Below are positions 1 through 64,000 of a stretch of DNA of 64,000 nucleotides, piece by piece; the first letter of the stretch is position 1, and each line of letters starts with the position of its first letter. The translations under genes and the position numbers were made by a program. The notes beneath the pieces were generated by a model, which saw only the letters and a program-made list of their open reading frames with translations, did not search any database and had not been told where the DNA came from. This stretch comes from a virus: positions 64,001-128,000 of the IMG/VR virus record IMGVR_UViG_3300017605_001304; one strand, 5' to 3'.

Positions 1-673
1 GCTGCAGCGCATTCACGCCGGTCCACTGGACCGCGCTGGAGTCCGTCGACGTGCCGCCGACGTAGCCGCGGATCGAGCCGTCGATGACCGGGAACTGGTC
101 GAGCTTGAACGTCTGGAACGGCTGGCCGTTGCTGCGCGTCGTGAAGGTCTTGCTCTCGCCCTGCGACATGGAGATCGCGAGCGTGGTGGAGGGAAGGCCC
201 GAGTTCACCGAGAACTGCTTGGTGGGGCCGTCCGTGCAGATGATGTTCTGGTCTTCCACGACCTCGAAGATCTGCCCGCCGGTCGAGGTGAGCTTCTGGC
301 CACGCGCCACGGCGAACGCGTCGCCCGTGCTCACGCCCATCGTGCTCGTGTCGACGACCATGTCGACCGATGCGGCGCTGGCAAGGTAGGGCTGGTAACC
401 GACGTTGCGGGCGAGGAGCACGATATTTCGGCGCTGCCGTGCCGTCGCGAGGTACGCCTCGTTCGCGGCCCGGTCCAGGTAGAACGCCTGGGACGCTCCG
501 ATGTAGGCGAAGAGCTCCAGGATCGCAATCCCGAGCTGCGACTCGGTGATGTCCGAGAAGTCGCTGGAGAAGTTGTCCTTCAGGTACTGAGTCAGCGCAA
601 CCTTGATCGAATCGAACTCACGGGCCGTGAAGTCGATGGGCGTCGGCAGTGCGATCGTCGACGAGCTCGCCAT
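1..673 (-). CDS. Baseplate wedge protein, T4 gp6/baseplate J-like (3' end runs off the window)
   Basis: Manual translation from ATG at 673: MASSSTIALPTPIDFTAREFDSIKVALTQYLKDNFSSDFSDITESQLGIAILELFAYIG...YLDRAANEAYLATARQRRNIVLLARNVGY, a gp6-type N-terminus; immediately follows gp25. Confidence 0.85.
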   Translation of the reverse strand, partial: MASSSTIALPTPIDFTAREFDSIKVALTQYLKDNFSSDFSDITESQLGIAILELFAYIGASQAFYLDRAANEAYLATARQRRNIVLLARNVGYQPYLASAASVDMVVDTSTMGVSTGDAFAVARGQKLTSTGGQIFEVVEDQNIICTDGPTKQFSVNSGLPSTTLAISMSQGESKTFTTRSNGQPFQTFKLDQFPVIDGSIRGYVGGTSTDSSAVQWTGVNALQ

Positions 674-1068
674 TAGAGGCTCCCTCCGAATCCTTCAAGC
701 ACCAGCGAGTCCTGGTCGGCGGATTCGTTGATGACGTAAGACATGAACACGTCGAACTCGTGCGTATCGGGATGCGTGATGATCTTCACGTCCTGGATCG
801 TGATCCGCTTTTCCCAGCGCCCGATCGCATCGATCACGTAGGTCCGCGCGAGCTGCTTCAGGACGTCGTCCATCTGGTTGAATACGAGCTCGTGCAGACG
901 ACTACCGAACTCCGGCAGCATCACGCGCTCACCGAGCCGGGTCATCAGGATCATGCGGATGCTGCTCTGGATCAGGTCACGCGTGGTGCGCGTCGAGAAG
1001 TAGCCGCCCGACCACTTCCGGATCGGCAAGACCAGCCCGCGAAAGCGAGCAGCGAAGGACGTGGCCAT
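673..1068 (-). CDS. Baseplate protein, GPW/gp25 family
   Basis: LIQSSIRMILMTRLGERVMLPEFGSRLHELVF...IGRWEKRI signature. Confidence 0.92.
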   Translation of the reverse strand: MATSFAARFRGLVLPIRKWSGGYFSTRTTRDLIQSSIRMILMTRLGERVMLPEFGSRLHELVFNQMDDVLKQLARTYVIDAIGRWEKRITIQDVKIITHPDTHEFDVFMSYVINESADQDSLVLEGFGGSL

Positions 1069-1071
1069 GGT

Positions 1072-1362
1072 TCACCCCACGATGACGTTGGTCGAGCCCG
1101 GCAGGATCGCGTCGAAGCAGTCGGCGAGGTCGCCGGCTCGGACGACGGGGAACCCGCCTGCAAAGACCGTCAGCGACCCGATGAAGAACGCCGGCACAAG
1201 GTGCGTACCCGTAAACGGAAAGTGTGCCGCGGCTGCGACGACGCCTGCGCCATGCGCGACGGCCACGGGGACACCGTTGACCAGCACGGTAGGAACGCCG
1301 GTCGCTGGCAGCACGGCACCGCCGTTCACGTTGTCGAGGCCAACTCGAATGGCACCGGGCAT
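1072..1362 (-). CDS. PAAR-like spike tip protein
   Basis: 96 aa; TVLVNGVPVA, GSLTVFAGGFPVVRAGD and GSTNVIVG repeats; His/Cys metal ligands; directly after the spike gene. Confidence 0.85.
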   Translation of the reverse strand: MPGAIRVGLDNVNGGAVLPATGVPTVLVNGVPVAVAHGAGVVAAAAHFPFTGTHLVPAFFIGSLTVFAGGFPVVRAGDLADCFDAILPGSTNVIVG

Positions 1363-1369
1363 GTGGACC

Positions 1370-2527
1370 TCACGGGTTGAGCGAGATGGTCGGAGCGGTC
1401 ATGGTGATCGACGTGTCGGACGAGATGGTCATCGCGCCGGTGCAGTGCATGTTGATCTGGCCGACGGCTTCGAGAACGATCTGGCCGTTGCCGGCGTGGA
1501 TGTTGATCGCAGCGCCGGCTGCGGCGGCCGAGGTCTCGATCAGGATCTCGCTGGTCTGCGCGGAGCAAGCGACGCGGTAAACCGTGGAGCCGGTGCCCGC
1601 CTGCACGATCACGTAATCGGCCGCCTTGCCGATGATCCCGTTCGAGGCGCTCGTGATCAGGGAGAAGTTGTCGTTGTTGTCCTGCAGCACGAGCTGGACG
1701 TTCTTCTTCGTGTTGACGCGGATCTCGGACACGGTGCCCGAGCCCTTGTCGTTGATGCTGATCACGCCGCCGCCGGTCGACTGCAGCCGGATCTCCGGCT
1801 TGCTCGTGAGGTCGCTCATCGAGAAGGAGTGGCCGCCGTGCGTCACCGACTTCATGGATGGGTCGGCCGTGTCGTCGCTGTAGGTCGTGCGGTGGCCCGA
1901 GACGCTCGTCAGCACGAGCTTGGTCGGCGCCACGTCCCAGAAGGTCAGGTTGTGGCCGGCGCCGCTCTGCAGCTCGAAGCGCTTGCGCGAGGCGTGGTCG
2001 TCTTGGGTCAAGACGTGGAGCTGAGAGGCGAGGACGACGTCGGGCGTCGACGGGCTGTCGTCCAGGAGCAGAAACCGCCCACCCGGGGTGGCGAGCTCGT
2101 GCACCTGGGTCGCGCCCAGGATCGTCTGAGACGCGTTCGAGCCCGGGAAGGCGTTCGTGCCGAGCCCGTTGTTGCTGGCGCTGTCGGCGGCCCGGCCGCG
2201 GACCTCCACGGGGCTCTCCGTCTGCCGGTAGACCGTCCCCAGGCAGATCGGCTTGGACGGGTCCCCGTGGAAGAAGCCGACGACGACCTGGGCGCCCACC
2301 TGGGGCACCCAGTAGGCCCCGGAGCCCGGGGCCCCGCCGAAGCTCACGTACGGCGCCCAGGGCAGGCTCTCGGTCGGCTCCTGGTTCTTGTCCTCGTGGT
2401 GGACCTGAAAGACCCGGATCTTGACCCGCCCCAGGCGCTCGGGGTCCTGGATGTCCTCGACGGTGCCGAAAAAGAGCCCCGTCCAGATGTGCCGGGTGCC
2501 GGAGACCTCTTCGTCGAGCGTGCCCAT
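1370..2527 (-). CDS. Baseplate central spike, gp5/VgrG/GpV-like (OB-fold plus beta-repeat, no lysozyme domain)
   Basis: GTVEDIQDPERLGRVKIRV...LPWA...VPQVGAQVVVGFFHGDPSKPICLG OB-fold motif; S-G-H beta repeats; TITMTAPTISLN C-terminus. Confidence 0.9.
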   Translation of the reverse strand: MGTLDEEVSGTRHIWTGLFFGTVEDIQDPERLGRVKIRVFQVHHEDKNQEPTESLPWAPYVSFGGAPGSGAYWVPQVGAQVVVGFFHGDPSKPICLGTVYRQTESPVEVRGRAADSASNNGLGTNAFPGSNASQTILGATQVHELATPGGRFLLLDDSPSTPDVVLASQLHVLTQDDHASRKRFELQSGAGHNLTFWDVAPTKLVLTSVSGHRTTYSDDTADPSMKSVTHGGHSFSMSDLTSKPEIRLQSTGGGVISINDKGSGTVSEIRVNTKKNVQLVLQDNNDNFSLITSASNGIIGKAADYVIVQAGTGSTVYRVACSAQTSEILIETSAAAAGAAINIHAGNGQIVLEAVGQINMHCTGAMTISSDTSITMTAPTISLNP

Positions 2528-2576
2528 GGGGCTCCTGGTGCGCTTAGGGCGCGGAGAGATTTCTGGAAAATGCCTG

Positions 2577-2604
2577 TTGACCAGACCTGTAATACAGGTA
2601 TCTT
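2577..2604 (+). promoter_or_regulatory. Sigma70-like promoter with palindromic operator in the spacer
   Basis: TTGACC-N16-TATCTT containing ACCTGT-AAT-ACAGGT (2585-2599); near-identical to 52082-52109; upstream of a plus-strand gene island. Confidence 0.75.
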
Positions 2605-2649
2605 CGGGGGCGTTGACGAGGACGACCTGAGCAACCCGAGGAGAGAGCC

Positions 2650-3108
2650 ATGCGAATCGCGATGTCCAAGGCCCAGCAGCTCTGCGATCAGATGCGGGAC
2701 GAGCTGAACGCCGGGATCGAGTTCAACAAGCGGATGTTCGTCGTCCCGATGGCCAACGACGACAACGGGCGCTTCAGCCATGTCGAAGTCCGCTACACCA
2801 AGGTGCTGTGCTCCGGCTCGATCTCCGACGTGTCGCGCTGGATCGGTGGCTTCCGCGCTGGCCTCGTCTTCTCCGGCGCGGCTCCGGTTGAGGTCCCTGC
2901 GCAGCGCGTCTGCTGGATCTTCGAGTGGGAAGGCGGCGGCTTCAACACGGTCATCGCGGCCACGAAGGACGAGGCGCTCACCCTCGCTGGCAAGATCAGC
3001 TCCACGCTCGTCCCGAACGTCGACTCGCTCCGCCCCCACAAGTCCGAGCCCGGCGACAAGTGGGGCCGCGACGTCATCGAGATCCGCTACTCCGGCATGT
3101 GCGACTGA
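2650..3108 (+). CDS. Hypothetical protein (first gene of plus-strand island 1)
   Basis: GAGGAG SD; GC3-biased codons. Confidence 0.7.
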   Translation: MRIAMSKAQQLCDQMRDELNAGIEFNKRMFVVPMANDDNGRFSHVEVRYTKVLCSGSISDVSRWIGGFRAGLVFSGAAPVEVPAQRVCWIFEWEGGGFNTVIAATKDEALTLAGKISSTLVPNVDSLRPHKSEPGDKWGRDVIEIRYSGMCD

Positions 3109-3120
3109 GGAGAAACGACC

Positions 3121-3339
3121 ATGCACCAGACGCAAAACTGGCACACGAAGATCAAGGTCATGCGCGCGACCTCGACCCGCGCCATCAACAAGGCCATCGT
3201 CGAGCTCCGCGCCGAGAGCAAGCGGCTGTGGTCGCTGTACGAGGCCGAGACGGACGCGCTGGTGAAGCACCGGACGCAGCAGAAGTTCTGCGCGCTGGAC
3301 AAGGCGATCAACATGCTCGAAACCGCGAAGGGAGTCTGA
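3121..3339 (+). CDS. Hypothetical helical protein
   Basis: GAGGAG SD; compact packing. Confidence 0.7.
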   Translation: MHQTQNWHTKIKVMRATSTRAINKAIVELRAESKRLWSLYEAETDALVKHRTQQKFCALDKAINMLETAKGV

Positions 3340-3341
3340 CC

Positions 3342-3737
3342 ATGAACACGACGAAGCTGAGCACGTTCTGCCTTCAGGTCTTCCACAACAAGAACGCCTT
3401 CGGCCCGACCCGCGACCTGCCGCCCGAGTTCGTGTGGGCCGCGTGCGTGACGATCGACGCGCCCGTCGGCATCGATCCCGCCGAGCTCTGTGAGATCGCC
3501 TACGCCGCGACGAACTCGGTCGATCACCCGTGGTTCGACCTGCCGGAGTCCGAGAAGGAACGCATCAAGCAGCCGGTGAACGGCACCTGCGTCATCGACG
3601 TACACGCCGTGAGGCCGACGCCGATCCGCTCGACCAGCGTCGGCGACCGCATCAAGATCACTGGCCGCAACGCTCTCTCGCGTCAGGTGTGGGAGGTCGC
3701 GACCTGCGGCTTCGAGCGCGTCCAGGAGAGGAGCTGA
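3342..3737 (+). CDS. Hypothetical protein with RSTSVGD motif (YodL-like small phage domain)
   Basis: YAATN...RSTSVGDRI...WEVATCGF; ATG within a TGACCATG junction. Confidence 0.6.
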   Translation: MNTTKLSTFCLQVFHNKNAFGPTRDLPPEFVWAACVTIDAPVGIDPAELCEIAYAATNSVDHPWFDLPESEKERIKQPVNGTCVIDVHAVRPTPIRSTSVGDRIKITGRNALSRQVWEVATCGFERVQERS

Positions 3738-3739
3738 CC

Positions 3740-3973
3740 GTGGCGAAGAGGAAGTCTCTGGAGGAGAGGTCGGCAGAGCTCCGGGCCAAGAACAAGATTG
3801 GCGAGGACGCGCTCGAACTGCTCGCCGCGACTCTCGGAATCACCGAAGACGAGTTCAAGCGCGACGAGGAGGACCGCCCGCTCCGCCTCATGTGCAGCGG
3901 CCGCTACGTCCACGTGCGCGACGATGTCGTCGCGCTCATCATCGAGAAGTTGAACGCCAAGAAGGGGAGCTGA
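3740..3973 (+). CDS. Hypothetical protein
   Basis: GTG start in GAGCTGACCGTG junction. Confidence 0.65.
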   Translation: MAKRKSLEERSAELRAKNKIGEDALELLAATLGITEDEFKRDEEDRPLRLMCSGRYVHVRDDVVALIIEKLNAKKGS

Positions 3974-3975
3974 CC

Positions 3976-4200
3976 ATGGACATCACCATCCCGATCCGCA
4001 CGGTGGAGATGCGCGTCCGTCCCTGCTGGGCTGACGAGGGGCCTGAAGGGTGGCAAGCGAGCTGGATCATCGTCACGCGGCCCTACGACGGTAGCATCGC
4101 CTACAAAGGCCGCGTCGCTCTGACCCCGGAAGCCGCCGAGGCCAACGCGCGAACGTGGTTGAAGTCCCACGCGAGCGAGTACGTCGAGCAGGAGAGCTGA
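3976..4200 (+). CDS. Hypothetical protein
   Basis: ATG start in GAGCTGACCATG junction. Confidence 0.65.
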   Translation: MDITIPIRTVEMRVRPCWADEGPEGWQASWIIVTRPYDGSIAYKGRVALTPEAAEANARTWLKSHASEYVEQES

Positions 4201-4202
4201 CC

Positions 4203-4430
4203 ATGGCCCACGAGAACACGTCTCCCCAGTGGCGAACGCGGGACACCCGCCTGCCGGACTCGCTCCATCGAGCGATCGAGAAGTACGGCGAAAGCTGCTA
4301 CGACCCGATGGACTGCTCCTACGTGCGACAGGCCGAGAAGGAGAAGACCCAGGCCCGCGGCGAGCTCGAAGCCGCGATCGTGCAGTACGTCGAGGCGAGG
4401 ATCACGCAGGCCCTAGCGTGGAGGAGCTGA
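4203..4430 (+). CDS. Hypothetical protein
   Basis: ATG start in GAGCTGACCATG junction. Confidence 0.65.
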   Translation: MAHENTSPQWRTRDTRLPDSLHRAIEKYGESCYDPMDCSYVRQAEKEKTQARGELEAAIVQYVEARITQALAWRS

Positions 4431-4432
4431 CC

Positions 4433-4675
4433 GTGCGGACCTCGAAAGGCGCGGCGCACCGGCTGCTCGATCAGTTCCGAGCGACCGTGCTCGGGATCCT
4501 GGGACCCGACTACTCGGTCCACCTGAAGTTCAAGGACGTTGGCAAGAGGGTGCTGTTCGACCACTTCATGGTCTGCGATCGCGCCGCGCCGGAGGCGATC
4601 TTCCGCGGCAACGCGGTGGAGGTAGCCGCGTTCATCCGCGGCGTGGGGTACGCGAAGGCCAAGGGCCAACTATGA
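4433..4675 (+). CDS. Hypothetical protein
   Basis: GTG start in GAGCTGACCGTG junction. Confidence 0.65.
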   Translation: MRTSKGAAHRLLDQFRATVLGILGPDYSVHLKFKDVGKRVLFDHFMVCDRAAPEAIFRGNAVEVAAFIRGVGYAKAKGQL

Positions 4676-4902
4676 CCATCGTGAAGAAGGTTCGCTGCGG
4701 CACCTGCCAAGGTCACGGCATCGTGATCATCGGCTACGTGACCGCGAAGACGCCGCCCCGTCCGTACTTCCGCTGCACCGGCTGCAAGACGGAGTGGACG
4801 GCCGGCAACAGCGGCGGGGAATACTTCGCCGCTGCCGTGAAGTACATGAAGAAGAACGGGATCCCGATTCCACCGACGACGCAGGAGGCGCACCCATGCT
4901 GA
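4672..4902 (+). CDS. Small Zn-ribbon protein
   Basis: CGTC...CTGC; ATGA overlap with the previous gene. Confidence 0.65.
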   Translation: MTIVKKVRCGTCQGHGIVIIGYVTAKTPPRPYFRCTGCKTEWTAGNSGGEYFAAAVKYMKKNGIPIPPTTQEAHPC

Positions 4903-5102
4903 AAGCACGCTACCGTGTCGTGATCATCGAGTCCGAGCGTGACTGGGGCCAGAAGGTCGACAGCTACAAGGACTTCAAGTCGCTCGCCGCGGCGAAGAAG
5001 TTCCAGCGTCGGTACAACGCGCAGAACTCGGCCGCCGTGACGCCCGACTGGTACATGGCCGCGCTCGATCCGGAGCTCGTCGACCTGTCGCAGGAGCGCT
5101 GA
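4896..5102 (+). CDS. Hypothetical protein
   Basis: AGGAGG SD; IIESERDWGQKVD...PDWY. Confidence 0.65.
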   Translation: MLKARYRVVIIESERDWGQKVDSYKDFKSLAAAKKFQRRYNAQNSAAVTPDWYMAALDPELVDLSQER

Positions 5103-5104
5103 AC

Positions 5105-5359
5105 ATGGCCTGGGTCATCGTCGCATGGAACGTCGAGAGCATCGTGAAGATGACGTGCGAGCCGCCGGCTCCGTACGATCGGCTGGACGACTTCCTGGCG
5201 TCGAAAGTCTTCGGCCCGTTCGAGAGCGAGTCGGAGTGTTCCGACTACGCCAAGCGGTACGTCCAGTTCACGCGGTACGAGTACAAGGAACTGAAGCCGC
5301 CGTCGTACGAAATCGCTAGTCGAGATGACCGAGGGCTCGACTCATGCGGTCGGGAGTGA
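5105..5359 (+). CDS. Hypothetical protein
   Basis: AGGAG SD; last gene of the island, converging on minus-strand genes. Confidence 0.6.
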   Translation: MAWVIVAWNVESIVKMTCEPPAPYDRLDDFLASKVFGPFESESECSDYAKRYVQFTRYEYKELKPPSYEIASRDDRGLDSCGRE

Positions 5360-5360
5360 T

Positions 5361-5672
5361 TCACTTCGTATCGCGGTCCTCGTAGACCTGCGTCTGGAAC
5401 GTGAAGCGGCAGCGGTTGCAGCGGACCCGCAAGTAGCGGCCGGGCAGGTGGCTGTGCGCCGGCTCCGTCCCCTCGTCGTCCGCGTCGAAGACTTCCATGT
5501 AGGTGACGCGCCACTTCATGGCCGCAGGCGAATCGAACCCACTCTCCTCCTTCCCGCAGCCCGGGCAGTGCGCCGGCCGGGTCCCGAACGGGAGCAACTT
5601 GTAGAGGTAGACCGGCATCGTCACGACGTCGCGCCCGAAGGTCTCCTTCTTCACCGGAGCTCCTCCTCTCAA
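5361..5672 (-). CDS. Zn-ribbon hypothetical protein
   Basis: CPGC...CNRC pairs. Confidence 0.55.
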   Translation of the reverse strand: MRGGAPVKKETFGRDVVTMPVYLYKLLPFGTRPAHCPGCGKEESGFDSPAAMKWRVTYMEVFDADDEGTEPAHSHLPGRYLRVRCNRCRFTFQTQVYEDRDTK

Positions 5673-6265
5673 CCGTCGGCCGTTCGAACACGACGGCGCA
5701 CCTCGACGGGCTTACGCCACTCTTCGAGGAACTCGCTCACCGTCTTGGTCAGGTCCGCGAGCGAGCCGTCGTTCTTGACTTCCATCACGCGCAGGCCCGC
5801 AGGCGCTGGCCAGTAGAAGCGCGAGTCGTTCTTGAACGAGCAGCCCTTGCGGTACATGCGGACGAGCACCGAGTGCTCCAGCCCGAAGTCCTCGATCAGG
5901 GCCGCCGCCTCTTCCGGGAACCCCGAGTCCGAGATGACGAACGTCTCCGATCCCCGGTCCATCCGGAACTTCTGGCTCACGTAGCGCCCGAAGAAGTCCT
6001 CGCCGAGCAGCGGCTTGATGAACTTCTCCGACAACGCGATGTACGCCTGCCGCGGCGTCACGCCCCAGAACCGCGCGTTGGGCGTGTCCTTGATGCCCTC
6101 GAACGCGTTGGACGGGACGCTCAGCTCGAAGACGCGGTGCGTGAGCTCCTTCAGGTACGTCGCGAACTTGTCGACGCGCGTGCGCGGCAGCTTCGCGGCG
6201 ACCATGGCCGCGAACGTATCCTTGCCACAGCCGGGCGGACCGTTGACCAGGACCAGGGTGCGCAT
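5669..6265 (-). CDS. Deoxynucleoside monophosphate kinase-like P-loop protein
   Basis: GPPGCGKDT Walker A; FATYLKE, TPRQ and VISDSGFPEE match phage dNMP kinase motifs. Confidence 0.8.
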   Translation of the reverse strand: MRTLVLVNGPPGCGKDTFAAMVAAKLPRTRVDKFATYLKELTHRVFELSVPSNAFEGIKDTPNARFWGVTPRQAYIALSEKFIKPLLGEDFFGRYVSQKFRMDRGSETFVISDSGFPEEAAALIEDFGLEHSVLVRMYRKGCSFKNDSRFYWPAPAGLRVMEVKNDGSLADLTKTVSEFLEEWRKPVEVRRRVRTADG

Positions 6266-7521
6266 CAGATCGCTCCTTCAGGGACCCTTCGCTTCTGGGA
6301 GTACGGAGCCCGCGGCTCGTACGCGAAGTTGAGCTGAATCGGAAGATCGACGATCGGACCGTTCTTGCGCGTCCAGAGTTGCATACGCTGCTTCGGACGT
6401 CCGCCTGCAGCCAGCTCCGCTCGCGCGTACTCATTATCAGATTCCGGCGTGCCCCCCATGAAGACCATATGCCCGTTCCAATCCCAGCCGAGGAACTGGT
6501 GGAAGTGGCCGATGAAGCAGTGATCCCACGGCTCCGGGATCGTGTCGAGCCAGCCGGCCATCGCGCGCGTGATGCCATAGAACGGCACGCCTGCGAAGCC
6601 CCCGCGGATCCCGAGGTCGCCGTGGATCAACAGGTTCTTATGGCCGAGCAACTCGTCGACGGCATACCAGCCAAGTGAGATGTTCCAGGTGATCTTGCAC
6701 TTTGGCTTGTTCGTCTGCACGAGGGAATCGGTCATCTGCTTCGCGCAGAGGTAGGAGACCGAGTCCCAGTTCGTGTCAGGATGTGAGTTGTCGTGCCGTG
6801 ACCCCGGCCGTCCGTGGTTACCACGGACGCACACGACGTGGATCTTCTCGAAGTACGCCGTCCAGTACATGAGCATCGCGGAGATGATCTTCGGCGCGTT
6901 GATCACGGCCTGCTCCATCACGGAGCTGTCGATCGAGAAGCCCTGGCGCGGGAAGATCGTCTCACCTTCCACGATGTCGCCGCCGAGGTAGACGCGCAGC
7001 TCTTTGATGCCACGCATCTTGTGGTGGACCTGACAGCACGACGCGACCTTGCGCGCGTACTCCATCAGGCGGCCTTGTGCGATCTCGGTCGAGTAGGAAG
7101 CGGTCGTCTTGCCGAGCTGCACATCGGTCACGTGAGCGAGCGCCACGACCTCTTCTCGCTCCGTCGCGTCGAAGCGGATCGGAGGCGGAAGTTCGATCTT
7201 GCCGTCCCAGTTCTGCAGGATGTCCTTCGCGGTAGCGAGGACGATGTCTTGCAGGCCGCCGCCTACACGAGCCTTTTGCCGCAGCGTCCGATTCTCTTTA
7301 CGGAGGAGCTCCAGCTCGGCCGGGATCTCGTGTCGCTGCTGGGTGGCGGCGCGCTTGGCGCCTTCCCGGGCACTCTGCAAGCTCCGCTTGAGCTCCTTGA
7401 GCTGCTTCTGCAGGAGCCGGACCTTCTCTCCCCACTCGTGCCGTGTCCGGGTCCGCCACTCCCGCGCGGCGTGGACCGACCTCATGAGCTCGTTATGTGT
7501 CATTTGAGCAAGTGCTGGCAT
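6265..7521 (-). CDS. Calcineurin-like metallophosphoesterase with N-terminal coiled coil
   Basis: TDVQLG, GDIVEG, GNHGR, HGD and GHFH motifs; start placed at the ATG with an AAGGAG SD. Confidence 0.85.
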   Translation of the reverse strand: MPALAQMTHNELMRSVHAAREWRTRTRHEWGEKVRLLQKQLKELKRSLQSAREGAKRAATQQRHEIPAELELLRKENRTLRQKARVGGGLQDIVLATAKDILQNWDGKIELPPPIRFDATEREEVVALAHVTDVQLGKTTASYSTEIAQGRLMEYARKVASCCQVHHKMRGIKELRVYLGGDIVEGETIFPRQGFSIDSSVMEQAVINAPKIISAMLMYWTAYFEKIHVVCVRGNHGRPGSRHDNSHPDTNWDSVSYLCAKQMTDSLVQTNKPKCKITWNISLGWYAVDELLGHKNLLIHGDLGIRGGFAGVPFYGITRAMAGWLDTIPEPWDHCFIGHFHQFLGWDWNGHMVFMGGTPESDNEYARAELAAGGRPKQRMQLWTRKNGPIVDLPIQLNFAYEPRAPYSQKRRVPEGAI

Positions 7522-7571
7522 CGAAGTCGGACTCCTTCTAAGATGCGGGGCACACACGGAGGGACGAGACC

Positions 7572-7769
7572 ATGGTGGTGATGACGGTGGGTGCTCGGGC
7601 GGTGATCCGCCGGGGCCCGGGGGACTGGCGGATCATCTGCGCGACGTGCCGAGGCGGCGGGTGGACGCCCTACCGCACGCAGGAGCTCGCGCTGGCCTCC
7701 GCCACGCGCGCCTCCGCGAACCCGTGCCCGGTGAAGATGTCGCCCTGCCGGATGCGGGGGCGGCCATGA
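7572..7769 (+). CDS. Small Cys-containing hypothetical protein
   Basis: GGAGG SD; CATC motif. Confidence 0.5.
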   Translation: MVVMTVGARAVIRRGPGDWRIICATCRGGGWTPYRTQELALASATRASANPCPVKMSPCRMRGRP

Positions 7770-7981
7770 GAATCGTGAAGCTGCAGACCTCGGTCTACAG
7801 CTCGGACCGTGTCCAGCGCGTGCTGGCGTACGACATGCTGCTAACGATTCAGCACGAGCAGCCCGTCACCTCGGATATCCTGAAACTCCTGCGAGGCCGC
7901 CCGAAGGCGTTCTTCTTTGCAGAGGTAGACGCGAAGGGTATGCTCCAGCTTCACGAGGAGGCGCCATGGCAAGAGTGGTAA
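7766..7981 (+). CDS. Hypothetical protein
   Basis: ATGA overlap; MRIVKLQ...EEAPWQEW. Confidence 0.6.
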   Translation: MRIVKLQTSVYSSDRVQRVLAYDMLLTIQHEQPVTSDILKLLRGRPKAFFFAEVDAKGMLQLHEEAPWQEW

Positions 7982-8137
7982 ACCTACGGCCGTACTTCGA
8001 GCCGCTCACGTGGCCGTGGCGCGCGCTGAAGTGGCTGTTCCGCCGCAACCTGCCGATGAGCTGAAGGAGGAGCCGAGAGGGGTCCCTTGCAGGACCGCCC
8101 CAGCTCCTGTAGTCTTCAGGCAAGTGGAGGACTGAGC

Positions 8138-8443
8138 ATGGCAAAGATCCGAGTCTGGCTGGACGATGAGAAGCCGCTCCCGGCGGGCTTCGACGTGCGC
8201 GTGTGCACGGAGTACGAGGCGATCGCGATCCTGCAGGAGCAGGACGTCACGCTGATCAGCCTCGACGGCGACCTGGGCGAGGGCCACGGCAGCGGCTTCG
8301 GCGTCGCCCGCTTCCTCTCCGAGATGTGGGACCAGGACCAGATGCTCGACGTCACGGTCGAGTGCCACTCGCAGAACCCGGTCGAGGCGGCCGCGATCAA
8401 GCGGCTCATGACGCGCTCGGCCGAGCGCCAGAGCGAGAAGTGA
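8138..8443 (+). CDS. Cyclic-phosphate-processing receiver-like (cREC) domain protein
   Basis: VWLDDEKP...AIAIL...ISLDGDLG...GFGV...HSQNP pattern; GGAGG SD. Confidence 0.75.
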   Translation: MAKIRVWLDDEKPLPAGFDVRVCTEYEAIAILQEQDVTLISLDGDLGEGHGSGFGVARFLSEMWDQDQMLDVTVECHSQNPVEAAAIKRLMTRSAERQSEK

Positions 8444-8444
8444 C

Positions 8445-8669
8445 ATGAAGACGCCGTTCAAGGCGAAGCGGGGCCCACGCGAAGTCCTGAGCGAGGCGCT
8501 CGAAGTTCGCGAGCGTGCGCAGATCGCGATCCGTCCCCTCATGACGCCCGAGGACCGCGCGGAGTCGATCCTCGAAATCGAGGAGGCGAAGCTCTTCCTC
8601 GCCAACTCCTGCTTCGTGAACCCGATCCCGATCAAGGTGCAGCCCTTCGTCATCGACGCCGAAGAGTGA
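8445..8669 (+). CDS. Hypothetical protein
   Basis: Compact packing; codon bias. Confidence 0.55.
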   Translation: MKTPFKAKRGPREVLSEALEVRERAQIAIRPLMTPEDRAESILEIEEAKLFLANSCFVNPIPIKVQPFVIDAEE

Positions 8670-8679
8670 GAATCGAGCC

Positions 8680-8916
8680 GTGCTCGACAGCCCGTTCAAT
8701 CGAGTGGTGCAAGCCTGCTTGTATGCCCCAACCTGTCCGTTCGCGCACGCGGTGCCGGGTAAGGGCGCGGACGCGCTCGATTACCTAAAGGCCCTTGGCG
8801 TCGGGAGCCTCGCAGCAAACTACGTACTCGACAAGATTGGCTCGGCCGTGACGCTGTCGAACGAACCGGAGACCATGCGGCTCGTCCTGCCCGTGCTTTG
8901 CCCGCCGAGGTTCTGA
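8680..8916 (+). CDS. Paralogue 1 of an ~80-aa tandem triplet
   Basis: PFNR...LDKIG...EPETM...PPRF. Confidence 0.65.
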   Translation: MLDSPFNRVVQACLYAPTCPFAHAVPGKGADALDYLKALGVGSLAANYVLDKIGSAVTLSNEPETMRLVLPVLCPPRF

Positions 8917-8918
8917 CC

Positions 8919-9167
8919 ATGCTCGTTGACCCGTTAAGCCGACGGTGGGTACGGGATGCACGGGACGCTCTGTCCGATCCGACCCAACGGTTCGACCTGT
9001 CAGGGAGACAATGCGACGTTGCGCGCTTAACTGAGCGCGGCGTCGCCTACAAAGACGCAGTCACCGTGCTTATAGATATCGGGCGAGCTGTCGCTCAAAC
9101 GCCGCTTGGCGAGATTCCAGCTACGCTGAAGCCGGTCTTGTTCGATCTCTTCCCGCCGAGGTTCTGA
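8919..9167 (+). CDS. Paralogue 2 of an ~80-aa tandem triplet
   Basis: PLSR...LIDIG...TPL...PATL...LFPPRF. Confidence 0.65.
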   Translation: MLVDPLSRRWVRDARDALSDPTQRFDLSGRQCDVARLTERGVAYKDAVTVLIDIGRAVAQTPLGEIPATLKPVLFDLFPPRF

Positions 9168-9169
9168 TC

Positions 9170-9412
9170 ATGCTCCGAAACCCGTTCAACCGAAAGATCC
9201 TGCACACCCTCGTGGACCCATCCTGCGAGTTCGACCTCGATGAAGGGGAAGACGACGCGGCGAGGGTCCTAGAGAACTTCGGAATCGACGAAGTCGATGC
9301 ACTCGACGTGCTTGACGACATCGGCGAAGTCGTAGCCGATACCCCACTTGCCTGCGAGCCCGAGACGCTGATATGGACCTGGGGTGATCTCTTCCCGAAG
9401 AGGCTCTTCTAG
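9170..9412 (+). CDS. Paralogue 3 of an ~80-aa tandem triplet
   Basis: PFNR...LDDIG...TPL...EPETL...LFPKRLF. Confidence 0.65.
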   Translation: MLRNPFNRKILHTLVDPSCEFDLDEGEDDAARVLENFGIDEVDALDVLDDIGEVVADTPLACEPETLIWTWGDLFPKRLF

Positions 9413-9414
9413 CC

Positions 9415-10689
9415 TCAGATGTCGTCGATCAGGCTGCTCTGCACCGACTCCATGTTGGCCGGCGTCGCTGTGCTCGGCTCGGCAGCAGGCGCGGTACCTC
9501 CGAGCTCGGTCGTGCCGAGCGACGCGCCCTGTGCGATCAGCTTCAGGTTCGTGATGAAGCTGCCGTGGCGGATCTGCTGCTCGACGTCCCGCACGAAGTA
9601 GTTCCCGGACGTGTAGTGCAGCGTCTGGTCCGTTCGCTTCACGACCTGGACTTCGACCAGATCGTTCGGAGCGAGCTGCGGGTCGCCCAGGATCGAGAGC
9701 GCAGCCTCCCAGCCGCCTTCGCGGGACTGGGTCCACTTCCAGTTGCACCAGGAGTCGATCTCCTGCTGCGTCGAGAACGGCAGGTGGTAGATGCGGCCGC
9801 CCACGTAGGGCGTCTGCGGATCCGGCGTCGTCTCTCCGAACTGGCCGGTCGCGATGAAGTCAGCCGGCGTCGGCACGAGTCCCGGACGCTCGGTCTCGGG
9901 CAGGTCGATGCGGCGCCGCAGCAGCTTGCCGGTCAGCGGGTTGTAGCCGGTCGTGGTGAGGTCGCCGCCACCCATGTGCAGCATGCGGAGCCCGTTGTAC
10001 TGCGAAGCGAAGCTGATGACCTTTGAGTCCTGCCCGGCCCCAAAGACGAACGTCCGTGCAGTCGTCTGCCCTTGGCGCGGCTGGAAATAGAGCGTGTCCC
10101 CCACCACGAAGAAGTGGTAGTTCGCGTAGCCCGCTTCCGAGACTGCGAGCGGCAGCAGGACGTACGTGATGAACTCCGCGTCGCTCATGTTCTGCTGGAA
10201 GAGGCTGAGCGGCCCTGGCCGCGTGCGCACGACCGACTGTTCGGTCGTCTTCAAGCCCATGCGAGCGGCAAGGCGGACGACGATGTCCGAGATGCGATTG
10301 ATCGGATCGCCTTGCGTGTAGGCCCAGAGCGTATCGTACTTGACCGCGCCGTAGAACGTGAGCATGTCAGCGACATGCACGTCCAGGTGCAGGCCCTGCT
10401 CCGAGAAGCGCGAGCGATACTCGTAGACGACGCCCTGGTGCCAGGGAGAGATCGGACCATCGCGCCAGCCGTAGCGGAACTTCACGTCGGAGCTGTTCTT
10501 GAGGATCAAGTTTTCGAGCGTGTCGTACGTCGCGTCGAAGAAGGTGAACGACGCCATGCCAGCAAGCTGCTGCGCGAAGACGTTGTGCGAGAAGTGTTCG
10601 AGGAACTGCGGGATCGCCTCGATGTTCGTGTCGCCGATCACGACCTCCAGGTAGGGCATGCCCGGAGCGTAGGGGTCTCGGTCCGACAT
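9415..10689 (-). CDS. Baseplate hub protein (gp27/late control D-like)
   Basis: VKFRYGW, QQNMSDAEFI, ILGDPQL...SGNYFVRDVEQQI...FITNLKL; position in the baseplate module. Confidence 0.75.
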   Translation of the reverse strand: MSDRDPYAPGMPYLEVVIGDTNIEAIPQFLEHFSHNVFAQQLAGMASFTFFDATYDTLENLILKNSSDVKFRYGWRDGPISPWHQGVVYEYRSRFSEQGLHLDVHVADMLTFYGAVKYDTLWAYTQGDPINRISDIVVRLAARMGLKTTEQSVVRTRPGPLSLFQQNMSDAEFITYVLLPLAVSEAGYANYHFFVVGDTLYFQPRQGQTTARTFVFGAGQDSKVISFASQYNGLRMLHMGGGDLTTTGYNPLTGKLLRRRIDLPETERPGLVPTPADFIATGQFGETTPDPQTPYVGGRIYHLPFSTQQEIDSWCNWKWTQSREGGWEAALSILGDPQLAPNDLVEVQVVKRTDQTLHYTSGNYFVRDVEQQIRHGSFITNLKLIAQGASLGTTELGGTAPAAEPSTATPANMESVQSSLIDDI

Positions 10690-10692
10690 GCC

Positions 10693-11088
10693 TTACTCCA
10701 GCGTCGATCCCGTCGTCGCCTTGGTCTTGTTGCGGTTGAGCAGGATCGAGTTGATGCGCGTCTTCTTCGGGATCCGGAGCACGGTTCCGGACGGAATGCC
10801 GTCGAGCGCAGGATCGTTCGTGAACTGGTCGATCAGGTCGTTCACGAAGAGCAAGATCCACCAGAACGAGGAGTCGCCGTCGTAGAAGGCGGCGGAGATC
10901 AGGTCGAGCCGCCCGAGCTCGTGCGCCTTCACGACGTAGACGTCGTCGGTGTCGTCCGCCGGGATGTCGGGCGGCTCCCAGGAGCCCCAGACGTAGTCGT
11001 TCGAGGGCTGCCCGTCGGCATCGCGCTCCTGGAGGAGGGGCGTGAGCCGCATCCGGCTAGAGTTCGGGAGAAGAACACGCTTACCCAT
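10693..11088 (-). CDS. LysM-like baseplate wedge protein (gp53/gpX-like)
   Basis: YVVK...RLDLISAAFYD...FWWILLFVN...GTVLRIP. Confidence 0.8.
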   Translation of the reverse strand: MGKRVLLPNSSRMRLTPLLQERDADGQPSNDYVWGSWEPPDIPADDTDDVYVVKAHELGRLDLISAAFYDGDSSFWWILLFVNDLIDQFTNDPALDGIPSGTVLRIPKKTRINSILLNRNKTKATTGSTLE

Positions 11089-11116
11089 TGACGGGCTCCC
11101 ACCTGTAATACAGACT
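11088..11116 (+). promoter_or_regulatory. Third copy of the palindromic operator with a nearby -35 hexamer
   Basis: TTGACG at 11088 and ACCTGTAATACAG at 11101-11113, upstream of a lone plus-strand ORF. Confidence 0.55.
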
Positions 11117-11135
11117 CTGGGGCAAGGAGAGCGCC

Positions 11136-11330
11136 ATGCAGGACCATCCGAACACGCAGACCGCGCACGTCGAGTACACGCCGCAGCCGGACTTCCGTCC
11201 TGCCTGCGAGCTGCTCGCGTACCTCTACCTCTGGGGCGGTCTGCTCGGGCTGGCCGGGATGCTCGCGCTGATCATCAAGAAGCCGGGTGCCCTCGCCGCG
11301 CTGTGCATCGCGCGGCGGATCTCACGGTGA
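11136..11330 (+). CDS. Small membrane protein
   Basis: AAGGAG SD; hydrophobic LLAYLYLWGGLLGLAGMLALII. Confidence 0.55.
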   Translation: MQDHPNTQTAHVEYTPQPDFRPACELLAYLYLWGGLLGLAGMLALIIKKPGALAALCIARRISR

Positions 11331-11885
11331 GGGCGTGAGCCCGCGCCGCGTGAGGATGCCGTCCCGAACGAGCGTCGCGGTCGGCGGGGTCGAGTTGATC
11401 TCGTCCAAGGACAGCGTGGCCGTCGCGTGCATCGGCAGGATGTCCGAGACGAACTCATTGGCGCCGGGCTGACCGACGTCGCGCTCGAAGGCCCAAGGCC
11501 CGTCGAAGACGATGCTCACCGACTTCACGATACACAGCGACTGCAGCGTGTTACCGAAGAAGAGGCGCGTCAGCGGCGGGAAGCCCGTCGCGTTGTCCGG
11601 ATAGACCAACGCCTCCAGCCAGTCCGCCTTGCGCCTCACGTCGTCGAAGGCGTTCCCGTTGTCCCCCGCGTCCACGGACGCGAAGAAGCGCATCGTGAAC
11701 GCGATGTTGCGCGGGCTCGACGCACGGTACGCACGGTACGGCTCGCCACGCCCGACGACTTCTGTGGAACCCCACTCCGCCGACTTCGAGATCGTCAGCG
11801 TGTCCGGGATCATCTGGAAGTGCAGGCGCTCGGAAGGCTTCGCATCCAAGAACAGGTAGGCAAGATCAAATACCGCGACGGCCAT
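11322..11885 (-). CDS. Tail tube initiator / tube-fold baseplate protein
   Basis: FQMIPDTLTISKSAEW...VGRGEP...PPL...CIVKSVSI...LPMHA; directly after the tape measure gene. Confidence 0.7.
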   Translation of the reverse strand: MAVAVFDLAYLFLDAKPSERLHFQMIPDTLTISKSAEWGSTEVVGRGEPYRAYRASSPRNIAFTMRFFASVDAGDNGNAFDDVRRKADWLEALVYPDNATGFPPLTRLFFGNTLQSLCIVKSVSIVFDGPWAFERDVGQPGANEFVSDILPMHATATLSLDEINSTPPTATLVRDGILTRRGLTPSP

Positions 11886-11887
11886 GG

Positions 11888-13861
11888 TTAGCTCCGGTGA
11901 GACAGCATCCGCTGGACGTCAGGCAACATGCCGGGCGAAGGTGCCATCGGCATGTTCGAGCGCGGCTGCAAGTTCTGGACGAGGTATGCGCCCAGCCACT
12001 TGATCGCCGCCACAACCTCTTCCTGCGTGACGTGCCCGATCAGACTCGGGATCTTTTCGAGCGGCAGGACCGCTTCGGGCCGTCCCGCTTCCGCGATCGG
12101 AACGAGGGAACCGCCCGGGATCGGCTGGACGATGCCGCCCGCGGCCATCCCCTTCTTGAGGGCGCCCGGGAAGGCGCCTTCGAGGGCGTCGAAGTCCCCC
12201 TCCTGGACCTCGCCCCACCGCAGCAGCTTGCCGGCCTTCAGCTTGTCGGCGAGCACATGCAAACGCGCTTCATCTGCGAACGCAGCCTTGAGAGCCGTGT
12301 AGTCGATGCCGGCGTGGCTCTTGGACCACGCGTCCGCATCCTGGAGCGTCGCCATCCCGTGCTGGAGGGCGTCTTCCAGAGACTTGAATTCGTCGAGCTC
12401 GCGGCGGGCTTGAATCTCGTGGACCGCGCGGAGCGCCATGCCGCGCGAGGCTTTGCGCTCGTTCTCTTCCTCGCCGCTGATGGACTTCCAAATACCCTCA
12501 ATCCGGTCCATCACCGATAGCAGCCCCTTGAACTTCCCGAGCCACTGATCCACCATCGGGCTTACTTTTTCGTTCAGCAGCGCGGAGGTGAAGGCGATGG
12601 CGCCGTTCTTCAGCTTGTCTAGATTCGGCTGGATCTGCAGGAAGAGCTGCGCGGTCTTGTCGTCGAAGTATTTCGTGAGCGCGTCGGTCTGCTTCTCCCA
12701 CGCCTCGCGAGTATCGCCGGCCGCTCCGGCCATCTTCTTGGCAATGGCGTCCACGTTGGCACCGGCGACGTCGACGACGTTGCGCAGGACCGCCAGCGTG
12801 CCGGGGTCGATGCCGTAGACCTGCGCCCACATCTCGGACATGGCGCCCGCACGGTCGCGCGGCACCTGCTCGATCATGCGCAGGAAGTCCTCGAAGACCT
12901 GCTTCGTCTGGCCGGTGCGCAGCATGTTCTGCAGGTCGGCCACCTGCTTGCCGCCGCTGCGGGCCACCTGCGCCGCGAGGATCATCCCACGACTCGACGT
13001 CTGGTTCAGCATCTCGACGAAGAGCTGCATCGCCTTCTGGCCACTTGCACCGAGGTGCTTCATGGCCGATTCTGCGGTCGCCAGCCCCGCCATCGAGGCT
13101 TCCTGGTACGCCTTGGGCGTCTCGTTCAGGAGCTTCGCGACTTCGGGGTTGCTCGGATCGATCGCAGCGAAGACGTCCTCGGGCTTCACGTTGAACGTGC
13201 TTACGAGCTTGGCCGCCAAGCCATCGAAGGCTTCGAAGTTGTTCGTGAATCCGGGAATACGGCTCAACTGGTAATTGAACTGCGAGGCCGCCTCGACGCT
13301 CACGCCCAGGACCTTGGCGGCCCGGCCCGAACTCAGCACGAACTTGTCGTACAGCTCGACCGGGATCTTCATCTGCGAGGCGGTCTTCTCCAGCTTGAAC
13401 GCCTCTTCGGTCGTCAGGCCGAAGTTCATCGCAAGGCCGACGACCTCGTCGGAGAGCTGCTTCGTGCTGAGCGTCAGGTCGTCGTTGACGTAGCGGACCT
13501 TGAGCAGGTTGTCGTGGTAGGCGACCGTGCCGGAGATGAGGCTGCTGAAGAAGCTGACCGCCTTCTCCAGGAACAGGTACGCCTCGCCGATCACCGTCAA
13601 CGGAACCAGGAGGCCGCTCAGACTCGAACTCACCGTGCCCAACGATCCCGTGAGCGCGTTCGCCGCCAGGGACGACTTCTTCGAGATGCTGTCCGCAGCC
13701 TTGCCGGCCTCTTCCAGGGCGAGGACCGCCTTGGCCTTCGCGCCAATGGCCGCCTCGCTGAGCGCCTTCGTGTCCTTGACCGCGCGCTCGGAGCCGTGCT
13801 GGCTGTTGTCGTACTGGATGCGGTAGACGAAGTTGAACTGGTTCGAGTTGCCGTTAGCCAT
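11888..13861 (-). CDS. Tape measure protein
   Basis: Long Ala/Leu/Gln helical protein; C-terminal MAAGGIV...AEAGRPEAVLPL; canonical position. Confidence 0.8.
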   Translation of the reverse strand: MANGNSNQFNFVYRIQYDNSQHGSERAVKDTKALSEAAIGAKAKAVLALEEAGKAADSISKKSSLAANALTGSLGTVSSSLSGLLVPLTVIGEAYLFLEKAVSFFSSLISGTVAYHDNLLKVRYVNDDLTLSTKQLSDEVVGLAMNFGLTTEEAFKLEKTASQMKIPVELYDKFVLSSGRAAKVLGVSVEAASQFNYQLSRIPGFTNNFEAFDGLAAKLVSTFNVKPEDVFAAIDPSNPEVAKLLNETPKAYQEASMAGLATAESAMKHLGASGQKAMQLFVEMLNQTSSRGMILAAQVARSGGKQVADLQNMLRTGQTKQVFEDFLRMIEQVPRDRAGAMSEMWAQVYGIDPGTLAVLRNVVDVAGANVDAIAKKMAGAAGDTREAWEKQTDALTKYFDDKTAQLFLQIQPNLDKLKNGAIAFTSALLNEKVSPMVDQWLGKFKGLLSVMDRIEGIWKSISGEEENERKASRGMALRAVHEIQARRELDEFKSLEDALQHGMATLQDADAWSKSHAGIDYTALKAAFADEARLHVLADKLKAGKLLRWGEVQEGDFDALEGAFPGALKKGMAAGGIVQPIPGGSLVPIAEAGRPEAVLPLEKIPSLIGHVTQEEVVAAIKWLGAYLVQNLQPRSNMPMAPSPGMLPDVQRMLSHRS

Positions 13862-13866
13862 GGGTC

Positions 13867-14025
13867 TCACTTCTTCTGGAAGGCGGCATCCTGCTTCTTC
13901 TTGACCTCGACGAGCTGGTCGTAGAACCAGTCGCGCTCACCGACACTCATCTGCTGGATGTCGCCCCACGTGAAACGGCCGAAGTGAACGAGGAACAATT
14001 CCTTATGCAGGATTTCCAGGTGCAC
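13867..14025 (-). CDS. Small tail-assembly chaperone (gp51-like or 'T' part); absent from the ORF track
   Basis: Manual translation: VHLEILHKELFLVHFGRFTWGDIQQMSVGERDWFYDQLVEVKKKQDAAFQKK*; fills the gap before the tape measure gene. Confidence 0.7.
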   Translation of the reverse strand: MHLEILHKELFLVHFGRFTWGDIQQMSVGERDWFYDQLVEVKKKQDAAFQKK

Positions 14026-14818
14026 CTGTTCCGGCGCTGCTGATCCGAGGGCGAAAGAACTCGGCCGTGAACGGCATCCCGACCTCCTCTTCGCTCCGGC
14101 AGCGCGAGTTCGGGCAGGTCATCGTGAGGTCGAGGACGAAGCCGAACGCCATGTCGTCCAGCGCCTGCAGGAACGCGAAGACGTCCGGGCCTTCCAGGTG
14201 CTGGACGAGGTCGACGACCGTCGCGGCCCCGAGCGGGATCGACTGGCCGTCGACCTCGGTCACGTGGCGCGAAAGTCGGTAGTAGTACGCGATGTCGCCT
14301 TCCGCGGCGGGCATAGTGCCGGCGTGCTTCGTGGCCCAATCGGCCACCGCTTGCTCGTCTTTTCCACGGAAATGGCGGAGCCCGAGAGACTTGCCGCTCA
14401 AAGGCAGCTTGATGCGGTATGGTTCAAGGAACTGCTGCGTCAGCTCCTTGACGTGGAGATCTTGAAGGAGGTCGATCTCGACACGGGGATTGATTGAACC
14501 ACACGCCGGGCAGCGATATTTGAAGCCGTACTTCGTGCTTGCGAGGGACCGGACCTGGAACAGGCAGAACAGTCGGTCTGCCAGGAGCAGGTCGTCGGAT
14601 GCAAGCCCACGGCTGTCGACGCAGTTGTCGATGATGATGTCGATCTTGGAGCGAGCTCCCGAGCCCGAACCAGCGAAGATCTTCTGCTCGCGACTCGTGA
14701 TCGCACCGACGCGGACCTGCCCGTCTGGCAGATTGGGGTAGAGCAACCCCCGAGACGGGAGCGGGACCGTGCGGATGAGAGTCCGGCCTGCGAGCTTGTC
14801 AGTAGCGGGAGCGGTCAT
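14003..14818 (-). CDS. Baseplate hub / tail assembly chaperone (T4 gp26-like)
   Basis: LPSRGLLYP, DLLLADR, CPACG and CPNSRC Zn sites, C-terminal PFTAEFFRP. Confidence 0.75.
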   Translation of the reverse strand: MTAPATDKLAGRTLIRTVPLPSRGLLYPNLPDGQVRVGAITSREQKIFAGSGSGARSKIDIIIDNCVDSRGLASDDLLLADRLFCLFQVRSLASTKYGFKYRCPACGSINPRVEIDLLQDLHVKELTQQFLEPYRIKLPLSGKSLGLRHFRGKDEQAVADWATKHAGTMPAAEGDIAYYYRLSRHVTEVDGQSIPLGAATVVDLVQHLEGPDVFAFLQALDDMAFGFVLDLTMTCPNSRCRSEEEVGMPFTAEFFRPRISSAGTGAPGNPA

Positions 14819-14890
14819 GGTGGGATCCTTTCGATCCTGTGCTGCTGCCCCGCCATGAACTGCGACGGGGAAGATGGCGAACAAAAGGCA

Positions 14891-14967
14891 GGACCCCAGC
14901 GGCGAGAAGGAGGCGCCGCCAGGGTCCCACCCGGTGGAGGACACCCCCGCGCGGAGGAACGCGGGGG
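14891..14967 (-). other. Cluster of RNA hairpins with CCUCC loops
   Basis: 14-bp stem (including 2 G.U pairs) with loop CCUCCUUCU; 8-bp stem CCCCCGCG/CGCGGGGG with loop UUCCUCCG. Confidence 0.6.
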
Positions 14968-14975
14968 ATCGTTAC

Positions 14976-15299
14976 TTACTCAGACTCGGGCGCGCCGACC
15001 GTCAGGTTGAGGCTGCCGGGGACCGAGTTCTTGACGGTGACGTTGACGACGTCACCGGCCAGACCAGAGATCGAGCCGCCGGCCGTGATCGTCACGACCG
15101 CGGTGCCGACCTTGCCCGAGCCGATGTCCGCGTTCATGCCGTCCGGGCGGACGGTGACTACGGCCACGGCCGGGTCCGAGGAATCGAACGAAAGCGTGGC
15201 ACCGTCGGGCAGCGCCGCGAAGGGCTGACCGTCGGCATCGAGGATGGTGGCGCCAATCGCCACCTTCTGCTGGTCGGACATCACGACATCGAAAGGCAT
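14976..15299 (-). CDS. Small Ig-like (Big-type) virion protein
   Basis: FDSSDPAVAVV...GKVGTAVVTIT...VNVTV; AGGAG SD. Confidence 0.65.
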   Translation of the reverse strand: MPFDVVMSDQQKVAIGATILDADGQPFAALPDGATLSFDSSDPAVAVVTVRPDGMNADIGSGKVGTAVVTITAGGSISGLAGDVVNVTVKNSVPGSLNLTVGAPESE

Positions 15300-15300
15300 A

Positions 15301-15504
15301 TCAATGCTCCTGGGTTGGGGGACTGACACGGACGATGATGCGAACCGGAACTCGAACCTGGCTCCGTTCAATGACGTTGGCAATACGACACCAACTTCCC
15401 GCCGCGGAGCACAGAGAAGCGGCAATGGAGCGCAGTTGCTCCAACTGCTTCCTCTCCAGGTTCAACAGACGTCGTTCAAACTGACCCATCGGGACGTCGG
15501 TCAT
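15301..15504 (-). CDS. Hypothetical protein
   Basis: GGGAGG SD; fills the gap after the tube gene. Confidence 0.5.
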   Translation of the reverse strand: MTDVPMGQFERRLLNLERKQLEQLRSIAASLCSAAGSWCRIANVIERSQVRVPVRIIVRVSPPTQEH

Positions 15505-15560
15505 GTCATCACACTTCCTCCCTTGGTCTCCGTCCGACGATTAGGTTGCCGCCCCAGCCA

Positions 15561-16115
15561 TTACGGAGTAGGAATCGGGATGCTCACCGAGAACGCCGGC
15601 GTCACTCGCGGAATGATCTTGTCGATGCTCAGGTTCACCTGAATCTTGTTGATCTCGTTCGCGTTCACATCGAGGTCGGCGTACTTGATGGAATCAACGA
15701 ACACGCCGACCAGATCGATGAAGCGTTCGGCGGTACCGTCCGGCCCCGCCATGACCAGCGTGCCGAGCGTCTTGTAGGCGCTGGCGAAGCTGACCTGATC
15801 GGAGATCGGCAGGTAGACGCGCTGCGACATCGTCGAGAGCGCCTTCATCGTGCCGGCGTCGACGAAGTCCTTGCAGACCAGCGTGCCGGTGCTGTAGCTG
15901 GTCTTGCCGGCCACGTAGCGCTTGATGTTGCCGTAGTTGAGCTCGATGCGGTTGTGCGACTCCTCCGGCAGCGAGAAGCTCTCGACCGCCAGCGAGATCA
16001 GCTCCGCGTCGCGCGGCGACGGCAGGTAGAGCTCCAGGTTGAAGTTGTACTTGCGCTGCGGCTCGAACAGGCCGCGCGCCTGACCAAGGAAGTCACCAAG
16101 GGTCGGGATAGCCAT
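15561..16115 (-). CDS. Tail tube protein (gp19-like)
   Basis: FEPQRKYNF, YVAGK, YKTLGTL; directly after the sheath gene. Confidence 0.85.
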   Translation of the reverse strand: MAIPTLGDFLGQARGLFEPQRKYNFNLELYLPSPRDAELISLAVESFSLPEESHNRIELNYGNIKRYVAGKTSYSTGTLVCKDFVDAGTMKALSTMSQRVYLPISDQVSFASAYKTLGTLVMAGPDGTAERFIDLVGVFVDSIKYADLDVNANEINKIQVNLSIDKIIPRVTPAFSVSIPIPTP

Positions 16116-16132
16116 GTCTCAGTTCTCCTTCG

Positions 16133-17773
16133 TTACGCCGTCGCCGACAGGGCTTCCGAGAAGGAAGCGCCCGAGCTGAGCAGCGCGAAGTCGACACGGA
16201 TGATCTCGGCGGCCTTGGTCGGCTTGAGGAGGATCAGGCCACGCATCGTGTTCTGATCCTTGAGAGCAGCAGTGTTGGTCGACTCGTCGCAAATGACCTG
16301 GAAAGCATCGAGACCACGCCGGGCCTTCATCGTGTCGAAGATCGGCTGGACGATGCCCACGAAACGACGCCACGTGATCGGATCGTCCGGCTCGAACACC
16401 AGGAACCGGATCGACGCGGCCACGGTCTTCTTGGCCACGTTCATCAGCCGGCGCACGTTCACGCGATCCAGCGCCGACGACGTCCGCTGCATCGTCTTGT
16501 TGCCCCAGAGGGTGATGCCGTCGCGGGGGAACTTGACGATCGGGTTGATGACCTCGCCGGCCGCGTAGAGCAGCTCGCGCTCGCCCTGGTCCGGGCCGGT
16601 CGCGGGGCGGTACTCGATGGCCGTCGCCGTCTTGAGGACGCCGCGCTGCAGGCCCGCGAAGGCGAACCACGGCTCGGCGACTCGGTCCGTGAGGGCGATC
16701 TGGCTCGACACCCAGCCGCACGGCGGGGTCAGAACGTACTGGCCGTTGTAGTTGTCGTAGTACCCGACCCACGGCCAGAAGCAGGTTGCGTAGCTCGAAT
16801 TGACCGAGGTCGAGGAATCGCTGGTGCCGTTCACCAGATCGCGCACGGCGGTCGCCGAGCTCTGGTTGTACGGCGGGTCGTAGAGGTAGAGGCACTCGGC
16901 GCGAGCCTCACAGAGCGCGATGCCGGCGAGGTGCACCGTCTTGCCGCTGAGCGAGTTGGCCGCGACGGTGGCGCCCGGGCAGGCGATCATGTTGACGTCG
17001 ACGGTGTCCGCATCCGCGAAGAGCTGGAGGCCCGTCTTCGCTGCACCGCTCTGGGTGCCGATGAAGTCGCTGGCCTGGAGGCTCGTCTCGCCGTTCGTGC
17101 CGCCCGTGGCGTTATACGTCGTGAACGTCGGCTGGTTGGTCGAGTGACCGCCCGGCGCCGTCATCTTGACGTACTGCGAGTTGCCGTTGATCCGCGTCGT
17201 GTAGAAGTTGGGATCACTGTCCGCGCCGAACGTGAGGTTGTCGTAGTCCTCGACGTCGACGTTGTTGAACGTGATCGTCAGGCGGAAGCGCGTGCTCGCG
17301 AACTGCGCATCCCGCGGAGTGCTGATCGTGATCAGGAGGCCCGACGTCGCCGTCGTGCTGGCCGCGTTTGCCCAGACGCCCGGGCTCGACGCGTCGGCGA
17401 TCGCGACGTTGTTGTTATTGCTGTCCTTGATCAGGATACGAGCCGTCTGAGCCGGCCCGGCTGCCGCTTCGATGCGTGCCACCCAGAGCTGATTGCCGTT
17501 GCGCAGGTACTGGATCGCAGCATGCGCAAGGAAGCTGCCCGGGTAGTAGTACGTATCGCTCGTGCCTTCACCAGGGAAGTTGGCGAAGGTCGAACCGGCG
17601 ACCGGAGGCCCGAACGTATCGATGAACTGAGCTTCGGACGTGATATAGGTCAGCTTGTTCACCGGGCCGCGGCTGCACCAGCCGACGAGCCCGAGGATCG
17701 AGGAGCTGACCCGAGCGGCGTACTGACTGAGATCGAGCTCATTCAGGTACACGCCCGGAGAAACGAACGCCAT
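16133..17773 (-). CDS. Tail sheath protein (gp18-like)
   Basis: SPGVYLNELDLS...GPVN; PWFAFAGLQRG; INPI...WGNKT...DRVNVRRL; FEPDD; LKPTKAAEII. Confidence 0.95.
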   Translation of the reverse strand: MAFVSPGVYLNELDLSQYAARVSSSILGLVGWCSRGPVNKLTYITSEAQFIDTFGPPVAGSTFANFPGEGTSDTYYYPGSFLAHAAIQYLRNGNQLWVARIEAAAGPAQTARILIKDSNNNNVAIADASSPGVWANAASTTATSGLLITISTPRDAQFASTRFRLTITFNNVDVEDYDNLTFGADSDPNFYTTRINGNSQYVKMTAPGGHSTNQPTFTTYNATGGTNGETSLQASDFIGTQSGAAKTGLQLFADADTVDVNMIACPGATVAANSLSGKTVHLAGIALCEARAECLYLYDPPYNQSSATAVRDLVNGTSDSSTSVNSSYATCFWPWVGYYDNYNGQYVLTPPCGWVSSQIALTDRVAEPWFAFAGLQRGVLKTATAIEYRPATGPDQGERELLYAAGEVINPIVKFPRDGITLWGNKTMQRTSSALDRVNVRRLMNVAKKTVAASIRFLVFEPDDPITWRRFVGIVQPIFDTMKARRGLDAFQVICDESTNTAALKDQNTMRGLILLKPTKAAEIIRVDFALLSSGASFSEALSATA

Positions 17774-17911
17774 GAAAGTCCTCCTGACAGTGATCAATCA
17801 CCCGCGAAGCGGGGGAGACGGTCACGTCGCTTGACCTTGGAAGGGGCGACGGAGGAAAGACGGGAAGACCGGACGGGAGCAGCGTAGGCAGGGGTTCCTG
17901 CAGCGGCTGCT

Positions 17912-18253
17912 TTAGGAGGGGTCTTGAACCTTGACGTACTTCGCTTGCATCAGGCGCACGCGCGCCTGCAGCAGCGGCAAAGTGAAGGAGTCGCCCGGAG
18001 CTTGCGGGAACGTCACGTCCTGGAACGTGACGAGGTTGTTGCCGAGCGTGGTCACCTTGATCGGGCGATGCTCCGTGGTGTCGGCGTAGATCTCACCGGC
18101 GCGGAACATGATCGACGGATGCGTCTGCACGGCGATCGGTGCATTGCTCTGTCCGGGCGGGGCAAAGAGCACGATGTACGCGGTGCAGCCGAGCGCGAGC
18201 GTGACTTCAGGAGCTCCGCCCAGGTCCTGCTGAAAGAGAAGTGGCAGTGACAT
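17912..18253 (-). CDS. Hypothetical protein
   Basis: In-operon ORF. Confidence 0.6.
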   Translation of the reverse strand: MSLPLLFQQDLGGAPEVTLALGCTAYIVLFAPPGQSNAPIAVQTHPSIMFRAGEIYADTTEHRPIKVTTLGNNLVTFQDVTFPQAPGDSFTLPLLQARVRLMQAKYVKVQDPS

Positions 18254-18256
18254 GGG

Positions 18257-18988
18257 TTAAGGCACCTTGATGACAAGGTCGGCAGGCGGAACCAGCGGAT
18301 CCTCGGGAGGATCTTCCGTCTCGTAGAACTTGACCTCGGTCAGCGTCTGGAGGACCGTCGGCGTCGGCTTCGCCGCGCTCAGGACCCAGCCGTGCAGCAC
18401 CATGGTGGCGCTCAGGCGCAGGACCCGGTCCTCTTCGTCCGGTTCGAGCTGCGAGTTGTCGGTGATCTCGCGCAGGTCGAAGGTGACGATCTTCTCGCCC
18501 CATGGCAGCCACACCGGCGAGAAGTCGACCATGAGCCGCCCGAGCGGCGTCGACTCCGTCTGCACGAAGAGCCCGAAGGCGTTCATCGTGTCGCGGTTCT
18601 TCGCCCAGAAGTCGATCTGGTAGGTCATGTCCCACGGCAACGGGTAGGGCGCGTTGTAGGAGACCTTCTGGTCGGCCGAGTAGACGCGGCCGCGGTACGT
18701 GCGGGACTGCGGCAGGAAGCGCTCCTGGTCGAGCGCGTGGCCAACGCGTGCGATGCTCGCCACGGGGTACGGCATCAGGCGGACCTTCTCGGACCGGTCG
18801 CCGTACTTCTTCTTCAGCAGGTCCTTCAGGGTCGCGAAGGCGCGGTCCGGCGTCGCGAACACGCAGTTGAAGGTCGGAGTGCCGAGCGTCTCGCCTGCCC
18901 GTAGGACCCAGGCCCGGACCGCCTGATCGTAGAGACGGAACTGGTCCGTCGCCGACGGCATCGTCGGGTTGCCAGGGACGGTGGACAT
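18257..18988 (-). CDS. Tail terminator / sheath stabiliser (gp15-like)
   Basis: VFATPDR, PLPWDMTYQIDFWAK, TDNSQLE, DRVLR; upstream of the sheath gene. Confidence 0.7.
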   Translation of the reverse strand: MSTVPGNPTMPSATDQFRLYDQAVRAWVLRAGETLGTPTFNCVFATPDRAFATLKDLLKKKYGDRSEKVRLMPYPVASIARVGHALDQERFLPQSRTYRGRVYSADQKVSYNAPYPLPWDMTYQIDFWAKNRDTMNAFGLFVQTESTPLGRLMVDFSPVWLPWGEKIVTFDLREITDNSQLEPDEEDRVLRLSATMVLHGWVLSAAKPTPTVLQTLTEVKFYETEDPPEDPLVPPADLVIKVP

Positions 18989-18995
18989 GAGCACC

Positions 18996-19676
18996 TCACT
19001 CAAGTTCGACCCGGCGGAATTGCCAGCTCGCCACGCGCGACGGAACGATGACGCCACGAGGCGCAGACAGCCTCGACAGGTCGAGCTGGTCCGCCCACCA
19101 GACGCCGTCGAGTGAGGTGGCGTCCTCCACGTACACGGTCGTCAAGCAGTCAAATACGATGGTCGGATGAGCGGCTCCAAGCACGCGCTGCTGGAGTTTC
19201 TTCGTGGCGAGGACAGCACGCCGGGGGTCTTCAATCTTGGTGACCCGGCTAAACTTCTCGTCGGCATGTGCATCTGCGCGGGCCTCGTCTTCTGAGGCAT
19301 AGTCCGCACACAGCTCATCGTCCCATTCATCGTCATACCAACAGATTCGCCAGACCGAGCCGCGGACGATGTAGCCATGTTCAAGCCCCCACCCGACAAT
19401 CTCTTCACGCAGCCCGGGCACGATGTTGTGAAAATTGAGAAAGCGATTCCCCGCCCGCGTACACTCCCACACGGGGACAGCGCCCAAGGTCGCGATGTCG
19501 ATCCATTCCCGTGGATGCTGTGAAACCGAGAGTCCCGCGCCCTCCAGGCTTCCAGCCCGCTTGTCTTTCGCGTCGAGCGTTCCCGCGTGCCAGAGCTTCC
19601 GGAATGACTTCGTCGGGAGGTTGCGCTGCACTTCCAGGAATAGGCCACTAGCGATCGTGCGAGCTGACGGCCGCAT
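18996..19676 (-). CDS. Divergent ADP-ribosyltransferase-like protein with N-terminal tag
   Basis: LWHAGT...EGAGLSVS...DGVWW; N-terminus MRPSARTIASGLFLE. Confidence 0.5.
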   Translation of the reverse strand: MRPSARTIASGLFLEVQRNLPTKSFRKLWHAGTLDAKDKRAGSLEGAGLSVSQHPREWIDIATLGAVPVWECTRAGNRFLNFHNIVPGLREEIVGWGLEHGYIVRGSVWRICWYDDEWDDELCADYASEDEARADAHADEKFSRVTKIEDPRRAVLATKKLQQRVLGAAHPTIVFDCLTTVYVEDATSLDGVWWADQLDLSRLSAPRGVIVPSRVASWQFRRVELE

Positions 19677-19683
19677 GGACGCC

Positions 19684-20847
19684 TCACTCAAGGGTGGCGC
19701 GCATCTCCTGGAAGACCTCCACGAGCGCGGCGAGATTCGGATCGAGCTGCTCGGTCTTGTTGGCCGTGAGCGCGACGAGGGCCGGGCTCATGCGCAACAC
19801 CCACTCGCGGATCGCGTCCTCGGCCTTCACGTTCGGGCAGTGACACTTGGACGGGTCACTGCACTTGCCGCACTTGCGCTTCTTCGTGCGGTGGTTCGAA
19901 GCCGGGACCTGCCCGAGGGGAGGAGTGACGCCGGCCCCGACGTTGAGCGTGCCGGTCAGCTCGTTCAGGTAGTTGGTCGGCGACTGCCCGATGCCTTGCA
20001 TCAGGGCAGAGACGATGTCTTTCGAATTCATTGGCACAGACTCCCCGAAGATCTGCCGGCGGTACTGCGCCGCATTGTTTATCACCCAGTGTACAACGTG
20101 CTCGAATGAGCCCCGGTAGAGGCAGTCCCGGCCACCGGGAATCTTGGAGAGGACGCACCACACATCCCAGCCGTCGGATTGAAGCACCGCGATCGAGCTC
20201 GGAGGGATCTTGTTACCGAGGAAGATGTACTGGTTCTCGTTATCCCCGTAGTGATAAATCGGCACCGAGGCCGCCTGGAACAGTACGGCGTGCTTACCGT
20301 AGCTATCGTAAGCGCGCTCGGCCGCGCGTGCATCGAGCGCATTCACGGCGAAGTTGTAACCGCCATACCGCTTGGCCTCGTCCGATAGCCAGCTCGTGAG
20401 TCCTAGTCGCTGGTAGTCGTGGTACCCGCGGGTGAAGCCGTCCGCGCCGATTTCTTGCGGGGAGTCCGTGAAGTGGGCCAGCCACGTCTGACGGTGCGTG
20501 ATCGAGCCGCGGAGATCTGCGTGCGCGTAGGTGGGAAGATCTGCGTGATTCTCGACCGCGCTGTCTAGAAAGGCGTCCCACTCTTCTCGATGGTCGATGA
20601 ACCAGTCGTTGAGGCGTGCGACGACGGCCCAGTCTGCGTCAGAGTCCGGAACGTCGGAGGCCCACGTAGCCTTGATCTGCTTCGGCTTGATCCCAGCCGC
20701 GAGAGCGATCTCCTTGCTCTTTGGCCAGTGAGTGAACTCGTACCAATACTGAGCCACGTCCGGGGGCCGCAGGTCCATGTACGAGTGGAGCGCGCTCAGC
20801 TCGCTGCCGTAGACCTCGTCTTTCCGCTTGAGGTCCTTCGAGTTCAT
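19684..20847 (-). CDS. Multi-module protein with ART-like domain and C-terminal Cys knuckle
   Basis: WLAHFT...IGADGF...GYNFA...YG...GDNENQYIF; CGKC...CHC; ATGA overlap with the upstream gene. Confidence 0.55.
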   Translation of the reverse strand: MNSKDLKRKDEVYGSELSALHSYMDLRPPDVAQYWYEFTHWPKSKEIALAAGIKPKQIKATWASDVPDSDADWAVVARLNDWFIDHREEWDAFLDSAVENHADLPTYAHADLRGSITHRQTWLAHFTDSPQEIGADGFTRGYHDYQRLGLTSWLSDEAKRYGGYNFAVNALDARAAERAYDSYGKHAVLFQAASVPIYHYGDNENQYIFLGNKIPPSSIAVLQSDGWDVWCVLSKIPGGRDCLYRGSFEHVVHWVINNAAQYRRQIFGESVPMNSKDIVSALMQGIGQSPTNYLNELTGTLNVGAGVTPPLGQVPASNHRTKKRKCGKCSDPSKCHCPNVKAEDAIREWVLRMSPALVALTANKTEQLDPNLAALVEVFQEMRATLE

Positions 20848-22229
20848 GAGGCATGCTCTCCCGGATCCCCGTAGGGCAGGACCGACGCGAACCCGAACCC
20901 GAGCGGGCCGATCAAGAACATGGATCCGTCTTCCATGGCTTGCCACTTCATGCGGGGGATGATCTTGGCGAACTCTGGATCTTTGCGGGCCAAGCGCTCT
21001 AGACGGCGGAGTGCTTCCGCCTGAGCCTCTTCTCGCGTTCCACGCACCGCGACCTCGGCGAAGCCGGCCGGCTGCGGCACCTTCCCAAGCGGGGACGGAA
21101 GAAGACCATTCGGGAACTTCACACGCCAATACTCCCGGCCCGGCAGCTCGGTCGGCATGTTGGGCTTGAAGATCGGCTCTCCGACGGTCTTGTCGTCGAC
21201 CCAGCCGTCGGGGGTCCAACCGTCTTTGAAGAGCCGCGTCGCCATGGAGCGCGTGGATTCCTTCTTGTGCTTCTTCACGTCGTCTCCTCGCACGCGCGGT
21301 GTGTCGAAGGGGAAGCCCGGCGCGTCGACGTCCCTTGGGGTGAGCTGCGTGACCTTGGCGATCTTCTCCGTGTTGAAGACGACCACCCAGTCCTCGTTGC
21401 TCTGCCTCACGTACGCCACGTCGACGCCGTGGTCGACCAGGAACTTCGCGAGCGCCGGACCGGCCTGTCCAGACGCCTGATCCGAGTTCACGAAGACGTT
21501 GACGAGGTACTCGGCAGGGAACGGGTTCCCGGAGCGGGCCGCCAGCCGGCGCAGCGAGTCTGCGAGCTCCTGGCGCTGCCGAAGACGTGGGACGTCGCGC
21601 AGCCACGCGAGCGTCTCTTCGAGATCGAGGCGAGCGTCCTGCAGCCAGCGCAGGTCCGGAGCCAGGACGACCCGCTGCACGGCACCGCCGCCCTTCGCGT
21701 AGCCCTTGGCGGTCGTCCAGCTCGTGGTGAGGTAGATGCCGGGTCCGTGCTCCGCGGCGCCGCGTCGTGCACCACGGATCTCGGGCGGGCCGAACCACCG
21801 ATGCGAGCCGTGATACAGAACGAGCGGGTCCGTCATGGACGACTCTCGCTGACGCTGGATAGGTATTACCTCGTAATAGCGAGGAGAAGAAATGTCACTC
21901 TGCTCGCGGACATACGAGATAGCGATCTCGTCGACACGTGGGAACGTAAGGAGCACATAGTCTAGTACGCGCGTACGAAGTCGCGGGGCAGACATGAAGC
22001 GATTCGAACAAGCCTGCCGAATCCAGCCGCGCTTGAACATGCTCAGCCAAAGCTGGTCTTCCGCCGCCTCAGTGTTGTTCGTGAACTCCACCTGAGATGG
22101 AATCTGCACGCCGGTGGCGCGCAGTACGCCTTCGTGTGCATGGACCCAGTCATTGTGCGAAGTGTCCGGGTCGGTAATTGGGAACACGCAGCCATCCGGG
22201 GCGATCCAGGCGCGTCCAGCGTAGGCCAC
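20844..22229 (-). CDS. Three-module protein: WxxPDG domain + H-Y-type ART (ART-PolyVal-like) + C-terminal domain
   Basis: AWIAPDG...HNDW...GWIRQ; LYHGS...GPGIYLT...AKGYA...VVVFN; internal KESTRSMATRLF; GTG start with AAGGAG SD. Confidence 0.7.
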   Translation of the reverse strand: MAYAGRAWIAPDGCVFPITDPDTSHNDWVHAHEGVLRATGVQIPSQVEFTNNTEAAEDQLWLSMFKRGWIRQACSNRFMSAPRLRTRVLDYVLLTFPRVDEIAISYVREQSDISSPRYYEVIPIQRQRESSMTDPLVLYHGSHRWFGPPEIRGARRGAAEHGPGIYLTTSWTTAKGYAKGGGAVQRVVLAPDLRWLQDARLDLEETLAWLRDVPRLRQRQELADSLRRLAARSGNPFPAEYLVNVFVNSDQASGQAGPALAKFLVDHGVDVAYVRQSNEDWVVVFNTEKIAKVTQLTPRDVDAPGFPFDTPRVRGDDVKKHKKESTRSMATRLFKDGWTPDGWVDDKTVGEPIFKPNMPTELPGREYWRVKFPNGLLPSPLGKVPQPAGFAEVAVRGTREEAQAEALRRLERLARKDPEFAKIIPRMKWQAMEDGSMFLIGPLGFGFASVLPYGDPGEHAS

Positions 22230-22239
22230 AGGCAGCTCC

Positions 22240-22776
22240 TTAACCGAGCGTGCAGTCGATCGGCTGGAAGTCGGCGTAGATCTCGCGCGCCTTGTCCAGC
22301 GACCACCCATAATTACTCAGGTAGTTCACGAACGCGCCGAGGTCCAGGAACTTGAAGCCCGTCACGGAGTGGCAGAGGTTCTGGTAGAGGACGTTCAGTC
22401 GCACGACCTGCAGGTAGGCGCGCGCCACGACGCGGCCGAACTCGTTGGGCCGCAGCGGGCTCACGATGATGCGCGGGCCGTAGACCTTGGTCCAGTCGAT
22501 CTCTTCGGGCGGCAGGAGCGCCTGCGGGCCCCAGAGGGCGAGGGCCAAGCACTGGCTCGCGCGGTTGAACTTCTCGACGGCGTCCTTGTCGGGCTTGCCC
22601 TGCGCCTTCGGGCGGGTGTCCGGGAGGTCGACGCCGACGAGCTGGATGCGGGCCGCGCGGTACGTCCACAGGCCCTGGTCGATCATCCCGAAGAACGTCT
22701 TGCCGTCGACGACGAACTGCCGGCTCTTCGGGAAGAGCTGGACCTGACAGGCATAGTTGAACAGGATCCGATTCAA
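22240..22776 (-). CDS. Thermonuclease (SNase)-like protein with degenerate active site
   Basis: VVDGKT...ID.G...RIQLVGVDLPD...NEFGRVVA versus SNase DGDT/RL..VDTPE/DKYGR. Confidence 0.65.
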   Translation of the reverse strand: MNRILFNYACQVQLFPKSRQFVVDGKTFFGMIDQGLWTYRAARIQLVGVDLPDTRPKAQGKPDKDAVEKFNRASQCLALALWGPQALLPPEEIDWTKVYGPRIIVSPLRPNEFGRVVARAYLQVVRLNVLYQNLCHSVTGFKFLDLGAFVNYLSNYGWSLDKAREIYADFQPIDCTLG

Positions 22777-22801
22777 GAAGACCTCCCGTGACGTCGACGC
22801 C

Positions 22802-23311
22802 TCACTGACGAAGCGCTGCGGTCACGTGCTTGTTGACGATTTCGGTCGCGTACTTCTCGTACTGCCGAGCGCGGCGCGCGATGAGCGTCGCTGCGACTCG
22901 CCAGTGAGGATGCGGGGGAAGCCGGACGCTCTGCCCGCCGATGACCGCCGCCCCGCCGTACTCCAGGAGCTTGCTCACGTAGGGCAGGGACCAACCGAGC
23001 GCGCTCATGCGGTCCTCGGTGGCGATCGTGACGGTGGTGATCTCCTTCCCGCGGTGGACATCGGGCAGGATGCCGCGCACGTAGTCGAAGATCGCCTCGC
23101 GCCACGCCTTGTCCGAGAGGTAGTCGGTCTCTTCCAGGCTGCGGTCCGCGGCGCGGGCGGCCTTGGACTGGATGGTCACGAGGCTGTCGCGTGTGACCTT
23201 GTCCGCGAGCTGCTGGAGCGACTCCTCACAGCCTTTCCGGAGACCTGCCTCGACCCTGCGCAGCCACTCCTCGGGCCGTAGCCCTTCCATATTGACGGTG
23301 GCCTTGATCAA
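22802..23311 (-). CDS. Putative neck / tail-completion protein
   Basis: LLEYGG...LPPHPHWR motif; located between gp14-like and gp15-like genes; TTG start after GGAG. Confidence 0.55.
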   Translation of the reverse strand: MIKATVNMEGLRPEEWLRRVEAGLRKGCEESLQQLADKVTRDSLVTIQSKAARAADRSLEETDYLSDKAWREAIFDYVRGILPDVHRGKEITTVTIATEDRMSALGWSLPYVSKLLEYGGAAVIGGQSVRLPPHPHWRVAATLIARRARQYEKYATEIVNKHVTAALRQ

Positions 23312-23319
23312 GGTATCGT
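23292..23319 (+). promoter_or_regulatory. Sigma70-like promoter
   Basis: TTGACG-N16-TATCGT with the same spacing and AGG-TAT junction as 2577 and 52082; spacer palindrome CCTTGATCAAGG. Confidence 0.55.
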
Positions 23320-23343
23320 CTCCACACCTTGGAGGAGGTGAAC

Positions 23344-23766
23344 ATGGCCACGCTGGACGAGCTGCAGAAGGGGTCCGAAGAGTGCTCGGCACGGATGCGA
23401 GCGGTGCTACAGGACGAGCTCAAGCGCACGGGCTTTCCACTGCGCCTATGCACCTACTACGTGGTCGGCATGACCGGCGCGTGGATCTTCCGGCTGCTCT
23501 TCAAGTTCGACCTGTTTGAGAACTTCAAGAGCTTGGCGCTCATCCTGCTGTGTCCGCCTCTGCTGACCGCGACGCAGGCTTTCCTGTTGAGCTTCATGCT
23601 CAAGCGGGCATACCAGCGGGCGCAGGATGCGCTCGGCATCGCGGACAAGGCGGAGAAGGCGCTGTTCGAGGCGACGCGAGGACTGCTCGCTCAGCGTGAG
23701 CAGCTCAAGTTCCTGGTCGAGAGGCTGCGCGATCGCGACGAAGGCGAGGAGTGGAAGGACGCTTAA
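23344..23766 (+). CDS. Membrane protein (2 hydrophobic segments plus coiled coil)
   Basis: GGAGGAGG SD; own promoter. Confidence 0.65.
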   Translation: MATLDELQKGSEECSARMRAVLQDELKRTGFPLRLCTYYVVGMTGAWIFRLLFKFDLFENFKSLALILLCPPLLTATQAFLLSFMLKRAYQRAQDALGIADKAEKALFEATRGLLAQREQLKFLVERLRDRDEGEEWKDA

Positions 23767-24257
23767 CGGCCGTGGCGGTACCGGTCGCAGGCGCACACGA
23801 TGTGGAACGGGAAGTTGGACGATCCCCAGTATCCGTCCTTGCTGCGCGTCTGCGTCTTGATCTCATAGAGGTCCGAATCGAAGCGCACGATCGAGCCGAC
23901 CAGGAACGTCGTGCTCGGCTGCAGGATCTTCTGGTCGAGCAGCAGCACGGTCGAGAACGTCACGAGCAGCGTCCGCTCCTCATCCATGCCGTACTTCTGC
24001 AGGCGGTACTTGCTCGGGCTGTGGTCGATGTGGGCGTGGACCATGATCGGGTGGTCCCAATCCGGGTCGGACGCCTCGTTGTAGAGCGAGTCGACGTTCG
24101 TGTTGCCCCGGTTGAGCAGGATCAACGCGATCTGCGGGTGGTGGCGGATGAACGCCTCGCGCTGGAAGTTCGCCTGGATCTTGTAGTCCGACGTCTCCAG
24201 CAGCTTGAGCAGGAGCTCATTCGCGTCCTTGCCGTCGATCGGCAGCAGGTCGGACAT
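23763..24257 (-). CDS. Neck / head-closure protein (gp14-like)
   Basis: NVDSLYNE, KYGMDE...VTFS, VGSIVRF...YEI; position. Confidence 0.7.
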   Translation of the reverse strand: MSDLLPIDGKDANELLLKLLETSDYKIQANFQREAFIRHHPQIALILLNRGNTNVDSLYNEASDPDWDHPIMVHAHIDHSPSKYRLQKYGMDEERTLLVTFSTVLLLDQKILQPSTTFLVGSIVRFDSDLYEIKTQTRSKDGYWGSSNFPFHIVCACDRYRHGR

Positions 24258-24966
24258 GGAGGTCCTCCAAGAACAGACGAGCGGCGAGGAAGCGGGTGGC
24301 CTCGTTCACGTGCAATTCGTACGGCCGCTCGGGACGCCCCTCATCGCTGTACGGGTCGACGTAGAACGACGACTTGCCGGGGTAGTTCGTGATGAAGTAG
24401 TCCTTCGCGCGGGACAGATCCTTGCGGCGAAGCTCGTACATGTTCCAGTCCGCCTTGCGGATCCAGCCGTGCATGCACATGTGGCGCATGATGACGTCGC
24501 CCGGGGTCAGTGGCGGCGTCTGATAGGCAGCTAAGAGTTCAGGGTGAACTCGGGCCCACGAGTCGTGAGACTGCCGGTCAGAGTCGAGCGGGTAGAACGT
24601 GTCGTCGGGAGCAATCCAACCTGCCCGAACATTGCGCGACTCGTGCAGGCGCACGGTCACCGGTTCCACTCGATGTGGAACGCGGCCGTGAAGGTCGAGA
24701 TTTGCTGCCTCGACTCCTGGATACTTCATGCGGATGTAATCGAGCAAGAGAGGCTCATACTTCACGTTCAACTCGTAGTCCTTCTTGCCAGCCTGCCGGA
24801 TCCAGCCCTTCGCGTACAACTGCGTAATGACCGCATCCGTGAAGTCAGGATCGTACGGGTCGTCCATGCCGAGCAGCTCGGCCGCGAACTGATCGTGCAT
24901 GTCGAAACGCGGCTCCAGAGGATGGAAGTTCATGTCCGGGTCGAGCCAGCCAATGTGGTCGGACAT
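24217..24966 (-). CDS. Protein with two tandem WxxPD domains and C-terminal tag
   Basis: GWLDPD...HDQF...GWIRQ; HES linker; GWIAPD...HDSW...GWIRK; EATRFLAARLFLE. Confidence 0.7.
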   Translation of the reverse strand: MSDHIGWLDPDMNFHPLEPRFDMHDQFAAELLGMDDPYDPDFTDAVITQLYAKGWIRQAGKKDYELNVKYEPLLLDYIRMKYPGVEAANLDLHGRVPHRVEPVTVRLHESRNVRAGWIAPDDTFYPLDSDRQSHDSWARVHPELLAAYQTPPLTPGDVIMRHMCMHGWIRKADWNMYELRRKDLSRAKDYFITNYPGKSSFYVDPYSDEGRPERPYELHVNEATRFLAARLFLEDLHVRPAADRRQGRE

Positions 24967-25787
24967 CACTGGCCCTCCAGGAACAGACGCTTCGCGATAG
25001 CCTTGGTGGACTCTAGCTGCACGACCACTGACTTGATGCGGCCGCGCCAATCTCTGAGATCAATCTCGATCGCGCGTACTTGAGGATACTTACGCCGGAC
25101 ATAGTCCACGACGGACTGTTCAAACAAAGCGTAGCACTCGTACTGGTCGCGACTCACTTGACGGATCCAGCCGTCGTCAAACATCGCTTGAATCTTCCTG
25201 TCGACCCAGTCATCGTCGTCCGAGTCGTGCGCCTCACTGTCGGCAACCCACCCGGCGTGTCCTTGCGGAGCGGCGTGAAACTGTCCGTTCGGGTCGATCC
25301 ACCCTTGCACCAGCGATGGCGCGGCTTCAAGCCAGCTCGACGGGAGCTTGAGCTGCTGGACGGCGCCAGATCGAATCGACGACGTCAACACGATCCACTC
25401 CTGCTCTTCGAGCGAGTCCTCGCTGGAGAGGTAGCGGCTGATCGGCAGCCCGATCGCTGTGCCTTTACGAAGGCGATACAGCTTGCCGGACTTCCAGTGC
25501 TTTTGCGCGAACGTCACCGCCGTAGTGACGTTGCTGCTCCAGGACTGGAACACGCGAGTCGACTCAGACGCGGGATCTACCTCTGCACCACGGTAGAGCG
25601 CAGGAACTGGTTGGCCGTTCTCTTTCAGGTCCTGCAGCAGTGCCCGGGCCTCGGCCCGCAGCTTCCGGCCAGACGCACTCGAAGGTTCTGGGGCCCCGGC
25701 GAGCTCGTCCTTGGCGTGCAGCTCGACGGTACCCATGTCGCTGCTGACCCACCGCCAGACGGCCCGTACCGCTTGAGGGTCGATCAT
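24966..25787 (-). CDS. R-S-E-type ADP-ribosyltransferase + WxxPxG domain + C-terminal tag
   Basis: LYRG...FQSWSS...EEQEWIV (R/SxS/ExE); GWIDPNG...HAGW...GWIRQ; ESTKAIAKRLFLE. Confidence 0.75.
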   Translation of the reverse strand: MIDPQAVRAVWRWVSSDMGTVELHAKDELAGAPEPSSASGRKLRAEARALLQDLKENGQPVPALYRGAEVDPASESTRVFQSWSSNVTTAVTFAQKHWKSGKLYRLRKGTAIGLPISRYLSSEDSLEEQEWIVLTSSIRSGAVQQLKLPSSWLEAAPSLVQGWIDPNGQFHAAPQGHAGWVADSEAHDSDDDDWVDRKIQAMFDDGWIRQVSRDQYECYALFEQSVVDYVRRKYPQVRAIEIDLRDWRGRIKSVVVQLESTKAIAKRLFLEGQ

Positions 25788-26146
25788 CCCAACCCCTCCA
25801 AGAACAGACGCTTGGCGATGGCCCGTGTAGACTCGTCCATGTTGATGACGAGTGTTTTCGGAGGGCCAAGAAAGTCAACTACATCGATATTAATTCGATG
25901 CACATTGGGGTGTACTCGACGTACGTAATCAATGACCCACTGCTCATACGCCGCGGTACACTCATAATCGTACAGTCCCGCTTGGCGCACCCACCCAGCC
26001 TTTAGCATCCGAACCGTCTCAGCGTTAACCCAAACCAGAATCTGATCGTTGTCCGGGGCTCCTGGCCTGTTGTCTATCACCCACTCGTCGTGGCCATTCA
26101 GTACGCGGTGGAACTCGCCGTCAGGATCAATCCAGCCCTGTGCCAC
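25784..26146 (-). CDS. Single WxxPDG-domain protein with C-terminal tag
   Basis: GWIDPDG...HDEW...GWVRQ; ESTRAIAKRLFLE. Confidence 0.7.
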   Translation of the reverse strand: MAQGWIDPDGEFHRVLNGHDEWVIDNRPGAPDNDQILVWVNAETVRMLKAGWVRQAGLYDYECTAAYEQWVIDYVRRVHPNVHRINIDVVDFLGPPKTLVINMDESTRAIAKRLFLEGLG

Positions 26147-26149
26147 GGC

Positions 26150-27178
26150 TTACCCCCACACAGGCGGAACGGCCGGCGCGAGCGAGCGCAGGTCATCTTC
26201 CAGCCGCTGCCGGTCTTGCCGGCTCTCGTCTAGAAGCTGCGCTGCGTCGAGCGTCAGCGTTCCACCGGGGCTCGGGACCGTCCCGCTCCACTTGCCGCGG
26301 GTCCGGCCGAGGATCTCCTTCGCGACGGCAAGTGCGTATTGTCGGAACCACGCGTGGTGCGAGACCGGGATCTGGTCGATCGCGACGTCGGCGTAGTAGC
26401 GGTACGAGACGTCGTAGAGGCTCGGGTCCTGAGAACCCGAGGGCCCGCCGAGCGAGATGTAGAGCGTCCCGTTCTCAACTCGCCAAGTCCACTCGGGCTC
26501 GACCGACGCCTGCCTACGCACTGTTTCCCAGTGCGACTGCGAGAGCACGAACTCGTCGAACTGGATCTGCGGCCAGATCGGGAACTCGCGGCCGAAGAAC
26601 GGGAACGACGTCAGGTTCAACTGCTGCTTGCGAACGAACTGCACGTCCGCAACGCCGCGTGAGCCGACGCCCGGCAGCGGGTAGGCGAAGATGCCGGCGC
26701 TCAGCACCACGGTGTCCGACAGCTCGCGGGCGCACCAGCGGTTGTACACCGTGAGCGCTTCGTTCATGCACGTCGCGAGCTGCCCGCTCGTGAGCTCGAC
26801 GGCCACGGACGGGAAGCCCAGCATGTTGAAGACGTACTGCCGGATCGAGTCGGAGTTGACGCCGCTCGCGATCGGGTATTCAGCCGTCAGCACGGTCGGG
26901 AACGGATCAACCTGGATGCCGAGCTGGTTCGCGTACCACTTCGCCGTGATCCGGCCCTGCACATAATTGCTGGCGTCGATGTACGTGTAGTAGAACGTCC
27001 CCTGCGCGTCCGAGCCTTGCACGATCGAGACCGAGGAGTCGGTCCCGAGTGCCCGGGTCTCAGTCACCGTCACGGCGCCCGCCTGGAAGATCTGGACCGA
27101 GAGGTCCTGATCGACCACGTCGCCGAGCCCGGTGTCGTCATTGACGAAGCGGATGTCCAACAGAACTGGAAGCGCCAT
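26150..27178 (-). CDS. Neck / head-tail adaptor (gp13-like) with N-terminal beta extension
   Basis: IRQY...LGFPSVAVELT; WFRQYALAVAKEILGRTRGKW...PGG...LD. Confidence 0.9.
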   Translation of the reverse strand: MALPVLLDIRFVNDDTGLGDVVDQDLSVQIFQAGAVTVTETRALGTDSSVSIVQGSDAQGTFYYTYIDASNYVQGRITAKWYANQLGIQVDPFPTVLTAEYPIASGVNSDSIRQYVFNMLGFPSVAVELTSGQLATCMNEALTVYNRWCARELSDTVVLSAGIFAYPLPGVGSRGVADVQFVRKQQLNLTSFPFFGREFPIWPQIQFDEFVLSQSHWETVRRQASVEPEWTWRVENGTLYISLGGPSGSQDPSLYDVSYRYYADVAIDQIPVSHHAWFRQYALAVAKEILGRTRGKWSGTVPSPGGTLTLDAAQLLDESRQDRQRLEDDLRSLAPAVPPVWG

Positions 27179-27181
27179 CGC

Positions 27182-28693
27182 TTATCTCTCCCGTCCAGCC
27201 AGACGAAGGCGTGTGTCGCCATGGACGCGGCCGCGGATCGCGACGTCGAGCCCCAGCGACGCCGCTCGATCCGTCACGAAGACGCCCAGGTCGCAGCCGA
27301 GCTGCAGGCCGCCGCGCTGGATCACGGCCAGATCGAGGCCGAGCGTGAGGACGGCGTCGAGCACCTTGACCGCGGTCGCCGTCGCGAGGTCTGTCGTGCT
27401 CTGCGCTCGCACGACGCTGGTGAGGCCCAGGGACACGTGGTCGGTCTCGGCGATCCCCGCGCTGGTCGCGAGGTCCGCCGTGAGCTCCGAGGCCACGAAG
27501 AGGTCCAGGACGACCTGCTTGAAGCTCGAAGTTCCGATCCAGGTCGAGAGGCTGAGGTTGATCGTGCGGTTCCCGGTCCCGACGACCAGGGTGTCCGAGG
27601 ACAGGTTGATCGCGTGCCCGACCGCCACTCCCAGATCGGTCAGGAGCGTCGTCAGGAGCGTCTCCGCGACGCCCGTCGACGTCGACAGGTTCAGCACCGG
27701 TGCGCCCTTGACCACGGCCGTGGTGGCCACGGAGAGCGTCTTCGGTGCGCGAATGGCTGCCATCGTCGGCAGCGATAGCTGGAGGCCCTGAGCGACGGCC
27801 GTCGACAGGTTGAGCGAGAGGGTCGGCGCGAGCTGGACGACGGTGTCGAGGCCCAGGAACGTCGTGAGCGAGCTCTGAGAGACGAGCGTCGTGAGCCCGA
27901 GGCTCAGGACCGGCTGCACGTACGTCGTCGACGTGAGCGCGAGCGTACGCCCCATGCTCGCGACGGCCGAGGTGAGGCCGAGCGACGCCGACTGCGGGAA
28001 GACGACCAGGGTGTCCGCGCCGAGCTGCAGGGCGATGGGCGCCTGCACCGCGGTCTTCGTCGCCATCATCACGAAGCGCGACAGCGCCACGGCGGTCGAG
28101 AGGGACAGAGTCGACGACGTCGAGAACGCCACCGCGACGTTCGTCCACAGGAACGTGAGCACGTCGGGGTCGCTGATCGCGGCGTCGGCGCCGAGCAGCG
28201 ACTGCCCGCTAGTCATCCCGAGCGAGATGGCGGTGTCGAGCGAGAGGTTCTTCGTCCGGTTCGTCTGCTGCACGGCCACGCCGGTCGGCACCGCGGAGAA
28301 CCGCGACGCCTGCACCGCCGAGGTCAGCAGCAAGAGCTGGTTCACGTTCGCCACGGAGATGGCCGTGCTAGTCGCGAGCGTCTTGAAGTACGTGCCGACG
28401 ATCGTGTCGACCAGCAAGGTCTGCGCGACGTCTGCGAACTGGACCGCGGTCGTCTCCCCCAGCGACAAGGTCAAGGGGGTTTGCACCGCCGCCTGTGACG
28501 TCAGATTCAGGGTCAGATTCGAGAACTGAACCGCGTTGGTGAGGCCGAGGTCCAGCGTCGTGTTGGGCATCACCACAACGGTGTCCTCGCTGAGCAAGAG
28601 GGACGTCTGAGCCAGCACGCCGAGATCAAGACCCAGCGGCAGGGAGACAACCGTGCCTCCGAGAAGATTGTTCTGCAGGATCGGCAGAAGCAC
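27182..28693 (-). CDS. Leu/Thr/Ser/Ala-rich beta-repeat fibre-like protein
   Basis: Recurring LxLxLxTxV units about every 15 aa. Confidence 0.55.
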   Translation of the reverse strand: MLLPILQNNLLGGTVVSLPLGLDLGVLAQTSLLLSEDTVVVMPNTTLDLGLTNAVQFSNLTLNLTSQAAVQTPLTLSLGETTAVQFADVAQTLLVDTIVGTYFKTLATSTAISVANVNQLLLLTSAVQASRFSAVPTGVAVQQTNRTKNLSLDTAISLGMTSGQSLLGADAAISDPDVLTFLWTNVAVAFSTSSTLSLSTAVALSRFVMMATKTAVQAPIALQLGADTLVVFPQSASLGLTSAVASMGRTLALTSTTYVQPVLSLGLTTLVSQSSLTTFLGLDTVVQLAPTLSLNLSTAVAQGLQLSLPTMAAIRAPKTLSVATTAVVKGAPVLNLSTSTGVAETLLTTLLTDLGVAVGHAINLSSDTLVVGTGNRTINLSLSTWIGTSSFKQVVLDLFVASELTADLATSAGIAETDHVSLGLTSVVRAQSTTDLATATAVKVLDAVLTLGLDLAVIQRGGLQLGCDLGVFVTDRAASLGLDVAIRGRVHGDTRLRLAGRER

Positions 28694-28739
28694 GGTTGTC
28701 CCCTAGGGGCTATGTCATGGGCATGAACGCCACAGAGGA

Positions 28740-30365
28740 TTAGAAGTAGGTCGTAACGACGACCATGCCGTGACCGCCCGCGCCTCCACCCTGCGACCCA
28801 GACGCGGTGCCGCCACCGCCGCCACCGCCGCCAGGGAATCCGCCGTTACCAGCGTGCGTCGCAGAGTCTCCCGCGCACGCACCGGAGCCGCCATGCGGGA
28901 ACCGCGTCGAGTCATTGCCGTTCGCACCGGCCGCGGCCGCGGGAGCTGAAGCACCGCCGCCCATGCCGGGACCGGAGTTGACGCCAGTGGTCGAGCGTCC
29001 GCCCGCACCACCACCGCCGCCGCGCAGCGACCATCCGTTGTTCGCGGAGGTCGTCCCAGTATCAACATCCGCGCCGGATTCTCCGCCGCCACCGCCCCAT
29101 TCTGCAGGTGAGCCACCGACCGGGGACAGCGTGCCGGCGCCGCCACGACCCCCGCCGCCACCGCTGGCCGGGATGTTGTTCGCCGCCGGGACCGTGTAGA
29201 GATCCGAACGGCTCGTGTTGGCGACGAGCGCCGTGAGTCCGCGACCGGCTCCACATCCGCCGTTCCCACCATCCGCAGAGACTGCGCCGGTCGCGGCCGT
29301 TCCGGCGACGCGGCGCGCCGACGTCAGCGGGCCTTGCCCACCCTTGTCAAACTCCGAGAGCACGCCCGCATTGCCGTTCGTGCCGTCCGTATTCGCGGTC
29401 GCGGCGCCGCCCTTGCCGGCGTGAACAGTCACCGACGTGCCGAGGTCCGTCGGGTCGAACCACGCCTCGTCGTACCCGCCACCACCGCCACCACCGCCGC
29501 CCGCCGCTGTCACCGCATTGCGACCGGCCGATCCGCTGCCACCGCCATCGCAGATCTGCACGAAGCACTTCCGCGCGCCCGGCCCCGGGCGCTGCCAAGT
29601 GTCATCGAGATCTGCAGCGGAACCGATGAAGAACTGGGTTTCGCTAGGCCGGGGCGCCGGGAAGTCGCGGTTCCCGCTGATGGTCGGGAGGAAGTGGATA
29701 CGCGTCGCCACCTCGACCGTGGAGCTGGCCCACGTCATCGTCGTGGCGGCGGTCCCTGCCGCCACGGCCCGCGTGCCGCTGACCATGACGAGGCCGCCGC
29801 CCGTGCCGTCCGTCGTCGATCCGTCGAACTGCTCGGTGATGCTCGTGAGGTTGGAGTTCGTCGCGGCCGACGCCTGCCCACCGGTGGCGTCGATGGCATG
29901 CGCCCAGAGGTCGACGACGAGCGTGTTGTCGATCCACGTCTGCGTCACGGCCGATGAGGCCGACGTCGACGCAGTGAACTTCCACGACTGCCCGCCCAGG
30001 TGGAACGGATCCCCGATGTTCGGGCAGCCATGGACCGAGAACATGAACCCGTAGGTGTGGTCACCTGCGTCGGTAAGCGTCGGCGCAGTCTCGCTGCCGC
30101 TGTCCCGCTTCCAGAAGATCGAGAGCTTCGTGCTGGCGGCAGTCGCCGCCGCACCGATCCCGTTCTGCGGACCGATCTGCTTGTACCCGGCCGGCGCCGC
30201 GTAGTTGGCGTCGTTCGAGCACTGGATCACGAGTACGAGAATGTCGTCGGCATCGTGCACGCTAGGCAGCGTCGCCGTCGGCACCCCGGTCGAATGGAAC
30301 TCCGCGCCGACGCTCGCGATCGTAGGGAGAGTCGGCGTGCGGCTAAGGAGAGGATACAGCGGCAT
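28740..30365 (-). CDS. Glycine-rich fibre protein
   Basis: N-terminal beta-sandwich; poly-Gly tracts; GAGGHGMVVVTTYF end. Confidence 0.7.
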   Translation of the reverse strand: MPLYPLLSRTPTLPTIASVGAEFHSTGVPTATLPSVHDADDILVLVIQCSNDANYAAPAGYKQIGPQNGIGAAATAASTKLSIFWKRDSGSETAPTLTDAGDHTYGFMFSVHGCPNIGDPFHLGGQSWKFTASTSASSAVTQTWIDNTLVVDLWAHAIDATGGQASAATNSNLTSITEQFDGSTTDGTGGGLVMVSGTRAVAAGTAATTMTWASSTVEVATRIHFLPTISGNRDFPAPRPSETQFFIGSAADLDDTWQRPGPGARKCFVQICDGGGSGSAGRNAVTAAGGGGGGGGGYDEAWFDPTDLGTSVTVHAGKGGAATANTDGTNGNAGVLSEFDKGGQGPLTSARRVAGTAATGAVSADGGNGGCGAGRGLTALVANTSRSDLYTVPAANNIPASGGGGGRGGAGTLSPVGGSPAEWGGGGGESGADVDTGTTSANNGWSLRGGGGGAGGRSTTGVNSGPGMGGGASAPAAAAGANGNDSTRFPHGGSGACAGDSATHAGNGGFPGGGGGGGGTASGSQGGGAGGHGMVVVTTYF

Positions 30366-30377
30366 CTGCGCCTCCTG

Positions 30378-33300
30378 TTACGTGTACTCGACGACGCGCG
30401 CGGCGCCGGTGGCCGACACCCAGATGCCGTCCACATTGCCGGTGTAATTGAAGGGACACTCGTAGTACCCGTTCGCAGGAACCTGCAACGTGTAGCTCGT
30501 ATTGCTTGCTGTCGTTCCATTCTTGAGATAGAGAATGGAGGTCGAATCGTTGTAAACGCTGTAGCCAAGCCGGTTGGAGTTGGAGGTCAGCAGCGTCGTG
30601 CTCGACGCCAGTGCGTTCACAGTATTCGTGGTCGCCGTGGCCGAAGTCACGGCCTTCGTGGTGACGGTCGCAGCGATCGAGATCGGCTGGGTGACGGCCG
30701 AGCCGTCGACCTTCATGGCCTTGCTGGCCGTGATGGTCAGGCGCTGTCCGCGGGTCGTCTCGTCTTCGATGACGAGGACCTGGGCGCGCTTGGAGTCGAT
30801 GCGCCCTGCCGCGACGTCGTTCTCAGTAAGCGCCGTCGCGCCCGACACGTTGTCGTCGTAGTAGTAACCCGCCGGGAAGACGGGCGTCGTCGCATCGGTG
30901 AAGGGCGCGTTGTCCGCGACGGCCAACTGCTCCGTCGTGTTCACCGAGCCCGAGACCGTGACCGCACCGCTGGAGATCGTGGTGCTACCGGCGACGAGGT
31001 TGACCCGGATCGCGTTGTTGGTCGCGTCGCCGGGCTTCACCAGGGTGTTGCCGGTATCCGTGATCGCCGCGGCCAGCGGCGACGAGGCCGGAGCATCGAC
31101 GGTCAGCGATCCCGCGTTGTCCGAGACCGGGAAGGGTCCCGTACCCGCATTCGCAGTGACCGTGCCGGAGACCGGCTGGGTGACGGCCGAGCCGTCCACC
31201 TTGAGCGCATTCGTGAGCTGGACCTGATCGGTCGCGAGCGTCACGCGCAGCGTGCCCGCGCTCTTGCTGCCCGAGTTCGTGTCGACCGCGGTACCGGCCC
31301 ACTGCGTCTGGTTCACCGACTGGTTGGCCGACAGCGCGCCAATCGTGTTCGTACCGGCCGGGAGCGCCGAGCTCAGCGCCACCGTGCTCGTGCCACGCGA
31401 CGCACGGATGCTGACCGTCGACGAGTTCGTACCCGCCGTCGAGACCCGCACCCGGAAGGCGGTGAACCCGGTGATGTTGCCCTGGGTCTGGACGTCGCCC
31501 GCCGCCTGCGTGACCGTGTTCGCCACCGCGCCGGTCGAGACGGTGCCAGCCGTGCCGGAGATGGCCACCATGTTGACCGGCTGGAAGTTCGTGCCGTCGA
31601 CCGAGCCTTCGAAGACGAGGGTGCCGGTGCCCGTGCCCCAGGTGATGCGCACGCCCACGCCGCCGTAGCCCACGAGCGACGACACCGTGATGGCGTTCGC
31701 CGTCGAGGTCATGCTGAGCGACTGCGTGACCTGCGTCGTGTCGTTGCCCGAGCGCTCACGGTCCCAGGTGGAACCGTTCCAACCCAAGGCCAGCGCACCG
31801 ACCGAAGTTGTAGTCGGATTGGCCGTGGCATCGGCCAGCGCCGCAGCCGCCGGAAGCTCCGAGTCGACTGCAAGCGTGCCAGTACCGGCATTGGCCGTGA
31901 CCGTGCCGGAGATCGTGAAGGTGCCCGAGCCCGCATTCGCGGTCACCGTGCCGGAGACCGGTTGCGTGACCGCAGAGCCATCGACCTTGAGGGCGTTGGT
32001 GAGCGCCGGCTGATCGGTCGCGATGACGATGCGCTGCGTACCGGCGCTCTTGGTGCCGGAGTTCGTGTCGATGTTCGTGCCGCCGAGCTGCAGCGTATTC
32101 GTCGCGAAGTTGCCGGCACCCGGATTCGCCGTGACCGTGCCCGAGATGGTCTGCGTGCCCGACGGGATGTTGCGCACGACAAGCCCGAGGTCGCTGCCTC
32201 CGGGAGTCGTGGTCGCCGTCGCGAGCTCCGTCCCGTCCGCCTTGCGCAGGTTCGTATGGAACGCGCGCTTGGCCGTGATGCGGACTGCGGCTGCCTGATC
32301 TTCGGTCGGGTCGGCGGAGATCGTGTCGTTCAGCACGCCGCCGGACGGGGTGAAGGTCGTGGAGCCTTCCGTGAACGTGCTCTTGTCGGCTTGCGCCGTG
32401 CCGCCCGAGCCAGCACCGGCGACGATGTTCACACGAATGGCGTTGTTGCCGGCATCGCCCGGCTTGACCAGCGTGTTGCTGGTATCGGTGATGGCGACGG
32501 CGACGGGGGTCGCAGCCGGAGCATCGACCGTGAGCGAGCCCGAGTTGTCGGAGACAGGGAATGGGCCCGTACCGGCATTCGCCGTCACGGTTCCCGAAAC
32601 CGCCTGGGTTCCAGACGGGATGTTGCGGACGATCAGCGCCTGCTCCGAGCCGCCCGGAGTCGACGTGGCCGAGGCCAGCTCGACTCCGGTGGCGCTCCGC
32701 AGGTTCGCATGCAGGCCGCGCTTCGCCGTCATGCGCAGCGCCGCGGCCTGATCCTCGGTCGGATCCGCCGAGATCGTGTCGTTCAGCACAGCCCCGACAG
32801 GAGTGAACGTCGTCGTGCCTTCCGTGAAGGTCGACTTGTCCGCCTGCGCGGTACCACCTGAGCCGGCGCCCGCCACGATGTTGACGCGGATCGCGTTGTT
32901 GCCTGCGTCCCCGGGCTTGACGAGCGTGTTGCTCGTGTCCGTGATCGCGGTGGCGACCGGCGTCGCCGCAGGCGCGTCCACGGTGAGAGAGCCGGAGTTA
33001 TCGGAAACCGGGAAAGGTCCCGTACCCGCGTTCGCCGTGACCGTGCCCGAGACCGTCGTAGTTCCCGTCGCGCGGGTGACGAGGCCGTAGTCCGAGCCGC
33101 CGGGCGTCGTGTTCGTGACGACGACGACGTTGGTGCCGTCCGTGACCTTGGTCTTCTGCGTGCCGTCCGTCTGCGCCGAAGAGACGGCCGCAAGCGTCGA
33201 CTGCGTGGCCAGCGAACCCGAGGTCCCGATGTTCGCCGTGATCGTGCCGTCGACCGTGAGCGAGCTGGAGTTGTCGTCGACGTGGAAGACCTGGGAGCCG

Positions 33301-33539
33301 CCCGACACGGGCTGGGTCACCGCCGAGCCGTCGACCTTGAGGGCGTTGGCGCCGGTCACGGCGACGGCGTTCGTCCCGTCGCTGGGGCGCACATAGAGCG
33401 GGGAGCCCGAGTGCACGTCCGTCGCGGCGCCATCCGCGCCCTGCTGAATCTTGACGCGCTGGACCTTGACGCCCGCGATGTCGTCGGTGCTGACGGTATC
33501 GCCGCCGGACCCGGCGTTCAGAATCGTGTTGTCGGACAC
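30378..33539 (-). CDS. Long repetitive fibre protein (head/collar region)
   Basis: 151-aa tandem duplication; four (L/M)KVDGSAVTQP units; repeated SGTVTAN. Confidence 0.75.
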   Translation of the reverse strand: MSDNTILNAGSGGDTVSTDDIAGVKVQRVKIQQGADGAATDVHSGSPLYVRPSDGTNAVAVTGANALKVDGSAVTQPVSGGSQVFHVDDNSSSLTVDGTITANIGTSGSLATQSTLAAVSSAQTDGTQKTKVTDGTNVVVVTNTTPGGSDYGLVTRATGTTTVSGTVTANAGTGPFPVSDNSGSLTVDAPAATPVATAITDTSNTLVKPGDAGNNAIRVNIVAGAGSGGTAQADKSTFTEGTTTFTPVGAVLNDTISADPTEDQAAALRMTAKRGLHANLRSATGVELASATSTPGGSEQALIVRNIPSGTQAVSGTVTANAGTGPFPVSDNSGSLTVDAPAATPVAVAITDTSNTLVKPGDAGNNAIRVNIVAGAGSGGTAQADKSTFTEGSTTFTPSGGVLNDTISADPTEDQAAAVRITAKRAFHTNLRKADGTELATATTTPGGSDLGLVVRNIPSGTQTISGTVTANPGAGNFATNTLQLGGTNIDTNSGTKSAGTQRIVIATDQPALTNALKVDGSAVTQPVSGTVTANAGSGTFTISGTVTANAGTGTLAVDSELPAAAALADATANPTTTSVGALALGWNGSTWDRERSGNDTTQVTQSLSMTSTANAITVSSLVGYGGVGVRITWGTGTGTLVFEGSVDGTNFQPVNMVAISGTAGTVSTGAVANTVTQAAGDVQTQGNITGFTAFRVRVSTAGTNSSTVSIRASRGTSTVALSSALPAGTNTIGALSANQSVNQTQWAGTAVDTNSGSKSAGTLRVTLATDQVQLTNALKVDGSAVTQPVSGTVTANAGTGPFPVSDNAGSLTVDAPASSPLAAAITDTGNTLVKPGDATNNAIRVNLVAGSTTISSGAVTVSGSVNTTEQLAVADNAPFTDATTPVFPAGYYYDDNVSGATALTENDVAAGRIDSKRAQVLVIEDETTRGQRLTITASKAMKVDGSAVTQPISIAATVTTKAVTSATATTNTVNALASSTTLLTSNSNRLGYSVYNDSTSILYLKNGTTASNTSYTLQVPANGYYECPFNYTGNVDGIWVSATGAARVVEYT
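32140..33060. repeat. 453-bp-period tandem duplication within the fibre gene; partial third copy near 31000-31170
   Basis: Near-identical protein repeats with divergent synonymous sites. Confidence 0.8.
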
Positions 33540-33552
33540 TTTTCACTCCTCG

Positions 33553-34083
33553 CTATGCAGCCACCACGGGCTTGACCTCTGCGTACCACTTCTCGGCGGC
33601 TGATTGGAAGTTGATGTGATCGGAGGTCTGTTCGATGGCGCCGTCGAACTTGACGATCCGTTGCGTCGGAATCACTGCGCCGTCTTTCGTCGTGACTTCA
33701 ATGACGAGGCCCTCGGCCGGAGGGCTCAAGAAGCAAACGCTCCGGCCGAGGGTCTGGTCCGGCTGCAACTGTTCCACGCCAATCAAGTAAGACGCGATGA
33801 AGGTACTGCCGCCCTGCAACAGACAGAATGTCCTGCGCAGCAGGATGGGATGCTGTCCTGGGCGCAGTTGAATGGAAGCCGACTTCAAGCCCGGCATCGT
33901 CGGGAGCCATGCGATTTCCGACATCGGGCGCAGGAAGTCGATCTTGCTTTCCTCCCCGGTCGGGGAGATCTGATCTAGGACTGTGCCGTCCGCATACGTA
34001 ATCCGCCAAATGTACTTGTAGCGGTTACGAATGATGACTTGGGTCTGCGCGTCAGTGCAGACGATCTCCGTCACTTCTGCCAC
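33553..34083 (-). CDS. Hypothetical protein
   Basis: AGGAGG SD before GTG; WRITYADGTVLDQ. Confidence 0.6.
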   Translation of the reverse strand: MAEVTEIVCTDAQTQVIIRNRYKYIWRITYADGTVLDQISPTGEESKIDFLRPMSEIAWLPTMPGLKSASIQLRPGQHPILLRRTFCLLQGGSTFIASYLIGVEQLQPDQTLGRSVCFLSPPAEGLVIEVTTKDGAVIPTQRIVKFDGAIEQTSDHINFQSAAEKWYAEVKPVVAA

Positions 34084-34103
34084 AGCAGACCCTCCTAGAT
34101 CGG

Positions 34104-34592
34104 TTAAATCTCGTCCCACACCGCCTGCACGTTGCCCGACGAGTTCGTGTTCTGCAGCCCGGAGACCGCGGTCGTACCGACCGTGATCGCGAGGTAGAGC
34201 AGGTTGCCGATCTGCCCCGTGCCCGTGAACGTCGTCACGCCCGTCCACGAATAGAACGTGTTGTTCGCCGTATTCGTGTACGCCGCGATCGAGCCCACAT
34301 CCAGCTCGACCGGCTGCGAATACGAGGAGTTGAACTTGTGGTAGCTGTCGACGCCGGTCGTCTCGGTACCGTTGAAGAAGTACCGGACGTTGCTGATCTG
34401 GTTGCTCGGGGCGACGGTGCAGTTGATCCGCATCGCCTTCTCGAACGAGTAATCGACGCCCGAGCCGGGCTTGACCATCGGGTTATTCAGGTCGATGGTC
34501 GCGTCGTTCGCGTTCTTGAAGCGCGCCTGCGTGACCGAGCTCCAGGTCGCAGACGCCGCCGTCGAGTTTTCCCACTGAACAGTTGCAGCCAT
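34104..34592 (-). CDS. Putative virion protein (beta-rich)
   Basis: YSFEK, C-terminal WDEI; downstream of the MCP gene. Confidence 0.6.
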   Translation of the reverse strand: MAATVQWENSTAASATWSSVTQARFKNANDATIDLNNPMVKPGSGVDYSFEKAMRINCTVAPSNQISNVRYFFNGTETTGVDSYHKFNSSYSQPVELDVGSIAAYTNTANNTFYSWTGVTTFTGTGQIGNLLYLAITVGTTAVSGLQNTNSSGNVQAVWDEI

Positions 34593-34595
34593 GTC

Positions 34596-35006
34596 TTACT
34601 TCTCCGGGTTCGTCGCGTCGTAGACGCGAACGATGTTGAGGTGGCTATCCGTTTCGACCTTGAAGTCCTTCAGCTTCCCCTCCTCGACGCCCACGGCCTT
34701 CAGAGCCTGGAAGAATGCATTCTGGAACTCGCGGTACATCTGGGCCGACGTCGCCTGCTCGTTCTTGACCTTCTGATCGAGCTTGGTGCGCTCCGCCTCC
34801 AACGCCTTGAGGCGACGCTTCGAGTCGGCCATGACCCACTCGATCTCGTCGTTCACCTCGTTCAGGCGCTCGCCGGCCGTCGCGACCTGCGAGTTGGCGT
34901 AGGCCAGAAGCGTCTGGAGACGCTCCAGCCGGAGACGATCGGTTTCCTGGATCACGATGTCCTGGGTCACGGGCAGGGCTTCGGTGGTTCCCATGTCCGA
35001 GCTCAC
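34596..35006 (-). CDS. Coiled-coil hypothetical protein
   Basis: Heptad-rich; in operon. Confidence 0.6.
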   Translation of the reverse strand: MSSDMGTTEALPVTQDIVIQETDRLRLERLQTLLAYANSQVATAGERLNEVNDEIEWVMADSKRRLKALEAERTKLDQKVKNEQATSAQMYREFQNAFFQALKAVGVEEGKLKDFKVETDSHLNIVRVYDATNPEK

Positions 35007-35545
35007 TTGCTCAGCGCCCAGTTGCGCAGCAGCTTCACGTTGTCCACGTGCGGCTGCTCGTCATCGATCTTGACGCCGCAGAACTCGGCCACGCGACGCA
35101 GGACACGCCGCTTGTTCAGCTCCTGCGAGATCTGCTCGTCGCGAGCATCGCGGAAGTACAGACGCCACTCCGCGACGGTCTTGCTGTAGACGGTCGGCTC
35201 GCCTGTCGGCTTCTGGCCCTTCCAGGTGGTGAGCGACTCGTCCTCGCCCGACGGGGCGGACAGCAGGTTCAGCGGGTCGTGGATCTTGCTGCGCTCCACG
35301 GTGATGAACAGCGGCTGCAGCGCCTTCCAGTCCCGGCAGTTCTCGAAATACTTGCCGACGATGATGCCGCCTGCAGGCAGCGCGTACAGCGACCCGTCCG
35401 GCATGGACAGCACGACAGGCGCGTCCGTAGTGAACGTGGACGTCGTCTTCCCTTCCTGGACCTTCGCCTGCTTCGTGCGATTGATCCAGAGCGGCATCTC
35501 CCGCGTGGGAGTGAACGTGCCCGTTGCGAGTGCATTGGTAGCCAC
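35003..35545 (-). CDS. Hypothetical protein
   Basis: AAGGAG SD; GTG start. Confidence 0.6.
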   Translation of the reverse strand: MATNALATGTFTPTREMPLWINRTKQAKVQEGKTTSTFTTDAPVVLSMPDGSLYALPAGGIIVGKYFENCRDWKALQPLFITVERSKIHDPLNLLSAPSGEDESLTTWKGQKPTGEPTVYSKTVAEWRLYFRDARDEQISQELNKRRVLRRVAEFCGVKIDDEQPHVDNVKLLRNWALSK

Positions 35546-35628
35546 GAAATCTCCTTCGCCACCGGTGAAGTGGCATGAATGGGACCGTACAGAGGATGGA
35601 CGTCACCGGGGTTCGATGACGATCGGTG

Positions 35629-35658
35629 CCCTGGCAGGGCCGTGTGGCCCTGCCAGGG
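35629..35658 (-). terminator. Strong hairpin after the major capsid gene
   Basis: Perfect 13-bp inverted repeat CCCTGGCAGGGCC-N4-GGCCCTGCCAGGG, 20 nt past the stop; no U-tract. Confidence 0.65.
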
Positions 35659-35677
35659 TTCGTTACTCAGTGCTCGA

Positions 35678-37114
35678 TTACGGGTTGAGGACCTGACCCG
35701 TCGAATACATCTTGTTGTTGATCGCCTTCACACCGTACTGCGTCATCGCGCCCTTGCGCCCGATGAAGTCATCGAGCACAACGGTCGGGGTCGTGAGGAG
35801 CGGGATGTACGGCGCGTACACGTAGCCCGCGTCCATGAACGAGTTGCCCTTGAAGCCCATCACCCACTTGTCGACCGGGAAGTTCGGGTCCTTGAAGCAA
35901 TCGAAGCGACCGAGGAACTTGCCCATCTCGACGATGCCGGTGTTGCTGTGCGTCGCATACGCATTCGAGTCCGGCTTGAACTGCGGATGGGACTCGATGA
36001 CGTTCGCCACCGAGGTACCCATGACCACGAAGTTCGCCTGCCCGCGCTTCGTCGCGCTGTAGATGAGCTGGCTGCCAGTGATGAACGCATCCGCGAGCGT
36101 CAGCTTGTGCTCGGCGTAGCTGATGTTCGCCGGGGTGGCCTTGTCCCAAAGGACGTTGCCCGCGCCCGCGAAGTTGTAGAGGTCGTTGATGATCTGGCGG
36201 TCGATCTCGTACTTGATCACCTCGGCCAGAACACCGACCAGCTCCGCTTCCGCATCCAGGCCGTGGAGCGCCTGGAGGTTCTGCGAAGCCTCAAGCGACC
36301 AGTTCGCCTTGAGCTTGCGGACCTCGGCCGTGACGCTGGAGCTCGTGAGCTGCAGGTCGATGCCGGGGATTGCCGTGTTGGCCTCAGCGTCGTAGTCGTA
36401 GGTGATGAGGAGGCTCGTGGCGGTACCGCCGGTGCTCCAACCAACCGAGGCAATCGCGCCGGTCGTGTAGTTGACCGTGCCCGCGGTGATGCCCGTGCCG
36501 ATCAGGTTGCCGTTGCCATCATCCGTGAAGCTCGTGGCCGTGGTCGCACCGACGATCGTGCCGGACAGCGTGCCCGGCTTGATCGGAAGCTGACCAGAGC
36601 CCCACGTCGCGGACTGAGGCGTGGTACCGGCGAAGGTCACCGTCAACTGGGGAACGGTCGCCGAGCTGTAATACTCGGAGTTCACCGGCCCGGTCCGCGA
36701 GTCGAAGAAGGTCGAGCCCGCGGTCTGGTTGCCCTTGGTCAGGCTCAGGATGAAGTCGAGATAGAAGACCAGCGAGATCGGCCCGGACATCGGCTGGATC
36801 GACACGATCTTGTTCGCGATGAGCTCGGGATAGATCGCCCGAACCAGCGGGAACGCGAACTTGTCGAACGAACCAATGTTGAGCAGCTTGGTCGTCTCAG
36901 TCAGCGGTCGCTCGCCCGTCAGCGTGACGTTCGGCCGCGTCTTGAGCATGTGCTGTCGCTGGTTCTCCAGAAGGAGCGCCGTCCACGGGCGGGAAAGCCC
37001 GTCGAGGCCCTTCATGTAGCGCGACCACTGAGCAGACTCGGCCAGACGCTCACCCGTGGTGATCATCTCGCCGTGCTGCTCTTCATTGAACTCCTTCAGA
37101 TCGGGAGTAAGCAT
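35678..37114 (-). CDS. Major capsid protein (T4 gp23-like)
   Basis: TALLLENQ, PLVRAIYPELIA, IQPMSGP, RKLKANWSLEASQNL...HGLDAEAEL, EIDR, DAGYVYAPYIPL. Confidence 0.97.
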   Translation of the reverse strand: MLTPDLKEFNEEQHGEMITTGERLAESAQWSRYMKGLDGLSRPWTALLLENQRQHMLKTRPNVTLTGERPLTETTKLLNIGSFDKFAFPLVRAIYPELIANKIVSIQPMSGPISLVFYLDFILSLTKGNQTAGSTFFDSRTGPVNSEYYSSATVPQLTVTFAGTTPQSATWGSGQLPIKPGTLSGTIVGATTATSFTDDGNGNLIGTGITAGTVNYTTGAIASVGWSTGGTATSLLITYDYDAEANTAIPGIDLQLTSSSVTAEVRKLKANWSLEASQNLQALHGLDAEAELVGVLAEVIKYEIDRQIINDLYNFAGAGNVLWDKATPANISYAEHKLTLADAFITGSQLIYSATKRGQANFVVMGTSVANVIESHPQFKPDSNAYATHSNTGIVEMGKFLGRFDCFKDPNFPVDKWVMGFKGNSFMDAGYVYAPYIPLLTTPTVVLDDFIGRKGAMTQYGVKAINNKMYSTGQVLNP

Positions 37115-37132
37115 TGGTTTCCGAAGCTCCAA

Positions 37133-38767
37133 TCATGCACGCCGCAAAAGGCCCTTGATCATGTCGCGCTTCGTCTCCGGCTTCGGAGACGCGTCTTCGG
37201 TCAGCGGCTTCCGGTCCTGGGGACCATTGGGCAGCGCCGACTCGAATGCGGGCTGATGCGGAATGCTCGGGTCATTGTTGTCACGCGGCTGCGGGGCCAG
37301 CTTGTGCTGACCACACTGTGGGCAGGAGATTTCCTGCGCCGTGGTTTCGGCCTCGGTCACATAGTGGCAGCCTGCACAGGCGACCTTGTGAGTCGAAACC
37401 TTCGGCTTGGCGTCGGTGGCAGCGCTCTCCCGCTTGGATCGGGCAGGGTTGAACGCCTTGACCTGGATCTCGATCATTTCATCGAGTTCAGCGATCGTCT
37501 TCTGCTTACGGAGCAGTGGCTCCACCCGTCGCAGGGAGGGGTTGTCCGCAAGAGCTTCACGAATGCGGCGCAGCAGCTTCGCTTCGTCGTTGCGCTTCAC
37601 GAAGGCTTCGAGCAGAGACAGCGCCGAAGCGCGCTCCGTCCCGACCTTGTGCAGCTCCTTCAACTTCTCCGCGAGCTTCTGCTCGACCTTCCGCGTCCCG
37701 TCGATGAGCGCAGCCGCGAGCTTCTTGGCCGCCTCGAACTTGCCCTTCGGGACCGAATCGGTCGACTCCACCAGTCGCCGCTCAAGCTCGGCGATCCGGC
37801 GGTCGGCAATAGACAGCCGTGCAAACGTCTCGGCCAGGAGCTCCGAACCGGCCGAAGCCGTAGTCGCGCCCGAGAACGAGCCGTTGACGGTGACAGTGTT
37901 GGCAGAACTGGTCGTGACCGGCGGAGCAATGGCCGCCTGAACGCGCGCCGCGAACGGCGCCGCCGTCTCGTTGTACGAGCGATCCCGTGCCGCAGACGCG
38001 GCCGTACGGGACGCCTGGATGACGGCCAGGGCTTCGTCACCGTCCTTCTTCAGGGACGGCTGCTGCCCGAGCAGGGTCTGGATCTTCGACTCAGACTCAA
38101 TGAGTTCGAGAACGAACTTGTCGAGCTGCTTCGTGTCCGTGGTGGCCAGGGCTTCCTTGATCTCGTAGGCCCGGACCTGAAGGCGCCGGATCTCCGCCTG
38201 CTTTGCGTCCATGCTGGACTCCATCTTGTAAGGACCGCTCAGACTCTCCGCGAGCCGCGGGTACGCGCCTTCCACGCTCGGGGTGGAGACGAAGTCAAAG
38301 GTGTCGAGCTTGAAGCTCGCTTCCTCGACGTACTCGACTCCGTCGCGCATGACCGACGTGCCGCGCCCTCGCGAAGAGATCCCCACGGGAACTCCGGCGC
38401 GGAACAACTTCTGAAGGTGGATGCCAGGGACCGTGTCGAGGACGAGTGCTTCGCCCTGGACTTCGTCTCCCTCCAGCCACAGCTTCTTGACAATGTGTGA
38501 AACTTCGAGCAGGTGGGTCTGACCGCTGTCGGGATGCTCCACGACGCCGGTCATGCCGTTGTTACCCATCCGCTTCTGCTGCTCGGGGTTGTTGAGCTGG
38601 TTCTCCCACAAACCCCGGGTGTAGACCCGGCCGTTGCCGTTCTTCACCCCGCCCATCTGGAAGCGGCCACGCACCGTCATCCAGTTGTTGTTATCGACCT
38701 TCTCTTGAAGGACTGTGAACTTGGCGGGAGCAAGATGTTCAATGAGAGGCTTGAGGTCGCCGCTCAT
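37133..38767 (-). CDS. Prohead protease (gp21-like) fused to a coiled-coil scaffold
   Basis: KNGNGRVY, EHP, VSH, GISSRGRG, FDFVSTPS; then ~350 aa helical region with CAGC/CPQC. Confidence 0.92.
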   Translation of the reverse strand: MSGDLKPLIEHLAPAKFTVLQEKVDNNNWMTVRGRFQMGGVKNGNGRVYTRGLWENQLNNPEQQKRMGNNGMTGVVEHPDSGQTHLLEVSHIVKKLWLEGDEVQGEALVLDTVPGIHLQKLFRAGVPVGISSRGRGTSVMRDGVEYVEEASFKLDTFDFVSTPSVEGAYPRLAESLSGPYKMESSMDAKQAEIRRLQVRAYEIKEALATTDTKQLDKFVLELIESESKIQTLLGQQPSLKKDGDEALAVIQASRTAASAARDRSYNETAAPFAARVQAAIAPPVTTSSANTVTVNGSFSGATTASAGSELLAETFARLSIADRRIAELERRLVESTDSVPKGKFEAAKKLAAALIDGTRKVEQKLAEKLKELHKVGTERASALSLLEAFVKRNDEAKLLRRIREALADNPSLRRVEPLLRKQKTIAELDEMIEIQVKAFNPARSKRESAATDAKPKVSTHKVACAGCHYVTEAETTAQEISCPQCGQHKLAPQPRDNNDPSIPHQPAFESALPNGPQDRKPLTEDASPKPETKRDMIKGLLRRA

Positions 38768-40332
38768 TAGCGGCGCCTCAGTGACTCGACCCCCGTAGCC
38801 GGGGGATCGTTCATGCGGGCGGCCCATTCTCCCCACTTGCCGAAGTTCGCCTTCCGGCGCGGGGGACCGTTCGCCGCCCAGTGCTTGAATACGTCAGCGT
38901 TGAAGCGCGGGTTCTGCCGCCGCATGACTTCGCAAATCGCGTTGATTGTTTCCGACGTCGCCTTGCTCGTGTGCAAAGCAACCGCGATTTCCTCGAAGTC
39001 CTTTTTCGAGAGGGCTTCCTTCTTCGGCTTGTTCTTATCGCGGATCGCCTTGAAGTCGATTTGCTTGCCGGTCCCCTCGCAGTCAGGGCAGTTGTCGCGG
39101 TGCACGCCCGGCTTGCAGTGACATGGCTTGCCCGTCTTCGGCTGGTAGGACTCGAAGGCCGGGGGCTTCTTCTCTTCAGGCTCGTCGCCATCCGGTTCCG
39201 CCTGGGGCTCCGGCGGCTCGTCACCCATCTCGTCCCCGTCCGGCTCCTCTTCGGGCGGCGGAGGCTGCTCCTCCAGGAAGTGCCCGAAGTCCTCAGCAAG
39301 TCCCTGGTCGTCCAGGAACTTGGTGATCAGCTCCATCGCATAGTCGTCGTCTGCGCCCGTCTGCGACTTGTAGTCGTCGACGATCGCAGCCGCCGTGATC
39401 GTTTCCTCGACGTCCGGAGGTCCGTCGGAAGGCGGATCAACTTCCGGCTCTTCGGTCGGCAGCGGCGGAGCGTCCGCATCTTCACCCAGCGCGGCGAGCA
39501 CTCGCTCCAGCGAGGCGTTGCTCTCCAGCGCCGCGATCGCGCGGTCGATCTTCTCGTTCAACTTGACCTCTCCGCCGTAGGCGTTGAGCAGGTCCTTGGT
39601 CCACTCAGCCTGAGTGGACGGGATCTGCAGCGTGTTCGCCACCGACTCGATCGTCTGACCAGAACGGAACAAAGCCAAAGCCTGTCCGACCTGGGCGATC
39701 GAGAGCCCGACGCGTGCCGCAATCTGAGCGGCCATGATCGGCGGGTCGTATTCGAGGGACGCCTCTCGCAGCGCGTTCCCAGACTTAGGCACGAATGCCT
39801 CCTTTCTGTCCTTGGGAGGTGTCCGACCACGGCTCTTCGCGTATTCGGCATCGCGCCGCATCAGCTCCTTCCCAACAGCCGCCTGCTTTTTCTTCTGAGC
39901 AGGCGTCGGGGGCTTCTGCTGCTTCAGCGTTTGCATCGACTTCTGGAACGCCTGACTGGGACGCACGGGCCACGTCCCACTTGCCGCCCTAGAGCCCCGA
40001 AGGGTCACGGGATCCCGCACAATGTGGAACGCTTTGTAGTAGAAGTTGTCAGGCCACTGTCCGCGGTAACCGAAGTTCGCGCGGATGTAGCGTTGCAGGT
40101 AGCGCAGACCAGCGAGTCGAGACACGTGGCGCGCCAACCGGACAAACTTCTCGTAGACCCACCAGTGGACGGGGAACCAGTAATCCTTGCGACGCTTGCT
40201 GCCGAGGGTGAGGATCAACTCACCGACGTCGAGCGGATCAGACTTCGAGTAGGTGAGGCTCTTGATCCCCATCCACTCAGGTTGATCTCCCAGGATTTCA
40301 AGCAGCCCCTTCTCGGGGTTGACTGTGAGCAT
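38767..40332 (-). CDS. Modular prohead core-like protein
   Basis: Basic, HTH-like, acidic, CxC...CxxC and KKDF...NPRF modules separated by E-A/E-S sites. Confidence 0.6.
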   Translation of the reverse strand: MLTVNPEKGLLEILGDQPEWMGIKSLTYSKSDPLDVGELILTLGSKRRKDYWFPVHWWVYEKFVRLARHVSRLAGLRYLQRYIRANFGYRGQWPDNFYYKAFHIVRDPVTLRGSRAASGTWPVRPSQAFQKSMQTLKQQKPPTPAQKKKQAAVGKELMRRDAEYAKSRGRTPPKDRKEAFVPKSGNALREASLEYDPPIMAAQIAARVGLSIAQVGQALALFRSGQTIESVANTLQIPSTQAEWTKDLLNAYGGEVKLNEKIDRAIAALESNASLERVLAALGEDADAPPLPTEEPEVDPPSDGPPDVEETITAAAIVDDYKSQTGADDDYAMELITKFLDDQGLAEDFGHFLEEQPPPPEEEPDGDEMGDEPPEPQAEPDGDEPEEKKPPAFESYQPKTGKPCHCKPGVHRDNCPDCEGTGKQIDFKAIRDKNKPKKEALSKKDFEEIAVALHTSKATSETINAICEVMRRQNPRFNADVFKHWAANGPPRRKANFGKWGEWAARMNDPPATGVESLRRR

Positions 40333-40350
40333 CCTGGATCTCCTACGTCA

Positions 40351-40779
40351 TCAGGACGTGGTGACGATGTTGCTGATTCCCGTAAGACGCGCCTTGATCG
40401 TGCAAGACGAGCTCGTCACGGTGCCGGTGCCCTGCACCGAGACCTGGATGTGCGTGTCCTGCACCGACAGCGGCGCCACCTGGATCTGCAGGTCGTCCGC
40501 CGAGGTATCGCACGTCCGGTCGTACTCATGCGCGATGAAGTACGTGGTGCCACCGTCGTTGCTGATCTGCACCTGAATGATCATGTTGGTGAGCGAGCCG
40601 AGCGTGAACGTGATCTGGATCGTCGCACCGGTCGTGCGCAGCGTGCCGGGGTTGACCCCCCACGTCGCCGCGCCCGCGTGCTCCAGGTCGAGCGCCGAGC
40701 TGAGGACCGCACCGGTCGTCAGGATCGCCGCCGCCCGCAGCGTCTGATACGCACCGATCGCCGCATTGGTCGTTGCCAT
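40351..40779 (-). CDS. Small beta-sandwich virion protein
   Basis: VQISNDGGTTYF; similar to its neighbour. Confidence 0.6.
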   Translation of the reverse strand: MATTNAAIGAYQTLRAAAILTTGAVLSSALDLEHAGAATWGVNPGTLRTTGATIQITFTLGSLTNMIIQVQISNDGGTTYFIAHEYDRTCDTSADDLQIQVAPLSVQDTHIQVSVQGTGTVTSSSCTIKARLTGISNIVTTS

Positions 40780-40791
40780 GTAGAAAGCTCC

Positions 40792-41196
40792 TTAGCTCAC
40801 GAGGACCGGGACCGGCGCGCGATCGAAGCGGGCCTGGACCACAAGAGTTGAACCCGTACCCGCGGCCTTGGCCGTGATGCGAACCCGACGGGCCGCCGAG
40901 CCAGCAATCGCGCCGAGGTTGACCACGACACGCCACTTCTCGTTGGCGCCGATGTCCGCGCCCACGGTGGTGTTCGTCGTGCCACGAATCGTGTCCGGGC
41001 AGATGAACCACGTGGCCCCGCCGTCATCGCTCACGTCGACGTGGTACTCGTTCAGCGCATCCGTCGAGAACGTGAACGTGTTGTAGACGTACAGATAGTG
41101 CGCGCCCTTGCTGAGCAGGGTCGTCGAGAACTTCTGGGACGCGGACGTCGCGCCGCTCATGACCGTCGTCAGAGAGCCGAATGCCTCATTGGCCAT
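40792..41196 (-). CDS. Small beta-sandwich virion protein
   Basis: VDVSDDGGATWF; similar to its neighbour. Confidence 0.6.
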   Translation of the reverse strand: MANEAFGSLTTVMSGATSASQKFSTTLLSKGAHYLYVYNTFTFSTDALNEYHVDVSDDGGATWFICPDTIRGTTNTTVGADIGANEKWRVVVNLGAIAGSAARRVRITAKAAGTGSTLVVQARFDRAPVPVLVS

Positions 41197-41199
41197 TGC

Positions 41200-41583
41200 T
41201 TATCTCCTATGATTGATGCGATGGAGCGGCGGCTGGTCGTCGAATGGACTCTGCCACTGCAGTTCCTCGAACGGGACACGCGACCCGAAGGTCGCGGACG
41301 CCAGTCCCTCGATCTCCATCGCGCGGACATCTTCAGGCTGGTCGTCGGGAACGACGATGTTGTGGTGCAGCAAGTCGTAGGACACGCGCCGTCGGTTCCA
41401 GACGAAGTCGACGACACGTGACGCGTTCGGGCACCCGAGCGCCGCGAGCCACTCGCTGAGCTCGCTGTGCGACAGCACGTAGCTGTCGTTCAGCAATCTG
41501 ACTTCGATCTCGTCGGAGTCCGGCAGGTGGTCCAACTCGAACGTCGCGAAGCCCTTGGTCGGCGGCTTGAGCCGATAGAACAT
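41200..41583 (-). CDS. Hypothetical protein
   Basis: TGATG overlap. Confidence 0.6.
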   Translation of the reverse strand: MFYRLKPPTKGFATFELDHLPDSDEIEVRLLNDSYVLSHSELSEWLAALGCPNASRVVDFVWNRRRVSYDLLHHNIVVPDDQPEDVRAMEIEGLASATFGSRVPFEELQWQSPFDDQPPLHRINHRR

Positions 41584-42677
41584 CAGTCCTTCTCCTCGTC
41601 GGTGTCCGACTTGAGCTCCTCCGGCTCCTCGTCCTCCTCGTCGGAGGACCCCTCCAGGTCCGGAAGCTCGGACGCCGTTTCCATGTCTCCGTCGATCTCC
41701 ATGGGCTCCATGCCCATCGGAGGCTCCGGCATCACCGGGTCGACCGAGACGATGCTGCTCGCGGTCGCCGGGATCGATGCGCCGTTGACGTCGAGGATCC
41801 AGCCGTCGGCACCCCGCTTGACTGCGAGGCCCGTCTTATGGTTGCCGGCGGCGTCCTTCACCGTGACGTTGTCGCCGGACTGGATCGACATCAGCAGTGC
41901 GTCCGTCTCGGTGAGGATGTCCCCCGAGAGGACCTTGTCGAGCGCCGTCTGGGGAGCCATGCCGGCCTCGACCAGCCGCAGGCCAAGCCCCACACGCCGG
42001 CCCGCCAGCGTCGGATCGTGCTTGCTTTCAGTCATGCCGTAATGGCTCCTGTAACAGTCGGCGTTGCAAAACGCCTTGTGGTCCTTCCAGCTCACGTTGC
42101 GCGTGAGCGGATTCTCGTGACCGTAGGTGTAGACCTTGCCCTCGCGCGAGCAGCCAGAGCACTGGCCCTGGTGACGCATCGGCTTGCGCACGAGCCGACC
42201 CGAGACAGCCGGAACAGAGGTCGTCGCGCTCGAAGGCCCGCCGCCGAGCAGTGATGCGGACTTCGGGCCCATGTCGAGCTTGCTGGCCTCTTTCACGTCC
42301 GTCTCCTTGGAGTCGTCCGACTTCTTCTTGTTGGCAGCGCCGAGCGCCTTGCCCATGTTGGCTTCGTCGTCCCCGTTCTCGGCGTCGGAGACGTACTCGT
42401 CCCATGCGTCGCCCGCTTCCTGGTCCGTCTTGAACGGTTCGACGGTGACGAAGCCTTCCTTGTCCTCGATCACGATCGCGGCCACGGTGTTGTCGTAGCC
42501 GTGGCCCGCCTGATCGAGCTCTTTCCGAGTCTCGTCGTCCAAGGCCAGCAACGTCGCCTGCCAGCCGTTGGTCTTCGTGTCGCCAACCTTGGCAGCGTCG
42601 TCGGTTTTCATCGCGATCGCGTGGAGCATCTTCTCCACGTTGTCGCCGTAGCGCCCCGTGGTTGGCTCGTACTGCAT
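41583..42677 (-). CDS. Modular acidic head protein with Zn finger
   Basis: CSGC...FCNADC; KE-A, TE-S and LTE-T linkers. Confidence 0.6.
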   Translation of the reverse strand: MQYEPTTGRYGDNVEKMLHAIAMKTDDAAKVGDTKTNGWQATLLALDDETRKELDQAGHGYDNTVAAIVIEDKEGFVTVEPFKTDQEAGDAWDEYVSDAENGDDEANMGKALGAANKKKSDDSKETDVKEASKLDMGPKSASLLGGGPSSATTSVPAVSGRLVRKPMRHQGQCSGCSREGKVYTYGHENPLTRNVSWKDHKAFCNADCYRSHYGMTESKHDPTLAGRRVGLGLRLVEAGMAPQTALDKVLSGDILTETDALLMSIQSGDNVTVKDAAGNHKTGLAVKRGADGWILDVNGASIPATASSIVSVDPVMPEPPMGMEPMEIDGDMETASELPDLEGSSDEEDEEPEELKSDTDEEKD

Positions 42678-43027
42678 CAGGGGGCGTCCGCGAGCTTGAT
42701 CGTCTGGCCCTCGGTGACGCCGCAATCCGCCCAGCACTTGCCGAGGTCAGGCAGGTCGTAGTACGTGCCCGTGCCGCCGTCGAAGCGGACCTTGATCTTC
42801 GCCTTGTTGTTGGTCGCAGCAGCCCACGCGGTTGAGCCGGGGAGGATGCCGAGGCGCGAGAGGATGTTCTGCATCTCCAGGATGATTGGGCGATTCGGGG
42901 AGATGCCGACGATGAACGTCGCAGCGGTGCTAAACCCGGTGACCCCGGTCGCGTCGACCGTGATGTACTTCGTACCGATGGTCCCAGCGATGTGGCTGGT
43001 ACCGATACCGATCTGGGGGGCAGCCAT
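42677..43027 (-). CDS. Hypothetical protein
   Basis: GAGGAG SD. Confidence 0.6.
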   Translation of the reverse strand: MAAPQIGIGTSHIAGTIGTKYITVDATGVTGFSTAATFIVGISPNRPIILEMQNILSRLGILPGSTAWAAATNNKAKIKVRFDGGTGTYYDLPDLGKCWADCGVTEGQTIKLADAP

Positions 43028-43044
43028 GTCTGGGGCTCCTCAAC

Positions 43045-43077
43045 GTCCCTCCCCCACGTCTGAGGTGGAGGAGGGAC
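43045..43077 (-). terminator. Intergenic hairpin
   Basis: 13-bp stem, completed by one G.U pair on the minus strand. Confidence 0.5.
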
Positions 43078-43090
43078 ACCGGAAAACAAC

Positions 43091-43378
43091 TCAGCTCGGC
43101 AGCGTGCCCGTCGGGGGCTGCCACGTCGCGAGCTTGTCCGCGAGGGCCGCCGCGGTGACGTTGTCGAACTCGATCATCACCCACGTCTTGCCCGTCGGGA
43201 CCGTACCCGCCGCCGAGCCCGCGATCTGGAAGAACACCTTGCGGTTCGGGTCCAGCGCGTACAGCGCGGACGCCTTCTGGGCACCGCCGCGGTTCGCGAT
43301 CGCTTCCGTCACGATCCGCACCAACTGCTGGCCAAGGATGTTCGTCGTCGTCGAAAGAACGTCCGCCATGTGACTCAA
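43091..43378 (-). CDS. Hypothetical protein
   Basis: In-operon ORF. Confidence 0.6.
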   Translation of the reverse strand: MSHMADVLSTTTNILGQQLVRIVTEAIANRGGAQKASALYALDPNRKVFFQIAGSAAGTVPTGKTWVMIEFDNVTAAALADKLATWQPPTGTLPS

Positions 43379-43887
43379 GCTCCTGTCATTTGCCGCTCAG
43401 AGAGCAGCAGCCGTTCACGCAACTCTCGAACACGCACTGGATCACGATGGGCCTCCGAGAGTCGCGTGAGGACACGCACCGCGAGCGCGTGATCCTGGGA
43501 ACTCAGAAGCGGACCCACCGCTGCCCCAGACTTTGTTTTCGCTTCGTAGCGCGAGAGGTACTCGTCGTACGACTCGTGCTTCGCCTTCTTGAAGGTCTTC
43601 GCGAGACTGCAGCGCTTAGCAGTCGTGCCGGTATGTTTGCCGGCGCAGAACTGCGAAACGGTCTCGCCTGCGCTCTGGGCCTGCTTCGTGAGCGCGCCCT
43701 TCTTCAGCTTGAGCTTCTGCATCCACTTCGCTTCCGTCGTGCTGCGCAGCGAATAGGGCTGCCGCGGCTTCGGAGGCGGGTCGTCGTAGTCCACGTAGTA
43801 GTACGTGTAGACCGCGCTCTCTTGCAGGACCTTGGCGGGCGCAGCGCCATTCGCCACGGCCTCGATGGCTTTGTCGAGTGGGTCCAT
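43375..43887 (-). CDS. Modular head protein with a basic KW...KKGAL...LAKTF module
   Basis: QES, TEA and HES linkers. Confidence 0.55.
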   Translation of the reverse strand: MDPLDKAIEAVANGAAPAKVLQESAVYTYYYVDYDDPPPKPRQPYSLRSTTEAKWMQKLKLKKGALTKQAQSAGETVSQFCAGKHTGTTAKRCSLAKTFKKAKHESYDEYLSRYEAKTKSGAAVGPLLSSQDHALAVRVLTRLSEAHRDPVRVRELRERLLLSERQMTGA

Positions 43888-43889
43888 GG

Positions 43890-44306
43890 TTACTTCCCCG
43901 CAAGCCAAACGGATGCACGGGTCACCGTGCCGAATGACACGATGTCGAGCTTGACCTGCTTCAGCCCTTGGCCGTCGATCGCCGCAAGCCCGGTACATCC
44001 CGAGAGCACGGACGGAAAGGACGTGTGGTTCGCCGCGCCACCACCAGTAAATGTGCCCACCTGCGACGTGCCAGTCGTGTCAGACACGGCGGTGAACGTC
44101 AGGCCCTGGATGAGCTGATGGTTGTTGCCGTCCGAGCTAAGCCAGCGGACGCGCAGGACCACCGTGCCCGACGCGCCGTTGGTCTCGACCTTGACCAGGA
44201 TTCCGTTGCTGATCGCATCCAGCGTGTAGGTGTTCGCGCCCGAGCCGGCGGTGGCGTCGTTGAACTCTTTCTGGAAGACGTTCCGCGCCAAGTTCAGTGC
44301 GGCCAT
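43890..44306 (-). CDS. FQKEF-family beta protein (copy 1)
   Basis: RNVFQKEF...NTYTL...GILVKVE...SVWLAG. Confidence 0.7.
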   Translation of the reverse strand: MAALNLARNVFQKEFNDATAGSGANTYTLDAISNGILVKVETNGASGTVVLRVRWLSSDGNNHQLIQGLTFTAVSDTTGTSQVGTFTGGGAANHTSFPSVLSGCTGLAAIDGQGLKQVKLDIVSFGTVTRASVWLAGK

Positions 44307-44334
44307 TTACAGCTCCTGAGATAGACGTCCACGA

Positions 44335-44769
44335 CTAGTTCCCCGCGACCCAGACTGAACAGGCGGTGACGCTGCCCGTGAATGAGACCACGTCAATCCG
44401 GACTCGGTGCATTCCGTAAGAAGGAATGGCCGCCAGCCCGGTCGCGCCCGCCAACAGTGCGGGGAAGGTGTCGTGGTCTCCACCCGCCTGCGAGGCCCCG
44501 GTCGTGTCGGTGGTCGAGGTGAAGGTCAGGCCCTGCTGGACCTGATAGTTGCCGCCATCGCTGCTGTACCACCGCAAGCGCAGGATGACCGTCCCTGACG
44601 CGTTGTTACATTCCACCTTGAGCAGGATGCCCGTGCTGAGCGCGTCGAGGACATACGTGTTCATCCCCGGGGCCGCGCCCGACGTTGTGAATTCTTTCTG
44701 GAATGTGCCACGCAGAAGTGGCGGAGATGCAGTGATGAATACGTCTGCGCCCAGGTTTAGCGTGGGCAT
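44335..44769 (-). CDS. FQKEF-family beta protein (copy 2)
   Basis: RGTFQKEF...NTYVL...GILLKVE...SVWVAG. Confidence 0.7.
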   Translation of the reverse strand: MPTLNLGADVFITASPPLLRGTFQKEFTTSGAAPGMNTYVLDALSTGILLKVECNNASGTVILRLRWYSSDGGNYQVQQGLTFTSTTDTTGASQAGGDHDTFPALLAGATGLAAIPSYGMHRVRIDVVSFTGSVTACSVWVAGN

Positions 44770-45066
44770 TTAGGCGCTCTCCTCGTGCCCCCGTGTCTTC
44801 TCGGGGTACTTCTGCAGGTACATATCCAGCAGTCGACGAAAGAGGTCGTTCTGCTCCGCGGTGTAACGCTTCGTCAATGCGAAGCTCCGCGCATTCGTGA
44901 AGATGTGCCCGCCGACCTGCTTGTGCCAATCGAGGAAGTGAATCAGGTCCTCGCCGATCTTCAGGTCTCGCAGCGAGACGCTGCCCGGCTGATCCAGCCC
45001 GCGCCACTTGCCACCACGGGTGGGCGGCAGGACGTCCCGTTCGGGACGATCGTCAGGAAGCGCCAC
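44770..45066 (-). CDS. Hypothetical protein
   Basis: GGAGG SD. Confidence 0.55.
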   Translation of the reverse strand: MALPDDRPERDVLPPTRGGKWRGLDQPGSVSLRDLKIGEDLIHFLDWHKQVGGHIFTNARSFALTKRYTAEQNDLFRRLLDMYLQKYPEKTRGHEESA

Positions 45067-45238
45067 GGCCGCCTCCGAGCTGCGGGTAGACCTGCAGCAA
45101 GGCGCGCGTCAACGCGCCCCAGTCCACGTCATTGGTCATGACGAGGTCCAAGTGATAGGTCGCGAGCTCCGCAGGCTTCTCGCTCTCCTCGAAGAACTGC
45201 TTGACGAGCGCAGCCGCAATCTTTCGAGAAGAGGGCAT
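45053..45238 (-). CDS. Small protein with tag-like N-terminus
   Basis: MPSSRKIAAALVKQFFEES. Confidence 0.55.
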   Translation of the reverse strand: MPSSRKIAAALVKQFFEESEKPAELATYHLDLVMTNDVDWGALTRALLQVYPQLGGGRGAS

Positions 45239-45244
45239 GAGACC

Positions 45245-45763
45245 TCACTTGATCTCGGCGTGCACCGAGTAGCGGTTGAAGGCCGGGGATTCCCAGCTCA
45301 TCGTAACCGAAAGGTTGGTCGGGATGGGGTTGCCTGTGCAGTCGGGGTTGTTCTTGCCGACCGCGAAGGTCGCGGACTTGGCGTCCGCTTCGAAGGCGTC
45401 AGCCTGCAGCGCCTCCATCGGGCAGAGGCCACGCGCCGCCAGGATCGCCACGGCCTTGCCGTACGCGTAGCGCGGGTTCTGGACGAAGGCTTGGCCGTCG
45501 AGCCCCGCGTTCAGGAAGGCGAGCTGCAGGCCCTGCTTGATCGCGTCGGGGAGCGACTCCTGCGGAGGCGTCGGCTCGTTGGCACGCTTGTCCTTCTCCG
45601 GCGTCGAGAGCTTGTCGCCCTTGCCGTAGTAGTTCTGGTCGATCTTCTGGCTCAGGTTCGGCTTGTCCTTCGCCTTCTTGGCGTCGTTGGACACGGCGTC
45701 CGTCAGGACGAGACGTTCGACGAAGTTCAGGACGATGTTCGCCTTGGGCCCGATCTCACTCAT
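45245..45763 (-). CDS. Hypothetical protein
   Basis: GGAGG SD. Confidence 0.6.
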   Translation of the reverse strand: MSEIGPKANIVLNFVERLVLTDAVSNDAKKAKDKPNLSQKIDQNYYGKGDKLSTPEKDKRANEPTPPQESLPDAIKQGLQLAFLNAGLDGQAFVQNPRYAYGKAVAILAARGLCPMEALQADAFEADAKSATFAVGKNNPDCTGNPIPTNLSVTMSWESPAFNRYSVHAEIK

Positions 45764-47414
45764 GTCGACCTCCCTGCAGACCCCGGAAGAGTCGGGCTGC
45801 GATGTTGCGGACGGACTCCTTGACCGGTTCCTTGTCCTTGTACAGCAGCGGCTGCTTGCCGGACTTCACGGGCGCGTCCTTGGCCGCTTGCCGATCCACG
45901 GTATCGATCTCGACGTCCGGCCCGTACTCCTGGTGGATCCAGTCCTCGATCTCTCGATCGTTGTAGTCGTAGCCATCGGGCGTCTTGACCGTCTCGAAGT
46001 CTTCCCCGAAGACCTCGCGGCCCAGGAAGCGACCATCCTTGGTGTAGATGAAGCGGATCTCGGGCTGCGAGTCCTGCTTAAAGAACTCGATGTGGCCTCG
46101 TCTATCTTTATAGGATCCGCGGTCCTTCAGCAGGTGCCAGTAGATGTTCTCGGCAGCGAAGTCCTTGATCACCTTATCGTTGTCTTCCCACTCGTTAGGA
46201 ATACTCTCCATCGTCGGGTGCTGACCGTCCAAGAAGAACCAGTACGTCGAGGTGTTGTCCGCGCCCCAAAGATGTTCATGCTCACAATCTTGACAATAGT
46301 TCTGCCCGCAGTATTCGCAGTTATAGATGTCCTCGGGATCAAAGCTGTCCCCGCAGCCAGAGCACTCCTCCGTCTCATGATCCACCCAGAATCTCCCGCC
46401 GTGCGCATCCTGAATCCGCCGCTGCTGCTCCGACGTGAAGTCGTCCCACTCCAGCCCGCTGTCGTCCGACAAGCCGTTGACGCGGTTGGTGCAGAAGAGG
46501 TCCGCCAACTTCGCCAACGAGTCTTCGTCGTTGGGTTCCTTGTTCGACGGGCCACGGATCTGCACCGCGCTCTTGTCGTCGACGTCGACCGTGATCAGCG
46601 GCCTCCAGATCTTCGTCTTCGGGTCCAAGGCCCGGTACGAGTAGAGCGTGCCCTCCCCTGCTCCACAGTGGTGCATCAGCTCACCTTCGAGATCCGACTC
46701 GCGACAGTCTAGGTGCACCCAAGCCGAGCCGTCGTCGTACTCAAGCACGATCTCGCCGAGATCACCCGCCTTGTTCGCGGACCGGATGTCGCCGCGTAGC
46801 TGAGCAGCGTACTTCTCACGGAGCTCGGCGACCCGATGTATGAGGCTTGCGGGGTTGGCCGCCTTTACGTCGAAGTTGATGTTGTCGAGGAGCGTGTCGA
46901 TGTCGATCTTCGTCTTTTCCGCGATCTCGCCCAGTCCGCGGAGCCCGTCCTGCAGGTTGTCCTTCACCTGATAGAAATCAAGTGGCATCCAGTCCGCGTT
47001 CCACCCAAGGGCCACACAGAGCTTTGCGTAGTAATACTGCGTCGCGCTCACGATCGCCCGCCCTGCGGGATCTTCGCGGTTTTCCTTTGTGGAAGGCAGC
47101 GCGTGCCCGAGAATCTCTCGATACCGGTTCCACGCACCGAGGAGCATCCAACGAAACGCCCAGATCGAGCGGTCGTAGCGCTTGAATTGCAGGGCCAGCT
47201 CTTCGCCGAGTTTGTAGAGCTGATCAGGATCCGAGAAGATGTTCGCGTTATTCGCCTGTCGCTTACGGAACTCACTCTCAGGCGGCAGTGCATCGATCAT
47301 CGCCTTGATCTTCTGCACATGCTTCACGTACGTTGCGAACATGGCGCGCATGTCCGCCTGCGGGTTACGACCCTCGGCCAGCAGGCGCACGAAGATGTCG
47401 TAGACCCGAGCCAT
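45756..47414 (-). CDS. PcfJ-like domain protein with Zn finger and terminal tags (paralogue A)
   Basis: SDLEGELMHHCG...YSYR...TVDV...QIRGPSN; CSGC/CEYC/CQDC; C-terminal ESVRNIAARLF. Confidence 0.7.
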   Translation of the reverse strand: MARVYDIFVRLLAEGRNPQADMRAMFATYVKHVQKIKAMIDALPPESEFRKRQANNANIFSDPDQLYKLGEELALQFKRYDRSIWAFRWMLLGAWNRYREILGHALPSTKENREDPAGRAIVSATQYYYAKLCVALGWNADWMPLDFYQVKDNLQDGLRGLGEIAEKTKIDIDTLLDNINFDVKAANPASLIHRVAELREKYAAQLRGDIRSANKAGDLGEIVLEYDDGSAWVHLDCRESDLEGELMHHCGAGEGTLYSYRALDPKTKIWRPLITVDVDDKSAVQIRGPSNKEPNDEDSLAKLADLFCTNRVNGLSDDSGLEWDDFTSEQQRRIQDAHGGRFWVDHETEECSGCGDSFDPEDIYNCEYCGQNYCQDCEHEHLWGADNTSTYWFFLDGQHPTMESIPNEWEDNDKVIKDFAAENIYWHLLKDRGSYKDRRGHIEFFKQDSQPEIRFIYTKDGRFLGREVFGEDFETVKTPDGYDYNDREIEDWIHQEYGPDVEIDTVDRQAAKDAPVKSGKQPLLYKDKEPVKESVRNIAARLFRGLQGGRHE

Positions 47415-49183
47415 CAACGGTCTCCCTGGAAGAGCCTCTTCGCGAGCGCTCGACTGGACTCCTTTTGCTGGTACAGGAGCGGCTGCTTCCCGGCCTTCAC
47501 CGGAGCGTCGCGCTTCGCCTGCCGCGACTCGTCCTCGATGTCGACGTCCGGGCCGTACTGCTGGTAGACCCAGTAGTCGATGTCTGCCTTCGGGACGTTC
47601 GCGACGTAGCGCCGGCCTGGAACTCCCTCCGGCTCGTGCGACCGATACCAGTCATCTTGACCAGAGAACTGCTCGATGCCGAGCAGTCGTCCATCATGCT
47701 TCGAGTAGATGAAGATGGTCTGCGGCGGGTCCTTGCCGTAGTACATCTCGACGTCTCTACGGGCCACGCCCTTCCAGTCAAAGTCGTACTTATTGTCTGG
47801 ATTAGCGGCCATGTATTGAAACGCGTCGGTATCCGGCGTCTCGCCCTCATTATCGTTGTCGCCCCACTTCGTGGGAAGCAGTCCGTCCCACACCAACTGG
47901 CCGTCGACGTAGGCCCAGACTTGGATCGTATCGCCCCAGAGCTCGTCCTCCTCATGACCACCGATACAATCGTTACAGTAGAGTTCGTCGCAGTATTCGC
48001 ACTTGTTCAGCTCGTCCTCGTCGAACCGATCTCCGCAGCCCTCGCACTTCTCGCGGTTGTCCTCTTCCGGCTCGTTGTCGCCGTCATCAGCATCTTGCTC
48101 GCGGTGGCCGGGGTAAACGTGGCGAGAGTCGGTAAAGGTAAAGCCGGGGTTCTCGCTCTGGATCTTGGCGACCTGCTCCGGGGTGAAGTTGCTCTTCTGG
48201 ACGTCGCCCCCGTACGTCGTCCCGCGCATCCACTTGGCGGTCGCGAGCAGGTCGGTGAGCTTCTCCCAGGCTTTCGGGTCGTCGTCGAGCACGGCGTTGG
48301 CCGACCCACGGAACTGCGCGACGCGGTGGTCGTGCGTCAGCCCGACGTTGTAGACGGGCTGCCAGCCCTTGCCGCTCGGAGCCTTCTCGCGGTAGGAGAG
48401 CTGGTCCCCGCCCGACGAGCCGCCGCAGTGGTGCATCAACTCGCCTTCGAGATCCGACTGCGTGCACTTCAAGTTCAGCCAGACTGCTCCGTCCGGGTAC
48501 TTGACGACGACCTCGCCGACAGCACCTTGCTTGTTCGCGGTGGTGATGTCGCCCATGAGCTCGGCGCGGAAGTCCGCTTCGATCTTCTTATAGACAGAAG
48601 GCAGATGACTACTTGGCATCGGAACCACGAAGCCGCCCTTTGCCAGGATCGTGTCCACCGGCTGCGTCGTCTTCTTGTTCACCTTTTCAGCAATCTCAAG
48701 AATCGCCGTCAGTATTGCAGTAACTCTGTCCGTAGGCAGTGGCCCGTTACCTAGAGTCGGATCCACCCTGCGAACGATCGCAGCCACGGCTTCCATCAGG
48801 GAATTGTAAAACCCCTCCCATTCCACAGAATGGCTATTCGCTGCCCGCTGGACACATAGGTTATGAATAAGACGATTCACTACGATTGCAAGCATCCATC
48901 TCCACGCCTGAATCGCGTACGTATACGAACCGAGACGCTTACAGAGCTGAAACGCAACCTCGTCCTCCGGCTGGTCTACGTAGCGCCGCAAGGCGCCTAG
49001 CTCGTTTTGTAGCGCCTGCGTAAGAGGTTGATAATTAGGATCGCTATCGGCCTTCGCGAGCACCTCCGGCGTGAAGATCCTCTCGATCCGCCGGATGGCG
49101 GCGTGGCCGATCTCCCGCATGTCGGTAAAGGGATTCCGCCCCTCCAGCAGAGCTTGCAGGAAGAAGTCCTTGGGAGAGGCCAT
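47414..49183 (-). CDS. PcfJ-like domain protein with Zn finger and terminal tags (paralogue B)
   Basis: SDLEGELMHHCG...LSYR...QFRGSAN; CEGC/CEYC/CNDC; C-terminal ESSRALAKRLF. Confidence 0.7.
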   Translation of the reverse strand: MASPKDFFLQALLEGRNPFTDMREIGHAAIRRIERIFTPEVLAKADSDPNYQPLTQALQNELGALRRYVDQPEDEVAFQLCKRLGSYTYAIQAWRWMLAIVVNRLIHNLCVQRAANSHSVEWEGFYNSLMEAVAAIVRRVDPTLGNGPLPTDRVTAILTAILEIAEKVNKKTTQPVDTILAKGGFVVPMPSSHLPSVYKKIEADFRAELMGDITTANKQGAVGEVVVKYPDGAVWLNLKCTQSDLEGELMHHCGGSSGGDQLSYREKAPSGKGWQPVYNVGLTHDHRVAQFRGSANAVLDDDPKAWEKLTDLLATAKWMRGTTYGGDVQKSNFTPEQVAKIQSENPGFTFTDSRHVYPGHREQDADDGDNEPEEDNREKCEGCGDRFDEDELNKCEYCDELYCNDCIGGHEEDELWGDTIQVWAYVDGQLVWDGLLPTKWGDNDNEGETPDTDAFQYMAANPDNKYDFDWKGVARRDVEMYYGKDPPQTIFIYSKHDGRLLGIEQFSGQDDWYRSHEPEGVPGRRYVANVPKADIDYWVYQQYGPDVDIEDESRQAKRDAPVKAGKQPLLYQQKESSRALAKRLFQGDR

Positions 49184-49192
49184 TCCGTCTCC

Positions 49193-51640
49193 TTAGATCG
49201 ATGAGACCCACAACGAGAGCTTGCCGGTGCCGCTCATCGTGCGCACGTCGACGCGCAGGCTCTGCGCACCGGTCGTCGGGAAGATCATCTCGGTGCCGTG
49301 CCGGTAGTTCGTCTCGGACGTGTCGCTGCGGATGTCCAGGTTCTTGCAGAGCTTTGTGTCTCGCCACGTCGTGAGATCCGGGCAGTCCCCGTCCTGCGCC
49401 GACCAGACGATGTCGAGCGTGCACGACGGCTGCGTCGCGGCGTCGTTCTCGAACTCGACGTGCAGCACAGCCCCTTGCGCCATCGCCCCGAGCACGTACG
49501 TCGTCGTACCGGCCGTCGGCGCGGAGATCTTGTCGAACTCCTTCTGGAAGAAGTTCTGCACCAGCGCGACGTCGTTCTCAACCGTGACGTTCACCGTCGT
49601 GGACGTCGTCGTATTCCCGGCCGCGTCCCGCGCCGTCGCCGTGAGCGCGTGCGCCCCGTTCAGGGCCGTCGTCGTGTCCCAGCTCACCGTGTACGGCGCC
49701 ACCAGGACCTCGGCGCCGAGGTTGTTCCCGTCGAGCTTGAACTGCACGCCGACCACCGCCACGTTGTCCGCGGCGTCCGCAGCCACCAGGACCAGCTCTG
49801 AGACCGTCGCCTCATCGACCGGGCTGGTCAGGCTGACCGTCGGCGGGGTCAAGTCCGTCGCCGGGGGCGTCGCGCCCTGCTCGAAGGCTCCGGCGTCCAG
49901 CGTCGCATCCGCCGTCGAGCGAATGTAGCCCAGGTAGTCCCGGTAGAGCATCGGCAACGAGCCGCCGATGTTCTTCGCCGCGCTGCCGGAGACCAGACTG
50001 AAGTCGTGGCCCGCCGAGTTCGTGAAGATCGGATCCGTGCCGGTGTTGTTCGACTGGAAGAGTCCGAGCGGGTCGAAGCCCGCCGTCTGCCACTGCACGA
50101 AGGTCTTGTTCCCGTTGTTGAACGAGAACGCGCCGTTCGTGGACGTCGAGTCGCCGGAGTTCGAGTAGTAGAAGTTCCGGTTGCAGTTCACGTACAGGTA
50201 GTCGTCGCTGCTGCCCTGCGCCCCGAAGCCGAGCTGCACGAACTTCTTGTCCGCCACGTCCACGTCCGACGTACGGAAGACGATGTTGTTGCGGATCTGA
50301 ATCGTGCGGACGCCGTTGGTGTAGATGCCGCCGTTGCCGCTGGCATAGACCGTGTTGCCGTAGACGCCGACGTTCTGGGTGCGCTCGGTCGGGAAGTTCT
50401 GGTTCGAGAAGCCAAGCTGAATGCCGTAGAGGCAGTTCTCGAAGACGTTGTTCTTGATCACGCCCCGGTTGACGTAGTAGGCCGTCATGCCGTCACCGGT
50501 GCAGTTCTGGAAGTAGCACGCCTCCATCCAGAGGTCCTGCGCCTCCGAGCTACCGTCGACGCTTCCGTTCGAGCCGACGCCCGCGCCCTCGTTGGCGTTC
50601 TTGAACGTGCAGCCGTACAGCATGTACTTCTGGCAGCCGGAGAGCAGCAACGCCGACTGGACGCCGTTGCTGAAGCCGTCGTACGTCCCACCTCGGATTT
50701 CGAGGAGGTCGCCGTGGAAGTAGGCGTTGGTGGCACGGCCGGGCGAGTTGTTGTAGCAGTTGGCGTTGATCACGCCGTACCACGAGATGCGCCCGCCGCC
50801 GTTGCTGAAGCCCATGCCGCCACCGCCCGGGATCCCGAGGTGGCCGGTGGCTTCGCAGTTCGCCCAAGTGACCTTCTTCGAGGCGACGTTGCCGTCGGTG
50901 GCCTCGAACGTCCCGTTCACCTGCTTGCAGCCGTCGAAGGTCGAGCCGAAGGCCGTTGCTCCGACCCAGCCCTGCCCCGGCGTCGGCCAACGGAATTCCC
51001 AGTTCTTGATCAGGATCGACTCGCCCCAGTTGTCGGTGAAGTGACCATTGTTCCCCTGGTAGAGGCTGACCCCTTCGCTGATCGAGATGATCGGGTTCGC
51101 GCCCGAGCCGTAGGTGTCGCCGATCATCGGGTGCGTGAAGACGCCGGTGTCCCCGTTCCCGCCGTTGTTTGAGTAGGTGAACGTGTCGCCCCGGTTCAGC
51201 AGGATCTTCTTCGGCTGGCCAGTAACTCGCGGCGGGTAGAGACCGCCGACGCCGTTGAACGCGACCTGGAACGCCTTGAGCGGCGTCTGGTACGGCGCGT
51301 TCTGGGAGCCGTTGCCGGTCGAGTCGTTGCCGCTGCTCGCGACGTAGATCGTGCCCCAGGCCGGGTTCCAGTTGCTGACCACGACCTGGAACGTCGTCGA
51401 GTTCGTCGCACCGAGATCGTCCGTCACCGTGAGCTGGACGTTGTAGGTCCCTGCAGTGTCGAAGCGGTGCGATGCGATCGGGCCGTAAAGCACCGGCGAC
51501 CCGTCCGCGAAGTTCCAAGCGTAGTCGACGATCGTTCGACCGGTGTCGAAGGTTGAGTTGAGTCCGTGGAAGCGCTCCCACGTGTAGCCCGCGAGGTGCA
51601 TCGTCTCGCCGGGCTCGGCGATGATTGCTACGAGCGCCAT
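49193..51640 (-). CDS. PKD + right-handed beta-helix (pectate lyase-like) + Ig (Big_7-like) + FQKEF domain protein
   Basis: YAWNFADG...GTYNVQLTVTD; IYVASSGND...PYQT; Asn-ladder repeats; PPTVSLTSP...WDTT...ARDAAGN; FFQKEF. Confidence 0.8.
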   Translation of the reverse strand: MALVAIIAEPGETMHLAGYTWERFHGLNSTFDTGRTIVDYAWNFADGSPVLYGPIASHRFDTAGTYNVQLTVTDDLGATNSTTFQVVVSNWNPAWGTIYVASSGNDSTGNGSQNAPYQTPLKAFQVAFNGVGGLYPPRVTGQPKKILLNRGDTFTYSNNGGNGDTGVFTHPMIGDTYGSGANPIISISEGVSLYQGNNGHFTDNWGESILIKNWEFRWPTPGQGWVGATAFGSTFDGCKQVNGTFEATDGNVASKKVTWANCEATGHLGIPGGGGMGFSNGGGRISWYGVINANCYNNSPGRATNAYFHGDLLEIRGGTYDGFSNGVQSALLLSGCQKYMLYGCTFKNANEGAGVGSNGSVDGSSEAQDLWMEACYFQNCTGDGMTAYYVNRGVIKNNVFENCLYGIQLGFSNQNFPTERTQNVGVYGNTVYASGNGGIYTNGVRTIQIRNNIVFRTSDVDVADKKFVQLGFGAQGSSDDYLYVNCNRNFYYSNSGDSTSTNGAFSFNNGNKTFVQWQTAGFDPLGLFQSNNTGTDPIFTNSAGHDFSLVSGSAAKNIGGSLPMLYRDYLGYIRSTADATLDAGAFEQGATPPATDLTPPTVSLTSPVDEATVSELVLVAADAADNVAVVGVQFKLDGNNLGAEVLVAPYTVSWDTTTALNGAHALTATARDAAGNTTTSTTVNVTVENDVALVQNFFQKEFDKISAPTAGTTTYVLGAMAQGAVLHVEFENDAATQPSCTLDIVWSAQDGDCPDLTTWRDTKLCKNLDIRSDTSETNYRHGTEMIFPTTGAQSLRVDVRTMSGTGKLSLWVSSI

Positions 51641-51649
51641 GTGTCCTCC

Positions 51650-52030
51650 TTAGAGCGCAGCGACCCAGACCGAAACGGCACCGGAACCTGCGATGCTGCC
51701 GACGTCGACACGTAGAGCCCGCGCACCCGAGGAGTTGAAGTTGAGCTCCGAGCCGTGCCGCCACAGCGGCGGCGTACCGGTCTGCTGGGTGTCGGCCTGG
51801 ATGTCGAGGTTGACCGAGGTCTGCTGCTGGAACTGCTTGGTCGTCAGGTCCCCCGAGATCCACAGCACGCGGATCACGCAGGACGGCTGTGTCGCGGCGT
51901 TGTTCTGGAGCTCGACCTTGATCACGACGCCTTGGGCCGCCGCCGACAGCGTGTACGTATTCGTGCCGGTCGTCGCGGTCGAGACCGCGTTATGCTCCTT
52001 CGCGAACGTGTTCCGCGTGAGAGCGGGCAT
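51650..52030 (-). CDS. FQKEF-family beta protein (copy 3)
   Basis: RNTFAKEH...NTYTL...GVVIKVE...SVWVAA. Confidence 0.7.
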   Translation of the reverse strand: MPALTRNTFAKEHNAVSTATTGTNTYTLSAAAQGVVIKVELQNNAATQPSCVIRVLWISGDLTTKQFQQQTSVNLDIQADTQQTGTPPLWRHGSELNFNSSGARALRVDVGSIAGSGAVSVWVAAL

Positions 52031-52081
52031 GAGACCTCCATCGTGCGCGTAGCGCACACCTCTCCCGGGGCGGGAGGGACG

Positions 52082-52109
52082 TTGACACGACCTGTATTAC
52101 AGGTATGCT
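52082..52109 (+). promoter_or_regulatory. Sigma70-like promoter with palindromic operator
   Basis: TTGACA-N16-TATGCT containing ACCTGT-ATT-ACAGGT (52090-52104). Confidence 0.8.
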
Positions 52110-52144
52110 GAGGCCCGCCTTTCGAGCCCAAGAGGAGACTGAGC

Positions 52145-52303
52145 ATGTACCGATTCGCGCTGACCTTCGGGGCCCTGCTGATCCTGTCCGGGCTGTGCAG
52201 CCTGCTGATCTTCGGGGACTTCACCTGGGCCGACGCCGGGCTCGCGCTCACGGGCGCGCTGCTGGGTCGTCACTTCGGCCGCCGTGCAGGGCGCTTCTCG
52301 TGA
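52145..52303 (+). CDS. Small membrane protein (absent from the ORF track)
   Basis: GAGGAG SD; MYRFALTFGALLILSGLCSLLIFG... Confidence 0.55.
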   Translation: MYRFALTFGALLILSGLCSLLIFGDFTWADAGLALTGALLGRHFGRRAGRFS

Positions 52304-52533
52304 GCCCCTCCAACAACGAACTTCGGGTCCTACGGAAGCACGCCGACCGCATCGGCTTGGACCTGGAGTACGATCCGTCCGGGCGCTGGGACTACCCTTG
52401 GAAGTTCACGCGCCGCAAGAGCCGCTACGAGTGGCGGGTCAAGACGATCGATCGAGTACACTTCCACCTGGGCAACGAGCTCAGTCGGACGAAGCGTCTG
52501 AAGCGCATCGCGACGAGGCTCGTCGGAGCATGA
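52300..52533 (+). CDS. Hypothetical protein
   Basis: GTGA overlap. Confidence 0.5.
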   Translation: MSPSNNELRVLRKHADRIGLDLEYDPSGRWDYPWKFTRRKSRYEWRVKTIDRVHFHLGNELSRTKRLKRIATRLVGA

Positions 52534-52667
52534 AGAAGGAGATGAGCATGGATCGCGTCTTCCGTTTCTATCGGGCACATCCTCGGGCAACGCTGGTCCT
52601 CGCAGCCGCGGCGGACCTCTGCGTCTTGGCCGGTCTCGGACTGATCGTCCGGGCGATTTGGAGCTGA
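52530..52667 (+). CDS. Small membrane protein
   Basis: ATGA overlap; one hydrophobic segment. Confidence 0.5.
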   Translation: MKKEMSMDRVFRFYRAHPRATLVLAAAADLCVLAGLGLIVRAIWS

Positions 52668-52669
52668 CC

Positions 52670-52933
52670 GTGCAGTTCTACATCACCCAACCTGACGGCA
52701 CGACGCGGACGACCGAGATCCCAGACGAGGTCGTGGTCGCTGCAACGTCGCTCCAGATGGATGGCAAGCAGGCCATCACCGACAAGAGCAAGTCGTCTTG
52801 GGCCGATCTGATGGGCGCTGTCACGAAGGCGCTGCTCGACGCGGAGGACCGCGGTCGGCAGAAGGGGCGCGAGGACGTGAAGGCCAAACTGGCCGAGCTC
52901 GTCGACCGGCTCCTCACGGGGACCCTGCCGTGA
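52670..52933 (+). CDS. Hypothetical protein
   Basis: GAGCTGACCGTG junction. Confidence 0.6.
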   Translation: MQFYITQPDGTTRTTEIPDEVVVAATSLQMDGKQAITDKSKSSWADLMGAVTKALLDAEDRGRQKGREDVKAKLAELVDRLLTGTLP

Positions 52934-53136
52934 ACGCGCACATCTACAGCGGCATGAACCTGCGCGACGCGCTGGATGCTGCGTTGCGCCTCGGTGTGCC
53001 GGTCGAGCATCTCCGCGGCACCGGAGAAGTGATGGTCGGAATCGGTGCGGACCGCGTCCGCGTGAACCGGCGTCGGAAGGACGCGCCGCGTTCCATGCTC
53101 GCGATCATCCGACGCTACGTCAGGAAGGCAGGCTGA
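52930..53136 (+). CDS. Hypothetical protein
   Basis: GTGA overlap; RGTGEV...VNRRRKDAP. Confidence 0.55.
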   Translation: MNAHIYSGMNLRDALDAALRLGVPVEHLRGTGEVMVGIGADRVRVNRRRKDAPRSMLAIIRRYVRKAG

Positions 53137-53137
53137 C

Positions 53138-53425
53138 GTGGCCGTGGAGATACAGGCCGTCCCCTTCCGCGCCCTTCTCTCGACAGAGGTCGCAAGAAGT
53201 CCACGTCGTTTCGACTTCCAGCACAACCCGCAGATTCGGCGGGAGCCGGGGCTCGACACACAAGGGCGTCAGCTCAAGCGAGCGTTCGTGCTGCGGTGCA
53301 AGTGCGGCCTTCATGTAGACTTCGGCCTGCGCTACGGTAAGGCCAGGGATGCGCAGAACGACCACGTACGGAAGCACTGGGACGAGCTTCCGTCCCAGAA
53401 GGAGACGACCCATGCCTCACGCTGA
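53138..53425 (+). CDS. Hypothetical Cys/His protein
   Basis: CKCG...H...H. Confidence 0.5.
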   Translation: MAVEIQAVPFRALLSTEVARSPRRFDFQHNPQIRREPGLDTQGRQLKRAFVLRCKCGLHVDFGLRYGKARDAQNDHVRKHWDELPSQKETTHASR

Positions 53426-53603
53426 AGACCGCTGCGATACCCCCAAGCACGACCGGCGCGAGAGCATCGTGACGGTGCGCGGGAAGCGGATGTGCGCCGA
53501 GTGCTGGCAGGCGCACTGCGGCAAGCCGCCCGAGCAGCCGTACGATGCGACGCTCCTGCCCGAAGGTCTGCGGGCCAGGACGAAGCCGTACGTCCCGTCA
53601 TGA
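53412..53603 (+). CDS. Small Cys-rich protein
   Basis: AAGGAG SD; CAECW. Confidence 0.55.
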   Translation: MPHAEDRCDTPKHDRRESIVTVRGKRMCAECWQAHCGKPPEQPYDATLLPEGLRARTKPYVPS

Positions 53604-54001
53604 GCCTCAGCGACGACGAGCTCAAGGCGATCGTGCAGCGGGTCAAGTTCAAGGGCGCCGCGTTCTACGTGGACGGCAGGACGATCCGCTTCAGCCTGAG
53701 CATCGAGCTCATCGACGGCGCACTACGGGAGCTCAAGGGAGCCGCGCTGGGGATCGTCCCGACGCCCGTCGACGGCTGGGAGTCTGAGCAGCACGTGCTC
53801 CGCGCGATCCAGACGACGTTCATCTGCTGGGCGCTGCACGAGATCCGGGAGCGGCTGTTCCTCGACGGGCATCACGTGACGGAGCCTCACCCCAACGGGC
53901 CCTCGGTCGACATGGTCCGGCAGACCGTCGAGTTGTTAGCGGCGCTCGGGTTCTGTAGGGTGATGGCGCATGGCGAATCCGAAGCAGCCGTGGGAGGGTG
54001 A
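53600..54001 (+). CDS. Hypothetical protein
   Basis: ATGA overlap; LHEIRE...EPH. Confidence 0.6.
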   Translation: MSLSDDELKAIVQRVKFKGAAFYVDGRTIRFSLSIELIDGALRELKGAALGIVPTPVDGWESEQHVLRAIQTTFICWALHEIRERLFLDGHHVTEPHPNGPSVDMVRQTVELLAALGFCRVMAHGESEAAVGG

Positions 54002-54539
54002 GGACGACCTCGTCACGTTCACGTCGTCGGGGCTCTCGTGCGCCGTCACGCGGAACGCGGAGCTCCGCTCGCTCTGTGGCTACGTTGCCGTCCCCGACGA
54101 CCACCCGCTCGCCTACGTCCATCCGACCTACTTTTTCTACCCTGAGCCCATCACGCTCACCGGGGATGAGCTGCAGGCACACGGCGGAATCACGTTCCGT
54201 GGCCGGGCGCAGTACCTCGCGAGGAGCCCATTCGGACGGAGGAAGTGCTGGGCCCTCGGCTTCGACGCCGGCCACGCCGGTGACGTCGTGCCTGGACTTC
54301 CTGACATGGCGCGGTTCGAAGATGCGAAGTACCGCACGGTTGAGTACATGGTCAAGCAGTGCGAGCGCCTCGCGAAGCAGCTCGCCGCGATCCCGCCGAA
54401 TCGGCCGAACCAGATCTGGCAGAAGCTCGCGACCCGGGTCGACGCCGTGATGCAGGGATGGGTCGCGATGGAGATCGGGCGGGAACTGCCACTGGCTCGA
54501 TCCTGCGAGATGTGGACGAATCGGATTCTGACCACTTAG
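53970..54539 (+). CDS. Conserved phage hypothetical (CGYV...HP...HGGITF...GFD.GH.GD family)
   Basis: Recognisable motif string. Confidence 0.7.
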   Translation: MANPKQPWEGEDDLVTFTSSGLSCAVTRNAELRSLCGYVAVPDDHPLAYVHPTYFFYPEPITLTGDELQAHGGITFRGRAQYLARSPFGRRKCWALGFDAGHAGDVVPGLPDMARFEDAKYRTVEYMVKQCERLAKQLAAIPPNRPNQIWQKLATRVDAVMQGWVAMEIGRELPLARSCEMWTNRILTT

Positions 54540-54997
54540 TCCGCTTCAGGTCGAGTCGCGAGCTCGGCCTGTAACGCGTGAAGAAGAGCCTGCAGCTCCT
54601 TAACATCTTCGTCGCGGTCTGGCCACTGTGAGACTTCCTTGAGAAGTCGCTCGGCTTCTAGCTCCGCCTGAATGAGGTCACCGACTCCAAGATCTTCTAG
54701 CCGGTTGTTCGCAACGGCATAGAGGCCGGAGAACTGGCCGCTGTGCCAATATCCCGCGATGCGGTGGATGTTGCTGTCATGCTCAGTGCCTTTACGTGCT
54801 ACAAATGCTGCGAACTCGTCGTCGCCGACCGTTCTGCCCTTGACTTTCTCTTGCGGAGCCAGCTCGTACGCTGCGAAGTCGTCGGGCTCGGCTGGATCAT
54901 CGAGAAAGCCGAACTCAGGATCCCATCCCTCCAGCAAGATCTCCTTCACCCGCTTCAGGATCTCATCGGCGGTTCTCTGCGTCACTGCGAGCTCCAT
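54536..54997 (-). CDS. Acidic protein with tag-like N-terminus
   Basis: EILKRVKEILLEG; start uncertain (54997 or 54985). Confidence 0.55.
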   Translation of the reverse strand: MELAVTQRTADEILKRVKEILLEGWDPEFGFLDDPAEPDDFAAYELAPQEKVKGRTVGDDEFAAFVARKGTEHDSNIHRIAGYWHSGQFSGLYAVANNRLEDLGVGDLIQAELEAERLLKEVSQWPDRDEDVKELQALLHALQAELATRPEAD

Positions 54998-55586
54998 CCC
55001 ACGCGGACAAGAAGCTCGTCCACGGGAAGTTGTTGACGGCCACGATGAACCCCTTGGGGATCTGGGGGAGCGTGGCGCGCTGCCCGACTTGCAGGGCAGC
55101 GAGACCTGGGGCGTAGTCCTTGGGGACGTCCGCCACGAGGAACGGGAACTCGGGATGAAGAACACGTCCGACGCTGCAGGAGACGACGCGTTGAAACCGC
55201 GGCCGCAAGCCTTCCATGCGGATGCCGTCGACCAGCCGAATGCGGTTCTCGTTGCGCATCGCGAAGTTCGCGAAGATCCGTGTGCAGCCGACCTCGACCG
55301 AGCGCAGGAACTTCTGCTCGTCCAGCAGACGTAGCGCATCCGTGATGCGCTGCGCACAAGCGCGGTCGACCTTGCCGAAGAACTGCTCGCAGTAGTACGC
55401 GAGCTGGCGAGAGTTGCGACCGGGGTGGCCGTAGAAGACGCCCTCTACAGCCACCCGACCTGCGAGCTCGTAGATCTCGGGCGACTCGATCGCTCCAGAG
55501 AGCTTGAGCCCAATGCCCAGCAGGCGGACGAGGCTCAGTTTCGGTGCGGCAGCAGTCTGCATGGAGGATCGAGGCTCCGGGTTCAT
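54963..55586 (-). CDS. Hypothetical protein
   Basis: ATGA overlap with the upstream gene. Confidence 0.55.
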   Translation of the reverse strand: MNPEPRSSMQTAAAPKLSLVRLLGIGLKLSGAIESPEIYELAGRVAVEGVFYGHPGRNSRQLAYYCEQFFGKVDRACAQRITDALRLLDEQKFLRSVEVGCTRIFANFAMRNENRIRLVDGIRMEGLRPRFQRVVSCSVGRVLHPEFPFLVADVPKDYAPGLAALQVGQRATLPQIPKGFIVAVNNFPWTSFLSAWDGARSDAENRR

Positions 55587-56005
55587 GCGTCGGCAGCAGT
55601 CTCAGCAGCCGCGGCGGCCGCGCGCTTGCGCAGCCACGCCACGACGGTCACGATGATCAGCGTAGCGATTCCACCGGTCCCGTCATCGGGCGTGTCGCCT
55701 TCGGGCGGCTCGACCGGCGGACTCTCCGCGGCCGGCTCCGTCTTCGGCATGAGCCCGAGCGTCGCGTTGATCTGTTGCAGGTCGTCGTGCACGTGGGACA
55801 TCTGCTCGTACGCCTGCGCCTTGGGGGCGCTCAAGTTCCACGTCAACGCAGCCCAGCCCGATTCTCCCGACGAGTTGACGTCGGTCTTCCAGGCGGGGCT
55901 GTCATACCGGCCCCAGTCATGGCCGTAGCCGACCGTGAGCGAGTCCGGGATAGCCGAGCCACATCCCCCGAGCAGGAGCACGGGGATAAGACTCAGCGCA
56001 CGCAC
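55583..56005 (-). CDS. Lipoprotein with C-terminal TM segment (unimolecular-spanin-like)
   Basis: MRALSLIPVLLLGG-C lipobox; C-terminal GIATLIIVTVVAWL-RKR; follows a holin-like gene. Confidence 0.6.
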   Translation of the reverse strand: MRALSLIPVLLLGGCGSAIPDSLTVGYGHDWGRYDSPAWKTDVNSSGESGWAALTWNLSAPKAQAYEQMSHVHDDLQQINATLGLMPKTEPAAESPPVEPPEGDTPDDGTGGIATLIIVTVVAWLRKRAAAAAAETAADA

Positions 56006-56006
56006 G

Positions 56007-56237
56007 TCAAGGCTTCTTCGGAGCGGCAGCCGTGTCCGCAGAGATCTTGGCGAGCGTCGCGCTCTTCTGGAAGTCGGCGATGCCCTGTGCGCCCATATAG
56101 ACGAGCACGAGCTTGATGATCGAGTCCGTACGTTCGGCCGGGATGCCGAGCTTCTGGCCGTAGGCGGTGAGCACGAGGCCCACGATGGCCGCGATCGCCT
56201 TCTTGCTTTCGAGGAAACTCTTGAGCGTGTTCCACAT
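56007..56237 (-). CDS. Holin-like small membrane protein
   Basis: 76 aa; SKK-AIAAIVGLVL...LVLVYMGAQGIAD; two hydrophobic segments and a basic C-terminus. Confidence 0.65.
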   Translation of the reverse strand: MWNTLKSFLESKKAIAAIVGLVLTAYGQKLGIPAERTDSIIKLVLVYMGAQGIADFQKSATLAKISADTAAAPKKP

Positions 56238-56261
56238 GCGGAGGTTGTCCTTGTGAAAGAC

Positions 56262-56320
56262 CGGGGCCCCGACCGGCGGGGTGCCAAGCCGGAGGAGCAG
56301 CTTGACGGGTCGGGGCCCCG
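56262..56320 (-). other. Nested hairpin in the leader of the holin-like gene
   Basis: 13-bp inverted repeat CGGGGCCCCGACC/GGTCGGGGCCCCG enclosing a CAAGC/GCTTG stem with a CUCCUCC loop. Confidence 0.55.
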
Positions 56321-56328
56321 TGAGACCA

Positions 56329-59300
56329 TCAGTCCTTGGTGCCGAACATCTTGCGACCGAGCACGAGGTCGATCGCATTCGCGTCAAGACCGAAGTACGG
56401 CGCGATCTTGAGCGAAGGGATGCCCTGCTCGCCCATCCCCTGCAGAGCCGCGAAGCCCTGCTCGGAGAACTCCATCTCGTAGCCCGCGGCGCGCAGCCGC
56501 GACGTCGCCTGAGCTGCGGAACCGGCCGGACCTTCGAGCGGCGCACCGCCCTGGCTCGGGTTCTGGCCCGCCTCTTCCTCGCGCAGCTCCTTCAGCACTT
56601 CCTTCACGTCGGGATCGCGCAACAGGTCCGCGGTGATGCTCTTCGGCCGCGTCCCTTCGCGCATGCGGAACTTGCGGTTGATCATGCGTGTTGCGAGCCC
56701 CTCTTCGTTGGATTCGGCCACGTTGGCCGGTGCCGCATCTTTGTTCTCGTACGACGGATGCGGGTACTGGAACATCGCCAGCGCCTTCGGGCCGCCGTGG
56801 CCCGCCTGCGCCGCCTGATCACGGAAGTGGCTGTAGAGCTCTTCGAGCTCCTGCTTCCACGTGTAGAACTCCGGCCGCATCTTCACGCCGGGCTTCTGCT
56901 CGGCCTGCTTCATGCGGCCGAGCATGTCCTGAATCTCACCCATGATTCGCTGGATCTGGTCCGGCTGCATCTTGCTCGGGCCGTACTGCGCGTACATGCC
57001 GAGGCCGGTGGTGTTGCCGAGGTGCCAGTCCTTCGCGAGCTGCAGCACGCGCTGGTCGCGCTTCATGCGCTGCTCGACCGCGAAGTTGTGGTCCTGCACC
57101 TTGCGCTGATCCGCGGCCGCAGCCCGACGCTGCTTGAACCAGTCCATGCCGCGCTGGATCAGGCCCGGCCGCGGCGGCGCCGAGAAGGCGTTGGCCGCCT
57201 GCGCGACGTCGACGTGAGCGCCCGGCGGCTTGGGCGCCGGGATGCCGGGGTCTGTCTGATTGGCCGTCGCAAGGTTCGGGTCCATGCCGACGTTGCCGCC
57301 AGGACGGACGGGGACCGGGCCCTTCGGGGGGCCTCCGAACGCCTTATCGATCCCCTGCGCCATCTCTTCCGGAGACCCCTTCTGGGGCGCTGGCTGGCCC
57401 TGAGACGGGTCGAACGAGAAATTGACGCCCTGGGCATCCCCGCTCGGCTGACCCTTCTGGCGGGCCCGCTGCTGCGCCATGGCCGCAGCACCCTTCAGAA
57501 CGCTCTGATCCCGCGCCATCGGGCTCTTGTAGCCGCCCGAGGAGCCCTTACCGCGCATCCGGTACTGCCCGGCCTCGTCCAGCTCTTCCGCGGGCGGATC
57601 GAGCGGGAGGTCGATCAGGGCCGGACCGAGGTCCCTGGCACGCGCCAGGAAGGCCGGAGCGGTGTCCTGCTTCGTGTGCGCGAGCGCGATGACGTCTCGC
57701 TCTTCCGTGAGCCCGAAGACCACGTAGGGCCGCACGGTGAGCTCGACCGGCTCGCCCTCGGCCGTGAACGCCTGGAAGCGCTGCTTGGGCGTGATGATCG
57801 CGCCCTCAGCCACGGCGGGGTCGTTGGTCGGCTGGTCGGCCTTGGCGAAGTACGCCAGCGCCTGCCACGCCTTGTGCTCGATGTCGATCGTGGCGCGGAC
57901 GCCCGGCTTGATCCCGTGCTTCAGGAGGGCGCGGCTCAGGTAGGGCCGCAGCACCTGGGACATGTCCGGTTCCTGGCCCTCGACCGCGTTCGGAAGAGCC
58001 GGCGGCCACTCACCGTAGACGCCGGACTTCACCTCGCTCACGATCTCGTCGATGGTGTTCTCGTTGCGCAGGTCCTGCGAGACGCCCGGCGGCATCTCGG
58101 AGTGGTCGACGCCGAGAGCCGGCGGAGCGTTCGGGTCGATCGCCCCCATGGGGTCCTGCGCAGGCTCCTGCCCAAGCAGGTCGTTCGCCTCGGTCTTCCC
58201 CGCCGTCTGCTTCGCACGCGACTTCGCGATCGCGTTCTGCGCGTCCTTCTCCAGGCCCTTGCTCTTCGCGTGGCCAAGAAGGTCCGCGAGCTCTTCGTGA
58301 TCTTCCGGCGATGCGTCACCGCTCGCCGTCTTCTTCCCGAGCTGGTGGATCTTGATCAGCAGGTCGGCCTCGTCGCGACCAACGAAAGCGCCGGACGCGG
58401 TGGACGTCGCTTCGTCCTTCTCGTCAGCATCGTCGGGGTGGTCGTGGTACGTGCCGCTGTCCGGGCACTCTGCGTCAACACACTGACCCGGCCCCTCGTC
58501 TGTTGATCCGTTGAGCGCGCGACGCCGCTGTCGCGCCGCGACATCTGCTTCCTTCCTCGCCTGCGGGAAGAGCTCCCTAGTCCGGCGCTTCTTTGCCTCC
58601 TCAACGACTTCACTCTCGGACTTCTTATGCTGCGATTCCGTATGTCCGCAGTCACAGGTGTGATCGCCGCTGCCGTCGTCGTCATCATCCATGAACTTGT
58701 CACAGTCGCACTGCGTACACTTGCCGTAACCCTCGGTGACAACTTCACTCTCGGACTTCTTGTCGCAGTTGCAGCAGCCATCCGCACAGCGGTCGCACCG
58801 CTGGCACAGATCAGCGGCACTCTGTTCCTTAGCGCCGCATGCCTCACACTTCTTGCTGCTCTCGTCCGAGCACTTGCAGGGGTCCTTGATGTTCACGCCC
58901 GGCTTGAGTTTGCCGCAGGTCTTGCAGCGCGGCCGGGACGTCGGAACGGAGTCCCGGACGATCTTGTACTCAGTCTTCAGCGTGAACGGGCCGTGCGCCT
59001 CGGCCGTCCGCGGGCTCCAGGAGCCGGCGAACTGGACCATGTGCTCGGCCTTCTCGACCGGCAGGACGAAGCCCGGACGATTCATGGAGTCGAAGTAGGG
59101 CTTGCCGAGGCCCCACGCGTACCCGAAGGACTCCGCCATCTCGACCGCACGCTCGCCCGTCTCGTTCGGGAACATCAGGAACGTGAAGCCGTCCGGCAGG
59201 CGCGTGAGCTCATCGCTCGCTTCGACGGGAGCCTCGGACAAGACCGTCCCTTGAAAGCGACCACGCACGACCTCGCAGGCCGTTTCGTAGTAGCCCTTCG

Positions 59301-60969
59301 AGACGTTGACGGTGTAGACGCGCGGGTCGCCCTGCTGCACTTCGAGCTTCTCGCTCGGGCGACGATGCGCCGGCAGGGTCTTGTACCACTCCTCGACGCG
59401 CGAGACCTTCGAGCGTGACTCGAACTGGAGCTCCGCGCTCTCGATGTGCTTCACCGCGGTCGCACGCAGGATGTTCGTCGCGGCCTGAGCCGGCGGCGCC
59501 AGCGCCTTGTGCAGCGGGTTCAGCGGGTGGTCCGTGTGCGACGTCTGCAGGAGGCCCGGCTTCGCCTCGTAGCGGCCGAAGTTCTCCTGGCTCGTCGCCT
59601 TGACCGCGCCGGTCTTCACGTTCTTGACGGTGATCGTGGCCGGCTTGCCCGGCAACTGCTCCGACACCGCCGAGATGATCCAGTCGTCCTGCTGCGGATC
59701 GTCCTTCAGCTTGACCCGCTCGCCGATCTTCGGCGGAGCGTTGGGGTCGAGCGGGATGTCCTCGTGGACGTCGGACTCCTTCTTGTCCGACTTGACGAAC
59801 GGCTTCGGGCTCTCGCGACAGGTCTTGCAGTAGCGCTTGCCCATGAAGAAGCCAGTCTTCGCAGGCAGCGGTCCGCCGCACTGATCGCACTTCCTCTCGT
59901 CCTTCGCCTCGTAGGAGAGGATCTCCCCGTTCGTGAAGTCGTCGGGGTTGGTGAGGTCTTCCTTCTTCCGTGGCGCGTCGGCCGAGCGCTCGTATTCCTG
60001 GATGCGCTGGTCGGTCCAACCGTGGTCGCGCAGGAACTTCCGTGCCTGCTCCTTGTTCATGCCGCCCATGACGTTCGCTGCGGCGTCGTTCATCAGCAGC
60101 GTGCCCTTCGCGATCTTGAGCTGATGCTTCTCGGGCACGCCCTCGTCCAGCACGGGCTCGTTCAGGAGGCGGCTGTAGACGCGGCGCTCCTCGACGCGCG
60201 AAAGCGTCGTCATCTTCTGGCAGCCCTTGCAGACCAGCCGCGCACGGTGCTCGCGCATCAGCATGATCGCTTCGGACTTGCACTTGTCGCAAGACACGTC
60301 CTGGACCTGGACCGGCTCGTGGCCCTCCTTGTCCTCGGACTTCTCCTTCACGCGGATCTGGAAGGTGCCGAGCGCGACGTCGTCCTTGGGACGCTTCAAG
60401 AGCTCCGCCACGCCCTGACGGTCGAGCATCGCGAGCGCCTGCTCGACCTTGTCGTCGGTGATCTGGTCGTTCAGGTAGACGTAGACGTCGTCGGTCTTGT
60501 CGTCGATCTCGACGTCGACGAGGTTGGCATCGAGGCCCGCCTCGACCAGCGCCGTCATGACGGAGGTCGCGAGCTCGTCGACGTCCTCCTTCAGGACCGG
60601 CGCGCCGTTCATCAGGCGCGAGATGTTCGCGACCGAGACGTCCTCGCTGTAGAGCTTGATGATGGCCTGCAGGCGCTCGCTCAGTGGACGTGGAGCCCCC
60701 GCCCGCATGACGCGGATCGCCTCGACCGAGTCCATCACCGAGGTGAAAGACTCCGCCTTCGGCTTGTCGGTGAGACGCTCGTACTCGGGGGACTTGCGGA
60801 AGTCATCGAGAACGTGACGACGGTTCTTGTGGACGAGGTCGTCGTTCTGCGACCACTTCTGGCCGAACTTAAAGCCGTTGACCGACTTGAAATCGGCCTG
60901 TGGAGACTTGGGCATGCGATAGACCGGCTTGTCGGTCTCGAAGTCGACATCGAGCTCCAAGAACTCCAT
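56329..60969 (-). CDS. Giant modular acidic protein with several Zn fingers (putative head-internal polyprotein)
   Basis: ~1546 aa; at least 5 Cys clusters; many E-S/E-A/E-G/E-D linkers; start uncertain. Confidence 0.65.
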   Translation of the reverse strand: MEFLELDVDFETDKPVYRMPKSPQADFKSVNGFKFGQKWSQNDDLVHKNRRHVLDDFRKSPEYERLTDKPKAESFTSVMDSVEAIRVMRAGAPRPLSERLQAIIKLYSEDVSVANISRLMNGAPVLKEDVDELATSVMTALVEAGLDANLVDVEIDDKTDDVYVYLNDQITDDKVEQALAMLDRQGVAELLKRPKDDVALGTFQIRVKEKSEDKEGHEPVQVQDVSCDKCKSEAIMLMREHRARLVCKGCQKMTTLSRVEERRVYSRLLNEPVLDEGVPEKHQLKIAKGTLLMNDAAANVMGGMNKEQARKFLRDHGWTDQRIQEYERSADAPRKKEDLTNPDDFTNGEILSYEAKDERKCDQCGGPLPAKTGFFMGKRYCKTCRESPKPFVKSDKKESDVHEDIPLDPNAPPKIGERVKLKDDPQQDDWIISAVSEQLPGKPATITVKNVKTGAVKATSQENFGRYEAKPGLLQTSHTDHPLNPLHKALAPPAQAATNILRATAVKHIESAELQFESRSKVSRVEEWYKTLPAHRRPSEKLEVQQGDPRVYTVNVSKGYYETACEVVRGRFQGTVLSEAPVEASDELTRLPDGFTFLMFPNETGERAVEMAESFGYAWGLGKPYFDSMNRPGFVLPVEKAEHMVQFAGSWSPRTAEAHGPFTLKTEYKIVRDSVPTSRPRCKTCGKLKPGVNIKDPCKCSDESSKKCEACGAKEQSAADLCQRCDRCADGCCNCDKKSESEVVTEGYGKCTQCDCDKFMDDDDDGSGDHTCDCGHTESQHKKSESEVVEEAKKRRTRELFPQARKEADVAARQRRRALNGSTDEGPGQCVDAECPDSGTYHDHPDDADEKDEATSTASGAFVGRDEADLLIKIHQLGKKTASGDASPEDHEELADLLGHAKSKGLEKDAQNAIAKSRAKQTAGKTEANDLLGQEPAQDPMGAIDPNAPPALGVDHSEMPPGVSQDLRNENTIDEIVSEVKSGVYGEWPPALPNAVEGQEPDMSQVLRPYLSRALLKHGIKPGVRATIDIEHKAWQALAYFAKADQPTNDPAVAEGAIITPKQRFQAFTAEGEPVELTVRPYVVFGLTEERDVIALAHTKQDTAPAFLARARDLGPALIDLPLDPPAEELDEAGQYRMRGKGSSGGYKSPMARDQSVLKGAAAMAQQRARQKGQPSGDAQGVNFSFDPSQGQPAPQKGSPEEMAQGIDKAFGGPPKGPVPVRPGGNVGMDPNLATANQTDPGIPAPKPPGAHVDVAQAANAFSAPPRPGLIQRGMDWFKQRRAAAADQRKVQDHNFAVEQRMKRDQRVLQLAKDWHLGNTTGLGMYAQYGPSKMQPDQIQRIMGEIQDMLGRMKQAEQKPGVKMRPEFYTWKQELEELYSHFRDQAAQAGHGGPKALAMFQYPHPSYENKDAAPANVAESNEEGLATRMINRKFRMREGTRPKSITADLLRDPDVKEVLKELREEEAGQNPSQGGAPLEGPAGSAAQATSRLRAAGYEMEFSEQGFAALQGMGEQGIPSLKIAPYFGLDANAIDLVLGRKMFGTKD

Positions 60970-61089
60970 CTCTTCCCTATCCATGTACGCAAGCTCCAAC
61001 GGCGCCAAGGCGCGAGGATGAAGACATCGACGCAGCGTGACCGGTGAACACGAGCGCCCGCTGATGCAGCGGGGGAAACGGCGAGCACG

Positions 61090-61470
61090 CTAGGTCGACG
61101 GCGAGTTCGAGGACGGACGTTGCGGAGGCGTCCCAAGCTGGAAGCGGCCCTTGCAGACGTCCGTCAGGATCGATTGCGGCGGGTAACAGGTGACGAGTTT
61201 GATGCAGTCCGCCGCGGCATAGAGAGCAAGGTTGCGGATGCGCAGCCAGTTCTGGATCGAGCGAGCGCCCGGCACGTGCCACATGAGGTTGCACTCAACG
61301 GCCGCGGTGAGCAGCGTCGGGGCGAATCCTTCGTCATGCACCTCGACCAGACGACTCGGCGACAGGTAGGCCACGCTCAAGAGGGGCCACACCTGTCGGA
61401 GCACCAGATAGGCCGGCGAACGGTCCGGGCTGCCCAGGACCAACGCCAACGTCCGGGACGGACGTTCCAT
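61090..61470 (-). CDS. Hypothetical protein
   Basis: Fills a gap; overlaps the upstream ORF. Confidence 0.4.
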   Translation of the reverse strand: MERPSRTLALVLGSPDRSPAYLVLRQVWPLLSVAYLSPSRLVEVHDEGFAPTLLTAAVECNLMWHVPGARSIQNWLRIRNLALYAAADCIKLVTCYPPQSILTDVCKGRFQLGTPPQRPSSNSPST

Positions 61471-61663
61471 TGTTGTAGTTCCAGAGGGGCCGCGCGACGA
61501 GGACGACTTGACACGCACACGAACGGACCCACGGCGCGTGGATGACGTTGCACTTGGGGCAGATCCAGCCGGTTGGCTCGACGTCGTAGCGACGAAAGTG
61601 AAACTCGCCGCAGCGACAGGGCGTCAGGCCGTGGATGCTGCAGACCGGGTCGCCGGTGCTCAT
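61334..61663 (-). CDS. Cys-rich small protein
   Basis: GWICPKC...APW...CAC. Confidence 0.55.
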   Translation of the reverse strand: MSTGDPVCSIHGLTPCRCGEFHFRRYDVEPTGWICPKCNVIHAPWVRSCACQVVLVARPLWNYNNGTSVPDVGVGPGQPGPFAGLSGAPTGVAPLERGLPVAESSGRGA

Positions 61664-61941
61664 GTCGTCACTCCTGCCCTGGCTTTGCGGATCGCGTGCA
61701 GGATGGTCGACTGCACGAACGCCCGTTCATCCCGACGCCCGCCGACGTAGCCGATGACGATCGCGTCCAAAACGAGTGCAGCCAGGATCTCTTCCTGGCT
61801 GCCTCCCTGCGCGACCTGTTCTTTCACCAGCTCGGGGATGTCGAGCTTCATGCCCTCGATGAACAGCCGCGCGAGGTCGATGTCGCGCCTCTCCACTTCC
61901 CCCGACATCCCGAGGAACTTCTCGCGCAGCTTGCTGGGCAT
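61660..61941 (-). CDS. Hypothetical protein
   Basis: AAGGAG SD. Confidence 0.6.
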   Translation of the reverse strand: MPSKLREKFLGMSGEVERRDIDLARLFIEGMKLDIPELVKEQVAQGGSQEEILAALVLDAIVIGYVGGRRDERAFVQSTILHAIRKARAGVTT

Positions 61942-61950
61942 GCCTTCTCC

Positions 61951-62805
61951 TTATGCGACGGCTCCATTCTGGAGGCCGTGCTTCTTCAAGTCCTTCCACC
62001 CGAGCTGAGTCTTCTTCGCGGCGTAGCGCTCCGGCCGGACCTGCCGGCTGACGTTCACGTAGCGGCGCTCGATCTTGTCGTAGACCCACTCGCTCGACGG
62101 GTTCGGCTTCGTCAGCCACATCTCGACCAGCAGGGTGCCGTACACGTTTCGCTGCCCGAGCTTCGGCTGCTTGGGGAACGGCCGGAAGTCGACGCGGTAC
62201 CAGATGCCGTCCAGGAGCTGGAACTCCGTCTTCGCATCGACTGCGATCTGGGTCACCCGTGCCGGTGGTGGCCGGCCGAGCGTCTTCCCCCAGACCGTCT
62301 TCTTGTTCTCCGTCAGGACCCCGGTCTTGGGGTGCACGTAGAAGAGCCAGAGGCTGCCGTCGACCGGATACTCCGCGCCCGAGGCGCCCGACGAACTCCG
62401 GAAGCTGCGGAACGCGTGCTTGTCCGAGATCCAGACCTTCTTCGTCTGCTTCTCGATGAACGTGTTCACGGCGACGTAGCCGTCCACGTGCTCGCGGATG
62501 TGCCGCTGCTGCGTGCTGTCGAGCTTCACGTGCTTGCTGATCTCGGCCTGGACCTTGTTCCACGGCCTGCCGCAGTTCGTGCGGAGGAAGCGGATCAGCG
62601 GACTCAGGTGGTCCGAGAGCTCCTTCTCGCCGCCGGCCGCCTTGTACGGCTTGCGCATGCCCTCGCGGGTCGGCGGGTCGTGCCGCTCGTCAGCCTCGTC
62701 GTCGTCCCCGAGCTTGCGCTTGAAGCGGACGTGCCGGTACTTCAGGCCGCCGTAACCCGGGTGACGCGGACGCTCTGTAAGGACCTTGCTGAAGTCAGCG
62801 CGCAC
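61951..62805 (-). CDS. Conserved basic hypothetical protein
   Basis: MRADFSKVLTERPR...LSPL.RFL..NCGRPWNKVQAEI; AGGAG SD. Confidence 0.7.
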   Translation of the reverse strand: MRADFSKVLTERPRHPGYGGLKYRHVRFKRKLGDDDEADERHDPPTREGMRKPYKAAGGEKELSDHLSPLIRFLRTNCGRPWNKVQAEISKHVKLDSTQQRHIREHVDGYVAVNTFIEKQTKKVWISDKHAFRSFRSSSGASGAEYPVDGSLWLFYVHPKTGVLTENKKTVWGKTLGRPPPARVTQIAVDAKTEFQLLDGIWYRVDFRPFPKQPKLGQRNVYGTLLVEMWLTKPNPSSEWVYDKIERRYVNVSRQVRPERYAAKKTQLGWKDLKKHGLQNGAVA

Positions 62806-63010
62806 CGAACGATCTCCTGAAAGACTCCATCGGCAGGACTTCCTCGATGATCTCGCTGCCGATCGTCACGAAGACGGCGTACGGTCCATCGCAGAAATCG
62901 AGGGGCCTTGCACGGCGCAGGAACGTGCGCTCGACGAGCTCACGATCCCACATCCAAGTCAGGACACGGCGCAGCACCATCCCGTCGGGCGAGGGAAGCG
63001 GGCAATTCAT
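62795..63010 (-). CDS. Hypothetical protein
   Basis: In-operon ORF. Confidence 0.45.
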   Translation of the reverse strand: MNCPLPSPDGMVLRRVLTWMWDRELVERTFLRRARPLDFCDGPYAVFVTIGSEIIEEVLPMESFRRSFGAR

Positions 63011-63185
63011 CGGAGAGGTCCAAGGCTCGGTAGCACCCTGAAGCGAATGAAGTTCGAGAGGGCAGCCGCTCCGACCATGTTCCGCATGTACGGGCTACGG
63101 CCGAGCATGCCGCCCGGGATCGTGCCGTACAGCGGATGCTGCGTGTACAGCCGCGTGATCCGCCAGTGGTGGCGGATCACCTTGC

Positions 63186-63422
63186 TCACTGCCACGGGGC
63201 GGTCCTCCACCACCGGTCGCGCCACGGGGTCGGCTCGCGCTGCGTGACGAGCTCGACCACACAGCGTTCGAGTTGGCGCGCGCCGCGGTTGAGCGCGTCG
63301 GCACGATGCGGCGGGAACAGCCGAAGCTGCAGCCGGAGGTCCATGAAGGCGTTCCGCCACGGGCCTTGGAGCCAGTGCGAGCACATCCCGAGACGGTGGG
63401 CGACGACGCGGCTGCTCAGCAC
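63186..63422 (-). CDS. Hypothetical protein
   Basis: GAGGAG SD before GTG. Confidence 0.4.
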   Translation of the reverse strand: MLSSRVVAHRLGMCSHWLQGPWRNAFMDLRLQLRLFPPHRADALNRGARQLERCVVELVTQREPTPWRDRWWRTAPWQ

Positions 63423-63730
63423 TCGGGGTCTCCTCGGTCCAGGCTCGCGCGATGTTTCTCGATGCGGGAGAGGATCTCCGGGATCCGGAGCGGCTTCATG
63501 TCCGAGACGTCGACGTCGAACTCGACGTAGATCGCCTTGACCATCTCCTCGGTCGAGCGCTCGTCGCTATCGAAGTCCGAGACGCAGGACTCGTCCGTCA
63601 TCAGGACCCCTTCGGGATCCACCCCGATGGCGAGCTCAACGAACTCGTCGACCAGATCGAGCGGGAACTGATCGAGCTTCACCGTCGGAGCGAACACGAT
63701 CTCGGGGTCTTTCGGGATCTCGCTATCCAT
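63416..63730 (-). CDS. Acidic hypothetical protein
   Basis: Codon bias; MTDESCVSDF. Confidence 0.6.
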   Translation of the reverse strand: MDSEIPKDPEIVFAPTVKLDQFPLDLVDEFVELAIGVDPEGVLMTDESCVSDFDSDERSTEEMVKAIYVEFDVDVSDMKPLRIPEILSRIEKHRASLDRGDPEC

Positions 63731-64000
63731 CGAAGAAGAACTCCCGCAAGAGGCGATCGATCCCCGCCGAGCTCACGCTGCTGGCGGTCGGCCGAGCGTC
63801 CACGATCTCATGCCACAGTGCATAGAGCCCCTGCGGTTCGACGCCGCTCACGAACGCAAGCTCCGAGGCACTCGGCGGCCTGAGACGTGGACTATCGGCT
63901 ACAGGAAGCTGTCGGTGATCTCGCATCCGATCAGGTGCCTCAAGCTGGTCGAGCCGCGGTTGAACTCGACCTGCATCACGTAGTTGCCCGGTTCCAGGTT

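Follow-up and report, generated by a model that had tools for sequence, protein, structure and literature searches.

We find that a stop/start junction, GAGCTGACCRTG, repeated between consecutive small genes of an uncultured T4-like phage, most likely serves as an ordinary translation signal from gene to gene within one operon of real, unrelated ORFans. On balance, we favor a composite translational-coupling junction, in which modal elements would be joined into a 12-mer and neighboring genes would be translated in step as parts of one polycistronic unit. The window analyzed here is the whole stretch of 64,000 nucleotides, which belongs to a virus record of 149,155 bp.

Anatomy and frequency of the junction

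Five exact copies of GAGCTGACCRTG are present in the window, all on the + strand (Table 1). A letter search confirmed the four consecutive junctions and the additional copy in a second island listed in the preliminary description, and the variant junctions GGAGTCTGACCATG and GAGCGCTGAACATG are also present as claimed there. Dinucleotide-preserving shuffles give an expectation of 0.06 copies, and five copies were reached in 0 of 100 of them. The complete record contains the same five copies on its + strand and 0 on its - strand. All five are stop/start junctions: at each copy and at each variant, the TGA ends an ORF with coding periodicity, and an RTG located two bases further on opens the next ORF. 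SD, stop and start are indeed packed into one unit, as described earlier, with GGAG positioned at a distance of 6 nt from the start, which is this genome's modal spacing. Sequence identity between junctions is limited to 13-15 nt, and beyond the start only 6-12 of 30 downstream positions agree. Folding of the RNA around the junctions does not differ from that at other starts (0.43 vs 0.40 unpaired), and an Rfam search with window positions 2300-5900 returned 0 matches at E<=1.

Every junction element represents the commonest option in this genome (GGAG 6 nt before the start, AGC, TGA and C at -1). GGAG-type SD sites precede most genes with a spacing mode of 6-7; GGAG is found at 61 of 114 free starts, most often at spacing 6 (17 starts). 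AGC accounts for 821 of 1079 AGN codons and TGA for 164 of 218 stops, and position -1 is a C at 73 of 114 free starts; outside the island, 9 of the 10 +2 junctions have it as well. The +2-nt junction is found at 6 of 9 island joints vs 10 of 197 joints elsewhere (Fisher p=6e-6), the rest of the genome favoring -4 and -1 overlaps. For the 16 +2 junctions, between 0.27 (strict) and 1.0 (generous) exact copies are predicted by independent-site composition, and five are seen; for the four consecutive copies, P(>=4 of 6) ranges from 1e-6 to 2e-4, and these p-values are optimistic, since the motif was picked after being seen. The repeat exceeds chance under every null tried, and composition does not account for all of it.

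The 14-mer GGAGCTGACCATGG matches at least 120 IMG/VR stretches. Among the matches listed, 115 have at least 300 nt on both sides, and in these the ATG opens a frame of at least 60 codons in 90 cases, the other two frames giving 22 and 35. In 52 of these 115 unrelated matches, stop and start both bound frames of at least 60 codons. Within this genome the design also recurs independently, in its TAA version, between two large genes of the - strand (Table 1). The proposal that the motif frequency reflects SD/stop/start composition alone thus holds in part: each element is modal and the 14-mer also marks junctions in many unrelated viral contigs, but the run of four copies and the six +2 joints in one island exceed the independent-site expectation. 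A search of IMG/VR contigs for two exact motif copies 200-230 nt apart gave 0 matches, indicating that junction runs are no common convergent outcome. Other small-gene arrays of the same phage are without this junction design, and the 'optimum' is thus not universal in this genome.

Table 1. Location of junctions, genes and promoter-like elements in the window
Feature	Position	Strand	Remarks
Promoter-like element, head of island 1	2577..2604	+	TTGACC, 16-nt spacer, TATCTT
15-bp palindrome ACCTGTAATACAGGT	2585-2599		in spacer of island 1 promoter-like element
First island gene, 152 aa	2650..3108	+	alternative start 2662; 12-nt gap with GGAG before next gene
72-aa ORFan	3121..3339	+	ends ...GGA GTC TGA
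Variant junction GGAGTCTGACCATG	3331-3344	+	SD 7 nt before start
131-aa ORFan	3342..3737	+	sole match is itself, among 5.8 billion proteins
Exact junction GAGCTGACCGTG	3731..3742	+	AGC Ser codon, TGA stop, CC, GTG start
77-aa gene	3740..3973	+	one homologue, P0003 (67% identity)
Exact junction GAGCTGACCATG	3967..3978	+	
74-aa ORFan	3976..4200	+	sole match is itself (billion-scale protein libraries)
Exact junction GAGCTGACCATG	4194..4205	+	
75-aa ORFan	4203..4430	+	sole match is itself, among 1.84 billion representatives
Exact junction GAGCTGACCGTG	4424..4435	+	
80-aa gene	4433..4675	+	ATGA overlap (-4) with next gene
76-aa gene	4672..4902	+	weak sub-threshold zinc-ribbon matches; overlapped over 7 nt by next gene
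68-aa gene	4896..5102	+	relatives in named phages (Cr30, BUDD, others), in different contexts
Variant junction GAGCGCTGAACATG	5094-5107	+	GGAG 8 nt before start
Last island gene, 84 aa	5105..5359	+	stop 1 nt from stop of convergent - strand gene (5361-5654)
Same design with TAA, GGAGC-TAA-CC-ATGG	11882..11895	-	- strand block, between 657-aa and 187-aa genes
Promoter-like element, head of island 2	52082..52109	+	TTGACA, 16-nt spacer, TATGCT; palindrome ACCTGTATTACAGGT
Hydrophobic mini-ORF, 39 codons	52548..52667	+	ends ...TGG AGC TGA; upstream of fifth copy
Fifth exact junction GAGCTGACCGTG	52661..52672	+	second island
87-aa gene	52670..52933	+	start within fifth junction

Island genes and their relatives

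The island genes are co-directional, with gaps of 12, 2, 2, 2, 2, 2, -4, -7 and 2 nt. Each start is preceded at 6-8 nt by GGAG or AGGAG, placed inside the final ~15 nt of the gene upstream. The preliminary description had called the linked ORFs unrelated, and our comparisons agree: BLASTP at E<=1 matched none of the 10 island proteins to another, Smith-Waterman z is <=2.5 for every pair within the island, and by these measures no hidden paralogy or tandem-paralogue similarity between neighbors was found. The single higher Smith-Waterman value (z=4.3) relates an island protein to the protein after the 52661 copy. A weak pairing of the 75-aa and 87-aa proteins (7/16 identities; E=0.005 when calculated for one comparison, with 55 pairs compared) was set aside as not significant. 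The mini-ORF preceding the fifth copy was read by eye and had been missed by a simple gene caller.

No copy of an island gene is found elsewhere in this genome, and relatives in other records are scarce. In billion-scale protein libraries, three of the four island proteins searched matched only themselves. A tblastn search of phage records with seven island proteins matched one of them, the 68-aa protein, whose gene is the only one in the island with named-phage relatives; these relatives sit at other kinds of junctions, with gaps of 11-241 nt and the tight joint in none. The first island gene has no family match and no tblastn match in phage records. Residues 8-72 of the 77-aa protein are kept in P0003, which is encoded on a 2,882-bp metagenome contig, and both termini differ, the SD-bearing tail included. 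At the nucleotide level, blastn of window positions 2600-5400 gave no match in phage records. IMG/VR searches with the dNMP kinase returned one locus at 28% identity and no usable relative, those with the baseplate hub no relative, and those with the 68-aa protein a 16-residue match only. When metagenome contigs and IMG/VR were searched with P0003 or with an alignment of P0002 and P0003, none was confirmed. A relative sharing the island was thus found neither in phage records nor in IMG/VR or metagenome contigs. A search for sequencing runs covering window positions 2600-5700 listed none, RNA included. A RegB-type nuclease (PF10715) had no match in the phage record, and control genomes were likewise without a match, so that this negative carries no weight. 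All island ORFs have a GC3 of 0.82-0.95 at a genome mean of 0.87, and this uniformity rules out a foreign origin by composition.

Translational coupling and alternative readings

We arrive at a consensus translational-coupling junction because every element is modal and because the 14-mer is a stop/start junction in unrelated IMG/VR contigs. The last two sense codons (xGG/xAG AGC) supply the following gene with its SD core, GGAG, at the preferred 6-nt spacing. TGA then closes the gene and, after CC as the preferred pre-start context, ATG or GTG opens the next one. A ribosome terminating at TGA would still be placed over the following start, so that each gene may be translated in step with its predecessor, and the promoter-like site at 2577-2604 may accordingly drive the ten small genes as one polycistronic unit. 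The stereotyped sequence would result from combining, element by element, whichever option is modal, and genes of the same co-regulated operon class may have settled on the same optimum. Coupling itself, a single transcript and selection behind the local uniformity are what we infer from this arrangement. It is conceivable that base-pairing to the 16S rRNA tail is lengthened by the TGA and its neighbors.

Termination-reinitiation coupling is known for overlapping or nearly abutting genes with the SD inside the upstream gene, according to the cited accounts (PMC6728339, PMC10666635). In PMC10666635, distances between genes from -8 to +10 nt are treated as a predictor of termination-reinitiation, the upstream gene's final 15 nt are enough for coupling, and a 2-nt gap makes reinitiation 5-70% less efficient in three gene pairs of E. 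coli. The island resembles such systems: 8 of its 9 gaps lie in this interval between co-directional genes, SDs are found in the last 15 nt of upstream genes, and there is no space for a promoter or terminator between the genes. A consensus scan of the + strand within the island identified the sole promoter-like site at its head and 0 terminator-like sites. Together with the GC3 values and the element shared by both island heads, this gives the island the look of one unit of resident genes. Unlike the usual coupling forms (ATGA at -4, TGATG at -1), the island uses +2 five times running, four of them with the identical 12-mer. Should the junction serve for coupling alone, it would be a tidy case of a phage operon converging on one consensus joint, with the last residues of small proteins (...Ser-stop) dictated by the ribosome site of the next gene. 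This would be useful for mini-gene annotation in GC-rich phages, and unsurprising.

Could the repeat be a coincidence among few strongly constrained junction sequences? An in-frame SD combined with a 2-nt gap leaves room for few designs, the motif was selected post hoc, and a generous null allows 6% per junction. This null still yields P=2e-4 for 4 of 6 and P=0.0025 for 5 of 16. Neighboring +2 junctions agree at 12.0 of 21 positions vs 8.0 for the rest (permutation p=6e-4). We consider chance very improbable. Alternatively, the genes of 68-84 aa could be hyper-diverged copies of one ancestral mini-gene, duplicated in tandem, of which only the translationally constrained junction was kept. Leaving the first gene aside, eight of the other nine fall in this size range, tandem paralogue arrays with repeated junctions exist elsewhere in the genome (for example at 143031-144011, with CTGATGTTCC joints), and adjacent -4 junctions are more alike than non-adjacent ones (9.7 vs 8.1 of 23 positions, p=0.009). 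However, the island proteins are without mutual similarity in the above comparisons, and nucleotide similarity is absent downstream of the start. The similar lengths weigh little, as the genome carries 107 genes of <100 aa, and mini-genes of 40-100 aa are common. A duplication relic thus appears unlikely.

About as doubtful is a reading in which the junction also acts as a short boundary homology, where exchange or slippage between copies would insert or remove whole genes and rebuild the SD-stop-start unit each time, the run being a series of cassette insertions. Direct repeats bracket whole genes, three of which (74-77 aa) have an exact copy at each end, and judging from the sequence, crossing over at any point of the repeat would delete one gene cleanly. 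Both the clustering and the surplus relative to composition are real, the bracketed genes are unrelated ORFans, and the divergent termini of the 77-aa gene and P0003 around a kept core would fit such exchange. The 14-mer serves as a junction in many other viral contigs, and partners with matching microhomology therefore exist. The short conserved 'linkers' placed at boundaries under modular phage evolution, as PMC3029335 sets them out, are comparable in that the same short sequence bounds unrelated genes and could serve general recombination; the five exact copies and their unrelated flanking proteins show this feature. On the other hand, the island genes are without copies elsewhere in the genome, uniform GC3 gives no sign of recent import, and the named-phage relatives of the 68-aa gene occur at other junction kinds. 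With identity confined to 13-15 nt, any recombination would rest on very short homology. If the repeat does guide recombination, it would offer a simple answer to how phages add or drop single ORFans in operons with expression intact, an old question against a backdrop in which conserved boundary sequences are usually not found.

ORFan-flanking repeats are known to recombine in T4-type phages (Arbiol et al. 2010, PMC2839356), in the form of promoter-early stem-loop (PeSL) cassettes (see also Comeau et al. 2014, PMC4122927). The island shares with these the T4-like phage background, repeated signals flanking ORFans in a variable region between core genes, and clean excision or insertion of single ORFans as the proposed consequence. 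PeSLs are, however, intergenic elements with a promoter, a stem-loop and ~100 bp of conservation in the account of Arbiol et al., whereas the island junction spans 12-15 nt, with a 2-nt gap and neither promoter nor structure; this difference in conserved length also speaks against recombination at the junctions. The 2-nt gap, the 13-15 nt of identity, the lack of an internal promoter-like site and ordinary pairing rule out a PeSL cassette for the junctions themselves. An integron-type cassette with an attC-like structured site was likewise ruled out by the 2 nt between genes and by the absence of junction structure. A more speculative, and in our view rather improbable, idea is that the SD-stop-start unit of 12-15 nt acts as a minimal equivalent of the T4 PeSL that lacks a promoter, and combines a translation signal with homology for gene-precise excision and insertion, the identical run then being a scar of serial insertions. 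Under this scenario, ORFans could enter or leave a running operon with no polar effects.

Elements at the island heads

The promoter-like elements at the heads of the two motif-bearing islands are near-identical to each other, and a palindrome, ACCTGTAWTACAGGT, is found at the island heads. This common element suggests that both islands belong to one regulatory class. The combination of promoter and palindrome at both heads resembles a PeSL, here located at the head of each island rather than between genes.

A stop/start unit built from the genome's preferred signals

The preliminary description had reported a 12-mer, GAGCTGACCRTG, at four consecutive junctions of unrelated small ORFs (window positions 3731, 3967, 4194 and 4424), with an exact copy at a distant site (52661) in a second island. 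We recovered all five copies on the + strand, the first four in an island of ten + strand genes, together with the claimed variant junctions GGAGTCTGACCATG (3331) and GAGCGCTGAACATG (5094). The genome-wide count it had proposed returned five copies in the whole record and none on the - strand; the window holds 5 against 0.06 expected, and none of 100 shuffles contained as many as five. The record itself is 149,155 bp long (window, bases 64001-128000), has a GC content of ~64%, and is classed in IMG/VR as linear and about 70% complete.

At each copy a TGA ends one gene and an RTG starts the next 2 bases on, the final sense codon always being AGC (Ser). The unit thus reads xGG-AGC-TGA or xAG-AGC-TGA, then CC, and finally ATG or GTG. 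Three island genes (77, 74 and 75 aa) carry an exact copy at both ends. Identity between copies ends after 13-15 nt; in their 30-nt flanks, 6-17 positions agree on the upstream side and 6-12 on the downstream side, the higher upstream values representing the purine-rich Shine-Dalgarno (SD) zone. The proposed packing of SD site, stop and start into one unit is borne out: in the distant copy and in all island copies but one, GGAG ends 6 nt ahead of the start codon, and the remaining copy, at 4194, lacks a G ahead of GAG and has a GGAG at 8 nt instead.

Most genes of the record have an upstream SD-like site, with a spacing mode of 6-7. We counted 114 starts that have 5 nt or more of unoccupied sequence upstream: 61 carry GGAG, most often at spacing 6 (17, against 10 each at 5, 7 and 8), and 73 have a C at -1, a marked start-context preference of this phage. 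Of 1079 AGN codons, 821 are AGC, and of 218 stops, 164 are TGA. Every element is therefore the genome's most frequent option, and the motif brings together four separate preferences, each at its mode: SD spacing, AGC, TGA and C at -1.

Local excess over composition

We compared 206 same-strand junctions, after start refinement and addition of a 39-codon ORF. The most frequent types are overlaps of 4 nt (-4; 38) and 1 nt (-1; 20), and a 2-nt gap (+2) occurs 16 times, in 6 of 9 island junctions versus 10 of 197 elsewhere (Fisher p=6e-6). A strict independent-site null, multiplying GAG at -9..-7 (33/208 starts), the AGC and TGA shares and CC (39/208), gives 1.7% per +2 junction; a generous one, taking GGAG at spacing 6 (17/61 starts) and CC in 4 of 10 non-island +2 junctions, gives 6.4%. 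Five exact copies were observed among the 16 +2 junctions, with 0.27 expected under the strict null (P(>=5 of 16)=5e-6; P(>=4 of 6 in island)=1e-6) and 1.0 under the generous null (0.0025 and 2e-4, respectively), p-values that are all optimistic because the motif was picked after being seen. The notion that SD, stop and start composition alone explains the frequency thus stands for the elements, each of them modal, but not for the run of copies, which exceeds both nulls. The local run is statistically real. No IMG/VR contig carries two exact copies 200-230 nt apart.

Genome-wide, neighboring +2 junctions agree at 12.0 of 21 positions versus 8.0 for non-neighbors (permutation p=6e-4), and neighboring -4 junctions at 9.7 versus 8.1 of 23 (p=0.009); neighboring -1 junctions are no more alike than non-neighbors (p=0.53). 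This likeness stems partly from tandem paralogues, such as a family at genome 143031-144011, whereas the island proteins have no detectable kinship. On the - strand past the window end, a run of -1 junctions, CTGATGTTCC, joins the genes of one tandem family of paralogues (genome 143539-144195), and this repetition comes from duplication. Also there, two adjoining +2 junctions (genome 140483 and 140683) have another 14-mer in common, GGAGCTTGAGCATG, so local junction stereotypy is not limited to the island.

Coordinates of features (window positions unless marked genome)
Feature	Position	Strand	Basis
Island gene 1	2650-3108	+	gene caller
Island gene 2	3121-3339	+	gene caller
Island gene 3	3342-3737	+	gene caller
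Island gene 4	3740-3973	+	gene caller
Island gene 5	3976-4200	+	gene caller
Island gene 6	4203-4430	+	gene caller
Island gene 7	4433-4675	+	gene caller
Island gene 8	4672-4902	+	gene caller
Island gene 9	4896-5102	+	gene caller
Island gene 10	5105-5359	+	gene caller
39-codon hydrophobic ORF upstream of fifth motif copy	52548-52667	+	read by eye; missed by gene caller
Baseplate hub gene	1370-2527	-	PF04717 at 7.5e-19; phrog_430
dNMP kinase	5669-6265	-	phrog_139 at 5e-34
Exonuclease	6265-7503	-	phrog_284
Same design with other stop, GGAGC-TAA-CC-ATGG, between 657-aa and 187-aa genes	11882-11895	-	
Island 1 head element TTGACC-AG-ACCTGTAATACAGGT-ATCTT	2577-2604	+	
Island 2 head element TTGACA-CG-ACCTGTATTACAGGT-ATGCT	52082-52109	+	
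Other palindrome sites	genome 3522, 39768, 41605, 52295, 52316, 75101		

Probable coupled translation or possible gene cassettes

Genes were called crudely from codon log-odds, with starts refined by SD site and start codon, giving 218 proteins. GC3 of all ten island genes (0.82-0.95) resembles the genome mean (0.87), and the island ORFs thus appear to be true coding sequence, compositionally at home in the phage. As far as sequence can tell, the joined genes are unrelated, as had been claimed: an all-against-all BLASTP of the 218 proteins returned no pair of island proteins at E<=1, while recovering 11 paralogue families elsewhere at E<1e-3, and in Smith-Waterman comparisons, scored against 150 shuffles, no within-island pair exceeded z=2.5. 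The sole higher value in 55 pairs, z=4.3, joins the 75-aa island protein (4203-4430) to an 87-aa protein (52670-52933), with 7/16 identities at residues 6-21, near the N-terminus of each, both starting right after motif copies; at E=0.005 for one comparison this kinship is not significant over 55 tests, and we left it aside. All ten proteins stay below the curated Pfam thresholds, and for the 131-, 74- and 75-aa proteins, searches of libraries holding 5.8 billion or 1.84 billion proteins returned nothing but the query itself. In the 76-aa protein (4672-4902) there are two pairs of Cys, and its zinc-ribbon matches are weak, under the Pfam thresholds.

We infer that the core meaning of the motif is ordinary, a consensus translational-coupling junction in one operon. 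A single island transcript would start from the promoter-like site at 2577-2604 (TTGACC, 16 nt, TATCTT), and a consensus scan of the + strand inside the island found no further promoter-like and no terminator-like site. Where genes are -7 to +2 nt apart, a ribosome at the stop would still cover the following start, and selection may have caused the uniformity of the junctions. According to PMC10666635, gene distances between -8 and +10 nt are treated as a predictor of termination-reinitiation, the upstream gene's last 15 nt are enough for coupling, and a 2-nt gap reduced reinitiation in three Escherichia coli pairs, by 5, 20 and 70%. Predicted structure at the junctions is the same as at other starts (mean unpaired probability 0.43 vs 0.40 in 80 control starts), and Rfam gave no match in window 2300-5900. 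The same letters recur in other viruses, with at least 120 IMG/VR stretches matching the 14-mer GGAGCTGACCATGG. In the 115 listed matches that have 300 nt or more to either side, the ATG opens a frame of at least 60 codons in 90 (22 and 35 in the other two frames), the TGA closes one in 57 (14 and 49), and both do so in the motif frame in 52. The 49 represent the ATG frame itself, and in these cases the motif may be read in-frame inside a gene. The frame tests indicate that many unrelated viral contigs use identical letters where a stop meets a start, and this reuse supports a putative convergence of GC-rich phages toward a generic solution.

Beyond translational coupling, the preliminary description had proposed a possible microhomology joint for gain, loss and shuffling of single genes. 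Judged by sequence logic, recombination or slipping from one copy to another would remove whole genes and leave the joint intact; we consider this cassette reading improbable. Phage records, IMG/VR and metagenome contigs yielded no genome sharing the island, and a look-up of sequencing runs for window 2600-5700 returned none. BLASTP of the 218 proteins found no second copy of any island gene elsewhere in the genome. The one homologue of the 77-aa protein, the metagenomic P0003 (67% identity), retains residues 8-72 and differs at both ends, SD-bearing tail included, a pattern that fits a breakpoint close to the edge of the gene as well as a tail that adapted fast to a different downstream gene. 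The 68-aa protein (4896-5102; phrog_11243, E=8.7e-5) has distant relatives, 36-46% identical, in nine large phage records, with hosts or names including Caulobacter Cr30, Xanthomonas BUDD and X1, Vibrio, Synechococcus, Variovorax and Streptomyces. In the two annotated records compared, its gene adjoins baseplate wedge genes (Cr30) or a topoisomerase (BUDD) at gaps of 11-241 nt, and thus travels singly, but without this kind of joint. One of the two closest known systems is the PeSLs of T4-type phages, described as repeated promoter-plus-stem-loop elements with ~100 bp conserved that lie beside ORFans, recombine with one another and give off mini-circles (PMC2839356). The motif junction, only 12-15 nt long and without intergenic space, promoter or stem-loop, lacks these defining features. 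The other, an older idea, is that of short conserved boundary sequences, reported in PMC3029335 as not findable at most mosaic boundaries.

Island borders and head elements

The first island is flanked on both sides by blocks of - strand genes. At 5357-5363 the stops of its last gene and of the convergent - strand gene lie 1 nt apart, without space for an intergenic terminator. The second island holds two tiny hydrophobic ORFs of 52 (52145-52303) and 39 codons (52548-52667), likely membrane mini-proteins.

Both motif-bearing islands open with a near-identical element. Its 15-bp palindrome, ACCTGTAWTACAGGT, has three window sites at <=2 mismatches (0.00 expected) and eight in the whole record, which lie between called genes when compared with the gene table. 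The promoter-plus-palindrome layout is similar to that of PeSLs and is also operator-like; the element probably binds a dimeric regulator of one gene class. It assigns both islands to a single regulatory class, in keeping with a common style of translation signal.

What the first reader, a model, noticed from the sequence alone, without database searches (positions are those of the whole stretch)
18996..49183. Portable, Glu-bounded tag (ESxRxIAxRLF[LE]) shared by unrelated cargo proteins: candidate capsid-loading system
Seen: one ~11-13-aa amphipathic peptide recurs in seven genes. It lies at or near the C-terminus in ESTRAIAKRLFLE (25796-25834), ESTKAIAKRLFLE (24975-25013), EATRFLAARLFLE (24265-24303), ESSRALAKRLF (47429-47461) and ESVRNIAARLF (45786-45818). 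It is internal in ESTRSMATRLF (21228-21260) and N-terminal in MRPSARTIASGLFLE (19632-19676). Looser N-terminal variants end in LLE/LAE/FFE (ORFs starting 49183, 47414, 45238, 54997). The codons differ between copies, so the conservation is at protein level. In both orientations a Glu sits on the cargo-facing side. Known: T4 gp21 cleaves after Glu, and T4 internal proteins are loaded through a short N-terminal capsid-targeting sequence; a gp21 homologue is encoded at 37133-38767. Inference: a position-independent, cleavable packaging helix that loads effectors into the head for injection. It may mimic the scaffold's C-terminal helix (KRDMIKGLLRRA).
Basis: partly seen in the sequence, partly recalled or inferred. 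Interest (0 to 1): 0.88.

Follow-up and report, generated by a model that had tools for sequence, protein, structure and literature searches.

The report
Shared helical tag on phage accessory enzymes
An 11-residue peptide is shared by seven accessory proteins in the head and neck operons of an uncultured phage with a T4-type head; it is probably a docking tag for loading them into the virion, but four carriers are paralogues and the loading role is untested.

Summary
The motif E-[ST]-x-R-x-[ILM]-A-x-R-L-F is real. It has six strict copies in the whole 149-kb genome, all in true coding frames. Codon third positions vary, so selection acts on the peptide. A model trained only on foreign copies from other metagenomes ranks exactly the seven claimed carriers as its top seven hits.

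The carriers are not all unrelated. A, B, C and D share a new ~100-aa 'GWIxPDG' domain, and G and H are full-length paralogues. That leaves three families: GWIxPDG, PcfJ-like G/H, and ART-like F. Between families only the tag aligns.

Related phages carry the tag C-terminally, N-terminally, or internally before a GNAT domain. More distant relatives carry a different recurrent helix (R-A-D-x-L-I...L-x-E).

The carriers are lineage-specific insertions in late head and neck operons of a phage with a Gp23 capsid protein and an S77 protease.

Capsid loading, in the style of the T4 targeting sequence or Alt, is the best reading (about 0.4), but it is circumstantial. A strong rival is that the helix partners the GWIxPDG domain. 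The terminal 'LE' of A, B and C is also the next gene's ribosome-binding site. Similarity to the scaffold tail and the loose N-terminal variants are not significant.

The parts
25796..25834 (-). Tag copy in A: the core 11 residues plus L-E, 3 residues before the stop
   Evidence: (i-E 3e-8). AF2 models it as helix 107-118 at pLDDT 75-80.
24975..25013 (-). Tag copy in B, 2 residues before the stop
   Evidence: (i-E 3e-7).
24265..24303 (-). Tag copy in C, 15 residues before the stop. The tail of C overlaps the start of the next gene at 24257.
   Evidence: (i-E 6e-6).
21228..21260 (-). Internal tag copy in D, after the ART-like region and 125-127 residues before the stop
   Evidence: i-E 5e-7.
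47429..47461 (-). Tag copy in G, 4 residues before the stop, with no downstream Glu
   Evidence: i-E 1.6e-6. hhalign aligns only this stretch to the A-D family.
45786..45818 (-). Tag copy in H, 9 residues before the stop
   Evidence: i-E 1.8e-6.
19632..19676 (-). Diverged N-terminal tag of F, ending in L-F-L-E. It is marginal taken alone.
   Evidence: rank 7 of 44,878; rank 6 with the foreign-only model. Atlas family members align from residue 14-17 onward, so the tag is an N-terminal extension.
25784..26146 (-). Gene A: a single GWIxPDG domain plus the tag (120 aa), starting 3 nt after the gp13-like gene
   Evidence: AF2 mean pLDDT 93.4. No match to a known fold.
24966..25787 (-). Gene B: an N-terminal domain of unknown family, then a GWIxPDG domain, then the tag (273 aa)
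24217..24966 (-). Gene C: two GWIxPDG domains plus the tag (249 aa). A truncated tag-like stretch sits between the two domains.
20844..22229 (-). Gene D: GWIxPDG domain, ART-like region, tag, then a C-terminal region (461 aa)
   Evidence: (ART-PolyVal E 4.7e-4, below the cut-off).
18996..19676 (-). Gene F: an ART-like lead with the N-terminal tag (226 aa)
47414..49183 (-). Gene G: PcfJ-like lead plus a Cys-rich zinc ribbon. It has a conserved N-terminal hydrophobic peptide ending L-L-E-G and the C-terminal tag (589 aa).
45756..47414 (-). Gene H: a paralogue of G (552 aa) with the same conserved N-terminus (ending L-A-E-G) and the C-terminal tag
37133..38767 (-). S77 prohead protease fused to a long coiled-coil or scaffold-like tail. 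The tail ends in a basic helix preceded by P-L-T-E.
   Evidence: (Peptidase_S77, 53 bits against a cut-off of 27).
35678..37114 (-). Gp23-family major capsid protein, with conserved L-L-E-N and L-x-E-T-T sites in its N-terminal delta domain
   Evidence: (E 9e-66).
26150..27178 (-). gp13-like neck protein immediately upstream of gene A. It is the synteny anchor to relatives L001 and L015.
23763..24257 (-). Conserved 164-aa neck-operon gene. Tag-bearing genes are inserted on both sides of it in this phage and in L001.

Best explanation
The peptide E-[ST]-x-R-x-[ILM]-A-x-R-L-F is a short, selected, transferable alpha-helical docking tag.

Shown:
- It is conserved at the peptide level.
- It is shared by three non-homologous families of accessory proteins in this phage: the GWIxPDG family (A-D), the PcfJ-like pair G/H, and ART-like F.
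- In relatives from other samples it sits at the C-terminus, at the N-terminus or between domains.
- All carriers sit inside late head and neck operons of a phage with a T4-type capsid protein and an S77 protease. All are absent from a syntenic, more distant relative.

Inferred:
- The tag most likely recruits these late-made enzymes into the assembling prohead, by binding the scaffold/core or the inner shell. They would then be carried in the virion and delivered with the DNA. This parallels the T4 capsid-targeting sequence, T4 Alt and encapsulin cargo peptides.
- Where the tag is N-terminal or internal, the Glu ending L-F-L-E would be an S77 cleavage site that frees the downstream domain.
- At C-termini the tag may be left on, or trimmed at the upstream Glu.
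For: - The tag is real and cross-validated.
- Between the A-D and G/H families only the tag aligns.
- The GWIxPDG domain is absent from G, H and F.
- Foreign copies exist: C-terminal in P0050, P0109 and P0037; N-terminal in P0045; internal before a GNAT domain in P0009 and P0027.
- In those foreign proteins and in F the L-F-L-E ending is kept where no downstream ribosome-binding site is needed.
- The head module is T4-type. The capsid protein has nearly invariant L-L-E-N and an invariant Glu in L-x-E-T-T. The protease has P-L-T-E before its last 20 residues.
- The carriers are packed in operons with the structural genes, with gaps or overlaps of 10 nt or less between most neighbouring genes (C overlaps the next gene by 41 nt) and no convincing terminators.
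- L015 (capsid protein 53% identical) keeps the neck gene order but lacks A-F and G/H. L001 (gp13-like protein 64% identical) has tag genes at the same two spots.
- Enzyme-like cargo: ART-PolyVal hit in D, ART/AcrIF11 lead for F, GNAT fusions in relatives.
- G and H have strongly conserved N-termini ending L-L-E-G and L-A-E-G as well as the C-terminal tag. In T4, Alt is trimmed at both ends by gp21, and the internal proteins share only a targeting sequence (PMC9026906, PMC3012670).
- A hydrophobic doublet followed by Glu in residues 7-22 is enriched in the structural block (12/53 against 7/186, p = 7e-5, pattern and region chosen post hoc).
Against: - There is no proteomic, structural or binding evidence. 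The loading step is inference only.
- Four of the seven carriers have the GWIxPDG domain, and every GWIxPDG protein in the genome has the tag. The tag may therefore belong functionally to that domain rather than to the capsid.
- In distant relatives an analogous helix recurs internally before repeats of giant proteins, and on contigs with no recognised head genes. One targeting signal per protein should be enough.
- P3 before the upstream Glu is M, Q, V, K, Q, V, and P3 in L-F-L-E is Phe. Neither is the T4 L/I preference.
- G, H and D lack the downstream Glu.
- The L-E of A, B and C coincides with the next gene's ribosome-binding site.
- The resemblance to the protease/scaffold C-terminal helix ranks only 61st of 44,878.
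Confidence: 0.4

Rival explanations
1. The helix is the partner element of the GWIxPDG module. It packs on, or is bound by, a GWIxPDG domain. This could happen within one protein, or between proteins, assembling A-D with G, H and F into an effector complex. It would have no direct contact with the capsid.
For: - In this genome the domain occurs only in tagged proteins.
- Nearly all foreign tags sit directly at the domain's end or just before it.
- Distant relatives have a different but analogous helix 15-25 residues before the domain, at N-termini and before internal repeats of giant proteins.
- In the AF2 model of A the tag is a helix at pLDDT 75-80, not a disordered tail.
Against: - Domain copies exist without a full helix: C domain 1, the D domain, and many relatives.
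- The helix exists without the domain in G, H, F and a 103-aa protein of L017.
- The helix has lower confidence than the domain core, which is at 93-98.
- This reading does not explain why all carriers sit in late structural operons.
Confidence: 0.3
2. The tag is a shared localisation motif for a host target. It would dock all these effectors on one host hub protein, or on the inner membrane, after delivery or during infection.
For: - The peptide is short, helical and basic-hydrophobic, and sits at the termini of several enzyme-like proteins.
- From memory, its K-R-L-F-x-G ending resembles the C-terminal membrane-targeting helix of E. coli MinD. This was not checked with a tool.
Against: - The hydrophobic moment is no higher than in shuffled versions, and mean hydrophobicity is negative.
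- Positions E1, S/T2, R4, A7, R9 are tightly conserved, unlike membrane helices, which conserve only amphipathicity.
- N-terminal and internal copies exist.
Confidence: 0.12
3. The tag has no dedicated function. It is a linker or leftover inherited by tandem duplication and gene fission from a polyprotein ancestor, and G/H and F acquired it by local recombination.
For: - A-D are paralogues and G/H are paralogues.
- A, B and C are contiguous genes with overlapping stops and starts placed just after the tag. This is what a multi-domain protein split at its linkers would look like.
- Giant multi-repeat relatives exist.
Against: - The tag is far better conserved than its carriers: 7-10 of 11 identical, against 27-48% in the domains and 32% in G/H.
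- It is kept across samples in proteins about 30% identical.
- Third codon positions have diverged, so the copies are not recent gene conversions.
Confidence: 0.13
4. The conservation reflects an RNA- or DNA-level signal (a ribosome-binding site or translational coupling element for the next gene) rather than a peptide.
For: - In A, B and C the codons for L-E-G/D spell GGAGG 6-8 nt before the next start codon.
- E and F also end in L-E plus a stop just upstream of the next start codon.
Against: - The 11-residue core lies upstream of the ribosome-binding site and varies at third positions.
- The D and F copies, and foreign internal and N-terminal copies, have no downstream start codon.
Confidence: 0.03

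Closest known systems
T4 capsid-targeting sequence (CTS) of internal proteins IPI-III, and the propeptides of Alt
   Same: - A short peptide is the only thing shared by otherwise unrelated, fast-evolving accessory proteins.
- The phage has a Gp23 capsid protein and a gp21-family (S77) Glu-specific protease.
- F, and P0045 in the relative L001, carry the tag N-terminally, ending in hydrophobic-x-Glu.
- T4 Alt is a packaged ART trimmed at both termini (PMC9026906, PMC3012670).
   Different: - Five of the seven copies here are C-terminal and one is internal.
- The sequence is unrelated to the T4 CTS, and is longer and more tightly conserved.
- P3 is Phe, or a non-hydrophobic residue, instead of L/I.
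- Targeting and cleavage are untested here.
Encapsulin cargo-loading peptides, and the C-terminal capsid-targeting tail of the HK97 maturation protease
   Same: These are short terminal peptides, mostly C-terminal, that dock non-homologous cargo to the inside of an HK97-fold shell. This comparison is from my own knowledge, not checked in the paper library.
   Different: - There is no sequence similarity.
- Here the shell is a T4-type capsid with a separate core.
P1 DarB N-terminal packaging signal
   Same: A terminal signal is sufficient to send a large anti-defence enzyme and a reporter into a myophage head (PMC9024508).
   Different: - The P1 signal is N-terminal only.
- No consensus is shared among the Dar proteins, whereas here one consensus recurs on several proteins.
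Phage polyvalent proteins and virion-packaged effectors (Iyer et al. 2017, PMC5512222)
   Same: - ART and GNAT modules are encoded among late structural genes and predicted to be packaged.
- Relatives are giant multi-domain proteins.
- D gives a weak ART-PolyVal hit.
   Different: - Here most modules are separate small genes, each with the tag.
- The GWIxPDG domain gave no Pfam, PHROG, PDB or BFVD match, and the tag was not seen described in the papers read.
- The Pfam hit is below the gathering score.

Membership tests
T4-type capsid-targeting sequence (CTS) | N-terminal peptide of about 10 residues | tested here: not met
   Five copies are C-terminal and one is internal. Only F (marginal) and foreign P0045 are N-terminal.
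T4-type capsid-targeting sequence (CTS) | Ends at a prohead-protease site (L/I-x-Glu, cleaved after the Glu) | tested here: inconclusive
   L-F-L-E is present in A, B, C, F, P0009, P0027 and P0045, but P3 is Phe. G, H and D lack the Glu. In A, B and C the codons double as the next gene's ribosome-binding site.
T4-type capsid-targeting sequence (CTS) | The phage encodes a gp21-family protease and a Gp23 shell | tested here: met
   Peptidase_S77, 53 bits (cut-off 27). Gp23, E 9e-66. PHROG head maturation protease and major head protein.
T4-type capsid-targeting sequence (CTS) | Sufficient to load a foreign protein into proheads, and removed on maturation | not testable with these tools
   This needs virion proteomics or a reporter-packaging assay.
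Encapsulin / HK97-type cargo-loading peptide | Short terminal peptide shared by non-homologous cargo | tested here: met
   The tag is shared by the A-D family, G/H and F. Only the tag aligns between families.
Encapsulin / HK97-type cargo-loading peptide | Binds the inner face of the HK97-fold shell protein | not tested
GWIxPDG domain family (uncharacterised) | Significant match to the profile built from the paralogous domains | tested here: met
   A, B, C (two copies) and D score E 1e-43 to 1e-54. G, H and F do not match. There are 180 relatives among 1.84 billion representatives.
ADP-ribosyltransferase (ART-PolyVal / AcrIF11-like) cargo | Profile match above the curated threshold, or a fold match | tested here: inconclusive
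   D: ART-PolyVal 21.4 bits against a cut-off of 31.2. F: Atlas feature leads at 0.91 only. PDB sequence searches of B, D and F were empty. The single-sequence fold of F failed, pLDDT 29.5.
PcfJ-like proteins (G/H) | Pfam PF14284 match | tested here: inconclusive
   E 0.12 on one of the two members. Atlas feature score 0.89, a lead only.
C-terminal amphipathic membrane-targeting helix (MinD/FtsA type) | High hydrophobic moment and positive hydrophobicity; conserved amphipathicity rather than sequence | tested here: not met
   The moment is 0.27-0.76, not above shuffles (only the foreign tag P0037 reached 0.04). Mean hydrophobicity is about -0.2. Specific residues are conserved.

The most novel reading that the evidence does not exclude
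The reading has five parts:
1. A position-independent virion-loading tag, working at the N-terminus, the C-terminus or between domains, marks a whole set of injected enzymes (ART-like, GNAT, PcfJ-like) in a clade of uncultured phages with T4-type heads.
2. The tag is tied to a new GWIxPDG adaptor domain.
3. Each phage lineage keeps its own co-evolving version: the E-S-x-R...R-L-F version here, and the R-A-D-x-L-I...L-x-E version elsewhere.
4. Giant multi-repeat relatives are polyproteins that the Glu-specific prohead protease cuts at these helices.
5. The small genes A, B and C are the same units already split at gene level.
Probability: 0.25. Interest if true: 0.8.

Novelty: new variant of a known kind. 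Interest (0 to 1): 0.6.

Why it matters
- If the tag is a loading signal, it would extend the T4 capsid-targeting principle to a signal that also works at the C-terminus and internally.
- It would give a sequence handle for predicting which accessory genes of uncultured phages are delivered into the host as proteins.
- It would offer a compact tag for packaging foreign proteins into phage heads.
- Independently of function, the work defines a new domain family (GWIxPDG). The family has 180 relatives, reaches into giant phage proteins, and gave no match to a solved or predicted viral fold in the Foldseek searches run here.
- It also shows two insertion hot spots for accessory genes in the neck operon.

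Tried and rejected
- **Complex prediction.** Two designs were sent: capsid protein + A, then capsid protein + A domain without tag + G/H C-terminus.
- **Relatives of G/H.** The search for homologous proteins with G and with the G/H alignment returned only the query itself.
- **Related loci.** The search for related loci with G, B and the gp13-like alignment found nothing in viral or metagenome contigs.
- **Back-translated tag patterns.** Scans of viral, metagenome and genome contigs gave 9, 36 and 28 hits. All were chance or wrong-frame matches, and none lay near a GWIxPDG domain.
- **N-terminal peptide model.** A model of the R-A-D-x-L-I N-terminal peptide from foreign relatives does not find the G/H N-termini. 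Homology between that peptide, the tag and the G/H N-termini is therefore unproven.
- **Scaffold mimicry.** The protease C-terminal helix ranks 61st of 44,878. This is suggestive only.
- **Fold of A.** No match in PDB or BFVD.
- **Cargo identity.** The single-sequence fold of F failed. PDB sequence searches of B, D and F were empty.
- **Membrane-helix idea.** Not supported by the hydrophobic moment.
- **Ribosome-binding-site-only explanation.** Rejected for the 11-residue core. Accepted for the terminal L-E of A, B and C, and for the L-E-stop ends of E and F.

Full report
**Setting.** The window is bases 64,001-128,000 of a single 149,155-bp contig with about 64% G+C. Most genes lie on the minus strand. 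The contig encodes:
- a Gp23-family major capsid protein (35678-37114; Pfam E 9e-66);
- directly upstream of it, an S77 prohead protease fused to a long scaffold-like tail (37133-38767; 53 bits against a cut-off of 27);
- a gp13-like neck protein (26150-27178);
- a tail sheath (16133-17797).

The best capsid relatives among deposited phages are only 35-39% identical. Metagenome proteins reach 72-74%. This is an uncultured phage with a T4-type head module.

**The observation.**
- The strict pattern E-[AST]-[ASTV]-[RK]-x-[ILM]-A-x-[RG]-L-F occurs six times in a six-frame scan of the whole genome. All six are on the minus strand, in the frames that GC3 marks as coding.
- A profile of the six scores them at i-E 3e-8 to 6e-6. 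Nothing else in my 267-protein set is significant. The best further hit is the N-terminus of F (score 3.5; rank 7 of 44,878 11-mers in a BLOSUM profile scan).
- Between copies, codon positions 1 and 2 are conserved while only 3-7 of 11 third positions agree. Selection therefore acts on the peptide.
- Circularity was checked by leave-family-out models. Tags of A-D alone recover G and H as the best non-training hits. G/H alone recover A, B, D and C. A model built only from six tags found in other metagenomes ranks A, B, H, D, C, F, G as its top seven.

**What the carriers are.** They are not seven unrelated proteins.
- A, B, C (twice) and D share a ~100-aa domain. I call it GWIxPDG after its first conserved stretch. 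A and B are 48% identical over 118 residues, E 1.5e-35.
- G and H are full-length paralogues at 32% identity.
- Between the two families only 13-19 residues around the tag align, by BLASTP and by hhalign.
- The domain profile finds no copy in G, H or F.
- Three families therefore carry the tag.
- A folds with mean pLDDT 93.4. The tag forms helix 107-118 at pLDDT 75-80. The fold has no match in PDB or BFVD.
- Enzyme identities are weak leads: ART-PolyVal in D, below threshold; PcfJ plus a zinc ribbon in G/H; ART/AcrIF11-like for F. The relatives of F align only from residue 14-17 onward, so its tag is an added N-terminal extension.

**The Glu boundaries.** The upstream Glu is universal.
- The downstream L-E occurs in A, B, C and F only.
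- In A, B and C its codons (CTG GAG G) are the GGAGG ribosome-binding site, 6-8 nt before the next start codon. E and F also end in L-E plus a stop for the same reason.
- The same L-F-L-E is nevertheless kept where no gene follows: in F and in foreign proteins. So it is not only a ribosome-binding-site effect.

**Relatives.** A profile search of 1.84 billion representatives with the domain found 180 relatives. Many are giant proteins with up to 10 repeats, the largest being 5,251 aa. The tag itself recurs outside this genome:
- C-terminally in three ~127-aa single-domain proteins (P0050, P0109, P0037);
- N-terminally in P0045;
- internally, between the domain and a GNAT acetyltransferase, in P0009 and P0027.

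L001 is a 4.9-kb JGI contig whose gp13-like protein is 64% identical to ours. It has the same layout: gp13-like gene, tag-bearing A-like gene, conserved 162-aa gene, then a gene with the tag at its N-terminus.

L015 has a capsid protein 53% identical to ours. It keeps the neck order from the gp13-like gene to the sheath but lacks A-F, and it has no G/H homologue. The carriers are thus lineage-specific insertions at two spots in the neck operon and one spot upstream of the head genes.

They are tightly packed with their neighbours and no convincing terminators lie among them.

**A wider pattern.**
- Many distant single-domain relatives begin with a different conserved helix (R-A-D-x-L-I-x-x-x-L-x-E), 15-25 residues before the domain.
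- Giant relatives carry the same helix, often preceded by E-S, before internal repeats.
- On contig L017 this helix sits at the N-terminus of four proteins, one of which lacks the domain. It also sits internally in three others, including one with an Arr-type ART.
- Each lineage thus seems to keep its own version of a helix that ends in L-x-E.
- Homology between that helix and our tag is plausible but unproven. A model of the foreign helix does not detect the G/H N-termini.

**Mechanism.**

For capsid loading:
- the T4-type head module;
- conserved L-L-E-N and L-x-E-T-T sites in the capsid delta domain, and P-L-T-E before the last 20 residues of the protease;
- late-operon placement of the carriers, and enzyme-like cargo;
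- portability of the tag;
- the doubly conserved termini of G and H;
- the T4 precedents. The internal proteins share only a targeting sequence, and Alt, a packaged ART, is trimmed at both ends (PMC3012670, PMC9026906). P1 DarB has an N-terminal signal (PMC9024508). Virion-packaged effectors are reviewed in PMC5512222.
- an enrichment of a hydrophobic doublet followed by Glu near N-termini in the structural block (12/53 against 7/186; the pattern and region were chosen post hoc).

Against capsid loading:
- nothing shows incorporation, cleavage or binding;
- the helix is strongly tied to one domain family, and in relatives it recurs internally;
- the residues before the upstream Glu do not fit L/I-x-E;
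- the match to the scaffold tail is not significant.

I put capsid loading at about 0.4 and a helix-GWIxPDG partnership at about 0.3. The remainder is split between a host-localisation motif, an inherited linker and an RNA-level signal. The membrane-helix idea is weakened by an unremarkable hydrophobic moment.

**Limits.**
- Pattern scans of three collections gave only chance hits.
- G/H have no detectable homologues.

**Earlier notes of this scan.** Other first-stage notes on this same genome flagged the same tag and the ART fusions.

Noticed in passing
window 21831-26146 (domains in A, B, C, D); relatives P0003-P0151: The GWIxPDG domain is a new family. It has 180 relatives among 1.84 billion representatives, many of them giant phage proteins with up to 10 repeats (largest 5,251 aa). 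The AF2 model is confident (pLDDT 93), yet no PDB or BFVD fold matches.
   Followed up: partly
L017:5886-13800 and L018:5180-15940: In two other metagenome contigs a different helix (R-A-D-x-L-I-x-x-x-L-x-E) recurs. It is found at the N-termini of several proteins and internally in large ones, including a protein with an Arr-type ADP-ribosyltransferase domain and a 103-aa protein without the GWIxPDG domain.
   Followed up: partly
window 18257-27178 compared with L015:17158-21096 and L001:927-4291: The neck operon has two insertion hot spots for accessory genes. One lies just after the gp13-like gene. The other lies between the orthologues of 22240-22776 and 18257-18988. L015 has neither insertion, and L001 has small ones.
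   Followed up: yes
window 36880-37114 (capsid N-terminus) and 37133-37200 (protease C-terminus): Across 72 capsid homologues, L-L-E-N is nearly invariant and the Glu of L-x-E-T-T is invariant. These are likely maturation sites. The protease has the same P-L-T-E just before a 20-residue basic C-terminal tail, which looks like a removable C-terminal propeptide.
   Followed up: partly
window 15500-61000: A hydrophobic doublet followed by Glu within residues 7-22 is enriched in proteins of the structural block (12 of 53 against 7 of 186 elsewhere, p = 7e-5). The pattern and the region were chosen after looking at the data.
   Followed up: partly
window 54536-54985 (-): A 149-aa protein starts with a T-A-D-E-I-L...L-L-E-G helix followed by G-W-D-P-E-F-G. 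This resembles the foreign helix plus the start of the domain, but the domain profile does not match it.
   Followed up: partly
L015:2851-3681: A 276-aa protein upstream of the head genes of the distant relative ends in E-S-A-A-E-M-Y-S-R-L-F-G-G-K. This is tag-like but not significant with the tag model.
   Followed up: no
window 25784-26146 (-): The public gene call for A is only 74 aa (P0013). Domain homology and the confident fold show that the gene starts at the GTG at 26146, giving 120 aa.
   Followed up: yes
window 38767-40332 (-): A 521-aa acidic, low-complexity protein sits where T4 has its portal gene. It has no Pfam or PHROG match, and only its first ~100 residues are shared with L015. 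The portal gene was not located in the window.
   Followed up: no
window 56329-60984 (-) and L015:367-2325: The 1,551-aa protein shares only its last ~70 residues with a 652-aa protein of L015.
   Followed up: no
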